Source of the DNA: a virus
Lineage: Duplodnaviria > Caudoviricetes
Virus record (IMG/VR): IMGVR_UViG_3300010344_001170
Location: 1 to 64,000 of that record
Length of the DNA stretch: 64,000 nt
Strand: one strand, 5' to 3'
Part shown: positions 1 to 64,000 of the stretch, in pieces
Layout of the letters: each line of letters opens with the position of its first letter
Numbering within the stretch: the stretch's first letter is position 1
Made by a program: the position numbers and the translations under genes
The notes under the pieces: model-generated
What the model was told of the DNA's origin: nothing
Seen by the model: only the letters and a program-made list of their open reading frames with translations
Database searches by the model: none

Positions 1-60
1 GTCGTAGAAATGTTTTATATTTACTGAGTAATTCAATTAATAACTTAACACACACATACA

Positions 61-666
61 ATGGCTAAGACAAATTTATTCGAAACCGCAAAAGCAAACA
101 GCACGAAAAAAGCAGTTGAAAAACACGAAATCGTAAATCGTCCGGACCTTGCTGAATCAGTAAGCAAAATGACCGAACTTAACGAGAAAATAGCTGCCCT
201 TGAAGCTGAAAGAGAAATCCTCGATTCACAGCTTCGCGAAGCTGGAAAGGAAGCAATGATCGATCTTTATAATTCAAAGAAAAGCTTCCCTGGTACCCTC
301 AAGATTGTTGCCGGAAACGGAACATTCATGTTCATCACCTCAGACAGGTATAAGAAAATTGATGAGGAACAGTTCAACGAGCTTGCCAAGACTTATGGTA
401 AGGACCTGGTTGAAGAATCAACAGTTTTTTCTTTCAACACCGCTATCCTTATGAAGCATATGGAACACATTTCCGACCTGCTTATGGGAAGCAAGAAACT
501 CTCTGATGAGGAAAAAGCCGCCCTTCTTACCAGCGAAACTTCTTACACAGTGAAGAAAGGTGTTATCAAATCTCTTTTCTCTTTCAAAGGTGTGAAGAAA
601 GTTGACACAATCGTTGAAGACATACAGCCGGTATTCTCCATCAAATCAGTACAGAAAGAATCGTAA
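61..666 (+). CDS. hypothetical early protein (201 aa)
   Basis: Long ORF with CA-rich leader, followed by an intrinsic terminator; no family recognised. Confidence 0.85.
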   Translation: MAKTNLFETAKANSTKKAVEKHEIVNRPDLAESVSKMTELNEKIAALEAEREILDSQLREAGKEAMIDLYNSKKSFPGTLKIVAGNGTFMFITSDRYKKIDEEQFNELAKTYGKDLVEESTVFSFNTAILMKHMEHISDLLMGSKKLSDEEKAALLTSETSYTVKKGVIKSLFSFKGVKKVDTIVEDIQPVFSIKSVQKES

Positions 667-694
667 GTTGTTTTCCATATGTATTGTGAAGTTT

Positions 695-722
695 AGGGTT
701 CCAGAAATGGAACCCTTTTTAT
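695..722 (+). terminator. intrinsic terminator
   Basis: AGGGTTCCA-GAAA-TGGAACCCT followed by a T run, just after the ORF stop. Confidence 0.85.
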
Positions 723-765
723 TTAAAAAAGTTTTAAAAAATTTTCCCATATCAAATATTTTTAT

Positions 766-773
766 TATATTAG
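766..773 (+). promoter_or_regulatory. host-type (Bacteroidota sigmaA-like -7 box) promoter
   Basis: TATATTAG in TTTTTATTATATTAGCACTA, nearly identical to the minus-strand copy at 32060-32079; resembles the TAnnTTTG consensus. Confidence 0.6.
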
Positions 774-796
774 CACTATAATTAAAACACACACCA

Positions 797-1060
797 ATGA
801 GTAGGACAAAGGAATTTTACCACGACGTAATCAACGCACACCCGGTTGAAGACCTTGTTGATGATGCATACTTCTTTGAAAGATGGAAAGAGCAGCAGGC
901 TAAAATGACTGCTTCACGTCTTCAGGAAGAATGGGAAAATGGTCAGGAATTCATGCAGGAATTTAACGAAGCTTGCGAACAACTTGATCATGAGTATAAT
1001 GGTATTCAGCGTGATATTGAAGAAAGTGAACTTCCATCATTTATGCACCCAAGACTATGA
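797..1060 (+). CDS. hypothetical protein
   Basis: ORF after promoter and ACACACAC leader; ATGA overlap with next gene. Confidence 0.8.
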   Translation: MSRTKEFYHDVINAHPVEDLVDDAYFFERWKEQQAKMTASRLQEEWENGQEFMQEFNEACEQLDHEYNGIQRDIEESELPSFMHPRL

Positions 1061-1470
1061 AAAGGAATTTATATGTTTGCAATTATAAGGCTCAAAAAGA
1101 ATTAGACGAGATAGACTTCGATCTTTATGAGTCATTATTTCCGAGATGGAGTGAAAATGATGAAGAACATCCAGAGCAAATCACAGTTTTTCCGAATGAT
1201 GAACCATTGTATTGGGTTGGTGAATCTCATCCAATACACATTGAAGAGGTCATTAAAGTCCTTAATGACATGAAGGAAAAAGGATGCAATTATGTCGAAA
1301 TCATGTATCACACTGATCATATAGGTTATGTTTTTACCGGTTTAGATGTTCATATAGCTTCTGAAAAAGAAATAGCTAAACATGAAGAAGACTCTAAAAA
1401 TAAACGTAATGCGGAAATCAATAGGCGTATTGCTCAGTTGGAAGCTGAAATTCAAAAATTAAAGAAATGA
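1057..1470 (+). CDS. hypothetical protein
   Basis: ORF with ATGA overlaps at both ends. Confidence 0.8.
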   Translation: MKRNLYVCNYKAQKELDEIDFDLYESLFPRWSENDEEHPEQITVFPNDEPLYWVGESHPIHIEEVIKVLNDMKEKGCNYVEIMYHTDHIGYVFTGLDVHIASEKEIAKHEEDSKNKRNAEINRRIAQLEAEIQKLKK

Positions 1471-2093
1471 GTTATACATCTTATAAATACATTTACCCGC
1501 CCAGACCTGAGAACATGATACATCCTTCAGGATTGACAAAGTTTGAAGATGGTACATTTTTGGGCCAACCAAAACTCAATGGTAGCTCTATGCAAGTTTA
1601 CACTGACGGCAAACAAGTAGTTATAATGAATCGTCATAAAAAACCACTTGCCCATAAAATGGATTTAAACGAACTTAAAGCCCTTCATCGTGGAAAAGGC
1701 TGGATAGTTCTTTGCGGGGAATACATGAATAAGAGCCAGGCCGACGAAAACAACGAGGCATGGAATCATAAATTCGTTATATTTGACATCTTAGTTTATG
1801 AAGGGGAGCATCTTCTCAAAACAACTTTTGAAGAAAGATATGAGCTTCTTCGTAAATTATACCCCGACAATCCTGTTAAAAAACACCTTCACCAAATATC
1901 TGAAAATTGTTTTCGTGTAAACTCAGTTAGGTATGGTTTTACAAATATCTTTCATGACATTACACGCTATCAGATGTATGAAGGATTTGTTTTGAAATTG
2001 GGTAGTGGAAAATTGGAAAATGGAACAACAGAAAAGAATAATGTTAAGACACAAATAAAGTGTCGCAAAGCAACTAAGAATTACGCATTTTAA
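1467..2093 (+). CDS. minimal ATP-dependent ligase / nucleotidyltransferase (adenylation domain only)
   Basis: Motif I QPKLNG, III CGE, IIIa FVIFDIL, IV EGFVLK, V KCRK at the C-terminus; no OB domain. Confidence 0.75.
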   Translation: MSYTSYKYIYPPRPENMIHPSGLTKFEDGTFLGQPKLNGSSMQVYTDGKQVVIMNRHKKPLAHKMDLNELKALHRGKGWIVLCGEYMNKSQADENNEAWNHKFVIFDILVYEGEHLLKTTFEERYELLRKLYPDNPVKKHLHQISENCFRVNSVRYGFTNIFHDITRYQMYEGFVLKLGSGKLENGTTEKNNVKTQIKCRKATKNYAF

Positions 2094-2102
2094 ACTACAC
2101 AC

Positions 2103-2333
2103 ATGACAACAAAATTTACAAATGCTGATAGGCACAGATACTACGGACTCCGAATTGGAGACTTAGTACAAATAAAGACAGGTGTTTTTTCCAAACCAAA
2201 AAATGCTGAAGTAATTGATTATGGATTGTTGGACAACAATCGAGTCATATTAAAACTTGACGATGGAACTGAAACCTCTTGGGTTGCTGAATGGTGTGAA
2301 ATAGTTGAAAAAGTTGAAGATCGTGTACAATGA
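2103..2333 (+). CDS. small SH3/KOW-like beta protein
   Basis: GLRIGDLVQIK...AEVID...VILKLDDGTET pattern. Confidence 0.6.
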   Translation: MTTKFTNADRHRYYGLRIGDLVQIKTGVFSKPKNAEVIDYGLLDNNRVILKLDDGTETSWVAEWCEIVEKVEDRVQ

Positions 2334-2728
2334 TAAAGCTTGTAAACATAGAGATGAACGGGATTAAATACGAGAATTACATCCTTATTGAAAATATTCA
2401 TGATTTGAATGAATATTACGAAGAGTTTCGCAAGCCTCAAGTTTACCGTGCGTTTGATGGAGTAAGAAATCCAAGAGAAGAAACAAGGCTTTCCAATTTT
2501 ATGATAAGTGATTCTAAAGTAAAATATGGAACTGAAGCCATGGCTATTGGAAATTTCATCAGACTACTTGGAAATGTTTACACTGATCAACTAAGAAACT
2601 TATTAGATGGAAATCTATTAGTGTTAAATTACATAGGTGGTTATTTTCCAATAAGAAAAAAAGATCAATATAAAATTGAACCAGTCATTCCAAAAGCACA
2701 TAAAATTCTTAAACCAAAATTTTTTTAA
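2330..2728 (+). CDS. hypothetical protein
   Basis: ORF in tight operon. Confidence 0.75.
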   Translation: MIKLVNIEMNGIKYENYILIENIHDLNEYYEEFRKPQVYRAFDGVRNPREETRLSNFMISDSKVKYGTEAMAIGNFIRLLGNVYTDQLRNLLDGNLLVLNYIGGYFPIRKKDQYKIEPVIPKAHKILKPKFF

Positions 2729-2730
2729 TC

Positions 2731-2985
2731 ATGGGCAAAAAAGATAAAAAAAAGATTTACGTGGCACCGGTATTTGTTCGTCCGTATCATCGTATAATGA
2801 TTTCAAGAAAAATCCTGGGATTTTGGCTTGAATTTCCAATGGTCGACCGAATGGATAACGATCCTGAAGAATTCTTTAACCAGACAAGAGATCATTATTC
2901 TCGTCAGTGGGGAGCCAAAAATGTTCGGCTGAGACTCTATTGGCAGGATGATCTGTACAACGGAGAAGGTAAACGATTAAAATAA
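2731..2985 (+). CDS. hypothetical protein
   Basis: ORF in tight operon. Confidence 0.7.
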   Translation: MGKKDKKKIYVAPVFVRPYHRIMISRKILGFWLEFPMVDRMDNDPEEFFNQTRDHYSRQWGAKNVRLRLYWQDDLYNGEGKRLK

Positions 2986-2990
2986 AAACC

Positions 2991-3359
2991 ATGAAAATTC
3001 CAATTGAAGAATATCAAATAACAATGCTTAATCAGGTTCAAGGAAAATTTCTTCTTAACGGAGATCGTATCTTTAAAGTGGTTAGCTTTAAAGTCGAAGA
3101 AACTTCAAGAGGCTTTTACTTAACCGAGATGATCATGACTGCATATCATGATGAAGGCCGTTTTATTGGTACTTTCAAAGAATCTACATGTGAAGAGTTT
3201 ATCAAGAACAAAACCAATTTTTATACATGGAGAAACAATTGGGAAAACTTCAAATTACAACTAAAAGCATATAATTTAAAGATTATTCCGATAGCGGCTC
3301 CGCAAAATCAAATAGGTCAAAATAACCGCAATGAAAACCAAACAGCAAGTCATGAGTAA
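2991..3359 (+). CDS. hypothetical protein
   Basis: ORF in tight operon. Confidence 0.7.
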   Translation: MKIPIEEYQITMLNQVQGKFLLNGDRIFKVVSFKVEETSRGFYLTEMIMTAYHDEGRFIGTFKESTCEEFIKNKTNFYTWRNNWENFKLQLKAYNLKIIPIAAPQNQIGQNNRNENQTASHE

Positions 3360-3495
3360 AAAGGAAAAGCAACAACTTAAAGATGAAATGATTGTTTTGG
3401 AAAAGCTGCTACTACTCCGAACACTCGATAATGGCCATAAGCTTTTTAAAAAAATCAAAACTGATGATGTGGAATTTATAATATCCAAAAATTGA
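3331..3495 (+). CDS. small hypothetical protein (not in ORF track; start 3331 or 3352)
   Basis: MKTKQQVMSKKEKQQLKDEMIVLEKLLLLRTLD...SKN*; fills the gap, and its TGA overlaps the TTG start of the next gene. Confidence 0.55.
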   Translation: MKTKQQVMSKKEKQQLKDEMIVLEKLLLLRTLDNGHKLFKKIKTDDVEFIISKN

Positions 3496-4064
3496 CATCT
3501 ATTACAGACATATTGAAGCCCAAATCCAAAGATGAATTAACTGATGCTGTTAAATCCATGCATCCATTTCAATTTGTTAATAAATTTCGAAAATGTGATG
3601 TGAAAGGAATGAAATTAGGATTTAAAAAGAGAATCGTATATTTCTTTGCCGTATATTATATTAAATATTTCTCAAAAATTTATTGGCCTATATGGGGAAC
3701 TTGGATTGTTTTGATGATAGGTACTTGGATATGGAAAGACATAGCGATATTAAATTTTATTGAAGATTTTTTTAATTGGATTATTATAGGTTCATTGTTA
3801 CCCACAATGATTTCAGGAATATTAAATATTTATATAGTTCGTTGGAATGAAAAACATGATAGGCAATCTCAGGCAAATCAAATTAATGACATTGTCAATC
3901 ATATTCAGGAACAAATTGAACACAGATTATTAATCGAACAAGAAAGACAAAGAGTTCAAGATCAGGCTGATGAAATACGTAGACAAATAGAACAACACGA
4001 AAGAGAATTACGTTTACGGCAACAGCAATTAGATTTATTAAGAGGAAATTTAAGAAATCTATAA
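3492..4064 (+). CDS. LKPK-motif membrane/coiled-coil protein
   Basis: N-terminus TDILKPKSKDEL; two hydrophobic segments; Q/R/E coiled-coil tail. Confidence 0.75.
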   Translation: MTSITDILKPKSKDELTDAVKSMHPFQFVNKFRKCDVKGMKLGFKKRIVYFFAVYYIKYFSKIYWPIWGTWIVLMIGTWIWKDIAILNFIEDFFNWIIIGSLLPTMISGILNIYIVRWNEKHDRQSQANQINDIVNHIQEQIEHRLLIEQERQRVQDQADEIRRQIEQHERELRLRQQQLDLLRGNLRNL

Positions 4065-4092
4065 AAACTTTATATCTTGGTTCATATAAAAT
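4064..4092 (+). promoter_or_regulatory. putative middle promoter AAAACY-N15-YATAVAA
   Basis: AAAACT-15nt-TATAAAAT upstream of the DNA polymerase gene. Confidence 0.55.
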
Positions 4093-4105
4093 ATATTAAA
4101 AAATT

Positions 4106-5293
4106 ATGTCGCCATTTAAATTCGAACTGGCCAAGATAGATCCGTATGAATGTTCAATTGAAGAACTTGAAAAAGAAATTTCTAGATTAAAAGCTTTAAA
4201 GGAAGAATACTTCAATCTTGAACAATCTATTAAGATTTTTATTAACTCTGTTTACGGAGCGTGTGCATCACCGTTTTTTGTTGGATATAATATACACGTT
4301 GCTGAAGCAGTAACTCTTCAGGGACAAGATTTAATAAAATATGCCAATAGAGTTTTGGATGATTATTTTATAAATCAATGGCATAAAGATACAGAACTTC
4401 ATCAAAAATTAGGATTAACATACGTGAATCCAATTCAAGAAAAAACTTTAGTTGTTTATAATGATACAGATTCAACGTATGTAACATTTGATCCGTTACT
4501 TAAATCATGTGATGCCCCAACGGATAGAGATGGTATCATTGATTTTATTCTTAAATTAAAAGAATTAAGATTAAATGATTATCTTGGAACAAAATTTGAT
4601 GAATACGCTAAAGAACGAAATACAAAAGACCTTCAAAATCTAGAACTCGAAAAGATTTCATATAGTGCCTTAATGTTGGCCAAAAAGAAGTATATTCTTG
4701 ACATAGCTTGGAAGGACCCAGGAGTTCGCTATGACCCCCAAAAGAAAGTTACGCCAACAGGTGTAGAAATTGTTCAAGGTTCCACTCCAAAATTTGCCAG
4801 AAAGGTATTAAAAGACATGCTTAATGTTCTTTTTGAAAAAGGAAAATCATTAGAATATGGGCAAGTCGTTAAAAAGCTAAAGGAATATAAAGAACAATTT
4901 CTTCTTCAAGACCCAGATGATATTTCTAAAACGATGTCGATAGGTGATTATGAGAAATACGTTTTAGAAGATCGTAAAGAATTAAAGATTGGTGATAAAT
5001 GCCCAATTAATGTTAGAGCAGCTGCTTTATATAATCATACATTGTTTAATACAAAATGGAAGAGCAAATATAATTTGATAAAAACCGGTGATAAAATAAA
5101 ATTCTATTATTCAAAAGGAGAAAATGATATTTTTGGATTTTTACCAGGAGATTATCCATATGAATTTGCACCAGCTGTAGATTATGATCGTCAGTTTGAA
5201 AAAATTATTGTAGAACCGTTTAACAGATTCATTGAACCATTAGGATTTAATCCAATACCAGGAAACTTAATATATGCCAAAAGCTTATTCTAA
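4106..5293 (+). CDS. family B DNA polymerase, C-terminal half (gp43B-like)
   Basis: Motif B KIFINSVYG, motif C YNDTDS, KKKY, thumb; lacks the exonuclease domain and motif A. Confidence 0.9.
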   Translation: MSPFKFELAKIDPYECSIEELEKEISRLKALKEEYFNLEQSIKIFINSVYGACASPFFVGYNIHVAEAVTLQGQDLIKYANRVLDDYFINQWHKDTELHQKLGLTYVNPIQEKTLVVYNDTDSTYVTFDPLLKSCDAPTDRDGIIDFILKLKELRLNDYLGTKFDEYAKERNTKDLQNLELEKISYSALMLAKKKYILDIAWKDPGVRYDPQKKVTPTGVEIVQGSTPKFARKVLKDMLNVLFEKGKSLEYGQVVKKLKEYKEQFLLQDPDDISKTMSIGDYEKYVLEDRKELKIGDKCPINVRAAALYNHTLFNTKWKSKYNLIKTGDKIKFYYSKGENDIFGFLPGDYPYEFAPAVDYDRQFEKIIVEPFNRFIEPLGFNPIPGNLIYAKSLF

Positions 5294-5504
5294 TATAAAT
5301 CCATCTGTAGTACAAAGAATGTGGGAAACTAAACATGAATTAGATTTTGTTAGAACCCAAATTAATAAACTTACATCTTGGAATGGAACCGATACGGAAG
5401 AAGTTTTTGAAGTTGTTGACGACATTCATAGATTGCAGAAACTTGAACAAGAATTAGTTTCATATAGAATGACAATAAGACCTTGGAATTACGCATATGT
5501 CTAA
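5274..5504 (+). CDS. hypothetical protein
   Basis: ORF in operon. Confidence 0.7.
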   Translation: MPKAYSNINPSVVQRMWETKHELDFVRTQINKLTSWNGTDTEEVFEVVDDIHRLQKLEQELVSYRMTIRPWNYAYV

Positions 5505-5892
5505 GATTGACAACATATTAAAACCAAAAACAAAATCACAAATAGAGCATTCAATTTGTGAAGAATACGGCATTGAAGTTTCTTCAAAAAAAGAAATCAA
5601 AAAGGTGATGAATTTATTAAAAATGTTAGAGATAATTCATACCGATGTAGAAGATAAAGTTACATGTTCTAGTTTTTCGTTTGAAGAAGTGCCTAGAGAA
5701 GATGTTCAAGTTGAAGTTCATCATTCATTTGAAATAGATGGCGAGAATTATCAATTTGAAATCGAAGGAATAAGAGAGATAAAAACAATATTACATAGTC
5801 ATACGATCCATTTAATACACCCAATATGGGATTGGAACGAAATTTATAAACAAATAATTGAAGAAATGGTTTTAAGGGCAGACGTTCAATAG
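5497..5892 (+). CDS. LKPK-motif hypothetical protein
   Basis: N-terminus IDNILKPKTKSQI. Confidence 0.75.
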   Translation: MSKIDNILKPKTKSQIEHSICEEYGIEVSSKKEIKKVMNLLKMLEIIHTDVEDKVTCSSFSFEEVPREDVQVEVHHSFEIDGENYQFEIEGIREIKTILHSHTIHLIHPIWDWNEIYKQIIEEMVLRADVQ

Positions 5893-6158
5893 CAGTAGAA
5901 ACGAGAAGAGGACCTGGGGATTTTGTAATAGGAAACAAAAAAACTATAAAAAGAATTTCGAAACACCTTACAGGCTTTTTAACACACATTAAAATTATTG
6001 AAGACAATATGTTTTCAAATGATGTACTTTTGATTGGAAGAAAAACACAAATGATGGATAGAGGTCTTCATTTAGTTAAAAATAAGAGATTTTATAATAT
6101 ACATGATGCTGGTGATTTAAATAAGTTTTATATTTGTCTAAATTTATTTGATAAATGA
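5862..6158 (+). other. open frame without canonical 5' start (possible ATA start at 5889 or -1 extension of the upstream gene)
   Basis: 98 sense codons filling the gap exactly; its TGA overlaps the ATG of 6155. Confidence 0.4.
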
Positions 6159-6361
6159 CACCATGTTATTTTACATTGAACAAAGAAGGAATTTTTATTT
6201 TTCATACAAGTAGTGAAAAAATATGTAAACTATGGGAATTTAAACAAGAAATGAATTTACTTGCCCACATTCCCATAAATGATTGGAGAGATTTTCGAAA
6301 AATTGGAGATAGAATCGCAATTTTGGAAACAGAAGCAATAAAAATGTTAGAAAATGAGTAA
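6155..6361 (+). CDS. hypothetical protein
   Basis: ORF in operon. Confidence 0.65.
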   Translation: MTPCYFTLNKEGIFIFHTSSEKICKLWEFKQEMNLLAHIPINDWRDFRKIGDRIAILETEAIKMLENE

Positions 6362-7112
6362 CTTAGAAGGAAAAGATCAAACAAAAGATATTTTGTCAAA
6401 GATAACACCAGATATTCAGGCTGAAATGGAATCTATTTGGTTTACTGCAGACATACATCATGGTCATCCAAAGATTATCGATATATGTAATCGCCCTGTA
6501 TTTTTGGATGAAAAAGTAATTGCAGCTTTTGCTGTTGAAGATAGAAACCTCAAGAATAAAATCTATAAAGAACTTCTTGATAAAGCCCATAACGAATGGT
6601 TAATAAAAGAAGTCATTAACAAATGGGTTAAAAAGAGAGATACCATATTTTTTATTGGTGATCTTTCAATGGCTAAAAGAGATGAAGCCGAAAAATTCGT
6701 CGATCGTTTAAATGGAAATAAATTTTTAATAGAAGGAAACCACGATAAAAATATACTTCATAGTTCCACACGTTTCTCTCAAATCACCCAAATAAAGGAC
6801 TTTACTTTTTCAAGGGATGGTCTAAACATTCATATAGTGTTATGTCACTATCCCTTTGTATCATGGAATAGAAAGCCTCATGGTTCTTGGCATGTTCATG
6901 GATTACCTTGGAATCTTTATGGACATGTTCATGGAAGATTTAGAAATGATGGTCTTTCTTTTGACGTAGGAATTGATAACCCAGAGTTGCTAACTTTTAC
7001 TGGCGGGGTTCATCGACCATTAAACCTTTTTGAAATTGTTAAAATCATGGAAGAAAGACGTAAATGGATTGAAGATGAAATGTCCAGGGCAGAACAAGGA
7101 ATTTGTGCTTGA
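6354..7112 (+). CDS. calcineurin-like metallophosphoesterase
   Basis: ADIHHGH, IGDLS, GNHD, HYP, GHVH motifs. Confidence 0.9.
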   Translation: MSNLEGKDQTKDILSKITPDIQAEMESIWFTADIHHGHPKIIDICNRPVFLDEKVIAAFAVEDRNLKNKIYKELLDKAHNEWLIKEVINKWVKKRDTIFFIGDLSMAKRDEAEKFVDRLNGNKFLIEGNHDKNILHSSTRFSQITQIKDFTFSRDGLNIHIVLCHYPFVSWNRKPHGSWHVHGLPWNLYGHVHGRFRNDGLSFDVGIDNPELLTFTGGVHRPLNLFEIVKIMEERRKWIEDEMSRAEQGICA

Positions 7113-7127
7113 ATAAATAAAATAAAA
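7111..7127 (+). promoter_or_regulatory. putative late promoter
   Basis: GAATAAATAAAATAAAA, recurring upstream of leader-bearing and structural genes. Confidence 0.55.
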
Positions 7128-7135
7128 TACTTAAT

Positions 7136-7498
7136 ATGGCCTCAATAGACAATGTTTTAAAACCAAAATCACAAGAAGAAATCGATGATCTTGAAAGAAG
7201 AGGATTTCGTAAAGATGGTGGTAAATGGAAATTTAGAATAGATATTTCTCCATTAATTAAAGCATTTGAAGAAGATGATGATACAGAAGCTTTTAAACAA
7301 GGAATTGTAGATTTACTTCAAGAAAAATTTGAAGATATTGGAATTTATGCTGGAGATGATGAACAATCGAATTTCCAAAATATCATTGATGAATTCCAAA
7401 TGCTAGATCCAAGTCCAGATCCTGATGAAGTTGATCATGTTATGGAAATGCTTTATGACTGGGCTGATCAAAATGATGTATGGATTGATTCCTTCTAA
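7136..7498 (+). CDS. LKPK-motif acidic protein
   Basis: N-terminus IDNVLKPKSQEEI. Confidence 0.8.
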   Translation: MASIDNVLKPKSQEEIDDLERRGFRKDGGKWKFRIDISPLIKAFEEDDDTEAFKQGIVDLLQEKFEDIGIYAGDDEQSNFQNIIDEFQMLDPSPDPDEVDHVMEMLYDWADQNDVWIDSF

Positions 7499-7512
7499 AA
7501 TAATTCTTTTTA

Positions 7513-7812
7513 ATGAAGAAATTTGTTCACGAATCTTTAACAGATGTTTTAAAACCTAAACCTAAAGAAGAACTAGCCGATATTACTACCTCAGTAATAA
7601 ATCGAGCTAATAACGAATTTCAATCTATTGAGTATAGTATTAAAGATTTAAAAAAGTCTAAACGCAACATACCTCAAGAAGTGTGGTTAGGAGATTATCA
7701 ACAAACATACGACAGACTATTAGCGGCATTTTATGATTTACCTGATTATTTCCAACCTCAATTTGTAGATATATTTGATGATTTGCATGTTAAACTTTCT
7801 CGATTAATATGA
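7513..7812 (+). CDS. VxES/LKPK leader protein
   Basis: MKKFVHESLTDVLKPKPKEEL. Confidence 0.8.
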   Translation: MKKFVHESLTDVLKPKPKEELADITTSVINRANNEFQSIEYSIKDLKKSKRNIPQEVWLGDYQQTYDRLLAAFYDLPDYFQPQFVDIFDDLHVKLSRLI

Positions 7813-8066
7813 ATAAAGTTTTTTGCTATATTTTTAAATTTATCTTGATAATTTTCCTTGCAGGATTTCTTTATCATTTATCATTATTGTTTATTCATAC
7901 TTTTTCTCAATTATTTGTCGCAGCCACATTTGAACATAGCATAATTGAGCATATAGTATCTGTTGCTGTAACTTTCATTTTATTAGTAATATGCATTAAA
8001 TTTTGTAATGCAAGATCCAAAACTTGCGGTGAAAAACAGCATAATATTAATAAAATTAGAGAATAA
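7809..8066 (+). CDS. small two-TM membrane protein
   Basis: Two hydrophobic helices, basic tail. Confidence 0.65.
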   Translation: MNKVFCYIFKFILIIFLAGFLYHLSLLFIHTFSQLFVAATFEHSIIEHIVSVAVTFILLVICIKFCNARSKTCGEKQHNINKIRE

Positions 8067-9337
8067 TGGCAAAGAAAAAAGAAGAAACAACGTCATTTTC
8101 AAAGTTAAATGATCTTTTAAACAAAATTGCCCCTGATGGAGAAATAATCGACATCAATCCTATAGGCAAAATCGATGAGTGGATTCCCACTGGTTGGTAT
8201 ATTTTAAATGCAGCTTTAAGTGGTTCTTTGTTTGGTGGTATGCCAAATAGAAGATCACTTGGTCTTGCGGGAGAAGAAGGAACCGGAAAAACTTATCTAG
8301 CTCTGAGTATTTTTAGAAATGCCCAGAATATGGAAAAACCCTATGATATAATTTATTTTGATTCAGAAGGTTCTATTGATAGGGACTTTGTATCTCGTTT
8401 AGGTGTTGATACAAGTAGATTTCGTTTACAACCTGTAAACACTATCGAAGAAGTAAATCATATTTCATCTAAGATTATCGAATCCATTGAAGATGCAATT
8501 AAGGCAGGCCAAGAACCTCCAAAAATTGCTATAGGTTTGGATTCATTAGGAAACCTTTCCTCCGTAAAAGAATTGCAAGATTCTGTAGACGCTAGTGATA
8601 AAAGAGATATGACTAAACAACAACAAGTTCGTAAGTTGTTTAGGGTGAATGGAATGAAATTTGCTAAATATGGAATTCCATTTATTGTCAATGCACATGT
8701 GTATGAAAAAATTGGTTCATATATTCCTGGAAAAGAAGTTTCAGGAGGTGGCGGATTAAAATATAATGTGTCAATAATGTTCATGCTTACTAAGAAAAAA
8801 TTAGATGACAAAGAAGCAGAACAGAAAGCAAAAGATAAAAATATTGAAGCGGTTAGAGTTGGTGTAACTATCGTGATTACACCTATCAAACAAAGATTTG
8901 CAAGACCAATTAAAATAGAAATTCATATTCCATTTTATAAGAAACCAAATCCATTTGTAGGTTTAGAAAAATTTACATCATGGGATTCTTGTGGTATAAT
9001 GAGAGGAAAAGCATTAACTGAAAAGTTATATGAAAAACTAACTGATGCTGAAAAGAAATCATGCCGTGAATTTGAAGGTCCTAATGGTGAAAAAATGTAT
9101 GCACAACCAAAGGACACAGCAAGAACTCTTGTATGCAAACATCTAAAAGGAGAAACGGCTTTAACAGATTTATTTACAGATAAAGTATTCACACAGGAAG
9201 TTCTACATGAATTAGACGAAAAAGTAATTAAACCTATTTTCATGCTTCCATCAATAGATTCTTTAGAAGACTTAGCAGAGTTAGAAGAAGATATGAATAT
9301 TGGTGATGAAACCCCTGAACTTAATGAAGAAGATTAA
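8066..9337 (+). CDS. uvsX: RecA/UvsX-like recombinase
   Basis: IPTG..ILNAALSG, Walker A GEEGTGKT, FDSEG, DSLGNL, GGGGLKY. Confidence 0.92.
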   Translation: MAKKKEETTSFSKLNDLLNKIAPDGEIIDINPIGKIDEWIPTGWYILNAALSGSLFGGMPNRRSLGLAGEEGTGKTYLALSIFRNAQNMEKPYDIIYFDSEGSIDRDFVSRLGVDTSRFRLQPVNTIEEVNHISSKIIESIEDAIKAGQEPPKIAIGLDSLGNLSSVKELQDSVDASDKRDMTKQQQVRKLFRVNGMKFAKYGIPFIVNAHVYEKIGSYIPGKEVSGGGGLKYNVSIMFMLTKKKLDDKEAEQKAKDKNIEAVRVGVTIVITPIKQRFARPIKIEIHIPFYKKPNPFVGLEKFTSWDSCGIMRGKALTEKLYEKLTDAEKKSCREFEGPNGEKMYAQPKDTARTLVCKHLKGETALTDLFTDKVFTQEVLHELDEKVIKPIFMLPSIDSLEDLAELEEDMNIGDETPELNEED

Positions 9338-9587
9338 TAAGAAACAAATCAAGATAAAAAATCTTCTTGGTATTGTTGACAACCCCACTCTTGAAGATCT
9401 TCTATTTGAGATAGTTACATTTTTAGAAGACGAGGGAAGAACCGAATTTAAAAAATGGGATGTAGCCATGAAGACAAGGTGTCGCATTGGATCCTCTGTT
9501 GAAGAGGATCTTAATGCCCTTGTCGATAAGGGATATATTTCCCATAATAAATATACGATGTATACTTTATTGAAACATCCATGGTAA
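9300..9587 (+). CDS. small hypothetical protein, possible winged helix
   Basis: VEEDLNALVDKGYI wing-like pattern; start uncertain. Confidence 0.55.
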   Translation: MVMKPLNLMKKINKKQIKIKNLLGIVDNPTLEDLLFEIVTFLEDEGRTEFKKWDVAMKTRCRIGSSVEEDLNALVDKGYISHNKYTMYTLLKHPW

Positions 9588-9832
9588 TGCAGACCTCAAA
9601 AGATTTGGCTTTTAAATCATTTTGTGATGGGTTTAAAATGAAAGCTTATTGGAAAAATTATAGAGCCAAATTATCTGACAATAAAAATGAGGATGAACAA
9701 ATAAAAGAATTTCTTCAAGATCATTTTGAACATTGGTGGTCTACATGGTATAACGGAAACGAACATCGAGAATGTTTTCAATCAAGACAAAGCGTTTTTA
9801 TAGATGGAAAGCGTTACATTTCAGCAGAATAG
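9581..9832 (+). CDS. hypothetical protein
   Basis: ORF in operon. Confidence 0.65.
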   Translation: MVMQTSKDLAFKSFCDGFKMKAYWKNYRAKLSDNKNEDEQIKEFLQDHFEHWWSTWYNGNEHRECFQSRQSVFIDGKRYISAE

Positions 9833-10388
9833 CGGAAAGATAATTATTAGTGGATTATTTTTGCCATTTAGTGATCAACCAAATGGCAACAATCGTATTT
9901 ATAATAGCGATAGTATCTCTGATAAAGTCTTAGAAGAATTTAAAAAAGATATTAAAGAACGTAATGCTTTAGGAGAAAATTTTATATATCATCATGACTT
10001 GGATTTTGTTCCTTCGGAAATCCTTCTAACAAATGTTTCTCATATAATTAATAAAGTAGAAAAAACTGAAAAGGGATTAATTGGTGAAATTGAATTATTA
10101 GCTACTCCACAGGGAAATTTGGTAAAAGAATTATTAGACAAAGATTTAGTTCAACAAATGCCTCTTTGTGTAAGGCCACGATGTAGTGGGTCAGTTAATG
10201 AAGATAAAACAGTTACAATTGAAAGGATTTTTAGTTTTGATCTACTCAGTTCATATGACGACGCATTTAATCCTGATAGTTATCGAAACAGAAGATATAA
10301 ATTATCAAGAAATAAAAATAATAGGTATGAATTATCTGAAAATAAAAACATCAGATATAATTTATCTGAAAATAAAGAAGAAGCTTAA
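9804..10388 (+). CDS. prohead protease (gp21)-like protein, catalytic Ser motif apparently substituted
   Basis: NGNNRIY, NVSHII, IGEIELLATPQGNLVKELL match the gp21 fold; VRPRCSG replaces VSSRGxG. Confidence 0.7.
   Translation: MESVTFQQNSGKIIISGLFLPFSDQPNGNNRIYNSDSISDKVLEEFKKDIKERNALGENFIYHHDLDFVPSEILLTNVSHIINKVEKTEKGLIGEIELLATPQGNLVKELLDKDLVQQMPLCVRPRCSGSVNEDKTVTIERIFSFDLLSSYDDAFNPDSYRNRRYKLSRNKNNRYELSENKNIRYNLSENKEEA
10293..10382 (+). repeat. 3 x 30-bp tandem repeat encoding RY(K/E/N)LS(R/E)NKxx
   Basis: Units at 10293, 10323 and 10353. Confidence 0.85.
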
Positions 10389-10415
10389 AACCGAGCTTCT
10401 TTTTTTGCATAAAAT
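10387..10415 (+). promoter_or_regulatory. putative middle promoter overlapping a terminator hairpin
   Basis: AAAACC-15nt-CATAAAAT; AAAACC lies in the loop of AAGAAGCT/AGCTTCTT + T run. Confidence 0.55.
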
Positions 10416-10429
10416 CTAAAACAATATTT

Positions 10430-11893
10430 ATGATTAATGCCTATCAAGAAACTATATTTTATCATTACATTCTTAGCAATCCAACATTCTTAAATACAAC
10501 AAAACCTGAATTCTTTTCGACACAAACATTAAAGGATTTATTTTCAATTGCTAAAGAACATGCTTTGAATTATAATTCAGCTCCATCAATGGAGCAAATG
10601 TCTGAATTAGTTCGAGTAAAGGGCTTTGGTGAAAAATATTCTCAAGATGTAATTGAAGCTCTTTATAATACTCAAGAGCAATTAAAGCAATATGATCAAG
10701 AATGGCTTCAAGATAACATTGGTCCTTGGATTCAAGTAAGAAACCTTGATAATGTTATGAGAAGAGCTGTTGCTTTTCTTAAAATAAATAAGCCAACAGC
10801 TGAAAATGCTTCCGAAGTCGTAGAAAAAGTTCGTCATATGATGACAACTGAAACTGCTATTGATTTTGGTTTTAATTTAGGAGCAGACTTTTTTGATGCA
10901 ACCGCCCACTCTCAAAAGAGATTAGCAAGAACCCCAACCGGCTATCCATACATTGATAAGTGTTTAAAGGGTGGATGGTGGAAAGGTTCATTAATTGTTT
11001 TCCTTTCTGGTCCAAAGGCAGGAAAATCTATGTGGATGTGTAACTTAGCCGCCCACTCGGTTTATAATGGTTACAATACAGCATATATTACACTCGAACT
11101 TCAGCAAGAAATTGTTAACATGCGTATTGGATCCAATATGTTAAATGTTGCATTAGATGATTATGAAGAATTGGCGAAAGATCAAGATTTACTAAAAAGA
11201 AAATTATCTGATTTAAAACAAAATGCTCTAAGACCATTAGGAAAATTACATGTAAAGGAGTTCCCTTCTTCAACGTTATCAGCAAATGATTTACGTTCTT
11301 ATCTTGTAAAAGCACAAGATATGTTAGGATATAAATTCGAAAACGTATTTGTTGATTACATAAACATTATGAAGAACTGGAGAAATCCTAATTCCGAAAA
11401 TCTTTACATGAAAATTAAACAGATTAGTGAAGATCTAAGAGCTGTGGCACAAGAAGAACAATGGGCTATTATTTCTCCAACACAAACAAACAGAACAGGA
11501 TGGGATACGACAGATTTAACAATCGCAAACGTTTCGGAGTCAGGAGCTTTGTTACATACTGTTGATGGATTATTTGGTATTGTCGTTAATCCTGAAATGA
11601 AATCACGTGGAGAATTTTATTTAAAATATCTTGCTGACCGTGTTTCTGGTTTAGAGAATACAAGAAAACGATTTGAATTTAACAGGAAATACGCCCGTAT
11701 TGATGAAGATATGAATGCACAAATCGAAGATATGGATATAATTGCTGCAACGGTAGGTGGATGGAGAGATAAGAAGATTGCAAGTGTACAACACGGACAA
11801 GGACAGATAGCAGCAACTATAAGCAAAACATTACCCGAACATAACGAACCTCCAATTACAGGCAGAGCATTATTTCCTGATGAAGGAAAATAA
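10430..11893 (+). CDS. dnaB: DnaB-like replicative helicase (gp41-like)
   Basis: TGYPYID, Walker A SGPKAGKS, ITLEL, FVDYIN, PTQTNR, VSESGAL..TVD. Confidence 0.92.
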   Translation: MINAYQETIFYHYILSNPTFLNTTKPEFFSTQTLKDLFSIAKEHALNYNSAPSMEQMSELVRVKGFGEKYSQDVIEALYNTQEQLKQYDQEWLQDNIGPWIQVRNLDNVMRRAVAFLKINKPTAENASEVVEKVRHMMTTETAIDFGFNLGADFFDATAHSQKRLARTPTGYPYIDKCLKGGWWKGSLIVFLSGPKAGKSMWMCNLAAHSVYNGYNTAYITLELQQEIVNMRIGSNMLNVALDDYEELAKDQDLLKRKLSDLKQNALRPLGKLHVKEFPSSTLSANDLRSYLVKAQDMLGYKFENVFVDYINIMKNWRNPNSENLYMKIKQISEDLRAVAQEEQWAIISPTQTNRTGWDTTDLTIANVSESGALLHTVDGLFGIVVNPEMKSRGEFYLKYLADRVSGLENTRKRFEFNRKYARIDEDMNAQIEDMDIIAATVGGWRDKKIASVQHGQGQIAATISKTLPEHNEPPITGRALFPDEGK

Positions 11894-11909
11894 ATAGCAA
11901 AAACTGTAG

Positions 11910-12395
11910 ATGAAATATTTTGATTTAGATGACGAGGAATATAATATGAAAGATGATAAAATAATCAATAATTCTTACAATTCAGGTGATATTGAATATG
12001 AGAATTTTACGATGCCTATGAAGGTAGATGATAGAGTATCAGATCTTTATAGCGATACAATTTCTGATAATCTTGTGGAAGAAAGAACAAATAAGCTTTT
12101 AGACGAAAAAATCTATGAGTTATTTAAACAATCCCCGTTCTACGAAAAATATAAAAATCCAAAGAGAGTTGACAAAAATGATTTAGTAAAAATGTATTAT
12201 TATTTTAAAGAAAGACTATTAAAAGAACATACATTTTCGTCAACACAAATATTCATTGGATTTGCAGAATTTTTTCAAATTAATTATGACCAATTGTATT
12301 CAGAAGTTGGTGTTTTAGATAAGGAAGGTCTTTTACGGGAATTAAATGAAAAGTTTAATCTCAATAGAAAAATCAAAACCAAAAAGCTTTTTTAG
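11910..12395 (+). CDS. hypothetical protein
   Basis: ORF between the helicase and the SbcD-like gene. Confidence 0.8.
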   Translation: MKYFDLDDEEYNMKDDKIINNSYNSGDIEYENFTMPMKVDDRVSDLYSDTISDNLVEERTNKLLDEKIYELFKQSPFYEKYKNPKRVDKNDLVKMYYYFKERLLKEHTFSSTQIFIGFAEFFQINYDQLYSEVGVLDKEGLLRELNEKFNLNRKIKTKKLF

Positions 12396-12416
12396 TTTAT
12401 AATTTCTAAACAGATT

Positions 12417-13571
12417 TTGATGATGGAAGAGGAAAAGAATTATGAAGTTCCAGTTCAAAATATTGATTTTAAACGAATATTTTTACTATCCGACCTTCAT
12501 TTTGGAGTGAGAGCAAATTCCCTTGAATGGTTAAATAATCAATTGTTATTTTTTGATCAATTTTATTTTCCTTTTCTTGAAAAAAATGTAAAGAAAGGAG
12601 ATATATTTTTCATGTTGGGTGATTGGTTTGATAATCGTCAACTACTCGATGTTAATGTTATAAATAAAGCTGTGGATATTATTTATAGAATTTCACAGAT
12701 TTTACCAGTTTATTTAATGACTGGAAATCATGACATTTATAAGAAAAAAGAAACAGATGTTAATTCATTAATTGCTTTTAGATTTATTCCTAATGTGACA
12801 ATTTTTGAAAAACCTTGTATCATAACAAACAATAAATCAAAAATTCTTATTCTCCCTTGGATTGGTGAATCAACAGATGAAGAACAATATGCAAGAAAAA
12901 ATGCTGGAAATGCTGAATACATTTTTGCACATACCGACATGGCAGGATTTAAATATGATAATGGCCACAGCATTGTAAGAGGAGTAAACTTAAGAGATAT
13001 TAAGGGATATAAAAAAATATTTTCAGGACATATACATAAGAGACAAGAAATCGACCACATGATGTATATAGGTTCCCCCTATCATACAAAACGTGGAGAT
13101 ATAGGAAACAAAAAGGCTGTTTATGTTTTTGACCCTGATAATGATAAGATTGAATTTTTTGAAAATAATCTATCATCTGTATTCCAAAGAATTCGTTTAG
13201 AAGATTTAATGGAATGGACATTAGAATATGCATCGCAAGTATTAGCAAATAACTATACTGACATCATAGTTCCTGATAAATACATCCATTTGTTTAATTT
13301 AACGAAGTTTATCGAACTTCTGCATGGATGTCCATATAAAAAGATTGAAACAACTGGTGAGAAAGTTAAAACCGATGATGATTTTGTTGGTATTATAGAT
13401 GGAGAAGATATTAAAGATATTTTAACTCTTCTTGAAATTAGTATAAGTGATTTAAATTTAACTACTGAAATGTTAGTTAAATTAAAAATGCTGAATAAAG
13501 AATATTATACGAAAGCTTCTACTGAAGAAACCGTTATTGCAGATTTAGAATATGAAACTGAAGAAAATTGA
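12417..13571 (+). CDS. sbcD: SbcD/Mre11/gp47-like nuclease
   Basis: SDLHFG, GDWFD, GNHD, AHTD, SGHIH motifs. Confidence 0.92.
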   Translation: MMMEEEKNYEVPVQNIDFKRIFLLSDLHFGVRANSLEWLNNQLLFFDQFYFPFLEKNVKKGDIFFMLGDWFDNRQLLDVNVINKAVDIIYRISQILPVYLMTGNHDIYKKKETDVNSLIAFRFIPNVTIFEKPCIITNNKSKILILPWIGESTDEEQYARKNAGNAEYIFAHTDMAGFKYDNGHSIVRGVNLRDIKGYKKIFSGHIHKRQEIDHMMYIGSPYHTKRGDIGNKKAVYVFDPDNDKIEFFENNLSSVFQRIRLEDLMEWTLEYASQVLANNYTDIIVPDKYIHLFNLTKFIELLHGCPYKKIETTGEKVKTDDDFVGIIDGEDIKDILTLLEISISDLNLTTEMLVKLKMLNKEYYTKASTEETVIADLEYETEEN

Positions 13572-15240
13572 ATGGCGTAATATAGGACCTTATGGAAATA
13601 AACTCCAAGAATTAGAATTTTCTGATAGCGGAGGTTTATGGATGGTTACTGGCAAAAATGGTAATGGTAAATCTTTTGTTGTTAATCTTCCAAAGATTCT
13701 TTATTATGGAAGATTAGATAAGTTTAAGAAAGATGACATTGCTAATCGATTAAATAAACACGGATGGATTCGTGGAGAAATTCAAGTAAATCCTACGACT
13801 ACAGTACAAATTGAGAGATGGTTGTCTCCTCAAGATTTAATTGTTTATAAAGATGCAGGTGATGGTCCTGAAGATATTGGAAAGGCTGTTTCAAAGAACT
13901 ATCAAGATTATATTGATATGGAAGTCACTGGCTTGCCTTACCACATTTTCTCGAACATTATATCATTAAGTGTTAATGATTTTAAATCTTTTATTTCAAT
14001 GACCCCAGGTGATAAGCGAATCATAATAGATAAGCTTTTCGCAATGGAGGTTATAAACCAAATGAACAAACTGGTTAAAGAGGATCTTCGTAAAATTAAA
14101 ACTGACATAACATTATTTGATAGAGAAATCCAATCCCTTAAAAATACTATCAAAACTGCATCTAAAGAACTTGAAGAATTAAAAACAAAAATCAATCAGG
14201 ATAATACCGAACAAATAAAACAAGTAGTTCAAAAAATGGCTGAATACAAGCCCAAATTAGAGGATGCCTATAAAAAATTAGAAGAGTATACAAAGAAGGA
14301 AACAGATATTAAAAAAGCATATGACATTTTTAAGAATCAAAAATCTAATTTAAAGAATGATATTAAAAATCTAAAGAAACAAATAGATTTGTATGATCAA
14401 GATAAATGTCCAACGTGTGCAACACCATTCTCTGAACAAAGATTTGAATTATTAAAAGAAGATCTTCATTCCAAATTTACAGCTAAAAATGAAGAATTGG
14501 AATTACTTGTAAAAACTGAAGATCAGTATACTTCTTCTTTAGAAAAAGTTCAAGAAGGCTTAAGAAGAATCAATACGTTTATCATTCAAATAAAAACTGC
14601 TTTTCAAGCTCTTCAAAAAGAATTAGACAAACTAAAAAAAGAGAAACCAAAAGAATTTTCTTCAATTCAAAATATCATATCTAAAAATACTATTGAAGTA
14701 CAAACTAAAGAAACCGAGAAAGTTACATTAGACGAGGATTTTAAATATCGTTCTGTACTTGAACAATTGTACTCCGATGATGGTGTTAAAAAGAAAGTTC
14801 TTGAAAGTTATTTACCAACTCTAAATAAAGAGATTGAATATACTCTTCATGAATTACACTTTCCTTATAGACTTCGTTTCAATAATGATTTTAATCCATG
14901 CATTGAACATTTAGGAATTGAAATAAATGTTGAAACTTTATCAACCGGAGAAAAGAAAAGGGTTGACTTAGCTGTTTTAATTTCAATCATTAGAATGTTA
15001 AAACGTAAATACCCTTCTTTAAATATTTTCATGCTTGATGAGGTGTTGTCTTCAATAGATGGTGATGGCATTTATGATATAATTGGGCTGCTTCAGAAGA
15101 CCTCCAAGGAGCTCCTAATGAATATTTTCATCATTAATCATGCTCCACTACCCATAGAGTATTTTGATTATAAAATTTCTATTGAAAAAAGAGATGGATT
15201 TAGTGATTTAACTGTTGAAACTTTATCAACAGACAATTAG
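13552..15240 (+). CDS. sbcC: SbcC/Rad50/gp46-like ATPase
   Basis: GKNGNGKS, zinc hook CPTC, signature LSTGEKKR, Walker B MLDE. Confidence 0.93.
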   Translation: MKLKKIEWRNIGPYGNKLQELEFSDSGGLWMVTGKNGNGKSFVVNLPKILYYGRLDKFKKDDIANRLNKHGWIRGEIQVNPTTTVQIERWLSPQDLIVYKDAGDGPEDIGKAVSKNYQDYIDMEVTGLPYHIFSNIISLSVNDFKSFISMTPGDKRIIIDKLFAMEVINQMNKLVKEDLRKIKTDITLFDREIQSLKNTIKTASKELEELKTKINQDNTEQIKQVVQKMAEYKPKLEDAYKKLEEYTKKETDIKKAYDIFKNQKSNLKNDIKNLKKQIDLYDQDKCPTCATPFSEQRFELLKEDLHSKFTAKNEELELLVKTEDQYTSSLEKVQEGLRRINTFIIQIKTAFQALQKELDKLKKEKPKEFSSIQNIISKNTIEVQTKETEKVTLDEDFKYRSVLEQLYSDDGVKKKVLESYLPTLNKEIEYTLHELHFPYRLRFNNDFNPCIEHLGIEINVETLSTGEKKRVDLAVLISIIRMLKRKYPSLNIFMLDEVLSSIDGDGIYDIIGLLQKTSKELLMNIFIINHAPLPIEYFDYKISIEKRDGFSDLTVETLSTDN

Positions 15241-15623
15241 AACCAGCCTTTATAATATTGGGTGCCTGGTTGCCAACTTTTGTATTTAGATAGGGATTTC
15301 ATACCTTCGATATATCCTTCAATTGTTTCTTGGGCATCTTTGATACTTTTGTCCCATAATTCCAAATTATCCATTAATTTACTAAAAGCTTGAACAACAT
15401 CAAAAAGTTTTTGTTCATCTTTACCTTCAAAGCTTACTTCTAAATCTTTTAATAATGGAGCATAAAAATTGTTAGTAACTAAAACATCTAATAATTTTTG
15501 TGCTTTTTCATCAAATTCCACATATATTTTTAAAATAGTTGTTTTAAACTTATTTCTAATTTCATCACCAGAAACAGGTTTTAAAATACTTTCTACAGAT
15601 TCATTCGTAAACTTAGCTCTCAT
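15237..15623 (-). CDS. VxES/LKPK leader protein
   Basis: MRAKFTNESVESILKPVSGDEI; own late-type promoter at 15630-15645. Confidence 0.8.
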   Translation of the reverse strand: MRAKFTNESVESILKPVSGDEIRNKFKTTILKIYVEFDEKAQKLLDVLVTNNFYAPLLKDLEVSFEGKDEQKLFDVVQAFSKLMDNLELWDKSIKDAQETIEGYIEGMKSLSKYKSWQPGTQYYKGWF

Positions 15624-15629
15624 GTAATC

Positions 15630-15645
15630 TTTTATTTTATTTATC
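15630..15645 (-). promoter_or_regulatory. putative late promoter (back-to-back with 15650)
   Basis: Reverse complement GATAAATAAAATAAAA. Confidence 0.5.
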
Positions 15646-15649
15646 TGAT

Positions 15650-15666
15650 AATATATAAAAAAATAA
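15650..15666 (+). promoter_or_regulatory. putative late promoter
   Basis: AATATATAAAAAAATAA. Confidence 0.5.
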
Positions 15667-15675
15667 GGGATTTAT

Positions 15676-15957
15676 ATGCGTGCCAAACGTATAAATGAAA
15701 ATGTTTTTAAACCAAAAAATGTTAGTGATATAATTCATAATCACATAATAGAAAAGGTTTATGATGATTTAAGAGAACCCCTTTATCAAATTTTTAAGCG
15801 TTTGGATGAGCAAAAACTTCTTTTTCCAAATATTAAAGAGGTTAAGAAAAAATTTGATGAAGCAGCAGATCTATTGTTTGAAATGGTCATAGACGATATA
15901 TCAGTTTATAATGAGCAAGACGAACAAGAAGAATTACTAAGGCAATCTGAAGAATAA
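15676..15957 (+). CDS. VxE/LKPK leader protein
   Basis: MRAKRINENVFKPKNVSDI. Confidence 0.8.
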   Translation: MRAKRINENVFKPKNVSDIIHNHIIEKVYDDLREPLYQIFKRLDEQKLLFPNIKEVKKKFDEAADLLFEMVIDDISVYNEQDEQEELLRQSEE

Positions 15958-15971
15958 ATAAATAAAAGGCT

Positions 15972-16553
15972 ATGGGAAAATATTTAGAAGATTTTAAAAA
16001 TCGTTTTAAAGATAAGGGCATGGATGAAGAAGAAATTCTTGATTTGATTGAAATCCACGGTCCTCATAAAGCTATTTCCATAATTCGTAAAAAATATCCG
16101 CAAGCTACTGATCAAGACATTGATGATCTTATCGGAAGATATGCAACAACCCCATATAAATTAAAAGAAAATCAAAAGATGAAAGCAAGATTCGTAAAAG
16201 AAAGTCTTGAACAGGATCAAGATATTTATGACGAAGAAAATGGTGAAGAAGTAGAAGTTACTGAGTCTCCGTTTGATAAAGTTGAAATGACAGAAGATCC
16301 TGAAGAAGATGATGATTTAGTCATTCAAGATGAATTTGAAGCAGCATTAAATAATGAATTAAAAGTTCCTGAATATGCAAGAAGAACAGTTTCTTTTAAA
16401 GTTAAAGGAGAAAGAGGAATTGTAGATGCTGTTCCTATGGCAAAAATGAAAGACGGCGCATTCCTTATGAAAGTCGGAAATTCATATCGTAAATTTAAAA
16501 TGGATGACATTGTTGAAGAGTCATTTAAGGCTAAAACAATTTTTAATAAATGA
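15972..16553 (+). CDS. acidic composite protein with internal MKARFVKES leader
   Basis: Internal leader copy at residue ~70; late motif GAATAAATAAATAAAA at 15952. Confidence 0.75.
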   Translation: MGKYLEDFKNRFKDKGMDEEEILDLIEIHGPHKAISIIRKKYPQATDQDIDDLIGRYATTPYKLKENQKMKARFVKESLEQDQDIYDEENGEEVEVTESPFDKVEMTEDPEEDDDLVIQDEFEAALNNELKVPEYARRTVSFKVKGERGIVDAVPMAKMKDGAFLMKVGNSYRKFKMDDIVEESFKAKTIFNK

Positions 16554-16852
16554 AATTTGTTAACGAAGATTTAGAAGATGTTTTAAAACCTAAATCTGAA
16601 GAAGATTTAGAATCTGCATTTCAAGAGCGTCTTTGGGCATTTGAGGAAATGGATCCTAAAGAAATAGTTGATGCTATTGCTGATGAATTTGGTGTTGGAA
16701 CTCTAGATGTTGCAGTTCATATTCTTAATAACATTGAACATGACGAACTTCATGAATCTGTTAAGTTAGTTTATAATGATTATTTAAGAGAAAATCGAAA
16801 AATTGATATGGGTCATTTGGGACTTCCAAAAGGAAAATTGACTTTCAAATAA
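16550..16852 (+). CDS. VxE/LKPK leader protein
   Basis: MKFVNEDLEDVLKPKSEEDL. Confidence 0.8.
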   Translation: MKFVNEDLEDVLKPKSEEDLESAFQERLWAFEEMDPKEIVDAIADEFGVGTLDVAVHILNNIEHDELHESVKLVYNDYLRENRKIDMGHLGLPKGKLTFK

Positions 16853-17319
16853 TGTTTGTTGCCGAATCTATAGAAGATGTTTTAAAACCTAAGGATCGAG
16901 ATGTCATAAATCGAGAACTTGATCAAGCTACTGATTCATTTATTAATGAAGCTACTCTAAAGGATTTTCTCAAATCCTTTAATAATATCAAAGTGTGGCA
17001 AGGAGGATTGAATTTTAATAATGGATTTATGCGAAAATTAAAAAAGGGAGATCAATATTTCTTTCTAATGGATCGCGATTCTTTGTTTAATGTTGTAGAT
17101 GATTTAGCAAGTTCATTTAAATTTGATGAACCTTTAATGTCCGATATAGATAAGGCTATGAATGATCATGACTATGATGCGTCCTATAAATTCCCTGAAT
17201 TTAACCATTTTTGGACACATACCCTTCATACAAATCAAAATATAACTAGAGAAAATTATGATTATGTGGTTAATCGAGTATTAGAAAAAGTTGCCCAGAA
17301 ATTTAATGTAGAATATTAA
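16852..17319 (+). CDS. VxES/LKPK leader protein
   Basis: MFVAESIEDVLKPKDRDVI. Confidence 0.8.
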   Translation: MFVAESIEDVLKPKDRDVINRELDQATDSFINEATLKDFLKSFNNIKVWQGGLNFNNGFMRKLKKGDQYFFLMDRDSLFNVVDDLASSFKFDEPLMSDIDKAMNDHDYDASYKFPEFNHFWTHTLHTNQNITRENYDYVVNRVLEKVAQKFNVEY

Positions 17320-17327
17320 GCACCCTA

Positions 17328-17356
17328 AAAACTTGGGTGCTTTTAGTTTATACAAA
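17328..17356 (+). promoter_or_regulatory. putative middle promoter overlapping a terminator hairpin
   Basis: AAAACT-15nt-TATACAAA; -35 box in the loop of AAGCACCC/GGGTGCTT + T run (17318-17344). Confidence 0.55.
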
Positions 17357-17360
17357 CAAT

Positions 17361-19139
17361 ATGGGAATGCTCGATATCTTAAAACCAAAATCCAAATCGG
17401 AATTAAATTCGGTTATTGATGATTATATAAAAGACTTTGAAGACACTTATATGCCTGCTGGATTTCAATGGCGTAAAGGTCAAAAAGAAGTTGTCGAGCA
17501 AATAGTTCAAACTTATTTAGAGAAAAAATATAAAGTAGTAATACTTGATGCCCCGGTTGGAAGTGGGAAATCACTTATCGCTATGGCGGTATCTCATATT
17601 TTAAACTCTACTAAAAAACGTGGATATATTTTAACATCCGAAATTTCTCTTCAAGACCAATATCAAGACGACATAAATAGATTTAAATTGCCATGGGGTT
17701 TGGTAAAGGGGGTTGATCATTATAAATGTACTGATAATGATGAAAAGCATTCATTAGGAACATGCAAGATTCGAAACAAAAATCCCCGAAAAATGTTATG
17801 TTATAATGAATGCCCTTATTTTTCCGCAAGAGATATGGCTGTTAACGCTGATACAGCAGTTTTAAATTATAATTATTGGCTTATCATGCAGAATTTTGTG
17901 AATTCTCATGAGAACGAGAACGGTACAATGTCGACACCATTATTTCCACCAAGAGATTTTACAATATGTGATGAAGGACATAAAGTTCTTGATATTGTTC
18001 AAAACCATTATTCACCCCGATTTACAAAAGGAACAACAGAAAAGTTAAAAAAACTTTCTGATTTCTTTTGGAATCATAAAGTTAAAGATCACACTTTAGA
18101 TGTGGATGTTGTTGCAAGCGCAATAGAACAAATGTGGGAAGAAGAAGATCAGGATTACTTACATGGGCATTTATGTTCTATTGAAAAAGCTCTCAAATCT
18201 TTCTTAATGTCAATTGAAAAATTAAAAGATAGGGTTGAAGCTGAATACAAAAATAAAAAACCTCCGATAGAATGGAGAGAAGCTTTATTTCTTTCTGACT
18301 GGGTTAAGGATATTCATTGTAAAGTCGAGGATTATAATTACATTATTCGCCAAACTACAACAAGGAATTTAGTAAAAAATCCTACTGTTGATGAATTAGT
18401 ATTTAACTGTTTGCAAGAAAGCTTTTTGATGAATAGATTTTTTCATCAATTTACTGGATTTACTGTTTTAATGAGTGCAACATTTGCAGATCCTTTAGAG
18501 TACATGAAAACTATAAACATTAAAGGAGCTAAGTACATTAAAATGGATAACTTATTTCCATTTGAAAAATCCCCAATTTATTATTATCCAAAAAGAAGAA
18601 TGACATACAAGGAAATTGATAATAATAAAGAATGGCTTTACAAGAAAATAAATGAAATCATATCGAATCATGCTGGTGAAAGTGGAATTATTCACTCTGC
18701 TTCTTATGATTTGACAATGAAAATAAGAGATAATCTAACACCTGAAAATAGAAAAAGAGTTTACGTTTATGAAGGGACAGAAGAAAAACGAGCAATGCTC
18801 GACATGATGAAACTTCAAAAAGGCAAAATAATAATGGGACCTTCCATATTAGAGGGGTTAGATTTAAAAGATGACTTTTCTCGTTTTCAAATATTTGCCA
18901 AAGTCCCATATCTATCATTAAGTGATCGCTTTGTAAAAACGAAATTGGCAATAAATCCTGCCTGGTATAGATGGAAAGCCATTGTAAGTATACTTCAGGG
19001 AACAGGCCGTAGTGTTCGTAATGAAGATGACTGGGCAGTAACTTATATTCTTGATGGCTCATTAGGTGATTTGATTCATAACAATAGACGTTCATTTCCG
19101 GCTGAATTTTTACGGAGGATCGTCGTTGTCAATGAATAA
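17361..19139 (+). CDS. dinG: DinG/YoaA/XPD-family SF2 helicase with LKPK motif
   Basis: Q motif RKGQ, APVGSGKS, LQDQY, Cys cluster, DEGH, MSAT, EGLDLKDD, QGTGRSVRNEDD; N-terminus DILKPKSKSEL; ATG at 17361 preferred. Confidence 0.88.
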   Translation: MGMLDILKPKSKSELNSVIDDYIKDFEDTYMPAGFQWRKGQKEVVEQIVQTYLEKKYKVVILDAPVGSGKSLIAMAVSHILNSTKKRGYILTSEISLQDQYQDDINRFKLPWGLVKGVDHYKCTDNDEKHSLGTCKIRNKNPRKMLCYNECPYFSARDMAVNADTAVLNYNYWLIMQNFVNSHENENGTMSTPLFPPRDFTICDEGHKVLDIVQNHYSPRFTKGTTEKLKKLSDFFWNHKVKDHTLDVDVVASAIEQMWEEEDQDYLHGHLCSIEKALKSFLMSIEKLKDRVEAEYKNKKPPIEWREALFLSDWVKDIHCKVEDYNYIIRQTTTRNLVKNPTVDELVFNCLQESFLMNRFFHQFTGFTVLMSATFADPLEYMKTINIKGAKYIKMDNLFPFEKSPIYYYPKRRMTYKEIDNNKEWLYKKINEIISNHAGESGIIHSASYDLTMKIRDNLTPENRKRVYVYEGTEEKRAMLDMMKLQKGKIIMGPSILEGLDLKDDFSRFQIFAKVPYLSLSDRFVKTKLAINPAWYRWKAIVSILQGTGRSVRNEDDWAVTYILDGSLGDLIHNNRRSFPAEFLRRIVVVNE

Positions 19140-19150
19140 ATAAAATAAAA
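19134..19150 (+). promoter_or_regulatory. putative late promoter
   Basis: GAATAAATAAAATAAAA, identical to the copies at 7111 and 44588. Confidence 0.55.
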
Positions 19151-19158
19151 TCATTTAA

Positions 19159-19635
19159 ATGAGAGCCAAATCCGTAAATGAAGGATATGAAGACTTTGGT
19201 CTTTCTGCTGATGAAGCAAAAAAACTAAAGAAAACTGATAATCCATTTTATAAGTTAGAACAAATGGTTAGAGGATTTATGTCTGAAGACAAAATTTATT
19301 TTGATGACATGGTTCGATCATTTGATAAAACGAAACAACAATTTCTTTATAGTATTATTACTGATTATATAAGAAAAACATTAGATATTGATTTTCAAAA
19401 TATAGGAAATCCTGAAGGCCAATATGATTGGCAAAATGCCTATAAAGCACAATATAAGATCTATGATTTATATTTAGAAAAGAGTCATTCAGGATATAGT
19501 TATTATGTAAAAATGTATAAAAGAGCAAGAGAAAGAAATGAGAGAAATTTAGTCGCCGAAAGTACGTATTCCAAATCTCTTCACAGCCTTGCAAAGAATA
19601 TTCAAAAAATGCTTAAAGAACATGCCAAAGTTTGA
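19159..19635 (+). CDS. VxE leader protein
   Basis: MRAKSVNEG. Confidence 0.8.
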   Translation: MRAKSVNEGYEDFGLSADEAKKLKKTDNPFYKLEQMVRGFMSEDKIYFDDMVRSFDKTKQQFLYSIITDYIRKTLDIDFQNIGNPEGQYDWQNAYKAQYKIYDLYLEKSHSGYSYYVKMYKRARERNERNLVAESTYSKSLHSLAKNIQKMLKEHAKV

Positions 19636-19993
19636 TAATGTAAATGTGTTGCTGGATTTGACTCCAGAGCAAATAGAAGCCATAGATTGGTTTATGAAAA
19701 ACCCACCTAAGTATTATAAGTGGTTTTATCCAATTTATCAGAAATTTATTCGTTATGTTATTTTCCTTGCAATTGTTGCTGCAATTATTTTGGGAATTAT
19801 ACATACTGCATCAGAAAGAGTAGATCTTTTTGACACCATAAAATATATCTTTTTTGGAGATTTTATTTTAATGTTATGGCCACTTGGATCTTATCTTTTT
19901 AAACATTTTTATACAAAAAGATTTGCTAAAAAAATAGGTCTAACTATGGAGCAATGGAATTTAGCTACCTTAGGAATGGCTTGGGATATTTAA
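19622..19993 (+). CDS. two-TM membrane protein
   Basis: Hydrophobic helices; ATG at 19622 preferred. Confidence 0.7.
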   Translation: MPKFDNVNVLLDLTPEQIEAIDWFMKNPPKYYKWFYPIYQKFIRYVIFLAIVAAIILGIIHTASERVDLFDTIKYIFFGDFILMLWPLGSYLFKHFYTKRFAKKIGLTMEQWNLATLGMAWDI

Positions 19994-19995
19994 TT

Positions 19996-21204
19996 ATGAG
20001 AGCAAGATTTATAAATGAAGATATACGAGATGTTTTGAAGGGAAAATCTGAAGAAGATATAGCAAAATCTATGTCTAAAATAAGAAATGTTAATAGAATT
20101 TTTAGAGACGGCCAAACTAGATTACATATGGCCTCAAAACAAGGACAAACTAATATAGTCAAATCATTAATACAAAGTGGAGCAGATATTAATATTAAAG
20201 ATGCTTATAGGGCAACCCCTATTATGTATGCAAAAACCCCGGAAATTATAGATATTTTTAAAGAAGCAGGAGATACAACACCATATGAAAATATATTTGA
20301 ATTTATAATTAAAAGAGATATACATGACGAGGATGTTACTTTAAAATTAATAGATTATTTTCTAAAGAAGGGGGCAAAAATAAATCTTAATTACGCTTTG
20401 TATATGGCTAGTAGTTTTAGCCCTAAATTAATCAAATCGTTAGTTGATAAAGGAGCGAATATTAATTATATTGACAGACATGGTCAGAATCTTTTAATGC
20501 ATGTTATATTAATGAGTTTTTATGGAGAAGATAATAAAAGGATTGAAATTATTAAAACATTAATAGATAATGGTATAAATGTAAATTATATAAATAAATC
20601 TCCGGATTTAAATTCATTTGGGCAAGATTTAAAACGCCATCCAACAGCAATGGATTACACTATTCGTTACATGAACAATTTATCTGAATCAGAAAAAATA
20701 CAAATAGCAAAATTGCTTATGGATGCTGGATTTAAAGTTTCAAATGTTAAAAGTAAATATGATCAACAAGATATTAATAAATTTTTAAGAAAACATAAAA
20801 TTATAAAATCAAAAGGCGATAATAAAAAACAAGAAATTATTGAAGCCTTAGATGATGAAAATAAAACTTTATTAAAAGATCTTTTACAAAATGGTTCAGG
20901 AGACATCGTATGGGAATCTGATTTTAATGATATGACAACAAAGGGTATCGATGAATCTTTAGTTTATGTTATTGGCGCAGATAGAAATAATTTGAAAGTA
21001 AAATCTGTTTTATCTGGAAAAACATTTAATGTAAGTTTTGATGATGTTATAGAATATGGACACTATCATATAATGGAAGATACCAAAAATATTAAAAGTT
21101 TTATAAAAGATATTGAAAAAGAAGTTGATGAATTGCAACAATCAATAAATGAATTGGATAAAGGCCTTAAAAAATTAAAATCATTTTTTAAAAAATTAAA
21201 ATAA
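19996..21204 (+). CDS. ankyrin-repeat protein with VxE/LKPK leader
   Basis: MRARFINEDIRDVLKGKSEEDI; GQTRLHMAS..G..NIVKSLIQSGADINIKD repeats. Confidence 0.88.
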   Translation: MRARFINEDIRDVLKGKSEEDIAKSMSKIRNVNRIFRDGQTRLHMASKQGQTNIVKSLIQSGADINIKDAYRATPIMYAKTPEIIDIFKEAGDTTPYENIFEFIIKRDIHDEDVTLKLIDYFLKKGAKINLNYALYMASSFSPKLIKSLVDKGANINYIDRHGQNLLMHVILMSFYGEDNKRIEIIKTLIDNGINVNYINKSPDLNSFGQDLKRHPTAMDYTIRYMNNLSESEKIQIAKLLMDAGFKVSNVKSKYDQQDINKFLRKHKIIKSKGDNKKQEIIEALDDENKTLLKDLLQNGSGDIVWESDFNDMTTKGIDESLVYVIGADRNNLKVKSVLSGKTFNVSFDDVIEYGHYHIMEDTKNIKSFIKDIEKEVDELQQSINELDKGLKKLKSFFKKLK

Positions 21205-21205
21205 A

Positions 21206-22558
21206 ATGAGTTTATACCACAAATATAATAATGAGAATATTCTAATACGTGCAGTTCTAGCTGGATTACTTGATATTTTGAACAATCAAATCAAGTATGA
21301 ACAAGCATGGGCAGACGATGATATTGAAACTGTTCAAGTTCCTTGGTTCTATAATCAATCTGGCGATGAACGATTCAATCAAGATTTCTATACACACTAC
21401 GCTGAGTGTATGCCACCAAGGCCAGTAGATGGAAATTTTGATGTAATTCCTCGTGGAGTTATAACATACACAGGATCAAGCATAGTAGCTCAACGTATAA
21501 CTTCTCGTTATGTTCAAGGTCGTTATGTAAAAGAAGTTGATGGACAATTAGAATCATATGTATCTTATTTATATTCAATACCTTTGAGTGTAAGAATTGA
21601 TTGCGAAATATGGTGTGATCGTCAAATAACCGCTCTTAAAATAGAACAAGCTATTAGAGAAGTATTCTATAAAACCGTTACTTATTATGTTTATTTTAGA
21701 GGATTAAGAATTGGAAGTACTGTTGGATTTCCTGAAGATATAACTCTTGAAAAAAATATCCAATATTCTTTTGAACCAAACAATCCAATCAAAGTAAATT
21801 TTCAATTAGAAATTGAAACATATCAGCCTGTATTTGATCCTACAACTGAAATGAAAACAACCTCTAGAATAAAAGGATTTTCATACAATTTATATCCAGT
21901 TCCAGAAAAAAATAATATCAATACAATTACTCCATCAAATAATTTATATTTAGGATCTCAATTTCAAATTGTGACACCGCGAGAAGGCGCCACTATTCCA
22001 AAAGGCACTCCTGTGTGGGTTGAATGGGTATTTAATGATAGAGGAAAAATAATTAACAAAGTAAATCTTCAATGGGCTTATTATGGGCAAAATGAATTTT
22101 ATGATATTGAATTAGCCGTTCCAAATCACGAATATTATGTTTGGAACATTCCAGATACATTTACTGATTTTAAAGAGCCTCATATTATATGGGAAGAAAC
22201 CAATGACATTAAGGTTACAAAAGTACCTATTGTCAAAATTATTCCGGATTTAGTTACGAGACAAATTTCATCTACTTCTTTTGAAATTATTGATGAAGGA
22301 TATTTTACATCAGTTAATGGAGATACATCAATAAATTTACAATTGGAAATGAGAGATCGACATAATGAAATTTCATACAGTCCTGATGGAGCTATATGGG
22401 GCAATATCCAATACAATACATTAACATCAATTTCTGTAGACCCAAGTACATTAGTTTATTTCCCAGAACCTATAGATTTCAAACATATTGACATATACAT
22501 AACCAATACTAATGATGGGACAACATTTGGAATAGCTAATAACATAAAAATTGTCTAA
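21206..22558 (+). CDS. gp15: tail sheath stabiliser/completion protein (T4 gp15-like) with C-terminal beta extension
   Basis: VQVPWFY, IPRG, PLSVRIDCEIWCD..ALKIEQAIREVF parallel the gp15 motifs VPITY, LPR, PIKMIYEL..FQIVEQILPYF. Confidence 0.65.
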   Translation: MSLYHKYNNENILIRAVLAGLLDILNNQIKYEQAWADDDIETVQVPWFYNQSGDERFNQDFYTHYAECMPPRPVDGNFDVIPRGVITYTGSSIVAQRITSRYVQGRYVKEVDGQLESYVSYLYSIPLSVRIDCEIWCDRQITALKIEQAIREVFYKTVTYYVYFRGLRIGSTVGFPEDITLEKNIQYSFEPNNPIKVNFQLEIETYQPVFDPTTEMKTTSRIKGFSYNLYPVPEKNNINTITPSNNLYLGSQFQIVTPREGATIPKGTPVWVEWVFNDRGKIINKVNLQWAYYGQNEFYDIELAVPNHEYYVWNIPDTFTDFKEPHIIWEETNDIKVTKVPIVKIIPDLVTRQISSTSFEIIDEGYFTSVNGDTSINLQLEMRDRHNEISYSPDGAIWGNIQYNTLTSISVDPSTLVYFPEPIDFKHIDIYITNTNDGTTFGIANNIKIV

Positions 22559-22619
22559 AACGAGGCAAAAATCATAAATATATAGAAAAAATACACCTAT
22601 ATTATATCAAATAAATTAA

Positions 22620-25403
22620 TTGGCGATGATAGAAAAAATTAATCAATTAAAGAGCAAAACCAATTCAGACGAGGTAAAGAATCTTTGCGAAAGTGCTATT
22701 GCAGCAATTAGTTCAACCATTTACAATGGTGTTACACCAGAGGCAAGATTCGAAATTGAAAGGGTTGCTATTACTAACTTATTTGAAGGACTCTCCAAAC
22801 ATACAAAAGTCGAAGGAGTTAAAGAATGGTTAGATGTTCAAAAGAGACTTTTCACGATCAAAAATCTTGGAATTCGCGAAGCAGTTAATTCTTTGAATGA
22901 AAGCAAAGAGTTAAAAACAGTTCTTGAACAATTTAAAGATGCTCTTGATAAAGGGGTTCATGAATCTCGTTTATATGAACAGTTCATTACTGCTTTAAGC
23001 CCATTTGGATATTTTCCAACTGTAGGCAATGCTATTAAAGCAGTTAAAGATCGTGTAGATCTTTATAAAAATGATGTTGATATTATCAAGATTCTTGAAA
23101 CAATGAAAGAATCACGAAGTAATTATTTAGTTCCTCTTATTGCTGATGTCGTTGATAATTATCTATCAAATAAAAACATGCAAACCAGACATCAGTTATC
23201 TGAAACTTTAATGAAGTTCACCTATGATCCATTTGTTCGTGATATCGCCAGCATAATTACAATGGATGCTACTGATCTTCAGTTAGAGTATGCAAATGCA
23301 CAATGTGATATAAACAAGGTGTATTCTCCAGTTCTTTATATTGGAGAAAATGAAGCTGTTTTTGCTGTCAATAAAGTGTACTATGTTAAAAAGGGAAATA
23401 ACGTTAGCAGACTTTCAAATGTTGATGTTATGAAACTTGATGAAGAATTCAAAACACTTTGTGAAGCTTTAGCACAACCAAATGTTGTTGTTGAAAGAGA
23501 TGGAGTTTCTGTTTATCTTGGAAAAGATAAAGCATTCATTACTGAAAATGGTGTTCATGTTAATGATAAACCTATGACTAATGAAGAATTCCAGAATGCA
23601 GCTTCAATATCTTCATGGGCAGGAAATACTGGTTTCTTCCAGTTAGTTGAATTTTTAAGAAGCAATTTCGCTGAAATTGCTGAAATAGATTTTGTTAAGA
23701 GAGTATTCTTAAAAGAAGATGTTAATCATTCAGCTGATATATTTAAGTTGAGAGATAATGTGTTCATTACAACTCATAATCCTGAATTAGGCAAATCTAC
23801 ATTCTATCGTAATGTAAATCCAATTCAAGCAAGAGGAATTATGATGGAACATTTAAGATTTGACGTTACTTCTCTTTATCAAGGATTACTTCCTGATGAA
23901 GAAAAAATCAATGAACAAATTAAGGAAACAAAGGAAGAATATAATACTTACATTGCTGAATTAACTCAGAAGATAAATGATTTCAATTCAAATCCTTATA
24001 AGAAAGATGTAACAATTAAAGTTGTTGAAGCTCTTGAAGAAGAACTCAAAGCAGTTAAAGACGAATATAAGGATTATTTAAATAGAATTGAGAAATATTT
24101 TAGACCAGAAGTTAATGAAGAAATATCTATAGATATTAATGTTGATGGAAAAAAATATACTGTTCCAATTCCACAAGAAGTGAATGGTGCCAAACCTAAA
24201 GGTGATGAAGAAACCGAAAAAACCGGAACAGAGGTTGGTGCAGAACACCTTCCAGATCAACCAGCATCTGCTGTAACATTTGATCAAGATCAAACTGAAC
24301 TTATTGGTGATACACCTACTATTCCTGAAGATGAAATTGATTTAGGTTCAGGAGAAACCGAAGAAGAAGCTGAAGAGGCTGAAGAAGAAAAAGAAGAACA
24401 AGAAGCTGAAGCTGAAGAAGAAGGAGATGACATCAAAGTTGAAGATGAAATTGATCTAGATGATGAAGAAAAAGATGAATTAAAAGCCGAAGACGACAAA
24501 GAAGAGGAAGAAGAAAAAGAAGATGAAGAAAAGAAAAAGAAAAAAGTGGAACCTCTTGAAAGTGCTGAAGGTGAAGGCTTGAAGAAAAATAAGTTCATCA
24601 AAGAAGCTGGTGAAGGTAAAAAGAAGAAAAAAGTCTTCCTTAAAAGAAAGATTCACGAAGATGCCGAAAGTGCAGCTGAAAAAGCTATGAAAGCTGAGGA
24701 AGAAAAACGTATGCAGGCTGAACGCGAAAAAAGAGCTAAAGAAGCTCAGGAAAAAGAGGCAGTTAAAGAATCTAAAACTGTAAAAGACGTAAAAAAAAAG
24801 TTAAATGAGGCCCAAATAGGTGATACAGTCCTTTTAGATAAACAGAAAGGATATATCATTGGTCAAATGGGTGATAAGGTTCTTGTTCAAGTACAAGGAT
24901 CAACTAGTTGTGTAACTCCAAGCGATGTTAAAGTATTAAATGCAAAGGTTGAAACTCAAAAACCACCTTATGAATTTGATAAATTAACTCTTCAGAATTT
25001 AACTACCAAAGCTTTATTTGAACAATTTGTTCGTTGTGGTATCTATGTAGGTAACATCCCAGTTAAATTAAATAACTGCTATACTAAATATAGTGATTGG
25101 AAAGATTCCGAAAATGACAAACCAATCAATGTATTAGTTGAAGGATCATTGACACTTCTTCCTAAATCACAAGTAAGAATACTTGAAGATGTTAATGATT
25201 TTGCTAACTTAGATAATTACATCGAAGGTGTTGAAATAGATGAATCTACTGGAGAAGCTATCGCTAATGTTAAAATAAATGCAATTGATTATACCAACGC
25301 ATTAGGAGATGCTGACTCAGTAAGAATTATTAGAGGAGGAAAATCTGAAGAACCCGCAGTTGACACAGTTCCAAAAGCCACATTAAGAACATTAGCTGTT
25401 TAA
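22620..25403 (+). CDS. large putative head-associated protein (927 aa) with acidic block and SH3-like module
   Basis: Late-like motif AAATATATAGAAAAA upstream; E/D-rich block; multiple (L/V/I)xE sites. Confidence 0.7.
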   Translation: MAMIEKINQLKSKTNSDEVKNLCESAIAAISSTIYNGVTPEARFEIERVAITNLFEGLSKHTKVEGVKEWLDVQKRLFTIKNLGIREAVNSLNESKELKTVLEQFKDALDKGVHESRLYEQFITALSPFGYFPTVGNAIKAVKDRVDLYKNDVDIIKILETMKESRSNYLVPLIADVVDNYLSNKNMQTRHQLSETLMKFTYDPFVRDIASIITMDATDLQLEYANAQCDINKVYSPVLYIGENEAVFAVNKVYYVKKGNNVSRLSNVDVMKLDEEFKTLCEALAQPNVVVERDGVSVYLGKDKAFITENGVHVNDKPMTNEEFQNAASISSWAGNTGFFQLVEFLRSNFAEIAEIDFVKRVFLKEDVNHSADIFKLRDNVFITTHNPELGKSTFYRNVNPIQARGIMMEHLRFDVTSLYQGLLPDEEKINEQIKETKEEYNTYIAELTQKINDFNSNPYKKDVTIKVVEALEEELKAVKDEYKDYLNRIEKYFRPEVNEEISIDINVDGKKYTVPIPQEVNGAKPKGDEETEKTGTEVGAEHLPDQPASAVTFDQDQTELIGDTPTIPEDEIDLGSGETEEEAEEAEEEKEEQEAEAEEEGDDIKVEDEIDLDDEEKDELKAEDDKEEEEEKEDEEKKKKKVEPLESAEGEGLKKNKFIKEAGEGKKKKKVFLKRKIHEDAESAAEKAMKAEEEKRMQAEREKRAKEAQEKEAVKESKTVKDVKKKLNEAQIGDTVLLDKQKGYIIGQMGDKVLVQVQGSTSCVTPSDVKVLNAKVETQKPPYEFDKLTLQNLTTKALFEQFVRCGIYVGNIPVKLNNCYTKYSDWKDSENDKPINVLVEGSLTLLPKSQVRILEDVNDFANLDNYIEGVEIDESTGEAIANVKINAIDYTNALGDADSVRIIRGGKSEEPAVDTVPKATLRTLAV

Positions 25404-25454
25404 CGGTAAAAATAAAATAAATCCTTCGGGATATATACCAAAAATTTTCTTAAA

Positions 25455-25940
25455 ATGGCTTTACCTCTAGAAAAATTCAACTTAAATCGTTTCTGGGAAA
25501 AGACCCCGTTAGTTTTAAAGTATGTTCTTGTGTTTGCTGTTTTATTGGCAACGCTCTACTTTGTTATGTCTAAACAGATGGATGACAATCACGTAAAAGA
25601 AATTGAACAGATGAAAGTTGGTATAAATGCCACATATGAATTAATAGACAATTTCGAAGACTTTAGAATAGAACAAGACGCTTATAATAAAGAAGTTTTA
25701 ACATATCTAAAAAATTTACACGCATTAGTTGAAGAATTAAATGAAACAACTAATCGTAAATTTGACATGATATTAAAATCGGGAAATAGAAATGCTGATG
25801 ACATTATTGAAAAGATAATGTTATTAAATGAATCATTTGAAAAAATATCAAAAGCATATAATAATAGTGCTATAACAACTCCAACAATAGACCCTCAAAT
25901 ACAAGTAAAAAAGCTGGATAGCCCTCCAGTCATAAAATAA
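25455..25940 (+). CDS. N-terminal TM coiled-coil protein
   Basis: Single TM followed by heptad-rich sequence. Confidence 0.75.
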   Translation: MALPLEKFNLNRFWEKTPLVLKYVLVFAVLLATLYFVMSKQMDDNHVKEIEQMKVGINATYELIDNFEDFRIEQDAYNKEVLTYLKNLHALVEELNETTNRKFDMILKSGNRNADDIIEKIMLLNESFEKISKAYNNSAITTPTIDPQIQVKKLDSPPVIK

Positions 25941-25945
25941 GCCGC

Positions 25946-26227
25946 ATGAGCATGGAAACAAAAAAATGGAAATCTGCACAGGCATACATTATAGTTGCAA
26001 TAATACTAACTATATTTGTATACATTGGTGTTGATGCTTTTTCTACAAAACCACAAATAAGAAAAGATTTAACTGAAGTAAAGGGGCAATATACTGATTT
26101 GTCCAAATTTTTGGAAATAAAGATTCCAGAAATTGATTCCACATTCAAACTACAAGCAGACCAAATTAAAGAGCAAAAGACTCAGATGTCAGAGCTTGAG
26201 CAGACTATCGACAAACTTTCAAAATAA
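25946..26227 (+). CDS. N-terminal TM coiled-coil protein
   Basis: Single TM followed by heptad-rich sequence. Confidence 0.75.
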   Translation: MSMETKKWKSAQAYIIVAIILTIFVYIGVDAFSTKPQIRKDLTEVKGQYTDLSKFLEIKIPEIDSTFKLQADQIKEQKTQMSELEQTIDKLSK

Positions 26228-26272
26228 ATTCTACCACCTCTTAATGTGATGTACTTTTACTAATGGTGCGCC

Positions 26273-26301
26273 AAAACTTGGTGTGCCTTTTGTCATAAAA
26301 T
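26273..26301 (+). promoter_or_regulatory. putative middle promoter for the late sigma gene, overlapping a terminator-like hairpin
   Basis: AAAACT-15nt-CATAAAAT; hairpin GGTGCGCCA/TGGTGTGCC + TTTT. Confidence 0.55.
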
Positions 26302-26397
26302 AATAGTAAGTGTGAATTTGAAGTGCGAGAGCTTGTAAAACCACTTCAAATTTAAATAAAAAAATCGACTATTAATGTTAAAAAATTGTTAAAATTT

Positions 26398-26748
26398 ATG
26401 GGAACACACCACGTTAAAAATAAGGATTTAAGAGAGGCATTGATACTTTCCAAAGAAAAAGATGAATTGACAAAGGAAACATTGGACATGTTTATTTTAA
26501 TGGCTAAGAAATTTTCAACCAACTTTACATACATATATGAAGAAGATAAAGAAGATTGCATCTCTTTTGCTATAATGGATTGTTATCAATATTGGAGAGG
26601 GTATGATCCCGAAAAATCTGCAAATGCATTCGCATATATCACGCAAATAATTAAAAATGGTTTCGCTAAAGGATGGCGAAAATTATATGGCAATATGCCA
26701 AAATCCAAAAAGGTTTCTGTTTCTCATAATAACATCTATAGTTTATAA
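26398..26748 (+). CDS. gp55: late-transcription sigma factor (T4 gp55-like)
   Basis: HVKNKDL, EDCISFA, YDPEKSANAFAYITQIIKNGF resemble gp55 YVNNKEL / NPHAYITQ. Confidence 0.8.
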   Translation: MGTHHVKNKDLREALILSKEKDELTKETLDMFILMAKKFSTNFTYIYEEDKEDCISFAIMDCYQYWRGYDPEKSANAFAYITQIIKNGFAKGWRKLYGNMPKSKKVSVSHNNIYSL

Positions 26749-26762
26749 ATATATAAAATAAA
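26747..26762 (+). promoter_or_regulatory. putative late promoter
   Basis: AAATATATAAAATAAA. Confidence 0.5.
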
Positions 26763-26771
26763 CCTATAGAT

Positions 26772-27242
26772 ATGAAATTCGTTAAAGAAAGTTTAAATGA
26801 ATGGTTCGTTGAGGATCCTCAAGTTGATGGTGAACCTGAACCAAGATCCAAAAGTGGATTTCATAGTAATATTGAAGAAGATACTCTTGAAAATGAAGAT
26901 TTTCGTCGTGTTTTATATACAGGAGAAAATATGCAGCTTGTAGTTATGACCCTACAAGAGGGCGAAGAAATTGGCGTAGAAACCCATGAAAACGACCAAT
27001 TCTTTAGATTTGAAGAGGGAACTGGAAAGTGCATTGTCAGTAATGCAGAATATGAAGTAGAAGATGGAGATGCTGTAATTATTCCTGCCGGCTCAGAACA
27101 TAATATTATGAACACAGGTCAAGGTCCACTTAAGATGTATACTCTATATGCCCCTCCTCACCATCAAGATGGTATCACTCACACGACTAAAGAAGAAGCT
27201 GAAAATAGTGATGAGGAATTTGATGGTGAAACAACCGAATAG
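26772..27242 (+). CDS. cupin-domain protein with VxES leader
   Basis: MKFVKESLNE; EIGVETHENDQFFRFEEG..IIPAGSEHNIMN cupin motifs. Confidence 0.88.
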   Translation: MKFVKESLNEWFVEDPQVDGEPEPRSKSGFHSNIEEDTLENEDFRRVLYTGENMQLVVMTLQEGEEIGVETHENDQFFRFEEGTGKCIVSNAEYEVEDGDAVIIPAGSEHNIMNTGQGPLKMYTLYAPPHHQDGITHTTKEEAENSDEEFDGETTE

Positions 27243-27253
27243 CCCCTAACAAT

Positions 27254-27357
27254 ATTATCTAAATAAAATATTATATTTGTTTTGGTGACCTTCAGTGTCT
27301 ACATGTAAAGATTCTTTGCATTGCAACGAAGCAAATATAATATTTTATTTAGATAAT
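27254..27357. repeat. perfect 26-bp inverted repeat with 52-nt spacer
   Basis: ATTATCTAAATAAAATATTATATTTG (27254-27279) / CAAATATAATATTTTATTTAGATAAT (27332-27357). Confidence 0.92.
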
Positions 27358-27405
27358 GTATGTTAAAAATGCGTTAAAAATTACCAGTTTTTATAAGGTT
27401 CATTA

Positions 27406-27420
27406 GAATATATAAATAAA
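27406..27420 (+). promoter_or_regulatory. putative late promoter
   Basis: GAATATATAAATAAA, contains the T4 late box TATAAATA. Confidence 0.55.
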
Positions 27421-27424
27421 ACTA

Positions 27425-28075
27425 ATGAAAGATTATAATTTTGTTTATGTAACAACTAATTTAGTTAATGGCAAACAATACATTGGCGATCATTCGACTA
27501 ATGATCTAAATGATGGATATTTAGGAAGTGGCAAATATTTTATTAATGCTGTTAAAAAATATGGTAAACAAAATTTTAGTCGAAAAATTTTAGAACATTT
27601 TAAAACAAAAGAAGAAGCCTTTAATTGCCAATCAATATATATTGAAAGATATAATACCGTTGTACCTAATGGATATAACATTTCGATAGTTGGCGGAACA
27701 AATATAAAAAATAATCGTTTATCAGAACATCATAAAGAACAACTATCCATAGCAATTAAAAAATGGCATCAAGACATTGGTTTTTCACAAGAAACGAAGA
27801 AAAAAATAGGAGATAGTCAAAGAGGAAAAAAACGTTCAGAAAAATCAAAAGAAAATTATAAAAGAGGAAATGCCCTAAAGAACAAAGGGAGAAAAATGAA
27901 TGAAGATTCTAAAAAAATAATGATACAAAAATTAAAAGGGCAAAAAAGATCTAATCAATTTAAAATTAATGTTAGTTTAGGATCTAAAAATTCTAGAAAG
28001 CAATGTGAAAAATGCAATAAAATAATACCTCTAAATGTTTATAATAGATGTCATGGAAAAAAATGTACTAAATGA
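27425..28075 (+). mobile_element. free-standing GIY-YIG (Seg-like) homing endonuclease
   Basis: FVYVTTNLVNGKQYIG, YLGSG, NGYNI, NUMOD3-like SxETKKKI repeats. Confidence 0.88.
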
Positions 28076-28719
28076 GTTTCAATTCTTCATATAAGAGATG
28101 GCATAAGCCGAAAAGAGATGTTATCAATGATGATGGATCTTTAAAGAAAGGACAAACTCATCAAGGATATTACAGGGTTGCTAATAGAGACAAATATGTT
28201 GGCGATCCTAATCTAGTAATTTATCGAAGTTCATGGGAATTTGCATTCTGCAAATGGTGCGATGCTTCTCCTTCTATTAAAAGATGGTCGTCTGAGCCAA
28301 TAAAGGTTCCATATTATGATAGGGTTTCAAAATTAGAAGAATGTCGTAAACTTGGTCTTGACCCTAATAATCCAAGAAATTGGGTTATAAAGAACTACAA
28401 TACAGATTTTTGGGTAGAAATAGATAAAGGAGGAGAAAGACCTGAAAAATGGTTTATAGAAATAAAACCAAAGGACAAATTATCTAAACCAAAACAAATT
28501 GCAGCACATGCCCCGTTAAAGGAAATTCGTCGATATAATATGCTCATGAAAGAATATCTTATTAATGAAGCTAAATTTGCTGCGTTAAAAGATTGGGCCG
28601 AAAAAAATGGATCTAAATTTTACGTATTTACAGAGGACACTCTTATTCATTATGGAATAATCGGAGGAAGATTTGATTATGATAATGAAAAAACTAAATA
28701 TCAACAACGTTTAAAATGA
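28072..28719 (+). CDS. gp4: head completion nuclease (T4 gp4-like, TnsA-type PD-(D/E)XK)
   Basis: YRSSWE..FCKWCD, WSSEPIKVPY, YNTDFWV, IEIKP, NEAKF..A..W, FYVFTE. Confidence 0.85.
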   Translation: MSFNSSYKRWHKPKRDVINDDGSLKKGQTHQGYYRVANRDKYVGDPNLVIYRSSWEFAFCKWCDASPSIKRWSSEPIKVPYYDRVSKLEECRKLGLDPNNPRNWVIKNYNTDFWVEIDKGGERPEKWFIEIKPKDKLSKPKQIAAHAPLKEIRRYNMLMKEYLINEAKFAALKDWAEKNGSKFYVFTEDTLIHYGIIGGRFDYDNEKTKYQQRLK

Positions 28720-28815
28720 TGTTAGTTAACGAATCATGGATATGAATTGAATAGCGATGTGGATTTAAGATTATTATTAAAATTCATACTTTATGGCCCA
28801 GATACTGAGCATTAA
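28716..28815 (+). pseudogene. possible frameshifted remnant of a leader-tagged gene
   Basis: ATG ATG TTA GTT AAC GAA TCA (MMLVNES) stops after 9 codons; a 25-codon frame continues one base over. Confidence 0.35.
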
Positions 28816-28849
28816 TTTTTAAATATCAAAATAATTGTTATATTTGCAT

Positions 28850-29563
28850 ATGATTTACAACGAACTATACAATTTCTGCAAAGTAAGAGACACTGATAGG
28901 AGAAGCTTTTCTAATAGAGCAAAATTCCTTATAGACCTTCTTACCCGCTTGGGTATCGAACACAAGGTTGTTCGTACAAAGAGCGAACGATATAGAAAAT
29001 ATTTCTATAACATCTACGCATTCGGCAACTCCGATAAATTCCTATCGGCACACTATGACATCATAGATATTCGTGCAGATAATGCGAATGATGATAGTGC
29101 TTCAATCATAAACATGATTGCCTACAAACAAAAGAACCCATCGATAAATCTTCTTATTCTTGACGGAGAAGAACCCCCTTATGGTGGTTCAGGTTCACAG
29201 TTTGCTTCAAGATATTTGAAAGCTAATAACATTCCTGTAAAATGGATTTTTAATCTAGAATTGACAGGAGTTGGAAAATCTTTCTTTATTGATAATGCTG
29301 ATACAAAGCTTGGAGCCTGCATTGAGAAACAATTTCCTGGATGTATTCGAATCAGCACTCCGTTTAATGATGCAATGATATTTCGAGCGAATGGATTTGA
29401 CTCTTGCGTATTGACTACAGTTGACGTAGATGAACAAGGAAAACCTGATATGGGTGTTCTTTGGCATTCACATTCACCACAAGATAGTGTCGACAAAATG
29501 AAAATTGAAGACATGAGAAACTTTGTGGATAATGTACTCGATAAAATAGTAAAAAATTGTTAA
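28850..29563 (+). CDS. M28-family metallopeptidase
   Basis: SAHYD, ANDDSAS, DGEE, NLELTG, D...F, HSPQD. Confidence 0.85.
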   Translation: MIYNELYNFCKVRDTDRRSFSNRAKFLIDLLTRLGIEHKVVRTKSERYRKYFYNIYAFGNSDKFLSAHYDIIDIRADNANDDSASIINMIAYKQKNPSINLLILDGEEPPYGGSGSQFASRYLKANNIPVKWIFNLELTGVGKSFFIDNADTKLGACIEKQFPGCIRISTPFNDAMIFRANGFDSCVLTTVDVDEQGKPDMGVLWHSHSPQDSVDKMKIEDMRNFVDNVLDKIVKNC

Positions 29564-29564
29564 T

Positions 29565-29648
29565 ATGGCCGGTATTTTATTTTTAGCAGCTGTTGCACTT
29601 CTAATCATTCTAGTTACCATAAGAGAGAGAAGAGCAAAACAAAAATAA
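29565..29648 (+). CDS. 27-aa single-TM peptide (not in ORF track)
   Basis: MAGILFLAAVALLIILVTIRERRAKQK*, fills the intergenic gap. Confidence 0.55.
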   Translation: MAGILFLAAVALLIILVTIRERRAKQK

Positions 29649-29657
29649 TTTAATTTG

Positions 29658-29993
29658 ATGCTTGTTAATGAATCTGTTGAAGACGTATTAAAAGCAAAGT
29701 CTGAAGAAGAAATGAAAAAGGCTTTTGAAGGTAAAAAAATTGCCTTTTATCATGGAGATACAGACGAATTTGAATACAAAGGAAAGAAACGTACCTATAA
29801 TGTAACTCCAACCATTGCATCATTCTTAAGAACCAAAGATTATCTTGTTTATGTTTGGAAAGGAGAACCAATTGCATTTACTGATGCAGATATAATGGCT
29901 TCATCTATCAGCTCAGGATATGGAGCTCTTTACACAAGAGAAGATAAATACAGCCACAAATTTTCAAAATATCTTCCTAAACCAAATGCTTAG
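29658..29993 (+). CDS. VxES/LKPK leader protein
   Basis: MLVNESVEDVLKAKSEEEM. Confidence 0.8.
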   Translation: MLVNESVEDVLKAKSEEEMKKAFEGKKIAFYHGDTDEFEYKGKKRTYNVTPTIASFLRTKDYLVYVWKGEPIAFTDADIMASSISSGYGALYTREDKYSHKFSKYLPKPNA

Positions 29994-30660
29994 ACCTAGT
30001 GAAGAATACGATTTTCTCAAAAATGTAAACAACATTAAAGATATAGCTCATTACGAGTTGTACCAAAAGTATATTGAGCAAAATCTAAGGGGTGAAAAGA
30101 AGCTTACTGAAATTGAATCCACTGATCAGGAAAGTATAATCATATCTCGTAATGGGGGCTATCCAATTCCTGGAATGATTTACACATTTCTTTATGGAGA
30201 ACCTGATCAAATAATGTTGAGGGTTGGCCAAAAAGATTTCATAGATGTAGTTCCCCTTGTATTTTGCATGAATAATGAACCTAAATCATTTAAGGGTATA
30301 AACATGAATATGCTCCCAAGTGAAATACGATTGAGATTTCTGGATTCATTCTATGATGTATTTGACGACTTCTTTAAAAGAGAAGCAGAAACCCTTGCAC
30401 AAAATAATAAATTAGCTCTTAATAAAAGATTCATTGAGTATGTTAAGTCAGGAAAAGGACAAAACATGCTTAAATTATTCAATCAACGCCATGGTGCAAA
30501 CTTTAATTATGGTTATCGTTCTTATAAGATTGAAAAGGTTAGAAGACTAAGGATGGTAGAATATAACGAGTGGCTTTATATTCCCTTCCTGGAGCCTAAG
30601 GAGGCATTCAGGGGGATGAATCAAAGCCAAATGCATAAGTTATATTATAGAACGAAATAA
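29986..30660 (+). CDS. gp2: DNA end protector (T4 gp2-like)
   Basis: PGMIYTFLY, DVVPLV, GINMNMLP..R..FL, YRSY..EW; ATG at 29986 preferred. Confidence 0.7.
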   Translation: MLRPSEEYDFLKNVNNIKDIAHYELYQKYIEQNLRGEKKLTEIESTDQESIIISRNGGYPIPGMIYTFLYGEPDQIMLRVGQKDFIDVVPLVFCMNNEPKSFKGINMNMLPSEIRLRFLDSFYDVFDDFFKREAETLAQNNKLALNKRFIEYVKSGKGQNMLKLFNQRHGANFNYGYRSYKIEKVRRLRMVEYNEWLYIPFLEPKEAFRGMNQSQMHKLYYRTK

Positions 30661-30670
30661 ATAAAATAAA
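30654..30670 (+). promoter_or_regulatory. putative late promoter
   Basis: GAAATAAATAAAATAAA. Confidence 0.5.
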
Positions 30671-30679
30671 GGTGCCTAG

Positions 30680-31072
30680 ATGAGAGCTAAAGCAACCAAT
30701 TTATTTAAACCAAAATCTGAAAAAGAAATTTCTTCTGCATTTAAAAAGAAGTACAATCTTCCTTATTCTGATTTACAGGAAACATATAAACAATTAAAAG
30801 AATTTGGAATAGATGCTCGCATAAATAAACAAGATCAAACACTTCAATTATTTAATTGGAAACTTTATATGACAGAACCGGATTATGGAGAAGAACGATT
30901 AATTGGTGAAGCTTGGACAAAAGAAAAAGTTGATAAAGTTATTAATGCATTGTATAATTTGGAATCAGAAATAGATTTTTATATTACAAAATCTAAAATA
31001 GGAACCACAATGAGTCTAATTGATGCAATAGATTTATTAACATCCTTAAAAAAAGAGCAAAAGAAAAAATGA
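30680..31072 (+). CDS. LKPK leader protein
   Basis: MRAKATNLFKPKSEKEI. Confidence 0.8.
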   Translation: MRAKATNLFKPKSEKEISSAFKKKYNLPYSDLQETYKQLKEFGIDARINKQDQTLQLFNWKLYMTEPDYGEERLIGEAWTKEKVDKVINALYNLESEIDFYITKSKIGTTMSLIDAIDLLTSLKKEQKKK

Positions 31073-31506
31073 TAGTTTATGAATCATTAGATCAAGTATT
31101 GAATGAATGGCGAGAACCAGTCATTAATCGTCATGCAAATGAATTTAACGCTGATTTTACGATAGAATTTAATGTAAAAAATCCTGATTATCGAGGAATC
31201 CCTGATAAAGCTGCTGAAACAGAAGCTCACTTTGGCAGCATTACAAATAAATTAGGACAAGAGTGTTTTGATGAAATCAACGAAAACATTGGAGTACATG
31301 AAGATTGGTACATTGATGATTGGTCATTTACTGGAAGAATGAATGGGTGGTATGCTCTTTTATGCAAAGGAGAACAAGAAAGTGTTTCTGACGACGATCT
31401 AAATACAATGGAATCTATTGTGGAAAAATACTTTAGAAGCTTTAATGCGAGATTTAAAGAACACTATAAGGACCAGTTCAACCAACGATCATTTTTGAGT
31501 AAATAA
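31069..31506 (+). CDS. VxES leader protein
   Basis: MIVYESLDQVLNE. Confidence 0.78.
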   Translation: MIVYESLDQVLNEWREPVINRHANEFNADFTIEFNVKNPDYRGIPDKAAETEAHFGSITNKLGQECFDEINENIGVHEDWYIDDWSFTGRMNGWYALLCKGEQESVSDDDLNTMESIVEKYFRSFNARFKEHYKDQFNQRSFLSK

Positions 31507-31529
31507 TTTTGCCGTTACAACCCTTTCCA

Positions 31530-32045
31530 TTACTTAGGAAGAGATTTATGATATGATACCTTTTCAAGATTTTCCATCATACCCCAAATGGCCATCATTT
31601 CTTCAAGGGTAAGTTTTTTTCCACCTTTTCCACCACCATTTCCAAACAATTCATGCTGATGTATGTAAGCAGTAAAGAAAGCTTTTTCGGCTTTTCTTTT
31701 TTCTTTTTCGAACTGTTTACGATGGAAGTCAAGTTTATTCAGAACCTCAACATATTCAAGGTCTGATAACTCAACAAGTATGTGACCAGGATAATATGAA
31801 TTGCGATAAAATGAAAGTTCTCTTTCGGTACATGAAGCAACAGTCTGAAGAACTAATTTCTTGTTCCATGCACCTTTATATTTTATATGGCGCATTTTCA
31901 ACTCATTGTCTTCAATATCATGAATTGAAAGATTATACTTTGCGAGTAGCAACTCAAGTTTATGCTTCGCTGCAATAGCTTCTCCTTGATAGCCGCGGTC
32001 AGCAAGCTCTTTAATTTTTTTGATTTTTTCAATTATTGTCTCCAT
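31530..32045 (-). CDS. DUF2786-like protein
   Basis: IIEKIKKIKELAD.G..GEA.AA..K...LLAKYNLS N-terminus. Confidence 0.75.
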   Translation of the reverse strand: METIIEKIKKIKELADRGYQGEAIAAKHKLELLLAKYNLSIHDIEDNELKMRHIKYKGAWNKKLVLQTVASCTERELSFYRNSYYPGHILVELSDLEYVEVLNKLDFHRKQFEKEKRKAEKAFFTAYIHQHELFGNGGGKGGKKLTLEEMMAIWGMMENLEKVSYHKSLPK

Positions 32046-32064
32046 GTGTGTGTAAATCTTAGTG

Positions 32065-32072
32065 CTAATATA
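32065..32072 (-). promoter_or_regulatory. host-type promoter
   Basis: TATATTAG in TTTTTGTTATATTAGCACTA, then ACACACAC-ATG. Confidence 0.6.
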
Positions 32073-32111
32073 ACAAAAATTAGCGAGACAATAAAATTAT
32101 TTTAACATTTT

Positions 32112-32660
32112 TTAAATATTTTCCACCCAAAGAGGCTTTACAGGTCCTCTTGAAGAACCCCCAGTACTTCTTGAATAACATATAACAGGTTTGCCTTCTT
32201 TGTTGGCAATATCCTGGGCAATTTCGGTAACGCGTTCAAACTTACCTACAGTTGGTTTTTCATCCATCCAGATGACATCTATCATAATACCTTGTCCATA
32301 AGGATTTTTAGGATTTTGGCCGCAATCCCTGGCAATAACACCGAATGTTAAGTGTTTATCACGAATGTCGTATCCGGTGTCCATAAATAATGCGGTTGAA
32401 TTAGAATGCCAAGGACCTTGAACTTGATCAACTGTTCCATCTTCTAATTCGAATGGAATAGTGGCACCACCAAATCCCTGAAAACCTTTATATCCAGGTT
32501 TCGTTTCTCTTACGTCAGGAGTTACATAAATGTTGTCGGCTTCATTTTCCTGAATGGCAACATACCAATATCTGCTTTTTCCCTGTATCTTTTTGTACTT
32601 TCTTGATGCAGCTTCTGATTGGCCACAAATCATTGGTTGATTTTCAATTTCGTAATCCAT
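32112..32660 (-). CDS. hypothetical protein
   Basis: Long ORF in minus-strand operon. Confidence 0.8.
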   Translation of the reverse strand: MDYEIENQPMICGQSEAASRKYKKIQGKSRYWYVAIQENEADNIYVTPDVRETKPGYKGFQGFGGATIPFELEDGTVDQVQGPWHSNSTALFMDTGYDIRDKHLTFGVIARDCGQNPKNPYGQGIMIDVIWMDEKPTVGKFERVTEIAQDIANKEGKPVICYSRSTGGSSRGPVKPLWVENI

Positions 32661-32662
32661 AT

Positions 32663-33145
32663 TTAATCTTTTAAATATTCAAATCTAAGTATTGTTAATA
32701 TCTGTTTGTATTCTTTATCTTTCCATTTTATTCCTCTTGTTGATCCTCTCTGACAATAATTTAAAGCGGTTTCGTTGCTTCTGTCTTTGAGTTCTTTTTT
32801 AGCCCCGTGTTCTATTAAACACTCAACGATTTCTCTATTGCCATAAAAAGAAGCTTGCATTAATGCAGTGGTTCCAAACGTATTTTTCAAGTTTACTTTA
32901 GCGCCATTTTCTATTAATAATCGAACAATCCCTATATTTCCTTTAATACAAGCTAACATTAGAGCTGTTGTACGGCCTGAATCGCGGCAATTTATATTTA
33001 AAAATGGAATGTGTTCAATTAAAAGTTGTAGTGAAATATATTGATGTGTACGTGCGGCCATCAATACCATATTATTTTTTTCCTTTTCTGTTAATGAACC
33101 TAAAAGATTAATAATTTCTTCTTTATTTTTTGGTGCCAATATCAT
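32663..33145 (-). CDS. ankyrin-repeat protein with LxPK motif
   Basis: MILAPKNKEEI; GRTTALMLAC..G..GIVRLLIENGAKVNLKN repeats. Confidence 0.88.
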   Translation of the reverse strand: MILAPKNKEEIINLLGSLTEKEKNNMVLMAARTHQYISLQLLIEHIPFLNINCRDSGRTTALMLACIKGNIGIVRLLIENGAKVNLKNTFGTTALMQASFYGNREIVECLIEHGAKKELKDRSNETALNYCQRGSTRGIKWKDKEYKQILTILRFEYLKD

Positions 33146-33588
33146 CTTTGAGGGTATCTTAATTTTCTTTCTGGGTCATTTTTTCTTAAAGTAACTCTTT
33201 GGTTTTTATCACTTGGCATAATCTCCCATTCTCTAAACTTGTCTTGAATTTTTTTCTGGTTACAAGTTCCGAGTAAATAAGCAACTGTTGGTGAATCAGG
33301 AGATTCAGCTTTACAATAATATAAAAAACAATCGAGATTAGGGGAAATTTCAATATAACAAGCTAATATTTTATCAGCAAATATTGGGGCCATAAATCCC
33401 ACATGAACAAATTCTCTTGCATCTTCATAGATATGTGGGTCAAGAGAATTAAATCGATAAGTAAACGCTGATTTAATTTTACTACCATAGCAAAGATTTG
33501 CAATTTCGATTCCTTGTTCAGGAGTTAGATCTGCTATCGTCTTCATGCCTATTAATTGCTTCCTCCCATGCTTTTTGTTGATTTTCAA
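33142..33588 (-). CDS. hypothetical protein
   Basis: ORF in operon; start may be the internal MKTIADL. Confidence 0.7.
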   Translation of the reverse strand: MKINKKHGRKQLIGMKTIADLTPEQGIEIANLCYGSKIKSAFTYRFNSLDPHIYEDAREFVHVGFMAPIFADKILACYIEISPNLDCFLYYCKAESPDSPTVAYLLGTCNQKKIQDKFREWEIMPSDKNQRVTLRKNDPERKLRYPQR

Positions 33589-34201
33589 ATAACATTTCTT
33601 TAGTCACAAATGTTTTTGTTAAAATATACATGAAATTAGTTGAAATATTTTGTACTACTTGTCCTAATTCAATTCCACTCTCAATAGCCGCCTCCATATT
33701 GGTAATAATTTCTGTCTCTGTATTTTCTTGTTTCCATTGACTGAATTTTCTTGTTTGCACTTCACTAAAATAAATCTTAGCTACATCAATAATAGAAGAG
33801 AAATCAGTCTGCAAGTATCTTTCATTATATCTTTCAAAGAAGTGTTTTGTCCAAATTCCCCACATATCATATAAATCTTCTTTTCCATTTTCTTTTCCTG
33901 TCAATGCTAATTGTGAGAAAAAGTCAATACCTCTTTTATGAACAAAATATACGAAACAGTTAGGATATTCTGTATTATAGAGATGCCTTACGTATCGATC
34001 TCTTTTTATACGAACTTTAAACACCCATTTATTATTTCGAGGAGATGTCCAAACTATCCATTCATTACAAAAACCGATCTTCTTTTTGTTTAATTTAAGA
34101 ACCAGTTTTTTCATAAAATCATTGACATATGTTTCATAATTGGGAAGGTCTTTTGAAAGTTCCCGAATCTTTTCTTCATATGTCATTGACTCTACTATCA
34201 T
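33518..34201 (-). CDS. hypothetical protein
   Basis: ORF directly downstream of the TATATTTG promoter. Confidence 0.78.
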   Translation of the reverse strand: MIVESMTYEEKIRELSKDLPNYETYVNDFMKKLVLKLNKKKIGFCNEWIVWTSPRNNKWVFKVRIKRDRYVRHLYNTEYPNCFVYFVHKRGIDFFSQLALTGKENGKEDLYDMWGIWTKHFFERYNERYLQTDFSSIIDVAKIYFSEVQTRKFSQWKQENTETEIITNMEAAIESGIELGQVVQNISTNFMYILTKTFVTKEMLFENQQKAWEEAINRHEDDSRSNS

Positions 34202-34205
34202 AGTA

Positions 34206-34213
34206 CAAATATA
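34206..34213 (-). promoter_or_regulatory. host-type promoter
   Basis: TATATTTG, exact TAnnTTTG match; ATG 5 nt downstream (possibly leaderless). Confidence 0.6.
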
Positions 34214-34256
34214 ATAAAAAACTTTGACATTTAGAATAGTTTTAAGAAATTTTTAT

Positions 34257-34264
34257 TATATTAG
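34257..34264 (+). promoter_or_regulatory. host-type promoter (divergent from 34206)
   Basis: TTTTATTATATTAGC; ATG at 34269. Confidence 0.55.
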
Positions 34265-34268
34265 CTTC

Positions 34269-34700
34269 ATGGAAGATGAGTTCAAACAGAATATTAGGAC
34301 ATTATTAAAACCTAAATCAAAGGAAGAATTCCTTAATGATGTTAAGGGTCAATACATTACGAAAGAAATTGAAGTAACTTATCTTCAGCATTATAAAGAA
34401 GAATTTCCTGAAGAATATCTAGAGTTAAAGCAGCGAGTTGATCGTTTATTGAAAAAAAGATACCCTCAGTATTCAAGAGGTAATGGTTATCTTAACATTA
34501 AAAGAACTCGCATGTATTATTCCTCATCAAAAGCTAATGTGCAAATTGATGGAAAAAAATATGAGGTAAAGATTGTCTTATTAAACATGACTCCAACAAG
34601 AAGAATCCCAGAAATTGAAAATATAAGAAGCGGGACTCATTTTTATATCACAAAAGTTGGACAAGTAGAAACAATTATTAAATTCTTAGAAACACACTAA
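34269..34700 (+). CDS. LKPK-motif protein
   Basis: MEDEFKQNIRTLLKPKSKEEF; ATG at 34269 preferred. Confidence 0.78.
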   Translation: MEDEFKQNIRTLLKPKSKEEFLNDVKGQYITKEIEVTYLQHYKEEFPEEYLELKQRVDRLLKKRYPQYSRGNGYLNIKRTRMYYSSSKANVQIDGKKYEVKIVLLNMTPTRRIPEIENIRSGTHFYITKVGQVETIIKFLETH

Positions 34701-34786
34701 AATTTTAACAGAATTTTAACAGTATTTTTGGTATGATTTTGAAATTTAAGTATTAATTTTACTTTTACATCTTAAACATTTACGAC

Positions 34787-35332
34787 ATGACAAAAACTTT
34801 TTACTTTTACCATTTCCCTGATCGAAATGTAAATATTTTTGAGGGAATTCCTAATGATGTAACAAGTATCGACGTTACATACATAAAAAATGGGAGAACA
34901 ACGAACTATCCTATTACTGGTGGTCTTCAGGGGCTTGCTAAATACATGGCGGTCATGAATAGAAATAGAAGTAACATAAACAACATATCAAAAATTTCTG
35001 TTAATTGGCCAACACCCGTACTTGTAAACACTTTAAACATAAATAACATGAATAAATTTCCAATTGAATCCGGAATTCCGATTCCGGCAGCTAAAACAGC
35101 TAAAAAACCCAAAGTTGAAAACATCAACGAAGAATGGAGAAAGAATTTTCGAAAAATGAAGGTTAATGACTCATTTTTTGTTCCTGCTTTACCAAATGAT
35201 TTAACAAGCACTCAGGCAAGGCTAATGTCTTGTGCGTATAATTTTCGTAAATACGAACCTTCAATCAAAGTATTCAGCACACGAACAGAGCGAAAAGGAA
35301 TTACTGGAGTACGAATCTGGAGATTAAAATAA
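34787..35332 (+). CDS. hypothetical protein with C-terminal small DNA-binding-like domain
   Basis: IESGIPIP..F.KMKVNDSFFVP..GVRIWR C-terminal module. Confidence 0.7.
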   Translation: MTKTFYFYHFPDRNVNIFEGIPNDVTSIDVTYIKNGRTTNYPITGGLQGLAKYMAVMNRNRSNINNISKISVNWPTPVLVNTLNINNMNKFPIESGIPIPAAKTAKKPKVENINEEWRKNFRKMKVNDSFFVPALPNDLTSTQARLMSCAYNFRKYEPSIKVFSTRTERKGITGVRIWRLK

Positions 35333-35351
35333 ACCGGATTCAATAACAAAG

Positions 35352-35377
35352 ATAAAGCCCTTAATATAGGGCTTTAT
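35352..35377. terminator. bidirectional intrinsic terminator
   Basis: ATAAAGCCCT-TAATAT-AGGGCTTTAT between convergent genes. Confidence 0.8.
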
Positions 35378-35768
35378 TTTTTTTCTCAGTGGAGCGCCAG
35401 TTAATAAAATCCCATGTGAGGGCATTATGGCATATGATGTTCTTGTCTAATATATTCTTTGCCTCTTTATGATAGTCCTTTGGGATCAACTCTAAGAGCC
35501 TCTCCTTCATTTCTTCAACATTATCAGCCATTAGTTCTACACCATAAATTGTGGATAGAGCTTGAAGTGGTGGATGGTTGTTGGAAAGTTTACGACGTAA
35601 GACTTCAACTAAAAAGTTGCCATTGCCAGCTGAGTTATCACAAAAAGTTTTAGATGGATCGGACCAAACTTCTTGTGGAAGTTTGTCAAGCATTTCATTA
35701 ACTAATGGAAGAGGAGTGAAGTCTTCGGCTGTTTGTTTGCGGCGGGCTTTACGTTTTTGTTCTATCAT
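35361..35768 (-). CDS. SAM-binding half of an N6-adenine methyltransferase
   Basis: EDFTP (motif X), FCDNSAGNGNFL (motif I), IYGVEL (II), NIICHNAL (III); no NPP(F/Y). Confidence 0.85.
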   Translation of the reverse strand: MIEQKRKARRKQTAEDFTPLPLVNEMLDKLPQEVWSDPSKTFCDNSAGNGNFLVEVLRRKLSNNHPPLQALSTIYGVELMADNVEEMKERLLELIPKDYHKEAKNILDKNIICHNALTWDFINWRSTEKKNKALY

Positions 35769-35812
35769 AGATCTTCTCCATCATTAAAACGTTCAACCCA
35801 AGATTTAGGAAT
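35761..35812. repeat. 52-bp perfect direct repeat, copy 1
   Basis: Identical to 36666-36717. Confidence 0.95.
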
Positions 35813-36673
35813 CTTTTTAAAAATTGAAAGAGGAACATGATAACCATTTTCATTATATTCAATTATAAACATTTTAATAATTTTTGAATTGTTTAAAAAA
35901 TTTTCAAGATTTTTACCTTCCTCTTTATTGTTAACTATAAATCCAGAAGAATTATGACCGCAACCATATTTTCCTTCATCATAAAAACTCAAATAATTTC
36001 CAGGTGTATTTAAACTAACACTGTTACTTATTATGACCTTTTTATCATTAATTCCAAATGTTTTTACATCATACCAATCAAAAAATCCTTGTTTGTACTG
36101 AGCTATTGTATTGACATGCTGATATGGATGATCATTATCTCCTTCTTTTGTTTTTCTTAAACAATTAAATTTTCTACTATCATTTGATTTTATATTTAAA
36201 ATATAATCATTTGAAGAAGTTGATAAATCTTCGAAATATTTTTTAATTAAATCTTTATCCGTTTTTATGGGAAAAAATTTATAACGATTAAAAATTTTAT
36301 CCATAGTATTTGGTTTACCTTTATGTATTAACCATGAATCTATTTGCATAAAACCAGCAACCCCCTCAAACTCCTTTGTTACATCTTTTATAGATACAAT
36401 ATGATTTTCCCACATTATACTTTGAACATTTTCTACCACGCTTTTTGAAAAATTTCCAAGTCTCCAATGGGCTGGAGTTATAAGAGAAATCAATCCGTTA
36501 TCTTTTGTTATTTTAAAACTTAAAAAGATAAACTTGTGCCATAATTTAGCGCCGGATTGTCCTTCTCGCTTAGAAGGTGGTTGAAATGGCGGGTTCCCTA
36601 CAACAACATCAAATTTTGGCATACTATTCCAATTTAATTCTAAACTATCACCCTGTATTAGATGATCTATCAT
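35765..36673 (-). CDS. catalytic half plus TRD of an N6-adenine methyltransferase
   Basis: Starts at HLIQGDSL, then FDVVVGNPPF (motif IV), LITP..W, TRD, KIPKSWVERFNDGEDL. Confidence 0.88.
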   Translation of the reverse strand: MIDHLIQGDSLELNWNSMPKFDVVVGNPPFQPPSKREGQSGAKLWHKFIFLSFKITKDNGLISLITPAHWRLGNFSKSVVENVQSIMWENHIVSIKDVTKEFEGVAGFMQIDSWLIHKGKPNTMDKIFNRYKFFPIKTDKDLIKKYFEDLSTSSNDYILNIKSNDSRKFNCLRKTKEGDNDHPYQHVNTIAQYKQGFFDWYDVKTFGINDKKVIISNSVSLNTPGNYLSFYDEGKYGCGHNSSGFIVNNKEEGKNLENFLNNSKIIKMFIIEYNENGYHVPLSIFKKIPKSWVERFNDGEDL

Positions 36674-36717
36674 AGATCTTCTCCATCATTAAAACGTTCA
36701 ACCCAAGATTTAGGAAT
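36666..36717. repeat. 52-bp perfect direct repeat, copy 2
   Basis: Identical to 35761-35812; offset 905 bp. Confidence 0.95.
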
Positions 36718-39700
36718 TCTTTTAATTAGTTGTAAAGGAAATCCAGTAAATCCCTTTTCATTTTGTGTTTCCTTTTCAATCATTTTAATAATCTTACTAT
36801 TATTTAAAAAATTAACTAATTGATCCCCCTCATTTTTGTCTTTAACTAAATATCCAACAGAACTATGACCCGTTCCTACTTTTCCAGGATCATAAAACGA
36901 ATTTAAATTTTTTGAGATGGTTGTTGATGTTATAACCTTAGGATGATCAAATCCTTCAGTTTTATATTCATACCAATCATATAAATTTTTCATATATTGT
37001 GTGATTGTACTAACATGAGGAAATTTTCTATTTTCATCTCCCTTTTCACTTTTTCTTATTTCATTTGGATAATGAGAATTTGATTTAACATTCATTTCAA
37101 AATTATCGTTTTTTTCAATATCTTTGTAAAATTGTTTAATTTGAGAATTTTTTGATATTGGTAAAAATTTGTTCTTTTTAAATATAGGATCTATTGTAAC
37201 CCCATCCAAATTAAAATTTTTAGAAACAATCCAATAATCAATATTAACAATTCCTCCGACATCAAAAAAATTATTAGCCGAATCAAAAAATATTATATTA
37301 TTATTCCAAATTAATTCTTGCGCTTCTTTAATTGTTTTTTTAGGACCGGTTCTCCATAAATCTGGAGTTATAAAAGCTATTATTCCATTTTTATTTAAAA
37401 TAGAAAATCCAATTTCAACAAAATAATGCCATATTTTTGCTCCTGCATTAGAAACATTAGTACCTTTTTCTCGTTTAACTTCTTTTTGGAATGGCGGATT
37501 TCCTACAACAACATCGAATTTTGGCATTTTATTCCAATCTAAATTTAAACTATCTTTATTTAATAAATTATCTTTATATCCCTTATTATTTATAAGCTTT
37601 TTGGCTATAGAAGTTTTACCTCTTGCAATATCTACTCCCCATATCATTTCTTCTATTATATGTTTCTCTCTTTCTTTTTCATTTGGAATTGAATTCTTTA
37701 ATCCTTCCATTAATCGTTCTTTTATTCCTAAAATATATTTACCTGTACCCATACAAGGGTCACAAAAAGTTTTTTTTGGATCAGTCCATGTATCTTTTGG
37801 AAGTTTATCTAACATTTCATTAACAAGTTTACCAGGCGTACTTCCTTCTGCCGCACGAATAGCAAAATGTTGATTAACAAACTCATCAACCTTTTCTAAA
37901 CTTGCATTTCTTAAAATATCTCTTTCTTCATCTAAAAAATATTTTATATTTCTGTTGATTAAAACTTTGTTTATTAATCCTTTATCAACCCACATTTTAA
38001 GAGTATCTACATTTATCCCTGTAGTTTCTTCAAATAAATCCGGCGAGTCCGTATAAATTATATCGTCAATAGTTTCTTCTTCAGCAGCACTATTAAATAA
38101 GAATAATGGAATAGCAGATAATACTCCTGAAATTTTTTCAATTGTTTTTTTAATTAAATTTCGGTCTCCTTTTGTTAAATCTACATTAGCATCTGTAGAT
38201 TTGGCAGCTGTTTTAAATGACCTCTTTATATTTTTACCCAATTCAATTTCCTGATCATTTAATTCTATTTCTTTTCCTCTTTTTCCAACTATTAATCCAA
38301 GTAATGAGCCAATAACATCGTCATCAATTTTTTCAGGATTAAAATTCTTAATATTAGCAAATTTTTCAGAGAAGGATCCATAAACTCTAAAGTTCTCAAT
38401 AACATTATCAAAATTAACTTCAGTTAATTTATTATCTCTATGATCTAAGATTGGAGCATAATCCAAAAATTCTGTTATAGTTTCGCTTAATTTTTTAGAT
38501 CCAGTTTTGTCCATGTTTTCACATGATTCATAAACCATTGATAAACATCTTTGTGGATTAAAATCAAAAACATGACATTCTTGTTTATTATTTTGAACAT
38601 CAGGATTTTGACATCTAAATATAGCTTGCAGATATTCTTCAATTGATTTTCCACTATCTAACATTAAAACTCCGTTCCACTCAGGAACAGTTACCCCTTC
38701 TTTAAATCTATAACATGATAAAGTTATTGTTCTTTGTCCTTCATTTTTGGCTTTATTTATTTTTTCTTGGACATCTTTAATATTTGTAACAACATTTGAT
38801 GTAGCTGGAATTATAATATAATCCTCATATTCGGGCATTTTTTCCATTAATTTGGCCATTGCCTTAATTCCCTTTACATCTTTATCTAATACCCAGAAAG
38901 TATGATCTAAATTTGCGACACTTCGATATGGTGACATCGTTTTATGTACTCCTTCACCTGCAATTTGACGCAACAGAATTTCCATGGAACCTTCATCTTT
39001 TAATTTTCCTCCTTCAGTAGCTAACATTTTTCGCATTGTAAATCCTTCTTCAGGAGTATAAAAAGATGCTCGACTTTTTGCCTCTTCACTTATTTCCATT
39101 AAATGAAAATGCATAGTTGGCATTTGTAAGTGTGTTCCATATCCTTTATCTTTTTCTTCTCTTTTCTTTTGTTGTTCGTCGATGTAAGACCAAGAATATA
39201 TTTGATCATCATCAAATCTTCCCATGGCAATATCTTTCATAGAAGATCCCAAAACATACACCATGTATTTATATTTTAACGCTTCTAATAATTTCTTAAA
39301 TCTAAATGTACTGCCTCCATAATGATATTCATCAGCAATAACCATATCGAAATTAATTTTGGCTAATTTTCGAATATTTCTAGCCATATCTTGAATGACC
39401 TCTGTTTCTATTCCTTCTTCCTCTTCATATCCAAAAATATTTATATTTTCATTTTCGTGTAATGCTAATTGAGCTGATGACATAAATACTGTTGGAGCTT
39501 CTTTTGATTCTTCTAAGTTTCTTTCCTTTTTAAAATCAACGATTTTCCATCCATCAAAATTGACATGACCTTTTATATCTTGTTCAAGAGAATCAAATAC
39601 ATGAGGTTTATAAGTAAGAACTAAAATATTTTTCATTCCCATTGTTTTAGCCACATTTAATAAGGTGAAATTTTTTCCAAATCTCATTTTTGCAGCTAAT

Positions 39701-40707
39701 AAGAATTCTTTTCCTCCTTTTTCAAAATAATTAACTATCTTATCATGTGCTTCCTTTTGTTCAGGACGCATGTCGTATGATTTTGGTTTTTCGGAATCAT
39801 ATAAAACACCGCTGATAATTTCTTTTAATTTTTCAAATGAAACACCTCCAAAAACTTCAGTACTTTTGCCTACAGTTCCTCGAAAACCTCCTTTTTCTCT
39901 AATCTTCTTTTGAACAGCATGTTCTGCATCATAGGCGTGTTTAAATCCTTTGTTGGATTCTGACGATAAATATTCATCTAATCGTTTAGCATAAATGATA
40001 ACAGTCCCATCCATTGTAACCCCTCTATAACTTTTTATAGTTTGAAGGGGAGTTTTGGCTTCTCCTTGAGATCCATATTGACCAAATTTTAGAGGAATAT
40101 TTCCTTTTTTAGGATCTTCTTTGAGATATTTAATTTCAGTCCAAATATAAAGACCTTGACCCGGCTTTTTTAAATCATCTGTTTGATATAAATCTGTTAA
40201 ACAATAAAAACCTTTTTCTAATCTTTTTATTCCTAATGATTTCTCATCAACTGAGAACATTCTTGAATTCATATCATCGTCTGAATAATTATTATCATCT
40301 TGTTGAGCATAAATATCAAGAGTTCTAGGAGGCTCTTGTTTTAATTTAGTATCTGGAGAAACTATATTCTGAGGAGGTTTTTCTTCAATCGTGTTTTTTT
40401 CTCTGTGTTTCTTTTGCACTTGAAATTGATATTCTCTAAAACTTTGAAAATTATTAATATCTTTATCTAATTTTAAATTCTTTTCTTTTTGTACATTAAA
40501 TGTCTGTTTCAAATCATTGAAATTAATTCCCTGAAAAACCCATTGTGCAAATTTACCTGCATAATCTGGATCATTTTTGATTAATTCAAAAAATTCTTTA
40601 TATTCAGGATCATTTGTGGAAATATCATTTTGAGCAAATAATTCTTGCGCTTGCTCAATATTTTCTAATAATTTGAATTGTGGTAAGGATTCACAAACCA
40701 ATATCAT
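36670..40707 (-). CDS. single-chain nuclease-SF2 helicase-N6 methyltransferase-TRD (Type IIG/ISP-like) with VxES leader
   Basis: MILVCES..LLE leader; T5orf172/GIY-YIG-like segment LKFGQ..AEHAVQ..EVF; AKMRFGKN, DEYH, QAIFRCQNP; STP..V, FCDPCMGTG, GNPPF. Confidence 0.85.
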   Translation of the reverse strand: MILVCESLPQFKLLENIEQAQELFAQNDISTNDPEYKEFFELIKNDPDYAGKFAQWVFQGINFNDLKQTFNVQKEKNLKLDKDINNFQSFREYQFQVQKKHREKNTIEEKPPQNIVSPDTKLKQEPPRTLDIYAQQDDNNYSDDDMNSRMFSVDEKSLGIKRLEKGFYCLTDLYQTDDLKKPGQGLYIWTEIKYLKEDPKKGNIPLKFGQYGSQGEAKTPLQTIKSYRGVTMDGTVIIYAKRLDEYLSSESNKGFKHAYDAEHAVQKKIREKGGFRGTVGKSTEVFGGVSFEKLKEIISGVLYDSEKPKSYDMRPEQKEAHDKIVNYFEKGGKEFLLAAKMRFGKNFTLLNVAKTMGMKNILVLTYKPHVFDSLEQDIKGHVNFDGWKIVDFKKERNLEESKEAPTVFMSSAQLALHENENINIFGYEEEEGIETEVIQDMARNIRKLAKINFDMVIADEYHYGGSTFRFKKLLEALKYKYMVYVLGSSMKDIAMGRFDDDQIYSWSYIDEQQKKREEKDKGYGTHLQMPTMHFHLMEISEEAKSRASFYTPEEGFTMRKMLATEGGKLKDEGSMEILLRQIAGEGVHKTMSPYRSVANLDHTFWVLDKDVKGIKAMAKLMEKMPEYEDYIIIPATSNVVTNIKDVQEKINKAKNEGQRTITLSCYRFKEGVTVPEWNGVLMLDSGKSIEEYLQAIFRCQNPDVQNNKQECHVFDFNPQRCLSMVYESCENMDKTGSKKLSETITEFLDYAPILDHRDNKLTEVNFDNVIENFRVYGSFSEKFANIKNFNPEKIDDDVIGSLLGLIVGKRGKEIELNDQEIELGKNIKRSFKTAAKSTDANVDLTKGDRNLIKKTIEKISGVLSAIPLFLFNSAAEEETIDDIIYTDSPDLFEETTGINVDTLKMWVDKGLINKVLINRNIKYFLDEERDILRNASLEKVDEFVNQHFAIRAAEGSTPGKLVNEMLDKLPKDTWTDPKKTFCDPCMGTGKYILGIKERLMEGLKNSIPNEKEREKHIIEEMIWGVDIARGKTSIAKKLINNKGYKDNLLNKDSLNLDWNKMPKFDVVVGNPPFQKEVKREKGTNVSNAGAKIWHYFVEIGFSILNKNGIIAFITPDLWRTGPKKTIKEAQELIWNNNIIFFDSANNFFDVGGIVNIDYWIVSKNFNLDGVTIDPIFKKNKFLPISKNSQIKQFYKDIEKNDNFEMNVKSNSHYPNEIRKSEKGDENRKFPHVSTITQYMKNLYDWYEYKTEGFDHPKVITSTTISKNLNSFYDPGKVGTGHSSVGYLVKDKNEGDQLVNFLNNSKIIKMIEKETQNEKGFTGFPLQLIKRIPKSWVERFNDGEDL

Positions 40708-40714
40708 GACAAGA

Positions 40715-40731
40715 TTTTATTTTATATATTT
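40715..40731 (-). promoter_or_regulatory. putative late promoter for the helicase-MTase operon
   Basis: Reverse complement AAATATATAAAATAAAA. Confidence 0.55.
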
Positions 40732-40760
40732 AGAAAAACTAAGTTCCACTAAACCAATAT

Positions 40761-40777
40761 AAATATATAAAGAAAAA
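40761..40777 (+). promoter_or_regulatory. putative late promoter for the portal gene
   Basis: AAATATATAAAGAAAAA. Confidence 0.5.
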
Positions 40778-40788
40778 GTATATAGCTC

Positions 40789-42636
40789 ATGGCAGGATTT
40801 ACCTTGCGTTCGCTCGATAACAAAGGAGCAGGTTTAGTTTCAAGAATACAACGTAATATTCGTTACCTTGCATCCTTAGGGATGAAATGGGATCACGAAC
40901 TTCTTCAGCAATCAAAATCTATAGGTATTGCTGAGGCCCAAATGGATTCAATGTATGGCCTCTATTATCAACAGGGTCAATACATGGGGCTCGACGTTGG
41001 TCAAAAAGAATTCATTGCATTTTATGATAAAGAGTACCCTACACGTAGAGATTTTCTACGTAAATTTGCAATGAATGGAGAAATCGAACACGTTCTTGAA
41101 GTAATCTCTGATGAAACAATTATTTTTGACGATCAAAACTATTTTGCTTACCCAGCAACCAGAGAATTGAAATCTGTTTTAAAACAAGAAAAAGCAAAAG
41201 AAATTATTGACGATTTAAACGAATCTTATAAGAAAATATACTTTGCCTTTGGTTTCAACAAAGGACATGATGCATGGCATTATTGCAAAAAATTCTTAAT
41301 TGACGGTTTCTTAGCATTCGAAGTTATTTATGATGGCGAAGGAACAGATGATGCAAAGAATGTTATTGGTTTTAAAGAATTAGATCCTGTTTCTCTTGAA
41401 CCAGAAATAAGAAAAGATACAGATGGAAAAGAATATCGTGTTTGGATTCAGTATCGTGGTGATTCACAACGTCAAAGAGAATTATTAGATTCCAACTTAA
41501 TTTATATTTCATGGGCACGTGGTAATTTCATTTCAAGACTTTCATATGTTGAACGTTTAGTTCGTTCATTCAATATGTTAAGAACTCTTGAAAATTCACG
41601 TATTATTTGGAACGTATGGAACGCTCAGATGCGTGTTAAAATAATCGTGCCGATTGGAACTCAATCAGAAGCAAAAGCACGTACAAGACTTTCCGAACTT
41701 CGTGGTATGTATAAAGAAGAACTCTCGATTGATGATCAATCAGGAGAAGTTAATTACAATGGACAAGTTCAGTTCCCATTTGCAAAAACATTTGTTATTC
41801 CATCAAGAGATGGACAGCAAACTGAAATTGATGGTTTCCAACCAACTGGTTATGACCTTTCAAATATCGATGCATTAAAGTATTTCTGGCAAAGATTTAT
41901 TATTGAGACAAAGGTTCCATCATCTCGTTTCTCAAATGATCCTGCAAACGGCCCAGTAGGCACCTGGAGTGCCAATGCCGAAGGTATTGCTAGAGAAGAA
42001 TTAAGATTTGAAAACTTCATTACAAGAATTAGATCTATTTTACAAGAAATAGTTTTAAAACCAGCATGGTTACAATTCTGTTTAAAACATCCTGAATTTG
42101 CAAAGGATGAATCTTTAAGAGCTGCAGTTGGTCTTGATTATGTTGATGAAAACTTATTTGCTGAAGCTAAGGAAAGAGACCTTGCTGAAAAGGCTGCAAA
42201 TACAGTTACAACCCTTATGAACATCAAACAACCTACTGTAATGCCAGACGGAAGTCCCGGTGAAGAAAACTATTTTGATGCTAAGTTCTTAGTTGAGAAG
42301 TACATGTCATTAACTGATATGGATATTAAACTCAATGAAAAATATAAGAAAGAACGTAGAGATGAAGTACGTAAACTTGCTGCTGCTTATGCACGTATAG
42401 CTGCTGCTAGAGGAACTGCTGCTGGTGGTGGAATGGAAGGTGGTGCAGGTGGATTTGGTGGTGCTGGAGGATTAGGCGGCGGTGAATTTGGTGGATTAGG
42501 TGGTGCTGAAGCCGGAGCAGGAGAACTTGGTGGTCTTGGAGGTACTGAAGAACTTGGCGGATTAGGTGGAGAAGAAGAAGGTGGCGAATTAGGAGGAGAA
42601 GAAACAGCAACCGAAGAAACTCCACCAGCAAAATAA
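40789..42636 (+). CDS. gp20: portal vertex protein (T4 gp20-like)
   Basis: EIEHVLEVISDE, FLIDG.LAFE, ELDP, VRSFNMLRTLENSRII, IPSRDG, IETKVPSSRF, IAREELRF; Gly/Glu-rich tail. Confidence 0.9.
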   Translation: MAGFTLRSLDNKGAGLVSRIQRNIRYLASLGMKWDHELLQQSKSIGIAEAQMDSMYGLYYQQGQYMGLDVGQKEFIAFYDKEYPTRRDFLRKFAMNGEIEHVLEVISDETIIFDDQNYFAYPATRELKSVLKQEKAKEIIDDLNESYKKIYFAFGFNKGHDAWHYCKKFLIDGFLAFEVIYDGEGTDDAKNVIGFKELDPVSLEPEIRKDTDGKEYRVWIQYRGDSQRQRELLDSNLIYISWARGNFISRLSYVERLVRSFNMLRTLENSRIIWNVWNAQMRVKIIVPIGTQSEAKARTRLSELRGMYKEELSIDDQSGEVNYNGQVQFPFAKTFVIPSRDGQQTEIDGFQPTGYDLSNIDALKYFWQRFIIETKVPSSRFSNDPANGPVGTWSANAEGIAREELRFENFITRIRSILQEIVLKPAWLQFCLKHPEFAKDESLRAAVGLDYVDENLFAEAKERDLAEKAANTVTTLMNIKQPTVMPDGSPGEENYFDAKFLVEKYMSLTDMDIKLNEKYKKERRDEVRKLAAAYARIAAARGTAAGGGMEGGAGGFGGAGGLGGGEFGGLGGAEAGAGELGGLGGTEELGGLGGEEEGGELGGEETATEETPPAK

Positions 42637-42645
42637 AAACTATTT

Positions 42646-43935
42646 ATGGGGTTATTACGACATAATGGAAAATTATTAAGATTTTCTAATAAGCTTGTTT
42701 CTTTTGGAGGTGAAGAACCTACTTATGAACTTACATTTGATTTGACTGTTATTCGTAATCAAGAAATGGATAACACTGTCGGAGATGCAGGTTCTACAGA
42801 TCTTTATGTATCTGCTATTGACGGAAACACTTTAACTGTTCCTAATCTTCCTTCCTATTCGAAATTTTATGAAACAAATACATGGATAGTTAAAAACACG
42901 TCAGTTAACGGCACTGCAGTATTATGTACAAGCATAAATGATGTAGCTAAAACAGTTACATTAACGAGTGTATCTGGTTTTTCAGTAGGAACAAGAATAG
43001 CATTATTAAATCCATATTTAAACTGGGAATTTTCAGGAAATCAATCATCAAGCCCTTCTATACCTGCTAATGGTGGTATATCATGGATGAGTTCAGAAAC
43101 CGGTGGAGGGACTATTCTTCCTCCTAAAGATGGTGTAAAAAGATGGTTATTTTTTGGAAACAACGGAGCAGTTAATAGCATGGGATTGGCAACTTCTTCT
43201 GATTGGCAAACTTGGGATGTATCAAATAATCAACAACCAGTTTTAATGGCGTCAGAAGTTCCTGGAGGTCCTACAAGTATTTATGCGGCAGGAAGCTACG
43301 TAATGGTAGATAATAGCATATGTTGTTTGCTCGGAACTAACTTAGGAGCAAGAATAATGTGTTTTGATAATGATGTTTCAAATTTTTCGTTTGGACCAAT
43401 AATTTCAGCAACAGGCGTATCAGCACCTGGAGGGTTGGCAAAAATAGGAGATTATTATCATATTCTCATAATGGATACGAGCTCTGGATTTACGAAACGA
43501 GAAATTCAAGCTCTAAAATCAACCAATGTTGAAGGCCCTTATACAAAATATCAGAGTATTATTCATGGTGCTATAGCGCCATATGGAACTGCGTGGGATT
43601 ATGCCTGTGATATGCCGGTAATAATCAATGACGGGGTAAATATAATGGGAATTTTTGGTGGGCAGCAACAAGCAGGTTCTCTCGGTTCAGGAGTAGGTTA
43701 TCAAAATAGAGAAGGAATATTGTTGGATTTTGATAAAGATACAGAAACATGGTCTATAAATACAAAAGGGCCGGCCTTTATAAATCCAGTTGACTGGCCC
43801 GGGGCTCCTTGGTATTATGATCATGTTGGAGCAGCAATTTCTACTTATATAGATGGTAGTACAATGTATATGGGAGCAACTTTTAAGGGATATGCTGCTA
43901 CTATGCTTAAGTTAAAAAATTTTAATCAAATATAA
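42646..43935 (+). CDS. putative virion beta-rich (propeller-like) protein
   Basis: G/S/T/N-rich beta composition; follows the portal gene. Confidence 0.6.
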   Translation: MGLLRHNGKLLRFSNKLVSFGGEEPTYELTFDLTVIRNQEMDNTVGDAGSTDLYVSAIDGNTLTVPNLPSYSKFYETNTWIVKNTSVNGTAVLCTSINDVAKTVTLTSVSGFSVGTRIALLNPYLNWEFSGNQSSSPSIPANGGISWMSSETGGGTILPPKDGVKRWLFFGNNGAVNSMGLATSSDWQTWDVSNNQQPVLMASEVPGGPTSIYAAGSYVMVDNSICCLLGTNLGARIMCFDNDVSNFSFGPIISATGVSAPGGLAKIGDYYHILIMDTSSGFTKREIQALKSTNVEGPYTKYQSIIHGAIAPYGTAWDYACDMPVIINDGVNIMGIFGGQQQAGSLGSGVGYQNREGILLDFDKDTETWSINTKGPAFINPVDWPGAPWYYDHVGAAISTYIDGSTMYMGATFKGYAATMLKLKNFNQI

Positions 43936-43940
43936 TTATT

Positions 43941-44048
43941 ATGGAAACAGCATTAGAATTATTACAACAGTTATGGCCTATTGCAGTAATAATGGTATTA
44001 CTTATTGGAATACTGATAGCGACCAGAGAGAAAAAGCAAAAGAAATAA
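43941..44048 (+). CDS. 35-aa single-TM peptide (not in ORF track)
   Basis: METALELLQQLWPIAVIMVLLIGILIATREKKQKK*. Confidence 0.55.
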   Translation: METALELLQQLWPIAVIMVLLIGILIATREKKQKK

Positions 44049-44072
44049 AAGGGGGATTATTCCCCCTTTCTT
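44048..44072. terminator. bidirectional intrinsic terminator
   Basis: AAAGGGGGA-TTAT-TCCCCCTTT between convergent genes. Confidence 0.8.
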
Positions 44073-44548
44073 TCTAATGACTCGATATATTTACTGATCG
44101 TTTCGTCTGGACAACTCATTAACTCAATTCCTAAAATGGAAGCAGACCTTGTTGCTTGAATCAGCAATTTTCTGGCTTCAACCTGAGCGTTGTGTTTTAT
44201 TTCAGAAATAGAAATTAATCTCTTCTGAACTTCACCGGTTTCAGAGGTGTTCTTTTTGTTGTCAAAATACCGGGTAGTTTGTTCTTTTACAATTTTTCTC
44301 ATTTCTTCAATGATCGCATCAGCCATAAGCATCGATGGTTCTTGGGTGGTCTTGAGAATAAAACTTCTGTTCGTTACTTTTGCAAGAATTCCTTTTCTTT
44401 GAAGAGCCATACCAAAGATGTTTTTTGAGACCCCGTATTCTTCTGCTATCGCAGATACATGGTTTACCTCTCCATTGTTCTGATGGCATACATCAAAAAC
44501 ATGTTGTATTGCCTTTAGAGTTTGTTCTCTTTTTGTTTGTATATTCAT
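44057..44548 (-). CDS. hypothetical, possibly DNA-binding protein
   Basis: ATG at 44548 downstream of TATATTCG (44568-44575); HTH-like SAIAEEYGVSK. Confidence 0.7.
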   Translation of the reverse strand: MNIQTKREQTLKAIQHVFDVCHQNNGEVNHVSAIAEEYGVSKNIFGMALQRKGILAKVTNRSFILKTTQEPSMLMADAIIEEMRKIVKEQTTRYFDNKKNTSETGEVQKRLISISEIKHNAQVEARKLLIQATRSASILGIELMSCPDETISKYIESLERKGE

Positions 44549-44587
44549 ATTTTTAAGTTTTAGTAAGCGAATATAAACAAAATTTTT

Positions 44588-44604
44588 GAATAAATAAAAT
44601 AAAA
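44588..44604 (+). promoter_or_regulatory. putative late promoter
   Basis: GAATAAATAAAATAAAA. Confidence 0.55.
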
Positions 44605-44615
44605 TCATAAAAATT

Positions 44616-44903
44616 ATGAAAAAACTTTGGGAAAAAATTAAAGCTTTTGCCCTATCAATATGGGAAAAGATTAAAAAATGGTTTTTAAATACAGCTTGGC
44701 CATGGATCAAGAAATCTTGGATTCAAATTGTAAACGTATTAATTGTACTATTTGCATATGGTAAATTAGATGATCTTGGATCTCCAGCAGCAGGTCTCGT
44801 TGGATTATGGGGATTTATCCTATTAGTTTATTGGATTTTCTGGAAATTCTTTGGTGCTGACAAAGTTATTAAAGCCTGGTGGGAACAAAGAAAGAAAAAG
44901 TAA
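44616..44903 (+). CDS. small two-TM protein (holin-like topology)
   Basis: Amphipathic W/K-rich N-terminus, two TMs, basic C-terminus, late motif upstream. Confidence 0.55.
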   Translation: MKKLWEKIKAFALSIWEKIKKWFLNTAWPWIKKSWIQIVNVLIVLFAYGKLDDLGSPAAGLVGLWGFILLVYWIFWKFFGADKVIKAWWEQRKKK

Positions 44904-45821
44904 ATGCGTGCGCGTTTAGTAAATGAATCGTACAATTTAGGTTTTAAAAAATCCTATCAATATCTCCAAGAGGTAATTAAGAGATTAATGCCTCTTGAGA
45001 GATATTTCGCTTATAAGAATTATCAAGATAGAACAGATAATTTAGATGATTCGACGTATGGACTTAGATTAATTGTTAGAACAGAAGACGATTTATCACA
45101 AGAAATAAAAGATTTACTAGAAGGATTTGACGATAATCTTGATTTAAATAAAGTTGACAGAGATGAATCTCGATCTCCTCATTATGAACAACACGGACTT
45201 TATGATTGGAGAATTCCTAAGAAAAAAAATTATTGGGATTTTGTGAAAGAAAATCCAAAAATGTTACAGAGTGATGCTGATACCATGACCCATGATGTAG
45301 TGTTAACTTTAATTGACATGGCTGGCGGGGTAGGAAGTATGTTAGCTAACTATAATTATTATAGCTTAAAAGACTTCTTAAACAGCATGAGAGATTTCAT
45401 GGATAAAAAAGAATTTAAAGATTATGTAAAAAGAGTCCATGAAAAATTTCCATATCTTGGTGATAACAAAAGAAAATTCTTAGGAAAAACAAATGAAAGC
45501 ATACGAAATCCAAATCCTGTTTTACGTCCAAAATCTAAAGAAGAAATAGAAAAAGAATTTGGAAATCAATACGCTGGATTTAAAGAAGCAAGAGAAGGAT
45601 TTGAACCTTTTGTAGTTAAAGCTTGGATGAGAGATCCAGGATACGGTTATCAATATGTTCTTTTGTTTTTAATAAAATTTACAGAGTTAAGAGAATATGG
45701 TCTTTGCATTTATGACTATGAGAAAGAAGAATTTGTACAAGAACCTGGAACTCTTGATGATTATGGATTAACATATGAAGAGTTCATGATTAAATACGAA
45801 GACTATTTAAATTTTATTTAA
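44904..45821 (+). CDS. composite protein with N-terminal and internal leader copies
   Basis: MRARLVNES; internal TNESIRNPNPVLRPKSKEEI. Confidence 0.8.
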   Translation: MRARLVNESYNLGFKKSYQYLQEVIKRLMPLERYFAYKNYQDRTDNLDDSTYGLRLIVRTEDDLSQEIKDLLEGFDDNLDLNKVDRDESRSPHYEQHGLYDWRIPKKKNYWDFVKENPKMLQSDADTMTHDVVLTLIDMAGGVGSMLANYNYYSLKDFLNSMRDFMDKKEFKDYVKRVHEKFPYLGDNKRKFLGKTNESIRNPNPVLRPKSKEEIEKEFGNQYAGFKEAREGFEPFVVKAWMRDPGYGYQYVLLFLIKFTELREYGLCIYDYEKEEFVQEPGTLDDYGLTYEEFMIKYEDYLNFI

Positions 45822-45865
45822 CAGATTTTTAACAGATCTTATTTTTGTTTTTGACATATAATTAT

Positions 45866-45873
45866 TATATTTG
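45866..45873 (+). promoter_or_regulatory. host-type promoter
   Basis: TATATTTG, exact TAnnTTTG match. Confidence 0.6.
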
Positions 45874-45893
45874 TAATCCTTAAATCAAATTAC

Positions 45894-46166
45894 ATGTTAC
45901 TAGTTGCAGAAATTATTTTAACTATCTTCGCCTGGAAAAAAGGCTGGAGATGGTGGGCTTTAGTACCTGTTGCACTCGCATTATTAATTGGTCTCTTTAT
46001 GGGAATGGGTGTTGGCGCATCCGGTGGTGATGTTGACAGTGTCAGAGGTATATCCATTGTTCTCGACGTAATTGCAGTCATAGCTCTTATAGTTATGGTT
46101 ACAAAAGGGCCGAAAACTAACGAAGTAGAAGAAACTAAAGATATTGAGAATGCTCCTCGGAGCTAG
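45894..46166 (+). CDS. small multi-TM membrane protein
   Basis: Three hydrophobic segments. Confidence 0.75.
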   Translation: MLLVAEIILTIFAWKKGWRWWALVPVALALLIGLFMGMGVGASGGDVDSVRGISIVLDVIAVIALIVMVTKGPKTNEVEETKDIENAPRS

Positions 46167-46498
46167 TTATAGAGTAGGTATGTAAGACGCGGGTTCGAAT
46201 CCCGCCACCTCCACAGCGAAACAAGTCGCTAAACGAGTTCCAATTTACTCATTCTTAAATTGGTGGTGGAATCCTGACCATCGTCCAGTTTCTGGACACC
46301 GGTTAGCCCTGGGTTTTCGGAATTGAACCCTTAATCAATTCCAAACGGGGGTGACTTGGCTTTGATTGCATACTGAGGGAAATAATGAACGTCTCAATGA
46401 ACGCAATAAACGGCGAACAGTTTAATGAAATGAAAATGGCTGCTTAAGAAGCACCCACTTTCAGGAGACTTGCCGGCAGCCTTAGTGCCGGCTTTTTT
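46167..46498 (+). ncRNA. ssrA: circularly permuted (two-piece) tmRNA; tag (A)GEQFNEMKMAA
   Basis: T-arm GCGGG-TTCGAAT-CCCGC + CACCTCC-A (46189-46213) precedes GGGGGTG (46347-46353), giving a G3:U70 acceptor stem; TTGCATAC pairs with GTATGTAA; tag frame 46412-46447. Piece ends approximate. Confidence 0.88.
46465..46498 (+). terminator. intrinsic terminator, repeat copy 1
   Basis: GCCGGCA-7nt-TGCCGGC + T6. Confidence 0.8.
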
Positions 46499-46501
46499 AT
46501 T

Positions 46502-47002
46502 ATGAAAAAATTTAATTATTTTTATAAAACTACAAACATCATAAATGAAAAATTTTATTATGGTGTTCATTCTTCTGACAAAGATAACGATAATTATCTA
46601 GGATCAGGAAAATTATTATTAAAGGCTATCAAAAAATATGGCCGTGAAAATTTTAAAAGAGAAATCATCCAATTTTTTGATTCTTTTGACGATGCCTTAA
46701 ATTTTGAAAAACAATTTGTTATCGAAGATATAATAACAAATCCATTATGTTATAATATTAACATTGGAGGTAAAGGAGGGTCAAAAAGAGGAAGACAATC
46801 TCCAATGAAAGGACGAATACATTCTGAAGAAACAAAAACAAAAATTAGTAACTCTGAAAAGGGAAAGTCTAAAAATAAAGGAATAACTCGCTCAATAGAA
46901 ACCCGGCAAAAAATTAGCGAGAATAATGGTATGAAAAACCGAGGTTATCTTGTTTCTGGTTCTCGTAATGGAATGTATAAGAAAAAATACAATATAATTT
47001 AG
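46502..47002 (+). mobile_element. free-standing GIY-YIG homing endonuclease
   Basis: YFYKTTNIINEKFYYG, YLGSG, CYNINIGG, NUMOD3 HSEETKTKIS. Confidence 0.88.
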
Positions 47003-47035
47003 AGACTTGCCCGCAGCCTAAGTGCGGGCTTTTTT
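47002..47035 (+). terminator. intrinsic terminator, repeat copy 2
   Basis: GCCCGCA-7nt-TGCGGGC + T run; 31/34 identical to 46465-46498. Confidence 0.8.
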
Positions 47036-47040
47036 TGTGT

Positions 47041-47054
47041 GATATATAAATAAA
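47041..47054 (+). promoter_or_regulatory. putative late promoter
   Basis: GATATATAAATAAA. Confidence 0.5.
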
Positions 47055-47066
47055 TTAATAGTTTAT

Positions 47067-47273
47067 ATGCGCGCTAAATTTGTCTTTGAAAGCCAACATA
47101 TATTAAATAAGATCGATCTTATCAATGAAATACTTCAACAATTCGATGAAGAAATTCGTGATGAATTGAAAAAGGATTTAATGGCTATGTCCAAAGATGA
47201 ATTTGATGAATGGGTTAAGTACGCAGGGTACAATAAAATGGGAAAATATTGGACAGCATCAACTGTCTATTAA
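47067..47273 (+). CDS. VxES leader protein
   Basis: MRAKFVFES. Confidence 0.75.
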   Translation: MRAKFVFESQHILNKIDLINEILQQFDEEIRDELKKDLMAMSKDEFDEWVKYAGYNKMGKYWTASTVY

Positions 47274-47279
47274 GATTAA

Positions 47280-47295
47280 GATATATAAAATAAAA
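47280..47295 (+). promoter_or_regulatory. putative late promoter
   Basis: GATATATAAAATAAAA. Confidence 0.5.
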
Positions 47296-47305
47296 TATTA
47301 GCATT

Positions 47306-47854
47306 ATGAAAGCCGGAAGTTTTAATATTCATGAATATTTAGGAAAACTTTATGATAAAGTAAATGAAGAAGATTTAACTAAGTCTTTATCATTAAACGA
47401 AGAAGAAAAGGCGGGAAATTTACCTGATGATAATGGTATGATTATACCTGAAGAAGGTAAAAAGGCTTATGACTGGCTTAAGAAAGAATACCATAAAGGT
47501 AAGACAGAAGTAAAAGTAGAAATGTCATATCATGAATTCAAACCTGGCTACCATCTTGATACTAATTTGAAATCTGTAAATGATTTTAAACCTGGTTTAT
47601 ATGGTGACATTAAGACCAAAGACACAGAAGGTGGAAAGAGAGAAAAAGCTGTGCCATTTCCTGAAACAAAATTCCCTGGGGGCGAAACTAAAGCACCTGA
47701 AGAAGGTAAAAAAGAAAACGAATCTTCTGAAAAGAAATCAACGGGGATAACTGTTGAAGCTAAACCAAAAGTAGAAGCTAAAGCTAAGAAAGAAGATCAA
47801 GAAATTGGAAAAGAAGTAAAAGAAGATACCAAGGATAAAGTTGTTAAAAAATAA
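47306..47854 (+). CDS. hypothetical late protein, K/E-rich tail
   Basis: Late motif upstream; KVNEE and LNEE sites. Confidence 0.78.
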   Translation: MKAGSFNIHEYLGKLYDKVNEEDLTKSLSLNEEEKAGNLPDDNGMIIPEEGKKAYDWLKKEYHKGKTEVKVEMSYHEFKPGYHLDTNLKSVNDFKPGLYGDIKTKDTEGGKREKAVPFPETKFPGGETKAPEEGKKENESSEKKSTGITVEAKPKVEAKAKKEDQEIGKEVKEDTKDKVVKK

Positions 47855-48249
47855 TGTTAGTTAGAGAAACAGTATATCCTATTATAGGTCATTTCAATAA
47901 AGCTACAGTAAAGGGACGAGCTAGAGAGTTACCAACAGTATTTCAAACATTAGCTCGAAGATTTAAAAACATTCCTGGCACTGATAGCTTTTATGTTGAT
48001 GATATAGAAGAAATGGTTAAAGTTCTTCGAAGACATGATGACAAATGGGCAGGAAGACATGCAGTACCTTATGTAACCCCAGGATTTGTCCCCTATTTTA
48101 AAAAGAAATCATATATCGAAGAAGATGGTAAAAAACTTTGGACTAACAATCCATATAAATTATCACCAGAAGGATTTGACCAATATCACATAAGCGTACA
48201 TATGGTTCTTGATAAAGAAGACGATTTTATAGGTTGGATTTGTAATTAG
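47854..48249 (+). CDS. VxE leader hypothetical protein
   Basis: MLVRET. Confidence 0.72.
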   Translation: MLVRETVYPIIGHFNKATVKGRARELPTVFQTLARRFKNIPGTDSFYVDDIEEMVKVLRRHDDKWAGRHAVPYVTPGFVPYFKKKSYIEEDGKKLWTNNPYKLSPEGFDQYHISVHMVLDKEDDFIGWICN

Positions 48250-48253
48250 ATTT

Positions 48254-48592
48254 ATGATAAACAATGATTCATTAGGAGACAGATTGAATGCGGTGAAAAG
48301 AGGTAAACCGCTGCCTCCTCCACCACAACAGCAAACGTTTGTGCCTCCTCAATCAATGCCGACACAGCAATCTCAATCTCAACAACCTACTCAACACACT
48401 GTTAAATTTTATTTTCTATCTAAACTTTTCGTTGTATTGGATTCAGCCTTTGCATCATTATTATATGGAATTGCAATTAAAGCTATATTTAATTTAGATT
48501 GGTCATTAATTGAAGCTTTCGCAGTAGGGTTTCTTCTAAATCATGCCATATCAATATTTCCAAGAGTTTTATTTCCAAAATTATTTAAATAA
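48254..48592 (+). CDS. P/Q-rich two-TM protein
   Basis: PPPPQQQ low-complexity segment followed by two TMs. Confidence 0.72.
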   Translation: MINNDSLGDRLNAVKRGKPLPPPPQQQTFVPPQSMPTQQSQSQQPTQHTVKFYFLSKLFVVLDSAFASLLYGIAIKAIFNLDWSLIEAFAVGFLLNHAISIFPRVLFPKLFK

Positions 48593-48594
48593 AC

Positions 48595-48623
48595 AAAACT
48601 TTTTACTCATTGACTTATAGAAT
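48595..48623 (+). promoter_or_regulatory. putative middle promoter
   Basis: AAAACT-15nt-TATAGAAT upstream of tmk. Confidence 0.55.
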
Positions 48624-48647
48624 AGATAATTATCTAAAACTATATTT

Positions 48648-49373
48648 ATGTCAAGAGGTAAACTAATCGTTCTCGAAGGAATTGATGGTTCGGGAAAATC
48701 TACTCAAACTGATAAAGCTAAACAATATTTTGAAGAAAAAAATCTGAAATATGCCTATTATCATTTTCCAATGTATGGGCACAATCAGTTTTCTGATGTG
48801 ATCGCAAGATTTTTAAGAGGAGAATTCGGAAAAGCAAACGAAGTTGATCCTCTTTTTGTTGCTAATATCTATGCAATGGATCGATTCAGGTTTTTACCTG
48901 AATTAGAAAAGGCATTAGAAGAAAATGATGTAGTTCTTTTGGATCGATATGTGTACTCGAATATCGCGTATCAGTGTGCAAAATTTGATAATGAAGAAGA
49001 TATTACTCGAATGAAAGAATGGATTTTTGAATTCGAATTTCAATTTTTAAGTCTTCCATATCCTGATTTAAACATTTTCTTTGATGTTCCTAATGCTGTG
49101 GCCGAAGAAAGATTAAAAGTAAAAAGAGAGGGAGACGATCGCAATTACTTACAAGGAAAAACTGATATTCATGAAGAAGATCTTGAATTGCAAAAGAAAG
49201 TACGAAATAATTATCTAAAATTCATGAGTGGTTCTGTTAATTGTTTAGTAATTAAATGTGCTCATGAATTTGGAGATGAAAAGAACCTTAACTATATGGT
49301 TTTACCTCCTGATGAGTTATTTAACTCATACAAAAGATATTTTGATTATGTGCTTTTTAATAAATCATTATAA
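48648..49373 (+). CDS. tmk: thymidylate kinase
   Basis: LEGIDGSGKSTQ, LLDRYVYSNIAYQ, PDLNIFFDV. Confidence 0.93.
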   Translation: MSRGKLIVLEGIDGSGKSTQTDKAKQYFEEKNLKYAYYHFPMYGHNQFSDVIARFLRGEFGKANEVDPLFVANIYAMDRFRFLPELEKALEENDVVLLDRYVYSNIAYQCAKFDNEEDITRMKEWIFEFEFQFLSLPYPDLNIFFDVPNAVAEERLKVKREGDDRNYLQGKTDIHEEDLELQKKVRNNYLKFMSGSVNCLVIKCAHEFGDEKNLNYMVLPPDELFNSYKRYFDYVLFNKSL

Positions 49374-49615
49374 TGAAAGACGATAACATAGAGAATTTTA
49401 AAAATTATAAAAAATTACATAAGCTTACAAAACCAAGGTCACCTTTGGTCATAGAATTTATGACAGATGATTTTCCTAGCGAGTGGCTAACAACGATCAT
49501 TACTTACAAAGCAAAAACAGGTTCTGTTACAAACCACGTTCTTATCCTACAAAATGAAATTGAACATCGTATTGAGATGCTTCAAAAGGAAGGTTACATT
49601 TTAACAGAGACTTAA
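49373..49615 (+). CDS. hypothetical protein
   Basis: ORF in operon. Confidence 0.65.
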   Translation: MKDDNIENFKNYKKLHKLTKPRSPLVIEFMTDDFPSEWLTTIITYKAKTGSVTNHVLILQNEIEHRIEMLQKEGYILTET

Positions 49616-49730
49616 CTTTTTTAAAAAATATTAACAGCAGTACGGATGTTAAATTAGCATATCCCGGGAAAATTCTTGAAAGTCAAGATATATATAAATA
49701 AACTAATTGTAAAATCTAAAATTAAATTTT

Positions 49731-50018
49731 ATGGCAGAAGCACAGAAACCTCAGGTTGACGCAACTCAGCAAGTCGAAACCAAACCATATGTTCCAACAT
49801 ATAGAGTCAAGCCTGAATTTAAGGATGCCGTTTTAAAATCGATCGGACAACATCCTTTCAACCAGATCGCTGGAATTATCAATGCAATTAATGTTGAGGT
49901 CATGGACCATAATACATTAACTCAGGTTATTAACGTTCTTGGAAATTTCCCATACGTTCAAGTAGCAGGAATCCTTACTAACGTTAACTCTTACGTAGAA
50001 CAAATAGTTGAGGATTAA
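49731..50018 (+). CDS. hypothetical protein with internal repeat
   Basis: GQHPFNQIAGII / GNFPYVQVAGIL; late motif GATATATATAAATAAA at 49687. Confidence 0.75.
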   Translation: MAEAQKPQVDATQQVETKPYVPTYRVKPEFKDAVLKSIGQHPFNQIAGIINAINVEVMDHNTLTQVINVLGNFPYVQVAGILTNVNSYVEQIVED

Positions 50019-50077
50019 TTTCTCAACTATTTAGTTCTATTATGTGATTTCTATTTTTTGGAAAATAATATTGGTGT

Positions 50078-50713
50078 ATGCATAGAAAAGAAAAAGAGAA
50101 GTCGATTCAAGTATTAGCAGTTAATTTCTTAGAGGATAAAAATCAATATGCCTTTAAGGAACTAATTGAACGTCTAAAACCAGGATTGTCTTTGTTTGTT
50201 GGTAAATATGTTAATGGAGATAAAGATTTATGTCAAGAAATTGTCTCTGCTACATTTGTTAGCATTTGGGAAAAAATAAACCAGTATGATACTAAATGGA
50301 GTTTTTCTACATGGGTTTATGCAATTGCAAAGAATGAAGCACTTGGACAATTACGCCTTAACAGAAGAAATCTTTCACACGAACAATTATCAGAAAACCA
50401 GTCAAAAGTTTTAAAACTTTATTCAAATCCTTTTTATATGGATCTTGAATGTATCGGACCTACAGGTGAAGAATTAACACAGCATCTTTACGAATTAACT
50501 CTTAAAGAGATTGATTTATTAGAAGAACCTTATAAAACAGTAATGTTTGAAAGGGAAGTAAACAAAAAACAGTTACAGGATATAGCTGATAGTTTAAATT
50601 GGAATTTAAACACAGTTAAAACAAGACTAAGAAAAGCACGACAAGATGTAGCTGATAGTCTTACTAAAAAATATCCTGAACTTATTGAAGCTTATCACGA
50701 AGAAAATGAGTAA
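50078..50713 (+). CDS. ECF-type sigma-70 factor
   Basis: Region 2 QEIVSATFVSIWEKINQYD..FSTWVYAIAKN; region 4 LQDIADSLNWNLNTVKTRLRKAR. Confidence 0.9.
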   Translation: MHRKEKEKSIQVLAVNFLEDKNQYAFKELIERLKPGLSLFVGKYVNGDKDLCQEIVSATFVSIWEKINQYDTKWSFSTWVYAIAKNEALGQLRLNRRNLSHEQLSENQSKVLKLYSNPFYMDLECIGPTGEELTQHLYELTLKEIDLLEEPYKTVMFEREVNKKQLQDIADSLNWNLNTVKTRLRKARQDVADSLTKKYPELIEAYHEENE

Positions 50714-51197
50714 AATACATCCGTTCAATCCAAAAAAATGGGCGGTTTGGATGGTCATAAAAGACTTCCAAAATTATGCCGCATGGATCAAAGTTATAGA
50801 TAGAGAAAAGGATGATCCTCAATCTACTTATAATAAGTATGACATGCGACATAACTTTTTTTATACAGTTTATTTTCCTATAAGATTACCAGAGGAAGAT
50901 AGAGCATTGCCTGACAGTATCAAACGATTAAGAGTAGTTGAAACTCTTGGGCCTATTCATCGTTATATTGATGAGGATTTACAATTTGCGGAATACATTG
51001 TTCCAGAATTCAATCAATTCTATGATGAAAATAATGAGCCAACTTTAGCTTATGGTATTGTCTACAGATTCGCATTTAAAAGACTATCATTAAAATGGGT
51101 AGTTTCAAGAACAGTTATTATAGGATTATTGACATGGGCATTAATAAAATTTCCTATAATTAGTACAGTAGCAGAATGGATTAAAAATGTTTTTTAA
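50706..51197 (+). CDS. hypothetical protein with C-terminal TM
   Basis: ATG at 50706 overlaps the sigma gene stop region. Confidence 0.75.
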   Translation: MSKIHPFNPKKWAVWMVIKDFQNYAAWIKVIDREKDDPQSTYNKYDMRHNFFYTVYFPIRLPEEDRALPDSIKRLRVVETLGPIHRYIDEDLQFAEYIVPEFNQFYDENNEPTLAYGIVYRFAFKRLSLKWVVSRTVIIGLLTWALIKFPIISTVAEWIKNVF

Positions 51198-51723
51198 CGC
51201 CCAATCCTATTTTAATTTTTGTTTCCTCAGAAAGTTTTTTACCTTTATGTGAGTTACTAATTTTGTCTCTTGTTTCTTTTGAAACTATATGTCCGTTTAA
51301 AGAATTTTTTAATTTTTTCTTTGTCTTATTAGAAAGTTTTCTTCCTATTCGGCTAATTGTCATATTTTTTATATGTTCTTCAGATAATGAGCGTCCAGAT
51401 AATGTACGACTAATTTTTTTCTTTGTTTCATCAGAAATACCATTTGATATTTGATGACCACCTTTTGGACTAATATTATATCCGTTTGGTTCTAATGTAT
51501 CAAATTCTTTAATATATCTTTCTTGAGCATTAAAAGCTTCTTGTTTTGTATTAAACTCTTCAAGAACTTGTTTACAAAAATTTTTTGAACCATATTTTTT
51601 AATAGCATTATTTATAGCTAATCCACTCCCTAAATAATTATCATTTAAATTAGTTGTTGAATGGTCTCCTATATATCGTTTACCATTAATTAGATTAGTT
51701 GTCATATAAACAATATGATACAT
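51181..51723 (-). mobile_element. free-standing GIY-YIG homing endonuclease (antisense insertion)
   Basis: IVYMTTNLINGKRYIGDHST, YLGSG, NGYNISPKGG, NUMOD3 repeats; close paralogue of 27425. Confidence 0.88.
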
Positions 51724-51776
51724 AAAACTTTTTATTAATTTATTATATAAATATATATTACAAAATTTAGAGACCC

Positions 51777-52571
51777 TTGAGCCAATTAACTATAAACAAT
51801 TTTAACCCAAAGAAAATAAAGTGGTTAAAGGATTATTATGGAAACCCGGCGGCCTATTATCCGCTCAAAGTACCAGGAGTCACAACTGTTTTAGGTGATA
51901 TGATTGTTGATCCTGAGTATTTAAAGTTTATTGAAGAAGTAGGAGAAGAAAAAGCAAAGCAAATAACGGAAGCCGCTTGGCATCGTGGAACAGCGATGCA
52001 TTCATTCATTGAAAATTTTGTAAAAGAATTAGCGAAGAGTAAAGATCCCTCTATGGCTCTTCAACACACTCAACAGGTTTCACCAATGTTGTTGGAACAG
52101 GAAGGTGTGCCGATGGAGAAAATAGATAAAGGACGAGAATTATTTTTGAATTTCTATTATTCGGACTATGCCAACTCATATACTGATCTTATAGGAACCG
52201 AACTCGTCCTTTATTCTCCATCTTTATTTTATCGTGGCAAAACAGATGTTTTCTTCAATGAAAATGGTATTGGCCGCGTAATCACCGATTTTAAAACTAC
52301 TAGTAAATTTATTGTCAAAGGATCTGTTAAAGAACAGATTTATAAACATCAGCTTGGCGCTTATGCCATTGCTGCTGAAGAAATGTTTGCTGAAAAACAA
52401 GTTAAAATTGCAAAGGCATCTATTTTAGCAGTTCATACAAAATCCACATTAATACAAGAAATTGTATGTCAAGGAGATGAACTTGAAGAGCATAAAGAAG
52501 CATTTAAAACTATTGTTAAAGCTTGGCATATAAAAAATAACCAAGGTTTTTTATTTGATGAGAGGGCTTGA
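51777..52571 (+). CDS. PD-(D/E)XK exonuclease
   Basis: PGVTTVL, RGTAMH, E..L, RGKTD, DFKT, QLGAYA. Confidence 0.88.
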   Translation: MSQLTINNFNPKKIKWLKDYYGNPAAYYPLKVPGVTTVLGDMIVDPEYLKFIEEVGEEKAKQITEAAWHRGTAMHSFIENFVKELAKSKDPSMALQHTQQVSPMLLEQEGVPMEKIDKGRELFLNFYYSDYANSYTDLIGTELVLYSPSLFYRGKTDVFFNENGIGRVITDFKTTSKFIVKGSVKEQIYKHQLGAYAIAAEEMFAEKQVKIAKASILAVHTKSTLIQEIVCQGDELEEHKEAFKTIVKAWHIKNNQGFLFDERA

Positions 52572-52962
52572 TGAAGCATTAAAAGGGTATAATGTACAGT
52601 ATATTGATCAACCAGTTTTCATGACATTTTGTATTAAGAAAAATCAATTGATCAGCAAGCCACAATCAGTTTGTGTTTATCCGATAGAAAACTTTATAAG
52701 ATTATTAAAATCGCACAAAGGAATACGACAAATTTACATTTATAAAGATCCATCGACAAATCAACCCTTTTGGAGAACTTCTCTTGTTACAGATGGTCAA
52801 GAAGAAGTTTTAATAGTCAGAGGATTGATTGAAACTGGTAACAATAGATATTCCTTAAAAGAAAGAGGAAGATCAAAAGAAACAGAAACACATCATTATT
52901 ATGCACAGAATGCAACTATAGATAGCAATTTAGATTTTAATTATAATTCAAATAATACGTAA
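52555..52962 (+). CDS. hypothetical protein
   Basis: ORF in operon. Confidence 0.7.
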   Translation: MMRGLDEALKGYNVQYIDQPVFMTFCIKKNQLISKPQSVCVYPIENFIRLLKSHKGIRQIYIYKDPSTNQPFWRTSLVTDGQEEVLIVRGLIETGNNRYSLKERGRSKETETHHYYAQNATIDSNLDFNYNSNNT

Positions 52963-52965
52963 AAA

Positions 52966-53592
52966 ATGGCAGAACTAGAAATTAACAACACTCAGGAACT
53001 TACTGAGAAACTTAATGAAATTGTTGGCGACCCATCAATAAATAAACCTTCTGAAGAAGAGGTTGCTCAAGCAAAACTTGATTATGAAAATGCAGCTAAA
53101 GAATGGAAAGAAACTATTTATAAAATAGGAACTCCAGAAGAAGGACAAGAAATATGTGATTATTTAAAGCATTTCATAATGCACAGATGTATGTGGAAAG
53201 AAAATGCATGGATGGGGGTTATTAAATTAGCTGAAGAAATTGATGCAGCTAATACTTTATTTAAAGGGAAAAAAGGCAAAGGTTTAGAGCTTGGGTATCA
53301 AGCTGCTGAATTTACATTCTATATTCTATCAAATCCTGGTGGAATTGGTCTTCAGTCAGCATTAGATTTTGAATCAGAACATGAGATTTATTTCAAATGT
53401 TTTAATCTTTTTGGACAAACAGTTCAAGATGCAAGAGATAATTTAAAAAATGTTGAGTTTTTACAACAGAGATGGGGTGCAATGGCACAAGGATTCTATC
53501 TTGAAATGGAGCCTGAACAAGAACCTGAGATTAATGAAGAGTCTGTAGGCGAAGTATTCGATCCAGGCGTGGATGATGTCCCAAAAGAATAA
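52966..53592 (+). CDS. hypothetical protein
   Basis: ORF in operon, acidic tail. Confidence 0.8.
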   Translation: MAELEINNTQELTEKLNEIVGDPSINKPSEEEVAQAKLDYENAAKEWKETIYKIGTPEEGQEICDYLKHFIMHRCMWKENAWMGVIKLAEEIDAANTLFKGKKGKGLELGYQAAEFTFYILSNPGGIGLQSALDFESEHEIYFKCFNLFGQTVQDARDNLKNVEFLQQRWGAMAQGFYLEMEPEQEPEINEESVGEVFDPGVDDVPKE

Positions 53593-53612
53593 TATATAGT
53601 TTAAAAAGCATA

Positions 53613-53966
53613 ATGGAAAAGTGGTTTAATAAAAATCTTAAATGGATTGCATTAATACTTTTAGTATTATTTGTATTTAAATCCGCACAAAGTTGTAGTC
53701 GTAATATGAAATTGAATATTACTGACAAACAATACATACACACTATAGATTCGTTAAATACAAAATTTAACACTTACTATGAATTATCACAGGATAGTAT
53801 TAAGAAATTAAATTTTGAATTGAAATTGGCTAATGACAGAGCTGCTTCTTCTGAAGATAAAGCAAGGGCAGTTCAAAGTGCTGTAGAAAAAATTAGAGCC
53901 AATACAACGACGACTGTAGTAGTTAAAGGGGCAGAAGAAGTAAAAGACACTAATAACAAAAAATAA
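53613..53966 (+). CDS. TM/lipoprotein-like coiled-coil protein
   Basis: Hydrophobic helix, then SAQSC and a coiled coil. Confidence 0.72.
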   Translation: MEKWFNKNLKWIALILLVLFVFKSAQSCSRNMKLNITDKQYIHTIDSLNTKFNTYYELSQDSIKKLNFELKLANDRAASSEDKARAVQSAVEKIRANTTTTVVVKGAEEVKDTNNKK

Positions 53967-54235
53967 TGAAACCATTTAACGAAGAATTGGCAAGTACATT
54001 TTTCACTGTTTTGAAAGAATTTTTAAATTCATCAGACAGAGAAATGGAGCCATATGTTAGAGAGAAAATACAGGAGTTTGTAAAAGAAGAACATACTCCT
54101 GGAGAAATTTATGATTTTTGTGATGAAATTTCTAAACTTCCATGTCAACGAATTTCGGAAAAGATATGTGTCGGTGATATTAGTGCTTTTATGCAGTCTG
54201 TATTCGACGTAACAAAATATTATGAAAAAGTATGA
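53966..54235 (+). CDS. hypothetical protein
   Basis: ORF in operon. Confidence 0.7.
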   Translation: MKPFNEELASTFFTVLKEFLNSSDREMEPYVREKIQEFVKEEHTPGEIYDFCDEISKLPCQRISEKICVGDISAFMQSVFDVTKYYEKV

Positions 54236-55131
54236 AATTAGGAAATTTAAAAATTACGAATAAAGGACTTTATTGGGGGTTAATCATAACCTTTGCCTTT
54301 TTGTATTTGTTTGTAGGATTTGTATCGACCTTACATTCAATTACATTCTTTAATTTGGCAAACACAATGAGTCTTGCAATACTTCTTGGTATAACATATG
54401 AAATTGGCCAAGCATCAGTATTGTTTTCGATATTAATGACCAAAAACAAAGATAAATTTCTTCCTTGGGCTTTAATGTTTCTATTAACGGCATTGCAGGT
54501 TACGGCAAACGTTTACGCTTCGTTTAAATATATGGCCACATCTGGAAGCAATGATTGGATGTATTGGCAGAAATCTATTCTTATAGGGGTGCAGGCTGAG
54601 AATGCGGAAATGTATCAAGTAATTATATCTTGGATTGCAGGCGCGTTACTTCCTATTGTTGCTCTTGGTATGACAGCTTTAGTGGCACAAAATATTAAAT
54701 TGATGACTGAGGATTCTCCTGTACAGTCTACAGAAACAGGAGAAATAAATTCAGAAAGAATGGAAGCCATTATCGAAAATGAAGTTGAAAAAAGAATCAG
54801 AGAAAGAGATCAATTAGATGAAGAAGCTGCATCATTATCTCCTCCTGTTGAAGATTTAAAACAACAATATGATAAATACGATAAAGCAAATGATATTCCT
54901 GTTAAACTCGAAACACAATCAGGTGTGATACAAGAGCCTATTTCAATTCCTCTTCAAAAAGAACCAGAACCAGAACCGGAACCAGAAGTTGTTCAAGTTA
55001 TTAAGCCAGTCAATAAAGTTCAAGGATGGCATTTCCTAAAAGAATTTGTGGATGACGATCATAATGTTTTTCAGAAGGGAAAATTTATAGGAAACGATCC
55101 AACTAAAATTCCAACCTCAAAAAAAGCATAG
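54232..55131 (+). CDS. four-TM membrane protein with acidic P/E-rich tail (short form)
   Basis: Four hydrophobic helices, EPEPEPEP repeat. Confidence 0.85.
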   Translation: MKLGNLKITNKGLYWGLIITFAFLYLFVGFVSTLHSITFFNLANTMSLAILLGITYEIGQASVLFSILMTKNKDKFLPWALMFLLTALQVTANVYASFKYMATSGSNDWMYWQKSILIGVQAENAEMYQVIISWIAGALLPIVALGMTALVAQNIKLMTEDSPVQSTETGEINSERMEAIIENEVEKRIRERDQLDEEAASLSPPVEDLKQQYDKYDKANDIPVKLETQSGVIQEPISIPLQKEPEPEPEPEVVQVIKPVNKVQGWHFLKEFVDDDHNVFQKGKFIGNDPTKIPTSKKA

Positions 55132-55448
55132 GGACCGGCAAAGATGAGGGGAAACATCCGGTCCCTGAAGATACAACCCCAGAAAAAGTTCTTGAAGAAA
55201 TACGAAAACCTAGTAAAGGTGAAGAATTAATTAAGAGGCTTCAGGAAAGTAAGACTTCTTCAGATGTAAGTATCAATGAACCAACAGAAGAAATCGCCCT
55301 AGCATCCTCCCAAGAGCCTGGGAGTGATAAGAAAACTGACTTTGCAAGTGTTGTTTTAGATGGAGTAGAAGTAGTTGATGTAAAAGCTATTCCAAAGGAT
55401 GGCATACCTGAAAGAGGACCAAGAAAAACATGGGATAAACCTATTTAA
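55119..55448 (+). other. -1 programmed frameshift signal and 107-codon extension
   Basis: A_AAA_AAA at 55119-55125; stem AGGGACCGG/CCGGTCCCT 55130-55166; -1 frame open to TAA 55446-55448. Confidence 0.75.
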
Positions 55449-55449
55449 T

Positions 55450-55671
55450 ATGATAACTAAAATTCAAAAATTCGGAAAAGAACTTGCTGTGCAAGAACAA
55501 CTAGTTGGTAAACATCGTGATCATTGTTTATGCTGGCAAAAATGTAAATATTTCAAACCAAACGAAGAAGATAATTGTCCTATAGCACAGGATTTATTTG
55601 AGTTTGATAAGAAATTTGGAGTAACTACCCCAGTATGGGAATGTGAAACCTACGAACCACTGCCAGAATAA
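55450..55671 (+). CDS. small Cys-containing protein
   Basis: CLCWQKC..NCPIA..WEC; ATG 2 nt after the -1 frame stop. Confidence 0.75.
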   Translation: MITKIQKFGKELAVQEQLVGKHRDHCLCWQKCKYFKPNEEDNCPIAQDLFEFDKKFGVTTPVWECETYEPLPE

Positions 55672-56045
55672 ATCAGTTCAATTGCTTCTACAGGGATAGG
55701 CTCGAAAGTTATAATGAATGGATTATTCTTTTCCCAAGAAAAATTAGGATCATAAAACCATTGATTGGATATTTTTGATGTATCAATTCTGTAGATGTCA
55801 TCATCATATGTACTTTGAAACCAGTCATCTTTATTATCTGAATTACATGCAAAAATAACTTTACCTTCGATTGGAGTATTTGAAAGCCAAGTTTCACTTT
55901 TTCCTTTCGGTATTAATCCTTCTTTTTGAATTTGATCTCGGAAAAATGGATTCGATACATGGTAAACATAACGATTTGGTTCTATAGGAACTAGATCGTT
56001 TTTGTTTTCAATTAGCCATTGATCTATGCCGATAAAATTATCCAT
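55650..56045 (-). CDS. ADP-ribosyltransferase/Tpt1-KptA-fold protein
   Basis: YVYHVS..I.KEGL.P, IFAC, IYRID, ITFEPIPVEAIE; ATG at 56045 preferred. Confidence 0.6.
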   Translation of the reverse strand: MDNFIGIDQWLIENKNDLVPIEPNRYVYHVSNPFFRDQIQKEGLIPKGKSETWLSNTPIEGKVIFACNSDNKDDWFQSTYDDDIYRIDTSKISNQWFYDPNFSWEKNNPFIITFEPIPVEAIELIYSGSGS

Positions 56046-56063
56046 ATAATTATATATAAATGG

Positions 56064-56088
56064 AGAAAGGGGCTTATCGCCCCTTTCT
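56064..56088. terminator. intrinsic terminator
   Basis: AGAAAGGGGC-TTATC-GCCCCTTTCT. Confidence 0.75.
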
Positions 56089-56418
56089 TTAATCCTGGAG
56101 TAGATTAACACTCAGCCCTCTACCCTTAGGAAATAATTCGCCCTGCCTAACCATTTCGCTCACTTTCCAGTACATTTTCTGGTATCTTCCTTTTCCCTTT
56201 TTGGAATAGGGTAAAAGTTTTCTCACCAGGTCTTCACGGCGAATACCGTCGTTTCTTCGAACCTCATTAATAATAGCAATCTTCCACTGATTTGATTCAG
56301 CTTTAGTCATCTTCTTACTCTTACGAGGTTTGCTTGTAGAGTTCTGCGAACGTACTTCATTCTGAAGTTGTTTCGCCATTTCAATTAGAGCACTAAGCTC
56401 CATGTCAAAATTTTTCAT
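56089..56418 (-). CDS. small basic, possibly winged-helix protein
   Basis: Basic; GIRREDLV..MVRQGEL pattern. Confidence 0.7.
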   Translation of the reverse strand: MKNFDMELSALIEMAKQLQNEVRSQNSTSKPRKSKKMTKAESNQWKIAIINEVRRNDGIRREDLVRKLLPYSKKGKGRYQKMYWKVSEMVRQGELFPKGRGLSVNLLQD

Positions 56419-56562
56419 ACGCGATACTTTTTAAATTACACAATTAGAAACTAAGCGGTTGTCTGGCCGCCTATATCGTTTGTGTTCCTTAATGGATTCG
56501 TTTTGATTATTGGTTTATACCGCGATGAATCCTACAAACAATTCAAAGAACGATTTCGAAAG

Positions 56563-56570
56563 CAAATATA
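56563..56570 (-). promoter_or_regulatory. host-type promoter with ~140-nt leader
   Basis: TATATTTG on the minus strand. Confidence 0.55.
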
Positions 56571-56637
56571 AATAATATCCGTGAGATAAAAAAATGTTTT
56601 TGAAAATATTTTTCGTTTAAGCCCTCTTTTTTTACGC

Positions 56638-56656
56638 GAATAAATAAATAAAATAA
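56638..56656 (+). promoter_or_regulatory. putative late promoter
   Basis: GAATAAATAAATAAAATAA. Confidence 0.55.
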
Positions 56657-56666
56657 TACTCTCATA

Positions 56667-58331
56667 ATGGCTATAGATTTATTTAATAATCCATCAAACG
56701 ATTATATTTATCCAGGACTTTCCCCTTGCCCAGGTGTAGGAGACGACCAATATCTAGTATGGACTGAGAATGGATTAGCAATCATAAAAGGGAGTGATGT
56801 AATCAGTGAAATTGGATTCAGTGATTTACAAGTTCCTGTTAATTCTTTTAGCAAGCAACAATTGATACTTGGATCCGGCGAAGTTGTTTTTATTCCTGGA
56901 TTAACAAAAGGATTATGTAATAAGGCATTAGGATTCTTTTTACCATCATTAGATAGTTCTGATTTAGATTTAAATTCATATTTTTTAGGTATTGATTTTT
57001 CCATAAATTATTATAAGAATTTTAGTTATACATCAACACATATAGATGTATCAGCTAATTATGAACAAAATTTAGGAATTGCTGATGCGTTAAATATCAA
57101 ATTCGATGAATTAGGAATTAAAGTATCATCATCTTATGATCCAAGCATTCTTTGCTTTGCAGGAACTACAGCTGGTTATGAATATTTTATTACGAATGCA
57201 ACTTTAAGAGTTTATGATACTTCAGAAGCATATGGTTCTCCATTCCCAATTGGAGGTAATGCTCAAACATATGATTTAATTGAAGACCCATCTGCTTATA
57301 TTCCTGCATTTAAATATCCTAATACAGCAATGCAAGGAATTGCTCTTAAGGGAATTTATCCAAACGAACAAGCAGAATGTGATAAATGGTTCTATTTACA
57401 CCATGTTACGGATTATGTAATCGTATTTGATCCATATAATGTAAATTATGATACAGAAGTTTCTACTAATTTAGCATTATCATATCCTGTAAAATATCCA
57501 GGAATTCCTACTATTGCTGATTATCTTACAACAGTTGATCTTTATGGAATAACTATTGATGGATCAGATATGGCTGATGTTAGTATAGCAAATTCAATAA
57601 TAACAAATTCAAATATTGAAACATCGAATATTCGTGATTGTTCAATTGACTTATGTAATCTAACAGAAGTTTATGTAGCTAACACAGAAATTGAACAAAG
57701 CAGTATCGATTTAGGAGAATTAACTAATAGTATCGTAAATAATGGTTCATCTGTTCAGAACAGTATATTAATTAATTCTTGGATTAATGTTTACAAACTA
57801 GTCGTAAATCCATCATCAGGAGAAATAATTTGGGTTACTGACGATGCGTCATTTGTAAATGTCGTTGTTAATGGAGGAGAAATTTGGGATTCATCTATTA
57901 ATAATGCAACTCTTTATGATGTTTCATTGTATAATTGCTGGATTGAAGATTCTTCTGTATCAGGATGTACATTTCACAATTGTGCATTCGATTCAAGAAC
58001 TATTGTAGAAGATACAGTAGACATTATGATGGATCCATCCATAGCTTGTGAATTTGATATTGTTCAAGATACTTCAATATTCTATCTAAGACGTAGAAGA
58101 AAAATTGAAATTGGAATGAGCGGATGTAGTGTTGAAGACTTAATGAGTGCTGGAGATTATTTGAATTTAGTAACAAATAGAGGATGGTGGAAAAAAGTTG
58201 GAGATATTTACATTTGGATTTCATCTCCAGATTGTGAAGGTGATTGTTTAAACAAAAACTTAATAGAAGGATTTTATGTTTATAATCCGCATGAATTTAC
58301 AATGCAAATCGAATATATGATTATAGTATGA
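56667..58331 (+). CDS. putative virion protein with S/N/I/D beta-solenoid repeats
   Basis: Late motif upstream; NSIITNSNIETSNIRDCSI-type 5-residue periodicity. Confidence 0.7.
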   Translation: MAIDLFNNPSNDYIYPGLSPCPGVGDDQYLVWTENGLAIIKGSDVISEIGFSDLQVPVNSFSKQQLILGSGEVVFIPGLTKGLCNKALGFFLPSLDSSDLDLNSYFLGIDFSINYYKNFSYTSTHIDVSANYEQNLGIADALNIKFDELGIKVSSSYDPSILCFAGTTAGYEYFITNATLRVYDTSEAYGSPFPIGGNAQTYDLIEDPSAYIPAFKYPNTAMQGIALKGIYPNEQAECDKWFYLHHVTDYVIVFDPYNVNYDTEVSTNLALSYPVKYPGIPTIADYLTTVDLYGITIDGSDMADVSIANSIITNSNIETSNIRDCSIDLCNLTEVYVANTEIEQSSIDLGELTNSIVNNGSSVQNSILINSWINVYKLVVNPSSGEIIWVTDDASFVNVVVNGGEIWDSSINNATLYDVSLYNCWIEDSSVSGCTFHNCAFDSRTIVEDTVDIMMDPSIACEFDIVQDTSIFYLRRRRKIEIGMSGCSVEDLMSAGDYLNLVTNRGWWKKVGDIYIWISSPDCEGDCLNKNLIEGFYVYNPHEFTMQIEYMIIV

Positions 58332-59464
58332 GAGCACAATTAGTTAAAGAAAATATTCAAACTATTTTAGTTCCTAAAACTCCTGAAGAACTAGGAGAAG
58401 CAAAGGAAAAAGTGCAATTAGTTATGTATCGTATTGAGAAATCATTCAACGAACGATACCCAGAAAATCCTATAACTGATTTTAATTATTTCTTTGACGG
58501 AGGAGGAATTAATTTAACTATTGAGTTTAGAGATCCAATTAAAGATATGAATTTAATAGAAGACATTTTATATCCCTATCCACAAATAAGTAACGAAGTA
58601 GAAGTATCTGATGAATTTCCATATCAACCACAATCAGAAGAAGAGTTTCCACCTGAAATAGAATATGTTGAAACAAATATCGTAAATGTTGTGTTTCCTT
58701 TAAGTATTGTTAATGAAAACTGGGGAGGTGGAGGAGTTGGATATGCAGTTTGGGGTGGTGGTACAGGAAGAAATTTTGGCAACCCTTCAATGAGAGGAGG
58801 ATTTGCTGGAAGAGGATTTGGCTTTGGCGGATCTATGAATTTATCCGGTGGTCCTAACCTAATGTATACTTATGCTGTAAAACCATTAAATACAGTTCTG
58901 CAACAACCTGCAACACCACAGGATGATGAACAATATATTCATGTTGGTAGTAAAATAAAAGGAAAAATATTAAATACAAACAAAGATATTGAAGGACAAA
59001 TTCTTAGAATAGAAGAAGATGAAGATAACAATATAAAATGGTATGTTGTTCTTGATAAAGAAGGAAGAAAAAGAAAAGTAGATCCAACAAGTGCTTATCT
59101 AGATGAACCAGAACAAATTATAGATCCAAATGTAATGGATATAGCTAATGAGAGTTTTTATCCTACGTTATATGAGAGAATGACACATGATGAAGCGGCG
59201 ACGGACGTTGAAGAAAAAGTTAAAAGAAGCAAAAAACTTCCTGCAGAAATTAAAGAAAAGATTTATCCTTTAATTGTAAAAGGAGAAACTGAATACAGAG
59301 ATGGTAAAGTGTTTAGACTTCGTTATCCAAAATCTAAAGGATGCGATTTAGGTGCCGATAAAAATGGATTCTTTGTATTCACACATCGTGCTAGATCAAA
59401 ATCAAAAGAAGATATAGATAAAATTCCTGAAAAGGACATTAAATTTATAAAAAGCACAGGATGA
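58328..59464 (+). CDS. composite VxE/LxPK leader protein with Gly-rich linker and SH3-like module
   Basis: MRAQLVKENIQTILVPKTPEEL; VNENWGGGG; ANES. Confidence 0.8.
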   Translation: MRAQLVKENIQTILVPKTPEELGEAKEKVQLVMYRIEKSFNERYPENPITDFNYFFDGGGINLTIEFRDPIKDMNLIEDILYPYPQISNEVEVSDEFPYQPQSEEEFPPEIEYVETNIVNVVFPLSIVNENWGGGGVGYAVWGGGTGRNFGNPSMRGGFAGRGFGFGGSMNLSGGPNLMYTYAVKPLNTVLQQPATPQDDEQYIHVGSKIKGKILNTNKDIEGQILRIEEDEDNNIKWYVVLDKEGRKRKVDPTSAYLDEPEQIIDPNVMDIANESFYPTLYERMTHDEAATDVEEKVKRSKKLPAEIKEKIYPLIVKGETEYRDGKVFRLRYPKSKGCDLGADKNGFFVFTHRARSKSKEDIDKIPEKDIKFIKSTG

Positions 59465-59763
59465 AATTAGTAAAAGAAAGTTTGAATGAACAAATGGTAT
59501 ATAATTTTCATGAAATTCCATCAGACGAAGAACGCGTAAACAAAAGATTACGTGATCTTTTAGTAGATATTATAATGAATGAGCGAGGTGTTTCTGAAAA
59601 ATCTTTTTCAGAAGTGGACCAGATAATACAAGAGGTGAAAACTTTTTGTGATAGTAAGCTGATAATATATACAAAAGCAAGATTGTATGATCAGGCAAAG
59701 AAACGATTACAATTTTTGGCCGAAAAAATTTATGAAAGATATTTTAACTTAAAATCAAAATAA
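59461..59763 (+). CDS. VxES leader protein
   Basis: MKLVKESLNE. Confidence 0.78.
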   Translation: MKLVKESLNEQMVYNFHEIPSDEERVNKRLRDLLVDIIMNERGVSEKSFSEVDQIIQEVKTFCDSKLIIYTKARLYDQAKKRLQFLAEKIYERYFNLKSK

Positions 59764-59821
59764 TCAATTAATGCAAAATTAGTGTGGAAAACCAGCACGT
59801 AAATTACATTATGAATATAAA

Positions 59822-61720
59822 GTGGTTTTTAATTTAAAAAGAGGCCTGAGTCTCTTTTTCTTTTTATGTTGGACGATCTTATTGAAAGCGGAAATCTATT
59901 ACGTTTCTCCAACAGGAAACGACAAAAATCCAGGAACATACAGCAATCCATGGAAGACCATAGCTTATGCCTCATCCCAAGCAACTTCAGGAGATGTAAT
60001 TAATTTAAAACCAGGTACTTTTCTAGAACTTTTTCCAAGCTTAATAAAGCCTAATGTCAACCTTGAGGGGGTAGGCCCTGGATCTATTATTAAATCTAAT
60101 GTAGAAAATGGCCCCACAATCATTCTTATGTCCCAGGAGGGAGCATATGGTAATCAGTATATTGCCAATTTGACTATTGACGGAGATAATCTAAAGGGAT
60201 ATGGGGGAATTCTTGTAAGTGGAAGAAGTAATGTGAGCATTCATCATTGCAATTTTAAAAATTTAAGAAATTATGCTGCAGTATTTAATGCAAGTACTGA
60301 TACTGCAAACTACGAACCTAGATTTTTCTTTGGAATTGATACAGCTACTCACTTAGAGCCAACAGTTTATGCAAATGGAAATAAATTCTTTCAAAACACC
60401 ATTGAAAACTGCGCTATTTTTTATCCAGCAAAAAGAGCATTAGGTGCTTTAATGATTGGGGGTCAAAATGAAATAAACATTTTTGATAATAATATTAGTC
60501 AGGATCAAAGAGAAGTTGGAAATAATGGTTATCCAATAAAACATTATAGAGGTGGATATAATAAGAATCCAAAAATATTCAGAAATACTTTAATAAAAAC
60601 CCCAACAATTTTATCAAGAGATGAATTCTTTTTAGGTTGTGCTATTGAACTTTGGCATACGATCGGTGGTGAAATTTATGAAAACAAATTAAGAGGCGGA
60701 ATGTTTTTTGTTTTTCTTAAGGACATAAAAATTCATCATAATACAATTGGATATGACTCATTAACAGTTGTTCCTAAAACTGGAATTTACGTTTCTGGAG
60801 ATGTGAATAATGTTACTATAAACAACAATTATTTCGAAAATTTAGCATTACAAATAGCATTTAGTCCTTTTGCAGCTACCAAATTAGATAGTGTTTTCAT
60901 ACACACTAATGTCATGTTTAATATTGGTGTTTCCACAGATGAATGGTGGGGATGCGGTATTAGTTTTGCAGGATTAACTTCAGATACAGTTTCTAATCTT
61001 CATGTTGTTGGCAACACAATGATTGCAAATCCCGGAAGTAGAAATACAAGAATCGGGCTTTATTTACCAACTACAGGTTACGCAACGAATATCAATATTC
61101 GAAATAATATAATGTCAGGATTTAGATATGCAACTATTTTTGCTGCAGGTCCTGATCGTACTTTAGATTTGCTTTCTATACAAAACAATATTTTGTGGGA
61201 CAACACATCAGATACAACTAAAACTTACTGTACAAGTGATTCAGCATATTTTACAAATATAAAACCCCCTCTTAGATATGTTGACGAAAATAATTTTTAT
61301 CAAGATCCTATGTTTATTGATGATCAATTTCATTTGTCATCAAGTTCTCCTGCTCTTAATAATGGAATTTATATTCCATGGATAGATAAGGATTTTGAAG
61401 ATAATTTAATTATGAATCCTCCTGATATTGGGGCTCTTGCCTTCAATATTCTGATCATTGATGAGCCAGTTATTGCCGATGAAAATGGCTTATTAATTTA
61501 TCCAGTTCCCGTAACAAATTATTTTACATTAGTTATCAAAGATCCCATGTTTCAACAGGCGAATATGGAGATATACGATTTTGCAGGAAAATTAATTTAT
61601 CGTGAAAAAATAATTGAAAATATTACTCATTTTTCACAAATAAATTGGAAGGCCGGCTTATATATATTAAAAGTACAAACGAGTAGGGAACTATTGGTAT
61701 CTAAAATTATAGTTCTCTGA
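59822..61720 (+). CDS. secreted right-handed beta-helix protein with T9SS type A C-terminal sorting domain
   Basis: Signal peptide; YYVSPTGND.N.GT...PWKTI..A (DUF1565-like); parallel beta-helix; CTD IYPVP..IYDFAGK..GLYILKV..KII. Confidence 0.85.
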   Translation: MVFNLKRGLSLFFFLCWTILLKAEIYYVSPTGNDKNPGTYSNPWKTIAYASSQATSGDVINLKPGTFLELFPSLIKPNVNLEGVGPGSIIKSNVENGPTIILMSQEGAYGNQYIANLTIDGDNLKGYGGILVSGRSNVSIHHCNFKNLRNYAAVFNASTDTANYEPRFFFGIDTATHLEPTVYANGNKFFQNTIENCAIFYPAKRALGALMIGGQNEINIFDNNISQDQREVGNNGYPIKHYRGGYNKNPKIFRNTLIKTPTILSRDEFFLGCAIELWHTIGGEIYENKLRGGMFFVFLKDIKIHHNTIGYDSLTVVPKTGIYVSGDVNNVTINNNYFENLALQIAFSPFAATKLDSVFIHTNVMFNIGVSTDEWWGCGISFAGLTSDTVSNLHVVGNTMIANPGSRNTRIGLYLPTTGYATNINIRNNIMSGFRYATIFAAGPDRTLDLLSIQNNILWDNTSDTTKTYCTSDSAYFTNIKPPLRYVDENNFYQDPMFIDDQFHLSSSSPALNNGIYIPWIDKDFEDNLIMNPPDIGALAFNILIIDEPVIADENGLLIYPVPVTNYFTLVIKDPMFQQANMEIYDFAGKLIYREKIIENITHFSQINWKAGLYILKVQTSRELLVSKIIVL

Positions 61721-64000
61721 TGATCAAAAAGCTCGTATTTGTCTTAACGTTTCTTCTAACATTTTTAACTAATTTTGCGCAGATGGCTGACTTAACATAC
61801 CAAGGCCAAACGTATGTCAATAATGAGACAGGCGTATGGACGGGGGTGAATGTTCCCAGAACGTCACCAACGAACTTTAAATTTTTATATAACTCTTTAA
61901 CATCTGTTAATGTTCAGGGTTATATGTTGCAAGCTGGAGATGAAGGCGTTAATGCATACAATGGAAACTTAAATGGTGAACTTATTCAAGGAAACCAATT
62001 CATTTGGAATGGAAATTTTAGTGGTTTAGGAACCTCAATGACAATTACTCATGGAGTGTTTACAGGTTGTAATATAAATGTAAACATTAAGCATAATTAT
62101 TTGTACCGAGTTCCTATGGGAATCATACGAAAATCAGCAAGTAGTATGGTCAACACTTCAGGTGGAGTTTCGTACAATATTCTTAAAACATTTAATGTTG
62201 GTGGTGTAGTAAAAGGGATGAGTGGAGTAAAATGGTATAATAACACATTTTATCAAGACAGACCAACATATAGTAGTTCAGATCCAACAGCTGGAACATG
62301 GAGAGGAGCAATAGACGTATATACAAATACTGATGTTACTCCTAATTCTATTTCTCATGGAACGAAAATTAAAAATAATATATTCTATTCCAAATACAAA
62401 ACATTAGCCATAAATGTAATGGATGCAGCAAGTTTAACAGACTTTGAATGTGATTATAATGTTTATTGGGTAGAAGAAGGAGATCATAAACCTGTATTTA
62501 ATGCAGGCGGCACGACAAAAACATGGGATCAATGGAGAGCTATGGGATACGATGCACATTCTGTTGTCATGAATCCTAATTTTATTGATTTTGTTAATTT
62601 TGTTCCAGCAACACGTTTAGATTATGGAACAGATTTAGGAAGTGAATTCAATACAGGTTTATCAACTACTGCTGTATGGACAGTAGGTTCTATGCCTGCA
62701 ACGACAGTTCAAAATGGAACTTGGCAAGTTGGGGCACGAATTTATGCAGCAACCCCTGTAGTTCCAACTAGTCCATATTTTGTTGCTCCAAATGGAAATG
62801 ATGCAACGGGAGATGGAACAATTGATAAACCTTGGTTTACTCTTAATAAGGCATGGTCTTATGTAAAAGCAGGAGAAACTGTTTACATGCGTGGGGGCAC
62901 ATATGCTTATCATCAACAACAAAGATTAACCGGAAAAAATGGAACTTCAACATCAAGAATAAAACTTTTAGCATACAATGGAGAACGTCCAATTATTACA
63001 AGAGGAGATCCTTACACTTATCCTGGATGGCCACACGCTATAATTTATTTTACAGCAAATTATGCTGATGTAAAGGGATTAGATGTTTCAGGTGTATCTC
63101 AGCCAGCAAGTTCCCCAGATATGCATGAACCATTTAGAGCTTATGGATGTAATTATTGTACATTTGAATTACTTGATATTCATCATAATGGAGCTGGATT
63201 TCAATTAACAAATAGCAATCAATGTTATGTTATAAATAGTGATTTCCACCACAATCAAGATCCTTATACAACAAGTGCTGGAGCTTACGGAAATGCAGAT
63301 GGTATGGGTATTGATGGAACTAATCCAAATGCAATAAACTATGTTATAGGATGCCGTTTCTGGTATAACTCAGATGATGGTATTGATGGATGGGCAGAAG
63401 AAGGAACGATTGTTATTGAAAATTGCTGGGCTTTCTGGAATGGATTTATTCCTGATACTTGGAATAAAGGTGGTGACGGAAGTGGATTCAAACTTGGAAA
63501 AACAGATGCTATAGTTCCAACAATTGTTAAGAGAAAATTATACAACAACATTTCATTCCAAAATAAAAAATGGGGATTTTTAGATAATGGAATTCAATGT
63601 AATGCTGAATTATACAATAATACTGCTATAGAAAATGGTTATAAAAATTTAGATTCGTGGGCAGGAGGATTTAATTTTACTTTAGTTCCTACAACAAAAT
63701 TCTTTATAAAAAATAATATCGCTTATAAAAACAACATAACACAAGTAAGTATTGGAGATGACACGAATGTCGATCATAACACATGGGATTTGTCAGTAAC
63801 TGTTACTGATGCTGATTTTGTAAGCATAATTCCTACAGGTGTAGATGGTCCAAGACAAGCAGATGGAAGTTTACCAAATCTTACTTATTTAAAACTTGCG
63901 CAAGGTTCTGATTTAATCAACAAAGGTGTTGATGTAGGTCTGCCTTATAAAAGCACAGCTCCTGATTTAGGTGCGTATGAATCCGATTATTCATCAGTTC
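61720..64000 (+). CDS. secreted two-domain beta-helix protein with PL9-like lyase domain (truncated by window end; not in ORF track)
   Basis: ATG overlaps the upstream TGA; signal peptide ending FA|Q; YFVAPNGND, VYMRGGTY, NADG, NSDDGID, GDGSGFKLG, GPRQADGSLP, PDLGAYE; frame open to 64000. Confidence 0.85.
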   Translation, partial: MIKKLVFVLTFLLTFLTNFAQMADLTYQGQTYVNNETGVWTGVNVPRTSPTNFKFLYNSLTSVNVQGYMLQAGDEGVNAYNGNLNGELIQGNQFIWNGNFSGLGTSMTITHGVFTGCNINVNIKHNYLYRVPMGIIRKSASSMVNTSGGVSYNILKTFNVGGVVKGMSGVKWYNNTFYQDRPTYSSSDPTAGTWRGAIDVYTNTDVTPNSISHGTKIKNNIFYSKYKTLAINVMDAASLTDFECDYNVYWVEEGDHKPVFNAGGTTKTWDQWRAMGYDAHSVVMNPNFIDFVNFVPATRLDYGTDLGSEFNTGLSTTAVWTVGSMPATTVQNGTWQVGARIYAATPVVPTSPYFVAPNGNDATGDGTIDKPWFTLNKAWSYVKAGETVYMRGGTYAYHQQQRLTGKNGTSTSRIKLLAYNGERPIITRGDPYTYPGWPHAIIYFTANYADVKGLDVSGVSQPASSPDMHEPFRAYGCNYCTFELLDIHHNGAGFQLTNSNQCYVINSDFHHNQDPYTTSAGAYGNADGMGIDGTNPNAINYVIGCRFWYNSDDGIDGWAEEGTIVIENCWAFWNGFIPDTWNKGGDGSGFKLGKTDAIVPTIVKRKLYNNISFQNKKWGFLDNGIQCNAELYNNTAIENGYKNLDSWAGGFNFTLVPTTKFFIKNNIAYKNNITQVSIGDDTNVDHNTWDLSVTVTDADFVSIIPTGVDGPRQADGSLPNLTYLKLAQGSDLINKGVDVGLPYKSTAPDLGAYESDYSSV

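Follow-up and report, generated by a model that had tools for sequence, protein, structure and literature searches.

A contiguous peptide tag of approximately 22 residues heads 20–24 of the approximately 95 genes in the window (the whole 64,000 nt stretch of DNA analysed), or about one gene in five. The DNA is from an uncultured, very large T4-like phage of Bacteroidota, and the 79 kb contig from which the window was taken represents about 20 % of its genome. As the first half of the tag resembles the load-then-cut head signal of T4, the tagged proteins are most likely particle cargo. In its full form this reading, to which we give an even chance on comparative sequence evidence, would make the tag a two-part address on the variable cargo genes of this huge T4-related phage, with the gene products packed in the prohead and cut by an S77 protease.

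Composition and frequency of the tag

The consensus of the complete tag is M(R/K)AK(F/L)(V/I)xE-S(L/I/V)xD(V/I)LKPKSxEE(I/L). Part A consists of M(R/K)AK(F/L)(V/I)xE followed by S, G or A, and part B of (L/I/V)xD(V/I)LKPKSxEE(I/L). The part A leader is 6–9 residues long and ends in (V/I/L/T)-x-E-(S/A/G/N/D), with Ser at P1′ in 34 of 67 leaders; this end fits the cleavage rule of T4 gp21, (L/I)xE (PMC5694885), followed by a small residue. Part B would stay with the protein after the predicted cut behind Glu. An earlier note on this DNA had described A and B as two modules, and they are indeed separable because A-only and B-only genes both occur, yet where both are present they form a single contiguous motif in fixed register, the Glu and the L of LKPK being separated by exactly 5 residues in 23 of 30 A+B tags. 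The tagged genes of the window are listed below with the means by which each was recognized.

3492..4064, + strand: B-only, 190 aa, TTG start overlapping the upstream stop, body without known match (32 bits)
5497..5892, + strand: B-only, frameshifted here, the frame running on to ~6158 (tag profile)
7136..7498, + strand: B-only, preceded by late-type promoter motif (tag profile)
7513..7812, + strand: A+B, 99 aa (38 bits)
15237..15623, − strand: A+B, preceded by late-type motif (tag profile)
15676..15957, + strand: A+B with shortened linker, preceded by late-type motif (tag profile)
16179..16553, + strand: A-only start (MKARFVKESLEQ) inside ORF 15972–16553, a gene of its own in the close relative G001 (tag scan)
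16550..16852, + strand: A+B, closest match to the consensus (44 bits)
16852..17319, + strand: A+B, 155 aa (tag profile)
17361..19139, + strand: B-only on a DinG-like helicase (tag profile, Pfam)
19159..19635, + strand: A-only, preceded by late-type motif (translation)
19996..21204, + strand: A+B ankyrin-repeat protein, true start 19996 and not 19954 (tag profile)
26772..27242, + strand: A-only cupin protein, preceded by late-type motif (translation, Pfam)
29658..29993, + strand: A+B, 111 aa (39.5 bits)
30680..31072, + strand: A+B (shortened), preceded by late-type motif (tag profile)
31069..31506, + strand: A-only, MIVYESLDQVL (translation)
32663..33145, − strand: weak B-like start, ankyrin protein (17 bits)
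34269..34700, + strand: B box after a different N-terminal piece, MEDEFKQNIRTLLKPKSKEEF (tag profile)
36670..40707, − strand: A-variant MILVCES on a 1345 aa helicase plus Eco57I-like methyltransferase, preceded by late-type motif (translation, Pfam)
44904..45821, + strand: A-only start plus a complete internal copy, TNES..VLRPKSKEEI, at 45489–45545 (tag profile)
47067..47273, + strand: A-only, preceded by late-type motif (translation)
47854..48249, + strand: A-variant MLVRET (translation)
58328..59464, + strand: A+B variant, MRAQLVKENIQTILVPKTPEEL, 378 aa (tag profile)
59461..59763, + strand: A-only, MKLVKESLNEQ (translation)

All positions listed in the earlier note carry the motif when translated, with 33145 (−) a weak case and 47854 and 40707 (−) degenerate part A variants; a relative has the latter two starts in its orthologues as well. 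The A-only start at 16179 is additional to that list. The claim of more than 20 tagged genes is borne out and proves modest, with the tag also heading 64 of the 330 genes of G001, a 260 kb close relative. A profile scan and a comparison with shuffled proteomes had been proposed; the tag profile gave 15 matches of at least 14 bits in the 79 kb contig, all in the coding frame of called genes, and 0 in 50 shuffled proteomes. Thirteen of the 15 begin within the first 12 residues (binomial P = 2e-15), which agrees with the tag having been called N-terminal, but internal copies also occur, the one in the window and ~20 in G001. The gene at 44904..45821, which carries the internal copy, is two ORFs in G001.

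The ~22 internal copies match the N-terminal ones in profile from P3 to P15′, and nothing is conserved upstream of P3. What they keep is exactly (L/I/V)-x-E-(S/G) and the B box, and their conservation at P3, P1 and P1′ is that of the gp21 rule. Worldwide, some ORFs have up to 10–11 tag copies at a spacing of ~136 aa.

The bodies behind the tag are unrelated, as had been noted: apart from a few pairs, BLASTP finds only the tag in common. Pfam recognizes two ankyrin proteins, the cupin, the DinG-like helicase and the helicase-methyltransferase, the remaining bodies being without match. In the wider set of matching proteins, ankyrin repeats are the commonest recognizable cargo (43 of 142 proteins). 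Orthologues of the DinG-like helicase in the more distant relatives L014 and L019 are without the tag, and a word-index protein search returned only 3 orthologues of the 16550–16852 protein. PHROG scans of 20 large G001 proteins mostly gave no match. Intact orthologues of the frameshifted gene at 5497..5892 are 242–244 aa long, with the first 36 residues invariant and a C-terminal end that resembles that of the major capsid protein. AlphaFold gave no confident model for the 242 aa tagged protein with 4 orthologues (pLDDT 33).

Resemblance to T4-type leaders and late gene context

The T4 CTS is MKTYQEFIAE (PMC8442874). Part A has only F-(V/I)-x-E in common with it, in a peptide too short for a statistical test of homology. 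Relatives supply bridging forms. G016, a 429 kb relative that is 96 % complete and has an S77 protease and a major capsid protein, begins 30–40 of its 611 genes with MK(Y/F)I..Y.(E/D)F(L/I/V)xE(A/S/N), for example MKYIKEYEEF(L/I)xE(A/S), and the N-terminus of its capsid protein reads ..LINE(A/S). Likewise, the capsid protein starts ..(L/I)INE(A/S)EV in nearly all of 80 sister-clade loci. A bridging leader, MKRVKSYNEF(I/V)(A/N)ES, adjoins the capsid gene in relatives, and the bridging forms seen there read MKYIKEYEEFILEA and MKRVKSYNEFIAES. Part A thus looks like a short form of a T4-CTS-like leader family. Part B is clade-specific, a sister lineage having NFERGxDPKxxMxIG at the same position. 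Among cultured and annotated phages the nearest relative is Tenacibaculum phage PTm1, whose head region shows no leader; no cultured members of the clade itself were found. A separate possibility, that the tag mimics the capsid delta domain, was dropped since the tag profile misses the sister-clade capsid N-termini (best score 7 bits in ~1 million residues), the part-A-like LINE(A/S) excepted.

The observation that tagged genes often follow an AATAWATAAA late-type motif is confirmed as an enrichment: the motif precedes 21 of 90 tagged and 33 of 350 untagged genes in the contig plus G001 (odds ratio 2.9, P = 9e-4). It stands directly before 8 tagged genes of the contig, and also before the tail tube gene and other virion genes, which suggests late expression of tagged genes together with virion genes. 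Many tagged genes are located inside operons without such a promoter. Three further genes of the window bear on the T4 comparison.

9804..10388, + strand: homologue of the T4 gp21/S77 head maturation protease, Arg-Pro at the catalytic Ser-Ser position (phrog_207, 3e-13)
26398..26748, + strand: gp55-like late sigma factor (phrog_234, 2e-15)
40789..42636, + strand: T4-type portal protein, gp20 family (PF07230, 4e-54)

The gp55-like factor is in line with late promoters of T4 type, and both it and the portal support the T4-type leader reading of part A. The S77 homologue, the only one in the window, is probably a non-catalytic paralogue. Active-looking S77 enzymes adjoin the portal and capsid genes in the sister clade.

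Proposed packaging and its alternatives

Under the cargo reading, part A would dock a protein to the scaffold core of the prohead and a gp21-type (S77) prohead protease would cut after its Glu. Long ORFs with internal tags would be cut into modules of ~100–170 aa and thus be cargo polyproteins. All processed modules would start with a nearly identical N-terminus, which B-only genes would reach by Met removal. Part B would probably bind a common clade-specific partner in the particle or direct co-ejection with the DNA. The earlier proposal that part A is a cleavable head leader gains comparative support from the CTS-like leaders and capsid N-termini of relatives, the conserved P3–P1′ positions and the late motif; packaging, cleavage and any role of part B are things we can only infer, and the docking hub once suggested for LKPKSxEE is purely conjectural.

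Several observations count against the cargo reading. The clade's active protease and capsid gene were absent from G000, G001 and 14 other fragments when searched with the Pfam S77 and Gp23 models, PTm1 and LR756500 proteins and a 10-sequence capsid profile, the sole match being a weak one to the tagged 242 aa protein. No catalytic Ser is left in the sole S77 homologue of the window. Many tagged genes are found away from the head genes, either within the replication module or in the stretch that separates baseplate from neck genes. A conserved box on the retained side is without T4 precedent, the T4 CTS lying wholly on the removed side, and a load of ~100 different packaged proteins per genome would be out of the ordinary. 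Tagged bodies show no depletion of (L/I/V)xE(S/A/G), although this is a weak test; a comparison of pI was uninformative.

The tag may instead be an uncleaved docking peptide of ~22 residues (strand, KPK turn, capped helix) that recruits unrelated proteins to one non-capsid partner, and (L/I/V)xE(S/G) would then do no more than contribute to the contact surface. Candidates for this partner are a hub protein of phage or host, a chaperone, an adaptor of an unfoldase and the Ser-less S77 homologue acting as a ‘reader’. Strong conservation of part B outside any removable leader, the B-only genes, the dispersal of tagged genes over replication and tail modules and the retention of a non-catalytic protease homologue in both the contig and G001 all fit this alternative, as does the block swap of B for NFERGxDPK in the sister lineage, which is expected if the peptide co-evolves with a partner. 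It is nevertheless unlikely, given that part A resembles T4-CTS-like leaders and is present at the capsid N-terminus in relatives, that tagged genes are enriched behind late promoters, that the first half works without B in A-only genes, and that internal copies at regular module boundaries suit cutting better. More unlikely still is a maturation site used in the cytoplasm, where a phage protease or an enzyme modifying KPKS-x-EE would free small effectors in the infected cell, in the manner of viral polyproteins or RiPP-like leaders and with no packaging. ORFs with up to 10–11 tag-headed modules would suit such a process, and S-x-E-E resembles acidophilic kinase sites as well as the rule S/A/G-x-E by which phiKZ-type proteases cut (PMC5694885). 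However, most tags are single and N-terminal, so that removing 8 residues in the cytoplasm would have no obvious purpose; no candidate enzyme was found adjoining tagged genes, Pfam and PHROG scans gave no leader-modifying enzyme among the window genes, and the T4 CTS likeness and link to late expression point to the prohead.

Conservation could also act on the nucleic acid, as a mobile promoter-plus-leader cassette, an ORF-capturing recombination hotspot or an A-rich initiation region for Shine-Dalgarno-less Bacteroidota. Several tags do stand behind one promoter motif, and codon identity among tag copies is slightly over that expected from codon usage (0.63 vs 0.53, i.e. near expectation). 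Nearest-neighbour identity of tag DNA is only 60–81 %, however, and synonymous sites vary freely. Between orthologues, synonymous change is as frequent in the tag as in the body while nonsynonymous change is halved (tag 52/44 in 296 codons vs body 875/1350 in 4182; P = 0.005). Selection on the tag therefore acts at the protein level. Additionally, internal copies that initiate nothing keep the peptide, and many tagged genes sit in operons without a promoter. A DNA cassette or translation-start signal is thus largely refuted by tag DNA divergence, orthologue substitutions and internal copies, and readings of this kind are very improbable.

An extension of the cargo reading, possible but doubtful, is a two-layer delivery code in huge T4-related Bacteroidota phages. 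A cleavable CTS-like leader would be combined with a retained clade-specific box (LKPKSxEE, or NFERGxDPK in the sister lineage) as a further address for particle docking or co-ejection. Cargo would comprise single genes and polyproteins of up to 11 tag-headed modules cut by the prohead protease; polyproteins of this kind would be a first for phage cargo. The Ser-less paralogue might read the tag.

Comparison with known systems and significance

[quoted passage not shown] Like it, the tag sits at the N-termini of proteins that are otherwise unrelated, evolve fast and are largely of anti-defence type, and its short leader part ends in hydrophobic-x-Glu plus a small residue; the leaders of relatives have nearly the same pattern (Y-E/Q-E-F-I-x-E-A), and further points in common are the T4-type portal, the late sigma factor, the TATAAATA-like late motif and the presence of an S77-family gene. 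Unlike the T4 CTS, the leader is found on ~20 % of all genes rather than 4–5, is shorter, recurs in polyprotein-like ORFs and precedes another conserved box, which a T4-type cut would leave on the protein; packaging and cleavage are predictions here. Three points, namely the recurrence in polyprotein-like ORFs, the retained position of B and the B swap of the sister lineage, were missing from the earlier note.

In P1 the Dar antirestriction system packages DarB, a large helicase-methyltransferase, in the head. The tagged 1345 aa helicase-methyltransferase resembles DarB in domain content and would be plausible as co-injected cargo, but Dar relies on helper proteins and ~30 N-terminal residues with no common short tag. 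PVC/AFP extracellular contractile injection systems load payloads into the tube lumen through N-terminal packing signals of ~50 disordered residues with no fixed sequence. There, as predicted here, entry of unrelated effectors into a contractile particle depends on a peptide at their N-termini, although those signals lack a cleavage motif. In the phiKZ-like giant phages (phiKZ, 201phi2-1, SPN3US), head and ejection propeptides are cut at S/A/G-x-E or A-x-E (PMC5694885). A T4-related protease processes many proteins of the head interior after Glu, with several cuts per protein, as predicted for the tag, and a diverged protease paralogue is present (PMC5694885). Those propeptides are long (often >100 aa) and share no common sequence tag or prime-side box, and the substrates number 8–19 vs ~100 predicted here.

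If the cargo reading is true, huge phages have extended the T4 practice of loading a few anti-defence proteins into the head to about one-fifth of a gene set, as a plug-in system that includes polyprotein cassettes and a further address box. Injected effectors would then number in the hundreds among dark-matter proteins, with ankyrin-type binders making up many of them, and there would be a simple sequence rule for virion cargo in metagenomes as well as a new source of short tags with which to load phage particles with foreign proteins. Mechanism aside, the motif is a sharp marker, matching 695 protein clusters worldwide as against chance-level matches only in prokaryote genomes.

The tag as a single motif and its reach

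All coordinates listed in the earlier note translate to the peptide as claimed. However, the leader (part A) and the following box (part B), which the note had taken as two separate parts, align as a single contiguous motif with the consensus M(R/K)AK(F/L)(V/I)xE-S(L/I/V)xD(V/I)LKPKSxEE(I/L). A profile of this tag has 15 matches of at least 14 bits in G000, the 79-kb IMG/VR contig whose first 64 kb form the window; every one lies in the reading frame of a real gene, and 13 of the 15 begin at residue 12 or earlier (P 2e-15). Shuffled proteomes scanned with the profile gave 0 matches in 50 shuffles, so the tag in G000 is non-random. The part-A pattern stands at the start of 15/110 G000 genes versus 8/513 internal Met positions, and by a simple-pattern count 20 of the 110 genes are tagged. 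The bodies behind the tag had been described as unrelated; with the exception of a few pairs, BLASTP indeed finds nothing common beyond the tag. The identifiable bodies are two ankyrin proteins, a cupin, a DinG-like helicase and a 1345-aa helicase-methyltransferase.

The close relative G001 (a 260-kb contig, 64 % complete, syntenic with G000 at 80–88 % DNA identity) contains 49 tag matches of at least 14 bits; of its 330 genes, 64 carry the tag. Eighteen of the 49 matches are internal, often two or three in one ORF. Internal copies match the N-terminal residue profile from 3 residues before the Glu through the end of the B box, with no conservation further upstream, giving (L/I/V)-x-E-(S/G)-(I/L)-x-D-(I/V)-L-K-P-K-S-x-E-E-I. 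The modules between internal copies are mostly without mutual relationship, apart from a few paralogous pairs. In 23 of 30 tags with both parts, the spacing between the Glu and the L of LKPK is exactly 5 residues, and 10 of 23 genes with part B only begin near that same point after Met removal. Two ORFs of the window, 15972–16553 and 44904–45821, each correspond to two ORFs in G001, the second of which starts at the tag in both cases; these fusions or splits fall on tag boundaries.

Across the whole of IMG/VR, a strict DNA-level pattern encoding D(V/I)LKPKSxEE occurs in just 41 stretches on about 25 contigs; it also occurs at 11 single internal sites in prokaryote genomes (596 Gb), about the level of chance. 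At the protein level, a profile built from 27 tags and searched against 1.84 billion representative proteins returned 695 clusters at E ≤0.001 and 91 at ≤1e-10. In 136 of the best 150 matches the first copy is N-terminal, and the median distance between copies is 136 residues. Two neighbouring ORFs of 1591 and 1499 aa (proteins P0036 and P0045) carry 10–11 copies each of the variant xNESVRDxMTPKSEEDI. Pfam assigned ankyrin repeats to 43 of 142 such proteins and GNAT acetyltransferases to 2, the remainder having no match. An orthologue of 16550–16852 (P0003) has an NCBI entry under a ‘Candidatus Methanofastidiosa archaeon’ MAG, an assignment that probably reflects the mis-binning of a phage contig.

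Selection on the tag and expression of tagged genes

The tag is selected at the protein level. Synonymous positions within it are free to vary. The same codon is used in 63 % of amino-acid matches between copies versus 53 % expected from codon usage, and nearest neighbours are 60–81 % identical in tag DNA. In 296 tag codons compared between G000 and G001 orthologues, 52 codon changes are synonymous and 44 nonsynonymous, against 875 and 1350, respectively, in 4182 codons of the bodies; silent change is thus equal in frequency, while amino-acid change in the tag is halved (P 0.005). In the family of the tagged gene 5497–6158, residues 1–36 are invariant and the remainder is 74–81 % identical. 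Because the codon, DNA-identity and orthologue comparisons all show selection on the protein, a recently spread DNA cassette was rejected, and DNA-level explanations of the tag in general are highly improbable.

The late-type motif that the earlier note had seen before many tagged genes, (G/T)A(A/T)ATA(A/T)ATAAA(A)TAAA, includes the T4-like TATAAATA and was recovered 8–12 nt before the start codon of 8 tagged G000 genes. It occupies the same position before the tail tube gene and large virion genes. Across G000 and G001 it precedes 21/90 tagged versus 33/350 untagged genes (odds ratio 2.9, P 9e-4), and more tagged genes lie downstream within operons headed by it.

Possible kinship with the T4 capsid targeting sequence

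The capsid targeting sequence (CTS) of T4, MKTYQEFIAE, causes any protein fused to it to be loaded into the head, and is removed in one cut by the head protease (PMC8442874; PMC5694885). The internal proteins of T-even phages are described as diverse defence proteins that have only the leader in common (PMC3012670). Comparable leaders are found in the LR756500-type sister clade, in which the gene order is portal, S77 protease-scaffold, major capsid protein. The capsid protein begins ..(L/I)INE(A/S)EV in nearly all 80 loci, and MKRVKSYNEF(I/V)(A/N)ES heads the gene directly after it. In G016 (IMGVR_UViG_3300025030_000039), a sister-clade genome of 429 kb (96 % complete), 30–40 of 611 genes start MK(Y/F)I(K/L/Q)xY(E/K)(E/D)F(L/I/V)xE(A/S/N). 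Judged by sequence, the window leader M(R/K)AKF(V/I)NE-S would be the shortest form in this CTS-like series (compare ..YSEFVNES in G016). About ten G016 proteins with CTS-like leaders (e.g. 1240–2013 and 274434–279744) also have a common C-terminal tail, ..NADDFGFFDN, which would be a second shared end-tag.

The relatives L014, L015 and L017 (72–74 % portal identity) retain part A on many genes, with ES(I/V)NFERGxDPKx(A/S)MxIG standing where B is elsewhere; four copies of this NFERG-type box occur within one 525-aa ORF (L014:16019–17596).

The most likely reading, to which we give about an even chance, is that the tag represents the T4 CTS system in a scaled-up variant with two parts. Part A would be a cleavable leader, the repeated sites would be cut points dividing cargo polyproteins, and B would be a clade-specific box retained after the cut. 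Such a box would remain on the mature protein, for which the T4 CTS system has no precedent. The main rival, considerably less probable, is that the tag is an uncleaved docking peptide for another hub. Against the CTS variant, tagged genes are found in the replication module and do not cluster next to head genes; in G001 and L203 they also occur between baseplate and neck genes that carry no tag. A system for processing or modification in the cytoplasm is improbable; this and the DNA-level readings rank below both the CTS variant and the docking peptide.

None of the fragments searched contained the clade's capsid gene or an active S77 protease. The window does encode an S77/gp21 homologue (9804–10388, +; phrog_207, 3e-13), situated among replication genes, in which the His motif region is retained and Arg-Pro is aligned to the Ser-Ser containing the T4 catalytic Ser140 (VRPR versus ISSR). 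Its G001 orthologue has the identical change plus a frameshift after residue 32. The product is probably, on these alignments, a non-catalytic paralogue, and may parallel the one noted in SPN3US-like phages. The tagged gene 5497–6158 (+) is frameshifted here and intact (242–244 aa) in four relatives; its family ends in ~70 residues that, by hhalign (72 %, E 3.5e-5), are similar to the RRGxxNF...VGRKG region at the C-terminus of T4-type major capsid proteins.

Phage genome and host

CheckV estimates G000 to be ~20 % complete; the whole genome would accordingly be close to 400 kb. The DNA of the window is 31 % G+C. A T4-type portal (PF07230, 4e-54), DnaB, SbcCD-like and RecA-like proteins, and proteins with T9SS C-terminal sorting domains are encoded, as are a gp55-like late sigma factor (26398–26748), a gp2-like DNA end protector and another sigma factor. 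The 395-aa ORF at 4106–5293 (+) aligns solely to the mid-part of family-B DNA polymerase (profile positions 153–236 of 453), which suggests a split polymerase gene.

Among named phages, the Lak megaphages of Prevotella and huge phage LR756500 come closest by portal sequence (40–44 % identity), and the host is therefore very probably some member of the Bacteroidota. Two beta-helix/pectate-lyase-like proteins are encoded at 59822–61720 and from 61720 onward (+). At its C-terminus the former carries a T9SS sorting domain (PF18962), and BLASTP shows a similar C-terminal end in the latter; given these ends, genes of the phage seem to make use of the host's signal for type IX secretion.

Five scattered paralogous genes, 36–47 % identical and starting M..(F/Y).(Y/F)VY.TTNL.NGK.YIG.HS, look like GIY-YIG-type homing endonucleases by sequence pattern:

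Window 27425–28075 (+), GIY-YIG-like paralogue
Window 46502–47002 (+), GIY-YIG-like paralogue
Window 51181–51723 (-), GIY-YIG-like paralogue
Contig 69018–69704 (-), GIY-YIG-like paralogue
Contig 77636–78160 (-), GIY-YIG-like paralogue

Additional copies of this family are present in G001.

Follow-up and report, generated by a model that had tools for sequence, protein, structure and literature searches.

What does a phage gain from carrying, in tandem and at a period of 905 bp, two diverged units that each end in a TRD? The initial annotation of the window (the whole 64,000-nt stretch of phage DNA that was analysed) held the second unit, TRD2, to be a "spare" cassette and the repeats around it to be a recombinational "switch". 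This proposal is supported in part: the exchange of cassettes at the boundaries that it named stands, while "spare" and "switch" do not. The reading favoured here, with a probability of about 0.65, is that a large uncultured phage carries, at a hypervariable methyltransferase locus, the allele with two cassettes, with an exchangeable C-half that would belong to a split second enzyme, and with no programmed reversible switch.

The operon and its repeats

P0001, P0002 and P0003 form a minus-strand operon, with ATGA overlaps between genes and a terminator at the end (Table 1). The methyltransferase motifs of P0001 come in the order X, I-III, IV (NPPF), then TRD1. The protein matches ResIII, Helicase_C and Eco57I in Pfam, and the Type IIG REase-MTase and MTase_II models in PADLOC. 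A sequence search of the PDB with P0001 returned no significant match. The AF2 model of residues 935-1345 (pLDDT 86.8) exhibits strands beta1-beta3, followed by beta4, which is the strand of motif IV, and by the TRD. Its best PDB matches by Foldseek are CamA, M.BseCI, PglX, MmeI and M.TaqI, all gamma-class structures, with E-values from 6e-19 to 4e-10 and identities of 12-20% among the matches listed. P0001 has the one-chain motif order of the gamma class (Eco57I-like, PF07669), which P0002 and P0003 do not have singly; neither of the latter combines motif I with motif IV, and neither is a complete enzyme alone.

P0002 lacks motifs X and I, hence the AdoMet-binding half, and begins just before beta3/beta4. 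Its Pfam Eco57I match is confined to profile positions 71-165, and it is 46% identical to the P0001 C-terminus. The NPPF catalytic motif is present in both proteins and invariant across 11 aligned C-halves, and P0002 retains all 32 invariant columns of that alignment. To note, its motif III segment is redundant. P0003 stops where beta4/motif IV would start, lacks motif IV, and is 52% identical to residues 951-998 of P0001. It matches phrog_21201 and phrog_4376, and Pfam, NCBIfam and PDB sequence searches returned nothing significant. On the PADLOC mad2 profile the two proteins adjoin, P0003 covering positions 266-353 and P0002 positions 343-411. The P0003 family comprises 2628 clusters, most of them of stand-alone proteins 130-200 aa long; its neighbours in the Atlas are viral.

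Table 1. Features of the methyltransferase locus, in window coordinates
Feature	Position	Strand	Remark
P0001, 1345 aa: N-terminal region, SF2/ResIII helicase, complete gamma-class N6-adenine methyltransferase	36670..40707	-	
Unit 1: motif III/IV block, catalytic motifs, TRD1	36670..37575	-	C-terminal 300 aa of P0001
Motif-IV block copy 1, 5' exchange boundary	37486..37554	-	60/69 vs 36581-36649
52-bp junction copy 1: conserved TRD1 C-terminal tail, GGAG, ATGA, first P0002 codons	36666..36717	-	
Motif-IV block copy 2	36581..36649	-	89% identical to L007, identity falls beyond
P0002, 302 aa, free C-half: motif III remnant, NPPF, motifs V-VIII, TRD2	35765..36673	-	
52-bp junction copy 2, 3' exchange boundary: TRD2 tail, GGAG, ATGA, first P0003 codons	35761..35812	-	
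P0003, 135 aa, free N-half: motifs X, I, II, III	35361..35768	-	
P0003 motif X-I segment	35638..35717	-	75% direct repeat of 37760-37839 in P0001
Intrinsic terminator closing the operon	35352..35377	-	

The repeats themselves proved to be as initially annotated. The two copies of the 52-bp junction (35761-35812 and 36666-36717) are a perfect direct repeat of exactly 52 nt, with no extension on either side, and the chance expectation of such a repeat in 64 kb at 31% G+C is about 1e-19 by our own estimate. Read on the minus strand, it contains the last 15 codons of each unit, the GGAG Shine-Dalgarno sequence, the ATGA stop/start overlap and the next two codons. The motif-IV blocks are indeed identical at 60 of 69 positions with the same 905-bp offset, though their longest perfect run is 14 nt. 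The two 906-nt units bracketed by the repeats share 62% identity in DNA and 46% in protein. A recent tandem duplication was ruled out, the units being 46% identical to each other where TRD1 is 99% identical to the cassette of a related contig, L008; the internal divergence had rightly been counted against a single recent duplication. The tails are identical at 52/52 positions within the window, and between contigs they show synonymous differences. The period shared by both boundaries is taken as a coincidence, since other cassettes range from 277 to 327 aa and the internal gaps of the two units cancel.

Free C-halves and free N-halves

P0002 is intact as an ORF and has a ribosome-binding site and a start codon of its own. 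Because it is complete in this way, keeps all the invariant residues and lies before a likely partner, P0003, it looks like an expressed subunit rather than a silent donor copy, and for the same reasons the term "spare" is abandoned. P0002 and P0003 are adjacent, co-oriented ORFs with complementary and nearly non-overlapping motif sets, as in a two-chain enzyme.

This arrangement is recurrent. Free C-halves of 270-330 aa are found in dozens of diverged phages, and an N-half adjoins them in nearly all, with the exception of L071-L073, which have no N-half within the locus. A free C-half beginning at motif IV, together with a free N-half, is present in L003, L004, L005, L006, L022, L043, L117, L120 and others, and in most of the recurring gene pairs the stop and start overlap. 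L117 and L120 are fully split, in the order hel-N, C, C, N, and P0107, P0125 and P0138 are natural C-TRD-N fusions with the same gene order as P0002-P0003. Since a C-half followed by an N-half recurs in many phages and natural fusions of the two exist, P0002 and P0003 probably form a split second methyltransferase. The AF2 model of the fusion P0107 (pLDDT 60, pTM 0.38) is of too low a quality to reveal docking of the halves, only the N-half and the first 40 residues being confident. No description of this split form of adenine methyltransferase was found in the literature searched.

The relatives were found by an alignment-based search; P0002 alone as a query against viral contigs retrieved no related loci. 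TRD2 has no close relatives among those found except in L084. At the DNA level the locus matched none of 50,697 deposited phages, and the protein search of the locus gave cyanophage matches only, distant ones at 26% identity.

It could be argued that P0002 is a non-functional leftover of recombination or duplication that has yet to decay, and that the role of P0003 is unrelated to it. In many relatives, probably most, a free N-half follows a fused methyltransferase that seems complete, and a free C-half is absent. This also weighs against the favoured reading: as the N-half is kept there, it must have some role, and this role may be other than to pair with P0002. A motif III stub that is redundant and a TRD2 known from this phage only are also what such a leftover might show. 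This explanation is nevertheless unlikely: the ORF is uninterrupted, has lost neither NPPF nor any of the residues invariant in the family, and has both a Shine-Dalgarno sequence and an ATGA that couples it precisely. Furthermore, the recurrence of free C-halves beside an N-half across diverged phages, and the forms that connect the halves, fully split in L117 and L120 and fused in P0107, argue against it.

Cassette exchange among related phages

The alleles compared are assembled contigs from different metagenomes, and their flanks differ too. A comparison of TRD number and identity across relatives, as the initial annotation had proposed, uncovered an allele shorter by 905 bp: L008 (JGI) and L110 (ENA, activated sludge) carry one cassette, without the 905-bp unit. 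This cassette is 99% identical to TRD1 and is directly followed by an N-half 96% identical to P0003. With the unit removed, the window differs from L008 at 1 of 811 nt (37554-36743) and at 0 of 206 nt (35723-35518), while upstream of unit 1, in the helicase and X-I part, identity is about 77% only. The 12 differing sites within a junction zone of ~116 nt indicate that the unit came or went as a patch of ~1 kb.

Other pairs break at the same places. L008 and L009 match at 100% across the 3.3 kb that lead up to motif IV and at 60-75% beyond it, and the edges of motif-IV block copy 1 are the identity breakpoints both in this pair and between the window and L008. Against L003 (ERZ27257428) and L007, the break lies at the C-terminal tail: at 52-bp junction copy 2, identity climbs from 45-70% to 82-100%. 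P0006 shares with P0002 its 31 N-terminal residues and its tail, all identical, around a body of 48% identity. At least six cassette alleles adjoin a P0003 conserved at 85-96%, and over that same range of N-half identity the adjacent C-half is only 29-99% identical. Near-identical flanks, diverged centres and sharp breakpoints at the flanks are thus combined, as in TRD exchange. The aligned contigs show that related phages have swapped, gained or lost C-half cassettes through homologous recombination; these events end in the conserved motif III/IV block on one side and in the conserved C-terminal tail and N-half gene start on the other. Replacement between these two boundaries was the part of the initial annotation that held, and it is seen in the breaks between the window and L008, L008 and L009, and the window and L003 or L007.

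Could the same repeats also serve as a programmed switch, moving a silent TRD2 onto and off the large enzyme as phase variation in the phage population? They coincide exactly with natural exchange breakpoints, one- and two-cassette alleles both exist, and the phage encodes a RecA-like recombinase. However, the border repeats are direct, so that within one genome recombination between them only deletes or duplicates, and a deletion is irreversible without a second genome; at motif IV they offer at most 14 perfect bases. Among the 25 longest of 99 inverted-repeat pairs at 33000-41000, all imperfect (71-94% complementary), none pairs the two cassette borders with each other and none brackets the cassette. 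A PHROG scan of ten flanking ORFs identified a portal protein, an ankyrin-type family, for which the syntenic L003 ORF gave ankyrin Pfam matches, and unknowns, and no site-specific recombinase (integrase or invertase). The only recombinase found is the RecA-family gene, at 8177-8869, 27 kb away. An inversion shufflon was ruled out on these grounds: direct border repeats, no bracketing inverted repeat among those listed, no recombinase in the scanned flanking ORFs. Moreover, P0002 has its own ribosome-binding site, start codon and partner gene, many phages conserve free C-halves as ORFs, and the alleles stem from different metagenomes with different flanks. A programmed switch is accordingly improbable, more so than a decaying leftover, and the corresponding claim of the initial annotation is not upheld; the contig comparisons show exchange between phage lineages and not reversible phase variation. 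Finally, an assembly artefact, in which two strain variants were collapsed or joined into a chimera, could be suspected in a strain-variable and repeat-bearing locus at or near which several related contigs end (L003, L009), but it is rejected as extremely improbable. Mis-assembly, which the initial annotation had named among the explanations that would refute it, is opposed by L084 (ERZ27257404), an independent ENA assembly of the two-cassette form, 99.97% identical to the window over 3794 nt and spanning both junctions, by repeats of just 52 and 69 nt where the L084 name (k141_...) suggests a longer final assembly k of 141, and by coherent reading frames, overlaps and terminator.

In the favoured reading, that of an exchangeable two-cassette allele, the 905-bp unit would be a separately translated C-half (motifs IV-VIII and TRD) of a gamma-class N6-adenine DNA methyltransferase, placed between a helicase-fused complete methyltransferase (TRD1) and the gene of an AdoMet-binding N-half. 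Translation of P0002 and P0003 would be coupled, and the two chains may assemble as an order-permuted two-chain methyltransferase with a second specificity. Two motifs marked at once would favour escape from host restriction. The 52-bp repeat, acting within one genome, would allow the unit only to be deleted or duplicated, deletion leading to the L008-type allele, and new specificities would be brought in by recombination between co-infecting relatives, probably aided by the RecA/UvsX-like recombinase of the phage. Such a cassette locus would evolve fast with no programmed reversible switch.

Known systems and significance

TRD replacement, or "domain movement", is documented for bacterial mod, hsdS and Type IIG genes, in Helicobacter pylori by Furuta and Kobayashi (PMC3077401, PMC3575425, PMC3983042). 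As in the present locus, variable recognition segments lie between conserved flanks and move by homologous recombination, with sharp identity breakpoints. In contrast to H. pylori, the locus is here that of a phage, the mobile unit is the whole catalytic and TRD half with its own start and stop, it can be added as an extra gene and not just substituted, and its 3' flank consists of a translational-coupling junction and the gene that follows. Invertible hsdS shufflons of phase-variable Type I systems, such as pneumococcal SpnIV/tvr (PMC6265443), also have alternative TRDs adjoining an expressed gene and repeats at the TRD borders, but they switch reversibly by means of inverted repeats, a recombinase and partial genes that are silent, features of which none was found at this locus.

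Natural two-chain enzymes are known in M.AquI and M.EcoHK31I, and fragment complementation in M.SssI (PMC3404938, PMC2836561). The former two likewise consist of two adjacent ORFs with complementary motif sets, and M.SssI, whose overlapping fragments can still complement, offers a parallel to the motif III redundancy of P0002. All three are C5-cytosine enzymes split in or near the variable region, whereas the present putative one is of the gamma N6-adenine class and split between motifs III and IV (beta3/beta4), with a permuted gene order (C-half first) and a number of C-halves per N-half that varies among relatives. CamA, M.BseCI, M.TaqI and the methyltransferase-TRD part of PglX and MmeI (7lni, 7qw5, 2adm, 8q56, 5hr4) share the fold, the motif order and the C-terminal TRD of P0001; here, the enzyme is helicase-fused and accompanied by a second copy without the AdoMet half.

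Tandem recognition modules have a precedent in phages. Lange et al. reportedly described in 1991 "pseudo" TRDs in the multispecific C5 methyltransferases of Bacillus phages. The multispecific C5 methyltransferases of phages SPR, phi3T, rho11s and SPbeta (Trautner et al. 1996, cited in PMC12707154) also oppose tandem, interchangeable target-recognising modules to several restriction systems, but within one polypeptide, whereas here the modules are separate N6-adenine ORFs with catalytic motifs in each.

It may tentatively be proposed, at odds below even, that the gamma-class adenine methyltransferases of large phages are assembled from halves that are encoded separately and combine freely: one AdoMet-binding N-half would serve several catalytic/TRD C-halves, and C-half arrays would grow, shrink or swap by recombination at the conserved translational-coupling junction, as a combinatorial and multi-specific anti-restriction methylation kit of which the window would be a 2N+2C example.

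Phage methyltransferases determine which restriction systems can be evaded and hence help to set host range. The cassette looks like a way for the phage to change or extend the specificities with which it marks its DNA against host restriction, rather than like a programmed on/off switch. The locus illustrates how phages naturally swap specificity modules in "plug-in" fashion, at two defined junctions where the breakpoints are resolved to the nucleotide, and it points to a widespread split adenine methyltransferase whose catalytic/TRD and AdoMet-binding halves are separate genes in variable numbers. If these halves do assemble, the junctions would provide natural design rules for modular methyltransferases, and the cassettes a large reservoir of unexplored m6A specificities.

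Organisation of the operon and its repeats

The operon adjoins the portal gene, from which it is divergently oriented, and consists of three minus-strand ORFs linked by ATGA overlaps. The G+C content is 31%; the source record (79 kb, IMG/VR) has a CheckV completeness of 20%, and thus the phage is large. The AF2 model of residues 935-1345 of the first product, P0001 (pLDDT 86.8, pTM 0.84), shows the gamma-class order: β1-β3 (motifs X, I-III), β4 at the motif IV strand, and a C-terminal TRD. Its best matches among solved structures are CamA, M.BseCI, PglX, MmeI, and M.TaqI. P0002 starts four residues ahead of β3 and retains NPPF and the TRD, while motifs X and I are absent. P0003 ends at the point where β4 would begin. 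In the PADLOC mad2 profile, P0003 covers positions 266-353 and P0002 343-411, and the two are complementary halves of one methyltransferase domain: an AdoMet-binding N-half (P0003) and a C-half, or cassette, with motifs IV-VIII and TRD2 (P0002). At their N-terminus, the large helicase-methyltransferases carry a conserved leader of the ESL..F.L.EN type.

Coordinates of features in the window and in related loci on other contigs (L-numbers)
Feature	Location	Strand	Description
P0001	36670-40707	minus	1345 aa; ResIII/helicase domains and complete Eco57I-like N6-adenine methyltransferase (TRD1)
P0002	35765-36673	minus	302 aa; aligns with last 300 residues of P0001
P0003	35361-35768	minus	135 aa; motifs X, I, II, III only
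Terminator	35377-35352	minus	Closes operon
Portal gene	40789-42636		phrog_213
RecA-family gene	8177-8869	plus	UvsX-like; PF00154, 46.9 bits, in 425-aa frame
52-nt repeat	35761-35812, 36666-36717		Perfect, direct
Motif-IV blocks	36581-36649, 37486-37554		60/69 positions match
Leader	40600-40707		P0001 N-terminus
Leader	L117:110-220		
Leader	L167:257-370		
Window vs L008	37554-36743		1/811 nt differ
Window vs L008	36742 to 35724 without insert		Junction zone, ~116 nt; 12 differing sites
Window vs L008	35723-35518		0/206 nt differ
Indel segment	34700-35360		Holds 181-aa ORF
181-aa ORF	34787-35332	plus	
Split set	L117:110-5617		C-halves 296/282 aa
Split set	L120:1-3172		C-halves 290/279 aa
49-nt repeat	L043:5026-5074, 9952-10000		Perfect, direct; spacing 4926 nt
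Degenerate motif I	L114:34-4257		
Degenerate motif I	L116:204-4370		
Degenerate motif I	L141:98-4162		
Degenerate motif I	L151:2193-5990		
Degenerate motif I	L168:129-4295		
Tandem array	L056:3200-10400		Five methyltransferase genes
N-half homologue	MK250021 (Lak-B2), about 42825-43244		
N-half homologue	HQ633071 (S-SKS1), about 159669-159989		

The initial annotation described two diverged TRD units in tandem, bordered by a perfect 52-bp repeat and a motif-IV match with a common 905-bp offset, and all of this holds. The 52-mer does not extend at either end, and its chance expectation in 64 kb is ~1e-19 by our own estimate; between the two units, each of 906 nt, identity is 62% at the DNA level and 46% at the protein level. 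Read on the coding strand, the repeat runs from the conserved C-terminal tail through a GGAG Shine-Dalgarno and the ATGA stop/start into the next gene, of which it includes two codons, and is a translational-coupling junction. Mis-assembly, one of the refuting explanations that the annotation had envisaged, is ruled out as the origin of the tandem arrangement, since L084, an ENA contig of 3794 nt assembled independently, spans both junctions and matches the window at 99.97% identity.

P0002 as a putative subunit

The cassette in P0002 had been called a spare, a view that the following evidence speaks against. P0002 retains 32/32 columns invariant among 11 C-halves. Free C-half ORFs of 270-330 aa occur in many phages (L003, L004 with two, L005, L006, L022 with a fused enzyme and two, L043 with four, L148); their start is exactly the conserved Met that precedes motif IV, and a free N-half comes directly after them, mostly with overlapping stop/start. 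At L117 and L120, the helicase protein stops exactly at motif III, and behind it lie two free C-halves and then a free N-half, a fully split 2N+2C set; the window has the same set, its first pair being fused. Fusions into one chain, in C-TRD-N order, also occur naturally (P0107, P0125, P0138), Rosetta-stone evidence suggesting that a C-half acts together with the N-half that comes next; for the P0107 fusion, the AF2 model is too poor to display docking of the halves. Because of these conserved columns, recurring pairs, split sets, and fusions, P0002 is probably not a spare, and we infer that P0002 and P0003 would assemble as the two chains of a methyltransferase with permuted order and a second specificity.

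In L043, a 49-nt direct repeat brackets the four C-half genes and the N-half gene, an array that may move as one block.

Cassette exchange between lineages

Searches with the C-half alignment and with P0003 gave about 180 related loci, which provided the comparison of TRD number and identity that had been proposed. In both L008 (JGI) and L110 (ENA, activated sludge), the cassette shares 99% identity with TRD1, and the gene directly behind it is an N-half with 96% identity to P0003: this is an allele shorter by 905 bp. When the window is compared with L008 with the TRD2 unit taken out, the differences concentrate in the junction zone, while upstream of 37555 (helicase and X-I part) identity is only about 77%. 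TRD2 was therefore gained or lost as a ~1-kb patch, with one end point in the 3' end of the cassette before it and the other within the first 45 nt of the N-half gene. A further indel lies directly beside the operon, the segment with the 181-aa ORF being absent in L008 and present in L003.

Both boundaries are real breakpoints. For the 5' one (motif IV), L008 and L009 are 100% identical across 3.3 kb up to motif IV and 60-75% thereafter; for the 3' one (tail), the window and L003 or L007 share 45-70% identity in the cassette and 82-100% from the tail on, through P0003 and downstream. Cassettes are discordant with their flank: among relatives with N-halves 85-96% identical, the neighbouring cassette is 29-99% identical, with at least six cassette alleles, a different tail class among them. 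P0006, a related protein sharing its first 31 residues and tail with P0002 around a body 48% identical, is an allele of the same slot. The tail protein sequence is conserved in many cassettes with synonymous differences between contigs, and the 52/52 identity of the window's two copies points to a recombination joint or homogenisation within the genome. The phage has a recombinase of its own, of the RecA family.

The proposed recombinational switch is partly supported. Exchange at the named boundaries is borne out by the breakpoints, and crossover in the 52-bp repeat could delete or amplify TRD2 as suggested, the shorter allele being in existence. Reversibility is not: the border repeats are direct and, within one genome, the 52-bp repeat would permit only deletion or duplication of the unit; the motif-IV repeat, with a longest perfect run of 14 nt, would be a poor recombination substrate in the window; no inverted repeat brackets the cassette among the longest 25 of 99 inverted-repeat pairs at 33000-41000; and no site-specific recombinase was found in the ten flanking ORFs scanned. 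The sequences show exchange between lineages, with no sign of reversible phase variation.

Free N-halves and known systems

The free N-half family is very large, at 2628 clusters, and the clusters closest to it in the Atlas are viral. Homologues are found in Lak megaphages (43% identity, full length), T4-like cyanophages, and Aeromonas and Klebsiella phages, mostly annotated as hypothetical proteins. A free N-half is also retained behind seemingly complete fused enzymes without a free C-half. In some large helicase-methyltransferases the glycine-rich loop of the internal motif I has degenerated to EKNGAF- or DKSGSF-like sequences and a canonical free N-half follows each, which may be the reason that the small gene is kept there; motif I of P0001 looks intact. 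L056 holds five full-length methyltransferase genes in tandem (period ~1330 nt), then one free N-half, with a conserved 74-nt G+C-rich element in every spacer.

Exchange works here as in the ‘domain movement’ of bacterial mod, hsdS, and Type IIG TRDs (PMC3077401, PMC3575425, PMC3983042). The split resembles that of the two-chain M.AquI and M.EcoHK31I, but these are C5 enzymes, split elsewhere (PMC3404938). For tandem TRDs in phages, the classical precedent is that of the multispecific Bacillus-phage C5 methyltransferases, as cited in PMC12707154. Our literature search found no paper on this gamma-class split or cassette architecture.

Follow-up and report, generated by a model that had tools for sequence, protein, structure and literature searches.

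The permuted tmRNA gene and its genomic setting

The window analyzed here is a 64-kb stretch of DNA that forms the first part of a 79-kb IMG/VR record and has a GC content of ~31 per cent. CheckV estimates the completeness of the record at 20 per cent, which points to a phage genome of ~400 kb. The portal protein of the window (positions 40789–42636, phrog_213) has its best GenBank matches in an uncultured 462-kb phage (LR756500.1, 40 per cent identity) and in the Prevotella Lak megaphages (44 per cent identity). A further open reading frame (ORF), at 59822–61720, ends in a sorting domain of T9SS type A (TIGR04183, with 42.3 bits where the cut-off is 23), and T9SS is a system linked to Bacteroidota. 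Taken together, the sorting domain and the 44 per cent identity to the Lak portal make a Bacteroidota-type bacterium a well supported, though not proven, host. One relative, G012, is a complete 405-kb genome with direct terminal repeats; its portal is 65 per cent identical to that of the window, and it encodes a member of the same permuted tmRNA family.

Downstream of the portal gene lies a permuted tmRNA gene that extends over approximately positions 46143–46498 of the + strand. The first-pass annotation had proposed a permuted two-piece tmRNA gene in a phage at 46167–46498; every element that it listed was recovered where it had been placed, and ARAGORN and the RF04321 model agree on the identification. 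Its 3' boundary stands, whereas the start has to be moved ~25 nt upstream, to the P2c strand of the leader at 46143. The parts of the locus are listed below, where alignment A2 is the alignment of 29 related genes and PK1 is the first pseudoknot of one-piece tmRNAs.

45866–45873, + strand: candidate promoter, a TATATTTG box of the Bacteroidota -7 type (TAnnTTTG) upstream of the ORF at 45894, from reading of the sequence
45894–46166, + strand: membrane-protein ORF of 90 codons, from the ORF list
46143–46149, + strand: acceptor-piece strand of P2c (AUUGAGA), pairing with UCUCAAU at 46392–46398
46152–46163, + strand: leader hairpin (GCUC CUCG GAGC), between P2c and P2b on the acceptor piece
46166–46170, + strand: acceptor-piece strand of P2b (GUUAU), pairing with 46382–46386
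46178–46185, + strand: 3' strand of P2a (GTATGTAA in DNA, GUAUGUAA in RNA), pairing with 46366–46373
46189–46205, + strand: T arm with a 5-bp stem (GCGGG/CCCGC) and the loop UUCGAAU, from covariation
46206–46213, + strand: 3' strand of the acceptor stem (CACCUCC) and discriminator A46213, from sequence and covariation
46214–46346, + strand: intervening sequence of 133 nt (15–186 nt among relatives)
46311–46342, + strand: H-type pseudoknot within the intervening sequence, with compensatory changes in four relatives (L036, L056, L065 and L045)
46347–46353, + strand: 5' strand of the acceptor stem (GGGGGUG), 5' end of the mature coding piece and predicted RNase P site, from sequence and covariation
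46354–46365, + strand: D-loop analogue (ACUUGGCUUUGA), nearly invariant in alignment A2
46366–46373, + strand: coding-piece strand of P2a (TTGCATAC), pairing with 46178–46185
46382–46386 and 46392–46398, + strand: coding-piece strands of P2b and P2c, from covariation, in the place of PK1 of one-piece tmRNAs
46412–46447, + strand: tag frame (GGC...GCU GCU UAA, encoding GEQFNEMKMAA and a stop), from ARAGORN
46441–46453, + strand: hairpin UGCU UAAGA AGCA (stem strands 46441–46444 and 46450–46453) with the stop codon UAA (46445–46447) in its loop
46472–46498, + strand: intrinsic terminator (GCCGGC/GCCGGC and a U run), 3' end of the coding piece, from a terminator scan

The acceptor strands at 46206–46212 and 46347–46353 combine into a stem with G3:U70, and A46213 is followed by CAG, so that CCA is not encoded. 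The DNA of the 3' acceptor strand (CACCTCCA) occurs three times in the window, and only the copy at 46206 is near the gene, with no second strand after the tag; the 3' half therefore does precede the 5' half, as had been described at first. The conserved 3' tail reads AGGAGACUUGCC, and a counterpart of this tail after the tag was not found in one-piece genes of Bacteroidota or phages.

The membrane-protein ORF at 45894 has no match in PHROG or NCBIfam. Its last eight codons and TAG stop overlap the leader (the P2c strand, the leader hairpin and the first base of P2b), and the terminator scan found no terminator between the ORF and the leader, so that the precursor is probably read through from the promoter region of the ORF; the earlier suggestion that the acceptor piece is co-transcribed with the upstream ORF is to this extent plausible. 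The TATATTTG box gives a weak hint of a promoter that may serve both the ORF and the tmRNA precursor. Its motif, TAnnTTTG, is not enriched in the window (106 occurrences against 103 expected). Where relatives have no such ORF, a similar AT-rich box is seen in alignment A2 ~10 nt upstream of the leader. Among ten loci compared, homology upstream of the leader is confined to the closest relatives (L003–L007).

Two further contacts were tried and rejected. A closing helix around the tag, GUCUC (46391–46395) with GAGAC (46466–46470), fits some clades, but four relatives (L019, L013, L015 and L009) change one side only; it is also excluded by P2c, which uses the same bases to pair with the leader. 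In the second case, the terminator loop (CCUUAG) would form a kissing contact with CUGAGG (46373–46378), but this contact is inconsistent across clades.

Scores against tmRNA models

ARAGORN calls a permuted tmRNA with the tag GEQFNEMKMAA in the window. The gene also scores 56.8 bits against RF04321 (tmRNA_permuted), above the gathering score of 47 and over model positions 1–213, and the check with ARAGORN and permuted covariance models that had been proposed for this locus thus bears out the call. Genuine alpha and beta two-piece genes reach 76–166 bits on RF04321, compared to 57 for the gene of the window. RF01849 (alpha_tmRNA, gathering score of 50 bits) has no match in the window at E-values up to 10, and neither has RF01851 (cyano_tmRNA, gathering score of 70 bits), which is the sole result through which cyanobacterial two-piece genes enter our comparison, a search of 61 genomes with RF01851 for such genes having yielded none above the cut-off under a strict filter. 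RF01850 (beta_tmRNA) gives 30 bits, below its gathering score of 84, and covers only the tRNA domain (model positions 71–172). The match to the standard one-piece model, RF00023, is partial (27.3 bits, to the 3' part) and falls short of a one-piece gene. With the gene or its coding piece as a query, blastn found no match in 50,697 GenBank phage records.

Relatives and covariation

Using the portal of the window as a query, we retrieved 30 related IMG/VR loci, and in 16 of them ARAGORN reports a permuted tmRNA, located downstream of the portal gene as in the window. A tag-context pattern and nhmmer profiles enlarged the set to 29 distinct genes; the regular-expression search misses members with odd T loops, which the profiles recover. 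The search of phage databases for relatives that had been suggested at the outset therefore yields 29 distinct permuted homologs in IMG/VR, on ~40 contigs from many different metagenomes. The acceptor piece is upstream of the coding piece in all 29, G3:U70 is likewise present in 29 of 29, and in every relative the discriminator A is followed by C and then by something other than CA. The tag frame is open in all relatives and ends in (M/I)AA, including those retrieved by their portal rather than by their tag, in which the frame has 10–14 codons and its stop lies in a hairpin.

Across alignment A2, 92.3 per cent of pair cells are paired, compared to 39–47 per cent when the 3' partners are slid by one to three columns. 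Two-sided changes occur in 34 of the 46 pairs, and none of 500 shuffles matches the alignment on any of five measures. Specifically, the acceptor stem is paired in 99.5 per cent of cells, with position 5 appearing as G-C, A-U, C-G and, once, U-G, and the T arm in 97.9 per cent (two-sided changes in five of five pairs). For the helices between the pieces, two-sided changes are found in seven of eight pairs of P2a (92.5 per cent of cells paired), in four of five pairs of P2b (93 per cent) and in five of seven pairs of P2c, which include AU, GC and UA types. In the stop hairpin, the final alanine codon covaries at its third position with the opposite base of the stem (U-A, G-C, C-G and A-U), and all six pairs of the terminator stem show two-sided changes. 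The leader hairpin is kept at the same place in relatives with other stem sequences, its pair counts being blurred by alignment gaps. When the precursor is folded, or the two pieces jointly, the minimum-free-energy structure again contains these helices, P2c among them in the precursor.

The permuted tmRNA gene is thus real, under selection and strongly conserved. Covariation shows that its two pieces would be joined by the acceptor stem together with P2a, P2b and P2c. Charging requires a free 3' acceptor end, and we therefore infer that the intervening sequence is removed, which would free both acceptor ends and leave two separate mature RNAs.

A reduced architecture

The predicted mature pieces are ~75 nt (acceptor piece) and ~150 nt (coding piece) in length, or ~225 nt in total. 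The first-pass annotation had seen no room for pseudoknots pk2–pk4, and the measurements agree: the terminator starts 18 nt after the stop hairpin (25 nt after the stop codon), and the acceptor piece starts only ~45 nt before the T arm, which leaves these pseudoknots absent. PK1 is missing too, a point absent from the earlier reading. The distance from P2a to the resume codon is 38 nt and is taken up by P2b and P2c, so that PK1 has no place, and the 5' end and the resume codon are 65 nt apart, compared to 84–100 nt in one-piece relatives. The P2b and P2c helices and the leader hairpin occupy the usual place of PK1. From the end of P2c to the resume codon there are 13 nt, and the spacing between PK1 and the resume codon is similar in Escherichia coli tmRNA. 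PK1 is important in the E. coli molecule, and with all four pseudoknots missing, full activity of the phage RNA is not guaranteed.

Similarity to tmRNAs of Bacteroidota and of related megaphages

Several characters connect the phage family to the one-piece tmRNAs of Bacteroidota (Flavobacteriales, Chitinophagales, Cytophagales and Marinilabiliales). Both have the resume context UAAAC/GGC (with the break before GGC), a tag that starts with G and ends in MAA, no encoded CCA (which holds for most of the tmRNA genes retrieved from Bacteroidota) and the D-loop GGnUUUGA, in place of the GGUUUCGAC of proteobacteria and cyanobacteria. In basal permuted members, P2a is GACAGCAG/CUGUUUGGAC, as in Bacteroidota one-piece genes (GACAGCA/UGUUUGGAC). 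The Bacteroidota genes differ in being one piece of 360–400 nt, with the resume codon 92–99 nt from the 5' end and room for PK1. One-piece organization is the rule in this phylum: a survey of 29,415 Bacteroidota genomes lists 24,380 standard tmRNA genes and 48 stray 'permuted' calls (PMC11915505).

The end of the tag, MKMAA, had been judged atypical at first, a view that does not hold. Searching bacterial genomes with the tag-context pattern, which favors Bacteroidota-like tags in the comparison set that it selects, we found 36 one-piece tmRNAs whose tags end in MAA, mostly from Bacteroidota (for example, GENNYAMAA). What is typical of phages is only the residue before MAA, which is K, R or Q in phage tags and A in those of hosts; this residue may have an effect on proteolysis.

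Related megaphages carry one-piece genes. Full-length one-piece tmRNAs lie directly upstream of the portal gene in Lak-A1, Lak-B1 and Lak-C1, and in a phage fragment (G081) whose portal is 44 per cent identical to that of the window. The Lak-A1 tag ends in DFRMAA, by reading of the sequence, and the one-piece tmRNA of LR756500.1 has the tag GNNAEMRMAA. In other huge phages, the tag-context pattern finds one-piece tmRNAs with tags such as GESQFRMAA and GEYNEYRMAA; tags of the permuted family, for comparison, include GETVNEMRMAA and GEQFNEMKMAA. The Lak phages and LR756500.1 thus resemble the phage of the window in their portals (40–44 per cent identity), in tags that end in (R/K)MAA and in the unencoded CCA. 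They differ in that their genes are standard, with lengths of 369–413 nt and full-length RF00023 matches of 47–95 bits, whereas the gene of the window is permuted and its mature product is ~225 nt. The one-piece gene of Lak and G081 adjoins the portal gene on its upstream side, and the permuted gene lies downstream of it. The two kinds of loci are therefore adjacent, not strictly the same, and this arrangement calls for more than a simple tandem duplication followed by trimming.

Origin of the permutation

In a tree from 92 alignment columns, the main permuted clade is the sister group of the phage one-piece genes (94/94), and a branch with a support of 97/96 parts this clade, on the Bacteroidota side, from the permuted genes of the alpha and beta types. 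When all permuted genes are constrained to a single clade, the likelihood falls by 38 lnL units (approximately unbiased [AU] test; P-value = 0.044). In a tree from 69 columns of the tRNA-like domain, a single permuted clade is not rejected (AU test; P-value = 0.14), and the phage permuted genes scatter with poor resolution. The bacterial genes compared had been picked with the tag-context pattern, a selection biased toward tags of the Bacteroidota kind.

The permutation is probably independent of those that gave rise to two-piece tmRNAs in the alpha, beta and cyanobacterial lineages. This conclusion is carried mainly by the characters shared with Bacteroidota, by the model scores and by the one-piece genes of related phages, the trees by themselves being weak. 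The first-pass annotation had likewise suggested an independent permutation in a Bacteroidota phage, and its proposal gains from the failure of the alpha, beta and cyano models and from the identity of the nearest relatives, which are one-piece tmRNAs of megaphages and Bacteroidota. Judging from the sequences compared, we regard it as probable that the locus is a working, pseudoknot-free permuted ssrA gene that arose from a Bacteroidota-type one-piece gene inside Lak-related megaphages of Bacteroidota, separately from the alpha, beta and cyanobacterial two-piece lineages.

An unlikely alternative, although the best placed of those considered, is that the gene was captured horizontally from a known two-piece lineage (Alphaproteobacteria, the betaproteobacterial group or cyanobacteria) and then diverged, with its tag adapted to a Bacteroidota host. 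Phage-borne two-piece tmRNAs of the alpha type are on record (PMC9004378), the tRNA-like domain on its own tolerates one clade of all permuted genes (the P-value of 0.14 above), and the odd T loops of some members (GGCAGAA in L016) recall the GGCAGUA of alpha genes. Against capture, the alpha and cyano models have no match and the beta model recovers 30 of 84 bits. Alpha two-piece genes differ from the phage family in resume context, tag, D-loop, P2a and CCA: they have the D-loop AGGAUCGAC, an encoded CCA and resumption at GCA. Moreover, the related megaphages carry one-piece genes with similar tags, next to the portal in Lak and G081, and the 92-column tree pairs the main permuted clade with phage one-piece genes and disfavors a single permuted clade at the P-value of 0.044.

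Proposed expression, processing and function

Under the preferred reading, that of a working gene that arose within these megaphages, one precursor would run from ~46140, or from the promoter of the ORF at 45894, to the terminator at 46498. In the folded precursor, the 133-nt intervening sequence would be closed off by the acceptor stem. The host would then supply the enzymes, namely RNase P to cleave on the 5' side of G46347, a 3' processing enzyme to trim behind A46213 or C46214, and the CCA-adding enzyme to complete the acceptor end; since most of the tmRNA genes retrieved from Bacteroidota likewise leave CCA unencoded, the host would possess such an end-finishing pathway. G3:U70 would let the host AlaRS charge the phage RNA, and host SmpB and EF-Tu would then bring it to stalled ribosomes, where translation would resume at GGC 46412 and append GEQFNEMKMAA. 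The use of host SmpB is suggested by the complete 405-kb relative G012, in which an SmpB gene was not found (nor was one found in G011). Together, these features suggest that the megaphages bring a ribosome-rescue RNA of their own and borrow SmpB from the host. Plausibly, the phage would benefit by having rescue RNA at hand in the course of a long megaphage infection, when many broken mRNAs arise.

The missing SmpB gene of G012 would also suit an RNA that does no tagging but acts as a decoy or regulator, titrating host SmpB, AlaRS or stalled ribosomes and thereby damping or sensing host trans-translation during infection. The extreme reduction of the gene, without PK1–PK4, points the same way, and there is a precedent in the RNA of mycobacteriophage DS6A, which consists of a tRNA-like domain only (PMC4131195, PMC11915505). 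We nevertheless consider this role improbable, somewhat more so than capture, because the tag frame, the AAUAAAC/GGC resume context, the (M/I)AA end and the stop hairpin are conserved, with covariation, in 29 genes, and a decoy needs none of them. The 13-nt gap between P2c and the resume codon, which is near the distance that follows PK1 in E. coli, also argues for tagging.

That the locus is an artifact or relic (a mis-assembly, a decaying pseudogene, or an attP copy of the 3' end of a host ssrA gene beside a 5' fragment) is scarcely credible: the 3' end of ssrA does serve as the attachment site of many temperate elements, but the same order of parts recurs in 29 distinct sequences on ~40 IMG/VR contigs from many metagenomes, which speaks against the local mis-assembly or rearrangement that the first-pass annotation had named as its refutation, the two halves covary at acceptor position 5, P2a, P2b and P2c, as unrelated fragments would not, and no integrase was seen among the neighboring ORFs scanned.

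Comparison with known two-piece tmRNAs

Two-piece tmRNAs occur in Alphaproteobacteria, in a betaproteobacterial group and in some cyanobacteria, as reportedly described by Keiler et al. in 2000 and by Sharkady and Williams in 2004. The bacterial two-piece genes (RF01849, RF01850 and RF01851, with RF04321 as the merged model of the tRNA domain) have the same order of acceptor piece, intervening sequence and coding piece as the phage gene, and they share with it a tRNA-like domain built from two RNAs, G3:U70, a tag frame and a reduced number of pseudoknots. In contrast to them, the phage gene resumes at a glycine codon (GGC) rather than at an alanine codon (GCN), has a tag that ends in MAA, encodes no CCA and has a D-loop of the Bacteroidota type. 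It also lacks PK1, in place of which it has three intermolecular helices and the leader hairpin, and it is carried by a phage.

Permuted ssrA genes have been reported from phages before. Marine T4-like myophages (OM43 phage Melnitz and pelagimyophages) carry two-piece tmRNAs of the alpha type, which were interpreted as captured from SAR11-like hosts (PMC9004378). They are likewise phage-borne, but their type is alpha, whereas that of the gene described here is the Bacteroidota/Lak-phage type. In the same study, ARAGORN classed 53 of the 133 unique phage tmRNAs as two-piece, a proportion that does not fit the initial description of typical phage tmRNAs as one-piece. The 2025 tmRNA database covers RefSeq viruses only (79 phage sequences) and sorts permuted genes into alpha, beta and cyano (PMC11915505), and papers on huge phages mention tmRNAs in passing only. 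In the literature searched, we did not find a description of a pseudoknot-free permuted tmRNA family in megaphages.

The family may well be the first two-piece tmRNA lineage for which an origin within a lineage of viruses is shown (that of the Lak-related megaphages of Bacteroidota), which would make it a further independent origin, and at ~75 + 150 nt also the most reduced tag-encoding tmRNA, with no pseudoknot and with PK1 replaced by an intermolecular stack of P2b, the leader hairpin and P2c. The two-piece tmRNA is a textbook example of an RNA gene that has been circularly permuted more than once. An additional origin in phages, if true, would come with one-piece sister genes in related phages, and thus with a dated, comparable pair of states 'before and after' the permutation. 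The gene is also a natural minimal tmRNA, in which the tRNA-like domain, the resume context, the tag and the stop hairpin are kept and none of the four pseudoknots is; as such, it could show which parts are needed for setting the frame and for passage through the ribosome. The lineage-specific Rfam models overlook the permuted phage family. Separately, ARAGORN passes over some members of this family, and over Lak one-piece genes as well.

Sequence elements flanking and within the permuted tmRNA gene

The boundaries and the intervening sequence of the tmRNA gene contain the following elements (window coordinates):

45894-46166, small membrane-protein ORF, with its 3' end falling within the acceptor piece's structured 5' leader
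46311-46342, H-type pseudoknot within the intervening sequence (S1, 46311-15/46326-30; S2, 46319-25/46336-42)
46463-46474, coding-piece 3' tail, AGGAGACUUGCC

A single DNA stretch thus serves as both the 3' end of the ORF, for which no family match was found, and the tmRNA leader. Among ten relatives compared, homology upstream of the leader is limited to the closest ones (loci L003-L007). The pseudoknot, which ends 4 nt ahead of the mature 5' end of the coding piece, shows compensatory changes in four related loci (L036, L056, L065, and L045). It has no Rfam family match and is missing from family members with short intervening sequences. The 3' tail is kept in most of the permuted tmRNA family, within which covariation supports no pairing partner for it, and it may serve as a site for a protein or a nuclease.

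In alignment A2 of the family, the usual T loop is UUCGAAU, whereas deviant loops (GGCAGAA, GUCGGAU, and AUCGUAC) occur among L016, L048, L065, and L081. They are reminiscent of the unusual T loops seen in two-piece tmRNAs of Alphaproteobacteria.

A homing endonuclease cassette and mosaic tags

Two further elements lie 3' of the gene:

46502-47002, GIY-YIG homing endonuclease ORF (phrog_314, E = 1.8e-41)
47003-47036, tmRNA 3' tail and terminator, present as a second copy directly after the ORF

The endonuclease ORF begins 4 nt past the tmRNA terminator, and the stem changes in the second copy are compensatory. The copy is followed in the window by a GATATATAAA box, which in relatives comes after the terminator. 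In locus L005, which lacks the cassette, the equivalent of position 46498 is joined to sequence found past 47036 in the window.

Around position 46428, mosaicism affects the tag's 3' half and the sequence beyond it (L006, L014, and L036 versus L060 and the window): near-identical genes diverge into ...EMKMAA versus ...EYRIAA/EYRMAA with a different tail, and the homology break falls within the tag frame. This pattern suggests recombination or co-conversion beside the homing endonuclease.

One-piece tmRNAs and tRNAs of related megaphages

In Lak megaphages (Lak-A1, Lak-C1, and Lak-B1; L224-L226) and the genome fragment G081, a one-piece tmRNA is located immediately upstream of the portal gene. 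The Lak tmRNAs match RF00023 with 47-54 bits, ARAGORN makes no call for them, and the Lak-A1 tag, as read here from the sequence, ends in ...DFRMAA. No tRNA gene with a CUA anticodon is present within the window. Such genes, labeled tRNA-Pyl by ARAGORN, occur in five related megaphage loci (L047, L063, L066, L220, and L221); their products are predicted amber suppressors, consistent with stop-codon recoding in Lak-like phages.

Follow-up and report, generated by a model that had tools for sequence, protein, structure and literature searches.

The window, that is, the whole 64-kb stretch of phage DNA analysed here, contains a gene for a 299-aa protein of which the 3' end reads ...ACC TCA AAA AAA GCA TAG, together with an open -1 frame that runs on past this stop codon (Table 1). 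The AF2 model of the 299-aa protein has four long membrane helices (residues 10-42, 45-69, 76-103 and 125-160) in addition to a short N-terminal helix. The helices are followed by a helical linker rich in acidic residues and proline, and then by a small β-hairpin module with the motif GWH..EFVD..HNVF.KGKF, which is predicted with a pLDDT of ~90. Neither the 299-aa ORF nor the extension encoded in the -1 frame has a match in Pfam or PHROGs. In the ESM Atlas, the matches are exclusively phage clusters that lack a Pfam family, one of which is automatically named "transmembrane protein family". A Foldseek comparison of the AF2 model against the PDB returned nothing at E ≤ 0.001, and PDB sequence profiles gave no solved relative of the protein. 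The gene was not found among isolated phages by blastn, and tblastn against annotated collections yielded a single match in an uncultured 462-kb phage (32% identity), which covers the membrane domain only and comes without the cassette described below.

Table 1. Positions of the genes, signals and putative structures discussed in the text (window numbering, except where a locus handle is given)
Feature	Position	Strand	Remarks
PD-(D/E)XK-type exonuclease gene	51777-52571	+	phrog_298, E = 3.6e-22
Zero-frame ORF, 299 aa	54232-55131	+	ends ..TSKKA, then TAG; from window sequence and ORF list
Heptamer A_AAA_AAA	55119-55125	+	TC[A AAA AAA] GCA; X_XXY_YYZ phase, G next
Zero-frame stop TAG	55129-55131	+	one codon past the heptamer, at the base of the stem
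-1 frame extension, 107 codons	55125-55448	+	SIGTGK...TWDKPI, then TAA (55446-55448); open frame, conserved motifs
Candidate stimulatory hairpin	55129-55167	+	arms 55129/30-55138 and 55158-55166/67, loop 55139-55157
Loop GGGG, candidate 5' strand of pseudoknot stem 2	55148-55151	+	complement lies downstream
CCCC, candidate 3' strand of pseudoknot stem 2	55177-55180	+	complement of the loop
Next gene, 73 aa, Cys-rich	55450-55671	+	ATG 2 nt past the end of the -1 extension
Cassettes of class B relatives	L035:3466-3526, L027:2181-2238, L019:2333-2390 and nine more		heptamer and hairpin at the homologous place
Second slippery site, A9	L019:2669, L027:2526, L028:3652, L033:3685, L062:4096 and others		

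The exonuclease gene, located 1.7 kb upstream, is the sole identifiable gene nearby, and the four small genes between it and the membrane-protein gene belong to no family in Pfam or PHROGs. Gene callers that are blind to frameshifts leave a 318-nt gap after the TAG or fill it with spurious calls. Public gene calls place in this gap either an antisense ORF of 54 aa (55241-55405, -) or a 90-aa version of the next gene that begins at the ATG at 55399 (55399-55671, +); given that the -1 extension ends at 55448, the 73-aa form of the next gene fits better than the 90-aa form. Elsewhere in the window, ARAGORN called a tmRNA gene (46124-46538, +; starred in the gene column) with the tag peptide GEQFNEMKMAA. 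A 632-aa β-helix protein (59822-61717, +) carries a C-terminal T9SS sorting domain (Por_Secre_tail, 40.6 bits, cutoff 27), and because of this domain on a neighbouring gene the phage host probably belongs to the Bacteroidota. Contigs related to the window come from uncultivated large phages and reach up to 260-405 kb. In one close relative (L012), an extra ORF of 132 aa (1092-1490) with weak cytochrome c matches in Pfam lies directly upstream of the membrane-protein gene.

The original prediction had read the locus as a -1 programmed ribosomal frameshift that gives two isoforms of a membrane protein, with an in-frame A_AAA_AAA two codons before the TAG. The window sequence from 55119 to 55131 agrees with this placement, and the coordinates and numbers of the prediction were all correct when rechecked against the sequence. 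With a GC content of 31.6%, the 64-kb window holds 33 A-runs and 17 T-runs of at least seven nucleotides, making 50 on the two strands. As A7 runs are so common on their own, the weight of the argument has to rest on the combination of features and on its conservation. The combined motif A7-G-NN-TAGG occurs once in the window, compared to 0.07 occurrences expected. TAG is the rarest stop codon in the window and terminates 6 of the 52 long ORFs. Reassignment or readthrough of TAG was rejected on the grounds that these six ORFs end with it and that the zero frame closes again 32 codons past the TAG.

The 9-bp GC-rich stem proposed in the original prediction (55130-55138/55158-55166) was recovered on the sequence as well as by folding. 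A U55129-G55167 wobble pair extends it to 10 bp, enclosing a loop of 19 nt, and the hairpin begins 3-4 nt past the heptamer. The 45-nt hairpin segment folds at -17.4 kcal/mol with a z of -3.1 against shuffles, compared to a z of only -1.4 for an 82-nt segment at the hairpin. The stem is encoded by the codons GGG, CCG and GTC, which are locally rare (GGG makes up 6.8% of the Gly codons and CCG 6.6% of the Pro codons). No T-run follows the hairpin and neither a terminator nor a promoter was called there, so that these two readings of the hairpin were rejected. Rfam gave no match to a frameshift element, the one match being a chance hit to a lncRNA (E = 0.23).

A further proposal, that the loop pairs with a downstream run to form an H-type pseudoknot, fared less well: GGGG and CCCC lie where they had been placed, whereas their pairing is weakly supported. 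Most relatives also have a G-rich loop motif with a downstream complement (GGGG:CCCC, GAGGA:TCCTC, GGAGT:ACTCC and AAGAGG:CCTCTT), and the summed complementarity score of 250 exceeds 184 ± 8 for shuffled sequences, compared to 210 for a real upstream control. The distance to the partner ranges from 7 to 33 nt among relatives, and the partner does not align across subgroups because the C-runs lie at different positions. The GGGG:CCCC pseudoknot is therefore best regarded as suggestive only.

The -1 frame of the window is open from 55119 to the TAA; its opening lies just four codons before the A-run, and ATG, GTG and TTG are all absent from it. It had been described as a start-less frame of 107 codons that stops 2 nt before the next ATG, and this description holds (TAA at 55446-55448, ATG at 55450). 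A shift at the heptamer would join 298 residues to 107 at the junction of ..IPTSKK with SIGTGK.., giving a predicted product of 405 aa beside that of 299 aa, as in the original prediction. In relatives, the -1 ORF has 92-141 codons at every locus and opens 4-18 codons before the A7; the GVEV motif is present in it in all of 26 loci. Seven of 20 loci lack ATG, GTG and TTG in this ORF altogether, and no start position is conserved. The conserved blocks of the product are KKS[ILV]G, PSKGEELI, DGVEVVDVKAIPK and GIP..RKTWDKI. Between close relatives, substitutions in the -1 frame fall mostly on third positions (e.g. 4/8/28), a pattern indicating that the frame is evolving as coding sequence under purifying selection. 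Moreover, the -1 product of the window matches the C-terminal end of relatives that encode the protein in a single ORF (class B, see below), with blastp E-values down to 5e-7; judged by these matches, the tail encoded in the -1 frame is homologous to the C-terminal module of the single-ORF proteins. AF2 models the extension as a flexible tail (pTM 0.22) that includes a hairpin and two short helices, and the positive-inside rule would place this C-terminal tail in the cytoplasm.

The family comprises at least 349 metagenomic or viral proteins, none of which is annotated. We examined 121 proteins, namely 120 listed family hits and the -1 product of the window itself. Seventy-four of the 121 form class A, in which the protein ends in KK[AV] right at the stop codon, after the conserved GWH..EFVD..HNVF.KGKF motif. 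Another 34 of the 121 form class B, which lacks the GWH motif and continues in a single ORF through to the ..GVEVIDAKAIPK.. module. The GWH and GVEV motifs occur together in one ORF in none of the 121 proteins. Likewise, the fused form that an A8 run would produce is absent among the 121 and also from an extension-seeded search for longer proteins, the latter being weak evidence.

A scan of viral contigs yielded 49 loci, to which metagenome contigs were added. The arrangement N-A7-G-NN-TAG was found in 26 viral and metagenomic loci, 20 of them non-redundant, down to ~46% protein identity, and all 26 have a contiguous stem of 6-11 bp that starts 3-5 nt past the A7. The hairpins of representative relatives, taken alone, fold with z from -3.0 to -5.7. 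The A7 run, the G that follows it and the phase do not vary at all among 38 aligned cassettes (36 distinct rows). The codon before AAA AAA varies between TCA, CCA and TTA in these cassettes, and since the heptamer stays invariant while this codon changes, the A at its synonymous third position is itself conserved. TAG is the stop in all 26 loci, which were gathered by the A7-G-NN-TAG pattern and thus have TAG as part of the pattern; it is kept as the stop there on account of its place at the base of the stem. In two class A variants the TAG is gone, with AAG instead in L042 (3718) and CAG in L051 (3688), yet heptamer, stem and -1 module persist in both. Past the lost TAG of L042, the zero frame runs on for ~60 more codons and is rich in lysine and serine.

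The arms of the stem differ from lineage to lineage with their pairing preserved, as in GGGACCGG/CCGGUCCC, GGAGCGAGC/GCUCGCUCC, GGAACUUCUAU/AUAGAAGUUCC and GGAACGAGU/ACUCGUUCC, and the pairing is also preserved where the residues encoded by the stem change (GTG..PVP, GAS..ELAP, GTS..EVP). In the MAFFT alignment A2, 83.9% of the cells are paired, compared to 32-45% when the partner is slid; double changes affect 6 of the 9 pairs, and compensatory cells number 34, compared to 10 in shuffles (0/500). The model-fitted alignment A3, with 36 distinct rows, has 83.1% of its cells paired and 76 compensatory cells. The closest relatives (80-86% identity) retain the stem without covariation, the compensatory changes being contributed by more distant members. 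Taken as a whole, this pattern of substitutions indicates that the stem is under selection as RNA. Conservation of heptamer and stem in homologues had been named beforehand as a check, and both are indeed kept in the 26 loci (20 non-redundant), with compensatory changes in the stem.

Class B carries a similar cassette at the homologous place, where ..PKK is followed by EQELL..: an A7 run in phase and followed by G, a 5-nt spacer and an 11-bp hairpin. This hairpin is 91.7% paired, compared to 30-45% when slid, shows double changes in five pairs and folds with a z of -3.6. Here it is the zero frame that encodes the long module, with a basic tail of 18-38 aa in the -1 frame; compared to class A, the frame changes inside the hairpin region. 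As the module is in frame and both the heptamer and the covarying hairpin are kept, a shift in class B would truncate the protein. The cassette may accordingly work with either polarity: it would extend the protein in class A and, in the manner of dnaX, truncate it in class B. When a membrane-domain tree was computed to count such flips of polarity, 26 of its 35 branches were left open. Where class A has the GWH module, the class B loci L019-L040 have a conserved KK[RKP]GRPPK motif, some 45 nt before the A7; the AT-hook look of this KKRGRPPK motif offers a lead towards DNA binding.

In addition, in 11 distinct loci the last motif, FGIP..NFDRI, can be reached from the GVEV motif only by another -1 shift, at a second slippery site. 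This second site is exactly A9, in the phase NNA AAA AAA AAY, in all 11, and no conserved stop position and no downstream structure were found at it in these loci. The near-identical P0029 and P0033 differ at the second site, having A10 and A11, respectively, and slippage of the polymerase is a plausible mechanism for the A9 site. Three loci (L030, L051 and L052) contain both the A7 cassette and the A9 site, so that a single gene could yield three or four variants of the C-terminus; the window lacks the second site. We tentatively propose, at somewhat less than even confidence, that the cassette is an ancestral and movable isoform switch of a membrane-protein family of huge phages, which is used in either polarity and acts in combination with a second slippery site.

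Altogether, the locus has the canonical features of -1 programmed ribosomal frameshifting: a heptamer in phase, a covarying 3' structure and a conserved overlapping -1 ORF without a start codon. The frameshift reading of the original prediction gains support from the conservation of the cassette, the covariation of the stem, the coding character of the -1 frame and the homology of the tail. We are accordingly confident, short of certainty, that a -1 frameshift cassette sits at the 3' end of this gene for a phage inner-membrane protein, and as A7 and hairpin are kept together in dozens of related phages, a share of the ribosomes very probably slips back by one base. On decoding ...TCA AAA AAA, a ribosome would hold tRNA-Lys on the AAA at 55120-22 in the P site and on the AAA at 55123-25 in the A site, while the hairpin 3-4 nt downstream would resist unwinding. 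In a fraction of the ribosomes, both tRNAs would then move back by one base and pair anew with 55119-24. These ribosomes would go on to read AGC AUA GGG..., adding 107 residues up to the TAA at 55446-48 to give the 405-aa form. Ribosomes that do not slip would read GCA and terminate at the TAG in the base of the stem, giving the 299-aa form. Membrane anchor, linker and GWH module would be common to both isoforms, and the long one alone would bear the tail with PSKGEELI, DGVEVVDVKAIPK and GIP..WDK.

The spacer of 3-5 nt is at the short end of the usual range for bacterial stem-loop stimulators. According to a review, A_AAA_AAA shifts much less readily than A_AAA_AAG in E. coli (PMC5009743). The host here is probably a member of the Bacteroidota. 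Together, the A_AAA_AAA heptamer and the short spacer weigh against a high efficiency of frameshifting.

From the arrangement of the cassette we infer that the slippage occurs on the ribosome. An RNA polymerase that adds an extra A at the A7 run would produce some mRNAs encoding the same 405-aa protein, leaving the hairpin to serve some other purpose. The product would be identical to that of ribosomal frameshifting, and low-level slippage of the polymerase is possible at a run of this length. The second tract of the family, exactly A9 without a downstream structure, fits such slippage, as does the A10 versus A11 difference between near-identical relatives. However, efficient bacterial sites of transcriptional slippage usually have at least nine residues (PMC5009743), whereas the first run is exactly seven and never longer in the 38 aligned cassettes. 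Its phase is invariant, and a covarying hairpin follows at the spacing of ribosomal frameshifting; such a hairpin would be of no help to a slipping polymerase, because a polymerase at the A7 has yet to transcribe it. The A7 site thus departs from the description of a transcriptional-slippage site (a run of at least nine, free of phase and structure) to which the A9 site of the relatives conforms, and we consider polymerase slippage at the A7 improbable. Far less probable still, to the point of being negligible, is that A7 stands for A8 through a sequencing or assembly error, or that a real frameshift mutation left a truncated gene and a decaying remnant. Homopolymers are indeed error-prone, an A8 would fuse the frames, and distant relatives do carry the module in one ORF. 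By identity of the protein, the 299-aa form occurs in 21 blocks of the collection according to its index. The homopolymer check of A7 against A8 suggested with the original prediction came out the same way throughout: from A7 and TAG through to the hairpin, there is no difference among the 10 contigs compared, which represent 10 samples and the separate assembly pipelines of JGI, ENA and Logan, and no indel fuses the frames in them. With the layout kept in 20 non-redundant lineages to ~46% identity, purifying selection in the -1 frame and no fused GWH+GVEV protein found, error and pseudogene are refuted as far as sequence data can refute them.

Two other accounts take the hairpin rather than the heptamer as the functional element. 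The downstream ORF might be translated as a separate polypeptide, by termination-reinitiation or from a non-canonical start near the TAG, with the hairpin tethering the terminating ribosome. The stop codon does lie inside the base of the conserved hairpin, and the -1 codon overlapping it is AUA, UUA or GUA, codons that some systems use as near-cognate starts. No start is conserved there, however, even when near-cognate codons are included (AUA, UUA, GUA, ACA), and reinitiation would leave the invariant heptamer and its phase without a reason. L042 and L051 retain heptamer and stem despite the loss of TAG, and single-ORF relatives have the module covalently joined to the membrane protein; we regard reinitiation as very unlikely. 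The hairpin might instead act in mRNA stability, processing or regulation of the downstream gene, the A7 being incidental to a Lys-Lys pair. That A7 runs are frequent in an AT-rich genome and that Lys-Lys is conserved at the protein level would suit this account, to which we give equally little credence. It would leave unexplained why an open, conserved and start-less -1 ORF of ~100 codons begins exactly there and why, in 38 of 38 cassettes, the codon before AAA AAA has an invariant A at its synonymous third position, and the hairpin is not followed by a terminator-like T-run.

With ribosomal frameshifting as the preferred reading, the ratio of anchored proteins with the C-terminal tail to those without it appears to be under selection in the family, which provides a handle on an uncharacterised protein. 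The covariance model R1 can flag the site in other genomes; at this locus, present gene calling yields a gap of ~320 nt or spurious ORFs. The cassette also represents a natural signal of A_AAA_AAA plus hairpin that is presumably active on ribosomes of Bacteroidota, in which frameshifting has hardly been studied. A literature search of limited reach found no description of this gene family.

Among known systems, the cassette resembles that of E. coli dnaX, which produces τ and γ: both have an in-phase Lys-Lys heptamer and a simple stem-loop a few nucleotides downstream, and the isoforms have their N-terminal part in common. Class B is similar to dnaX also in that the shift leads to early termination, whereas the shift in the window extends the protein. 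The two differ further in the heptamer, which is A_AAA_AAG in dnaX and A_AAA_AAA followed by G in the window, and in the spacer, which is 6 nt in dnaX compared to 3-5 nt in the cassettes here. In addition, dnaX has an upstream SD-like element, while no GGAGG-like element is present in the 25 nt upstream of the heptamer in the window. The membrane protein itself is unrelated to the dnaX product, having no match in Pfam or PHROGs.

The tail chaperone G/GT of phage lambda is encoded by an overlapping ORF pair between the tail tube and tape measure genes, and is a soluble chaperone. Similar to the present locus, it is a case of -1 frameshifting in a phage, in which a fraction of the product acquires a C-terminal extension from a start-less frame with a short overlap. 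By contrast, the gene described here encodes a four-helix membrane protein near an exonuclease gene, has a different slippery sequence and matches no tail family in PHROGs or Pfam. Most G/GT frameshift sites are not known to have an obvious stimulator, whereas the hairpin found here is strongly conserved. The transposase frameshifts of the IS1 and IS3 families (A_AAA_AAC, A_AAA_AAG) also combine an A-rich heptamer, a nearby zero-frame stop and a downstream stem-loop or pseudoknot to make a fusion protein, whereas the present locus has no transposase or IS features in Pfam or PHROGs and no frameshift-element match in Rfam.

E. coli copA is comparable as a case of recoding in a membrane-protein gene that yields two isoforms with different domain content. 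In copA, which encodes a P-type ATPase, the -1 shift truncates the protein early and releases the short soluble CopA(Z); in the present gene, by contrast, the shift site lies at the 3' end and the membrane anchor would be part of both isoforms. The frameshift mechanism proposed here is canonical and of the textbook kind. To our knowledge, nearly all well-supported -1 frameshift cassettes of phages belong to genes for tail chaperones, capsids or clamp loaders. Set against these systems, the cassette is unusual in the class of its gene, a membrane protein of uncultivated large phages, as well as in its clean covariation, its possible flip of polarity and the second slippery site of its relatives.
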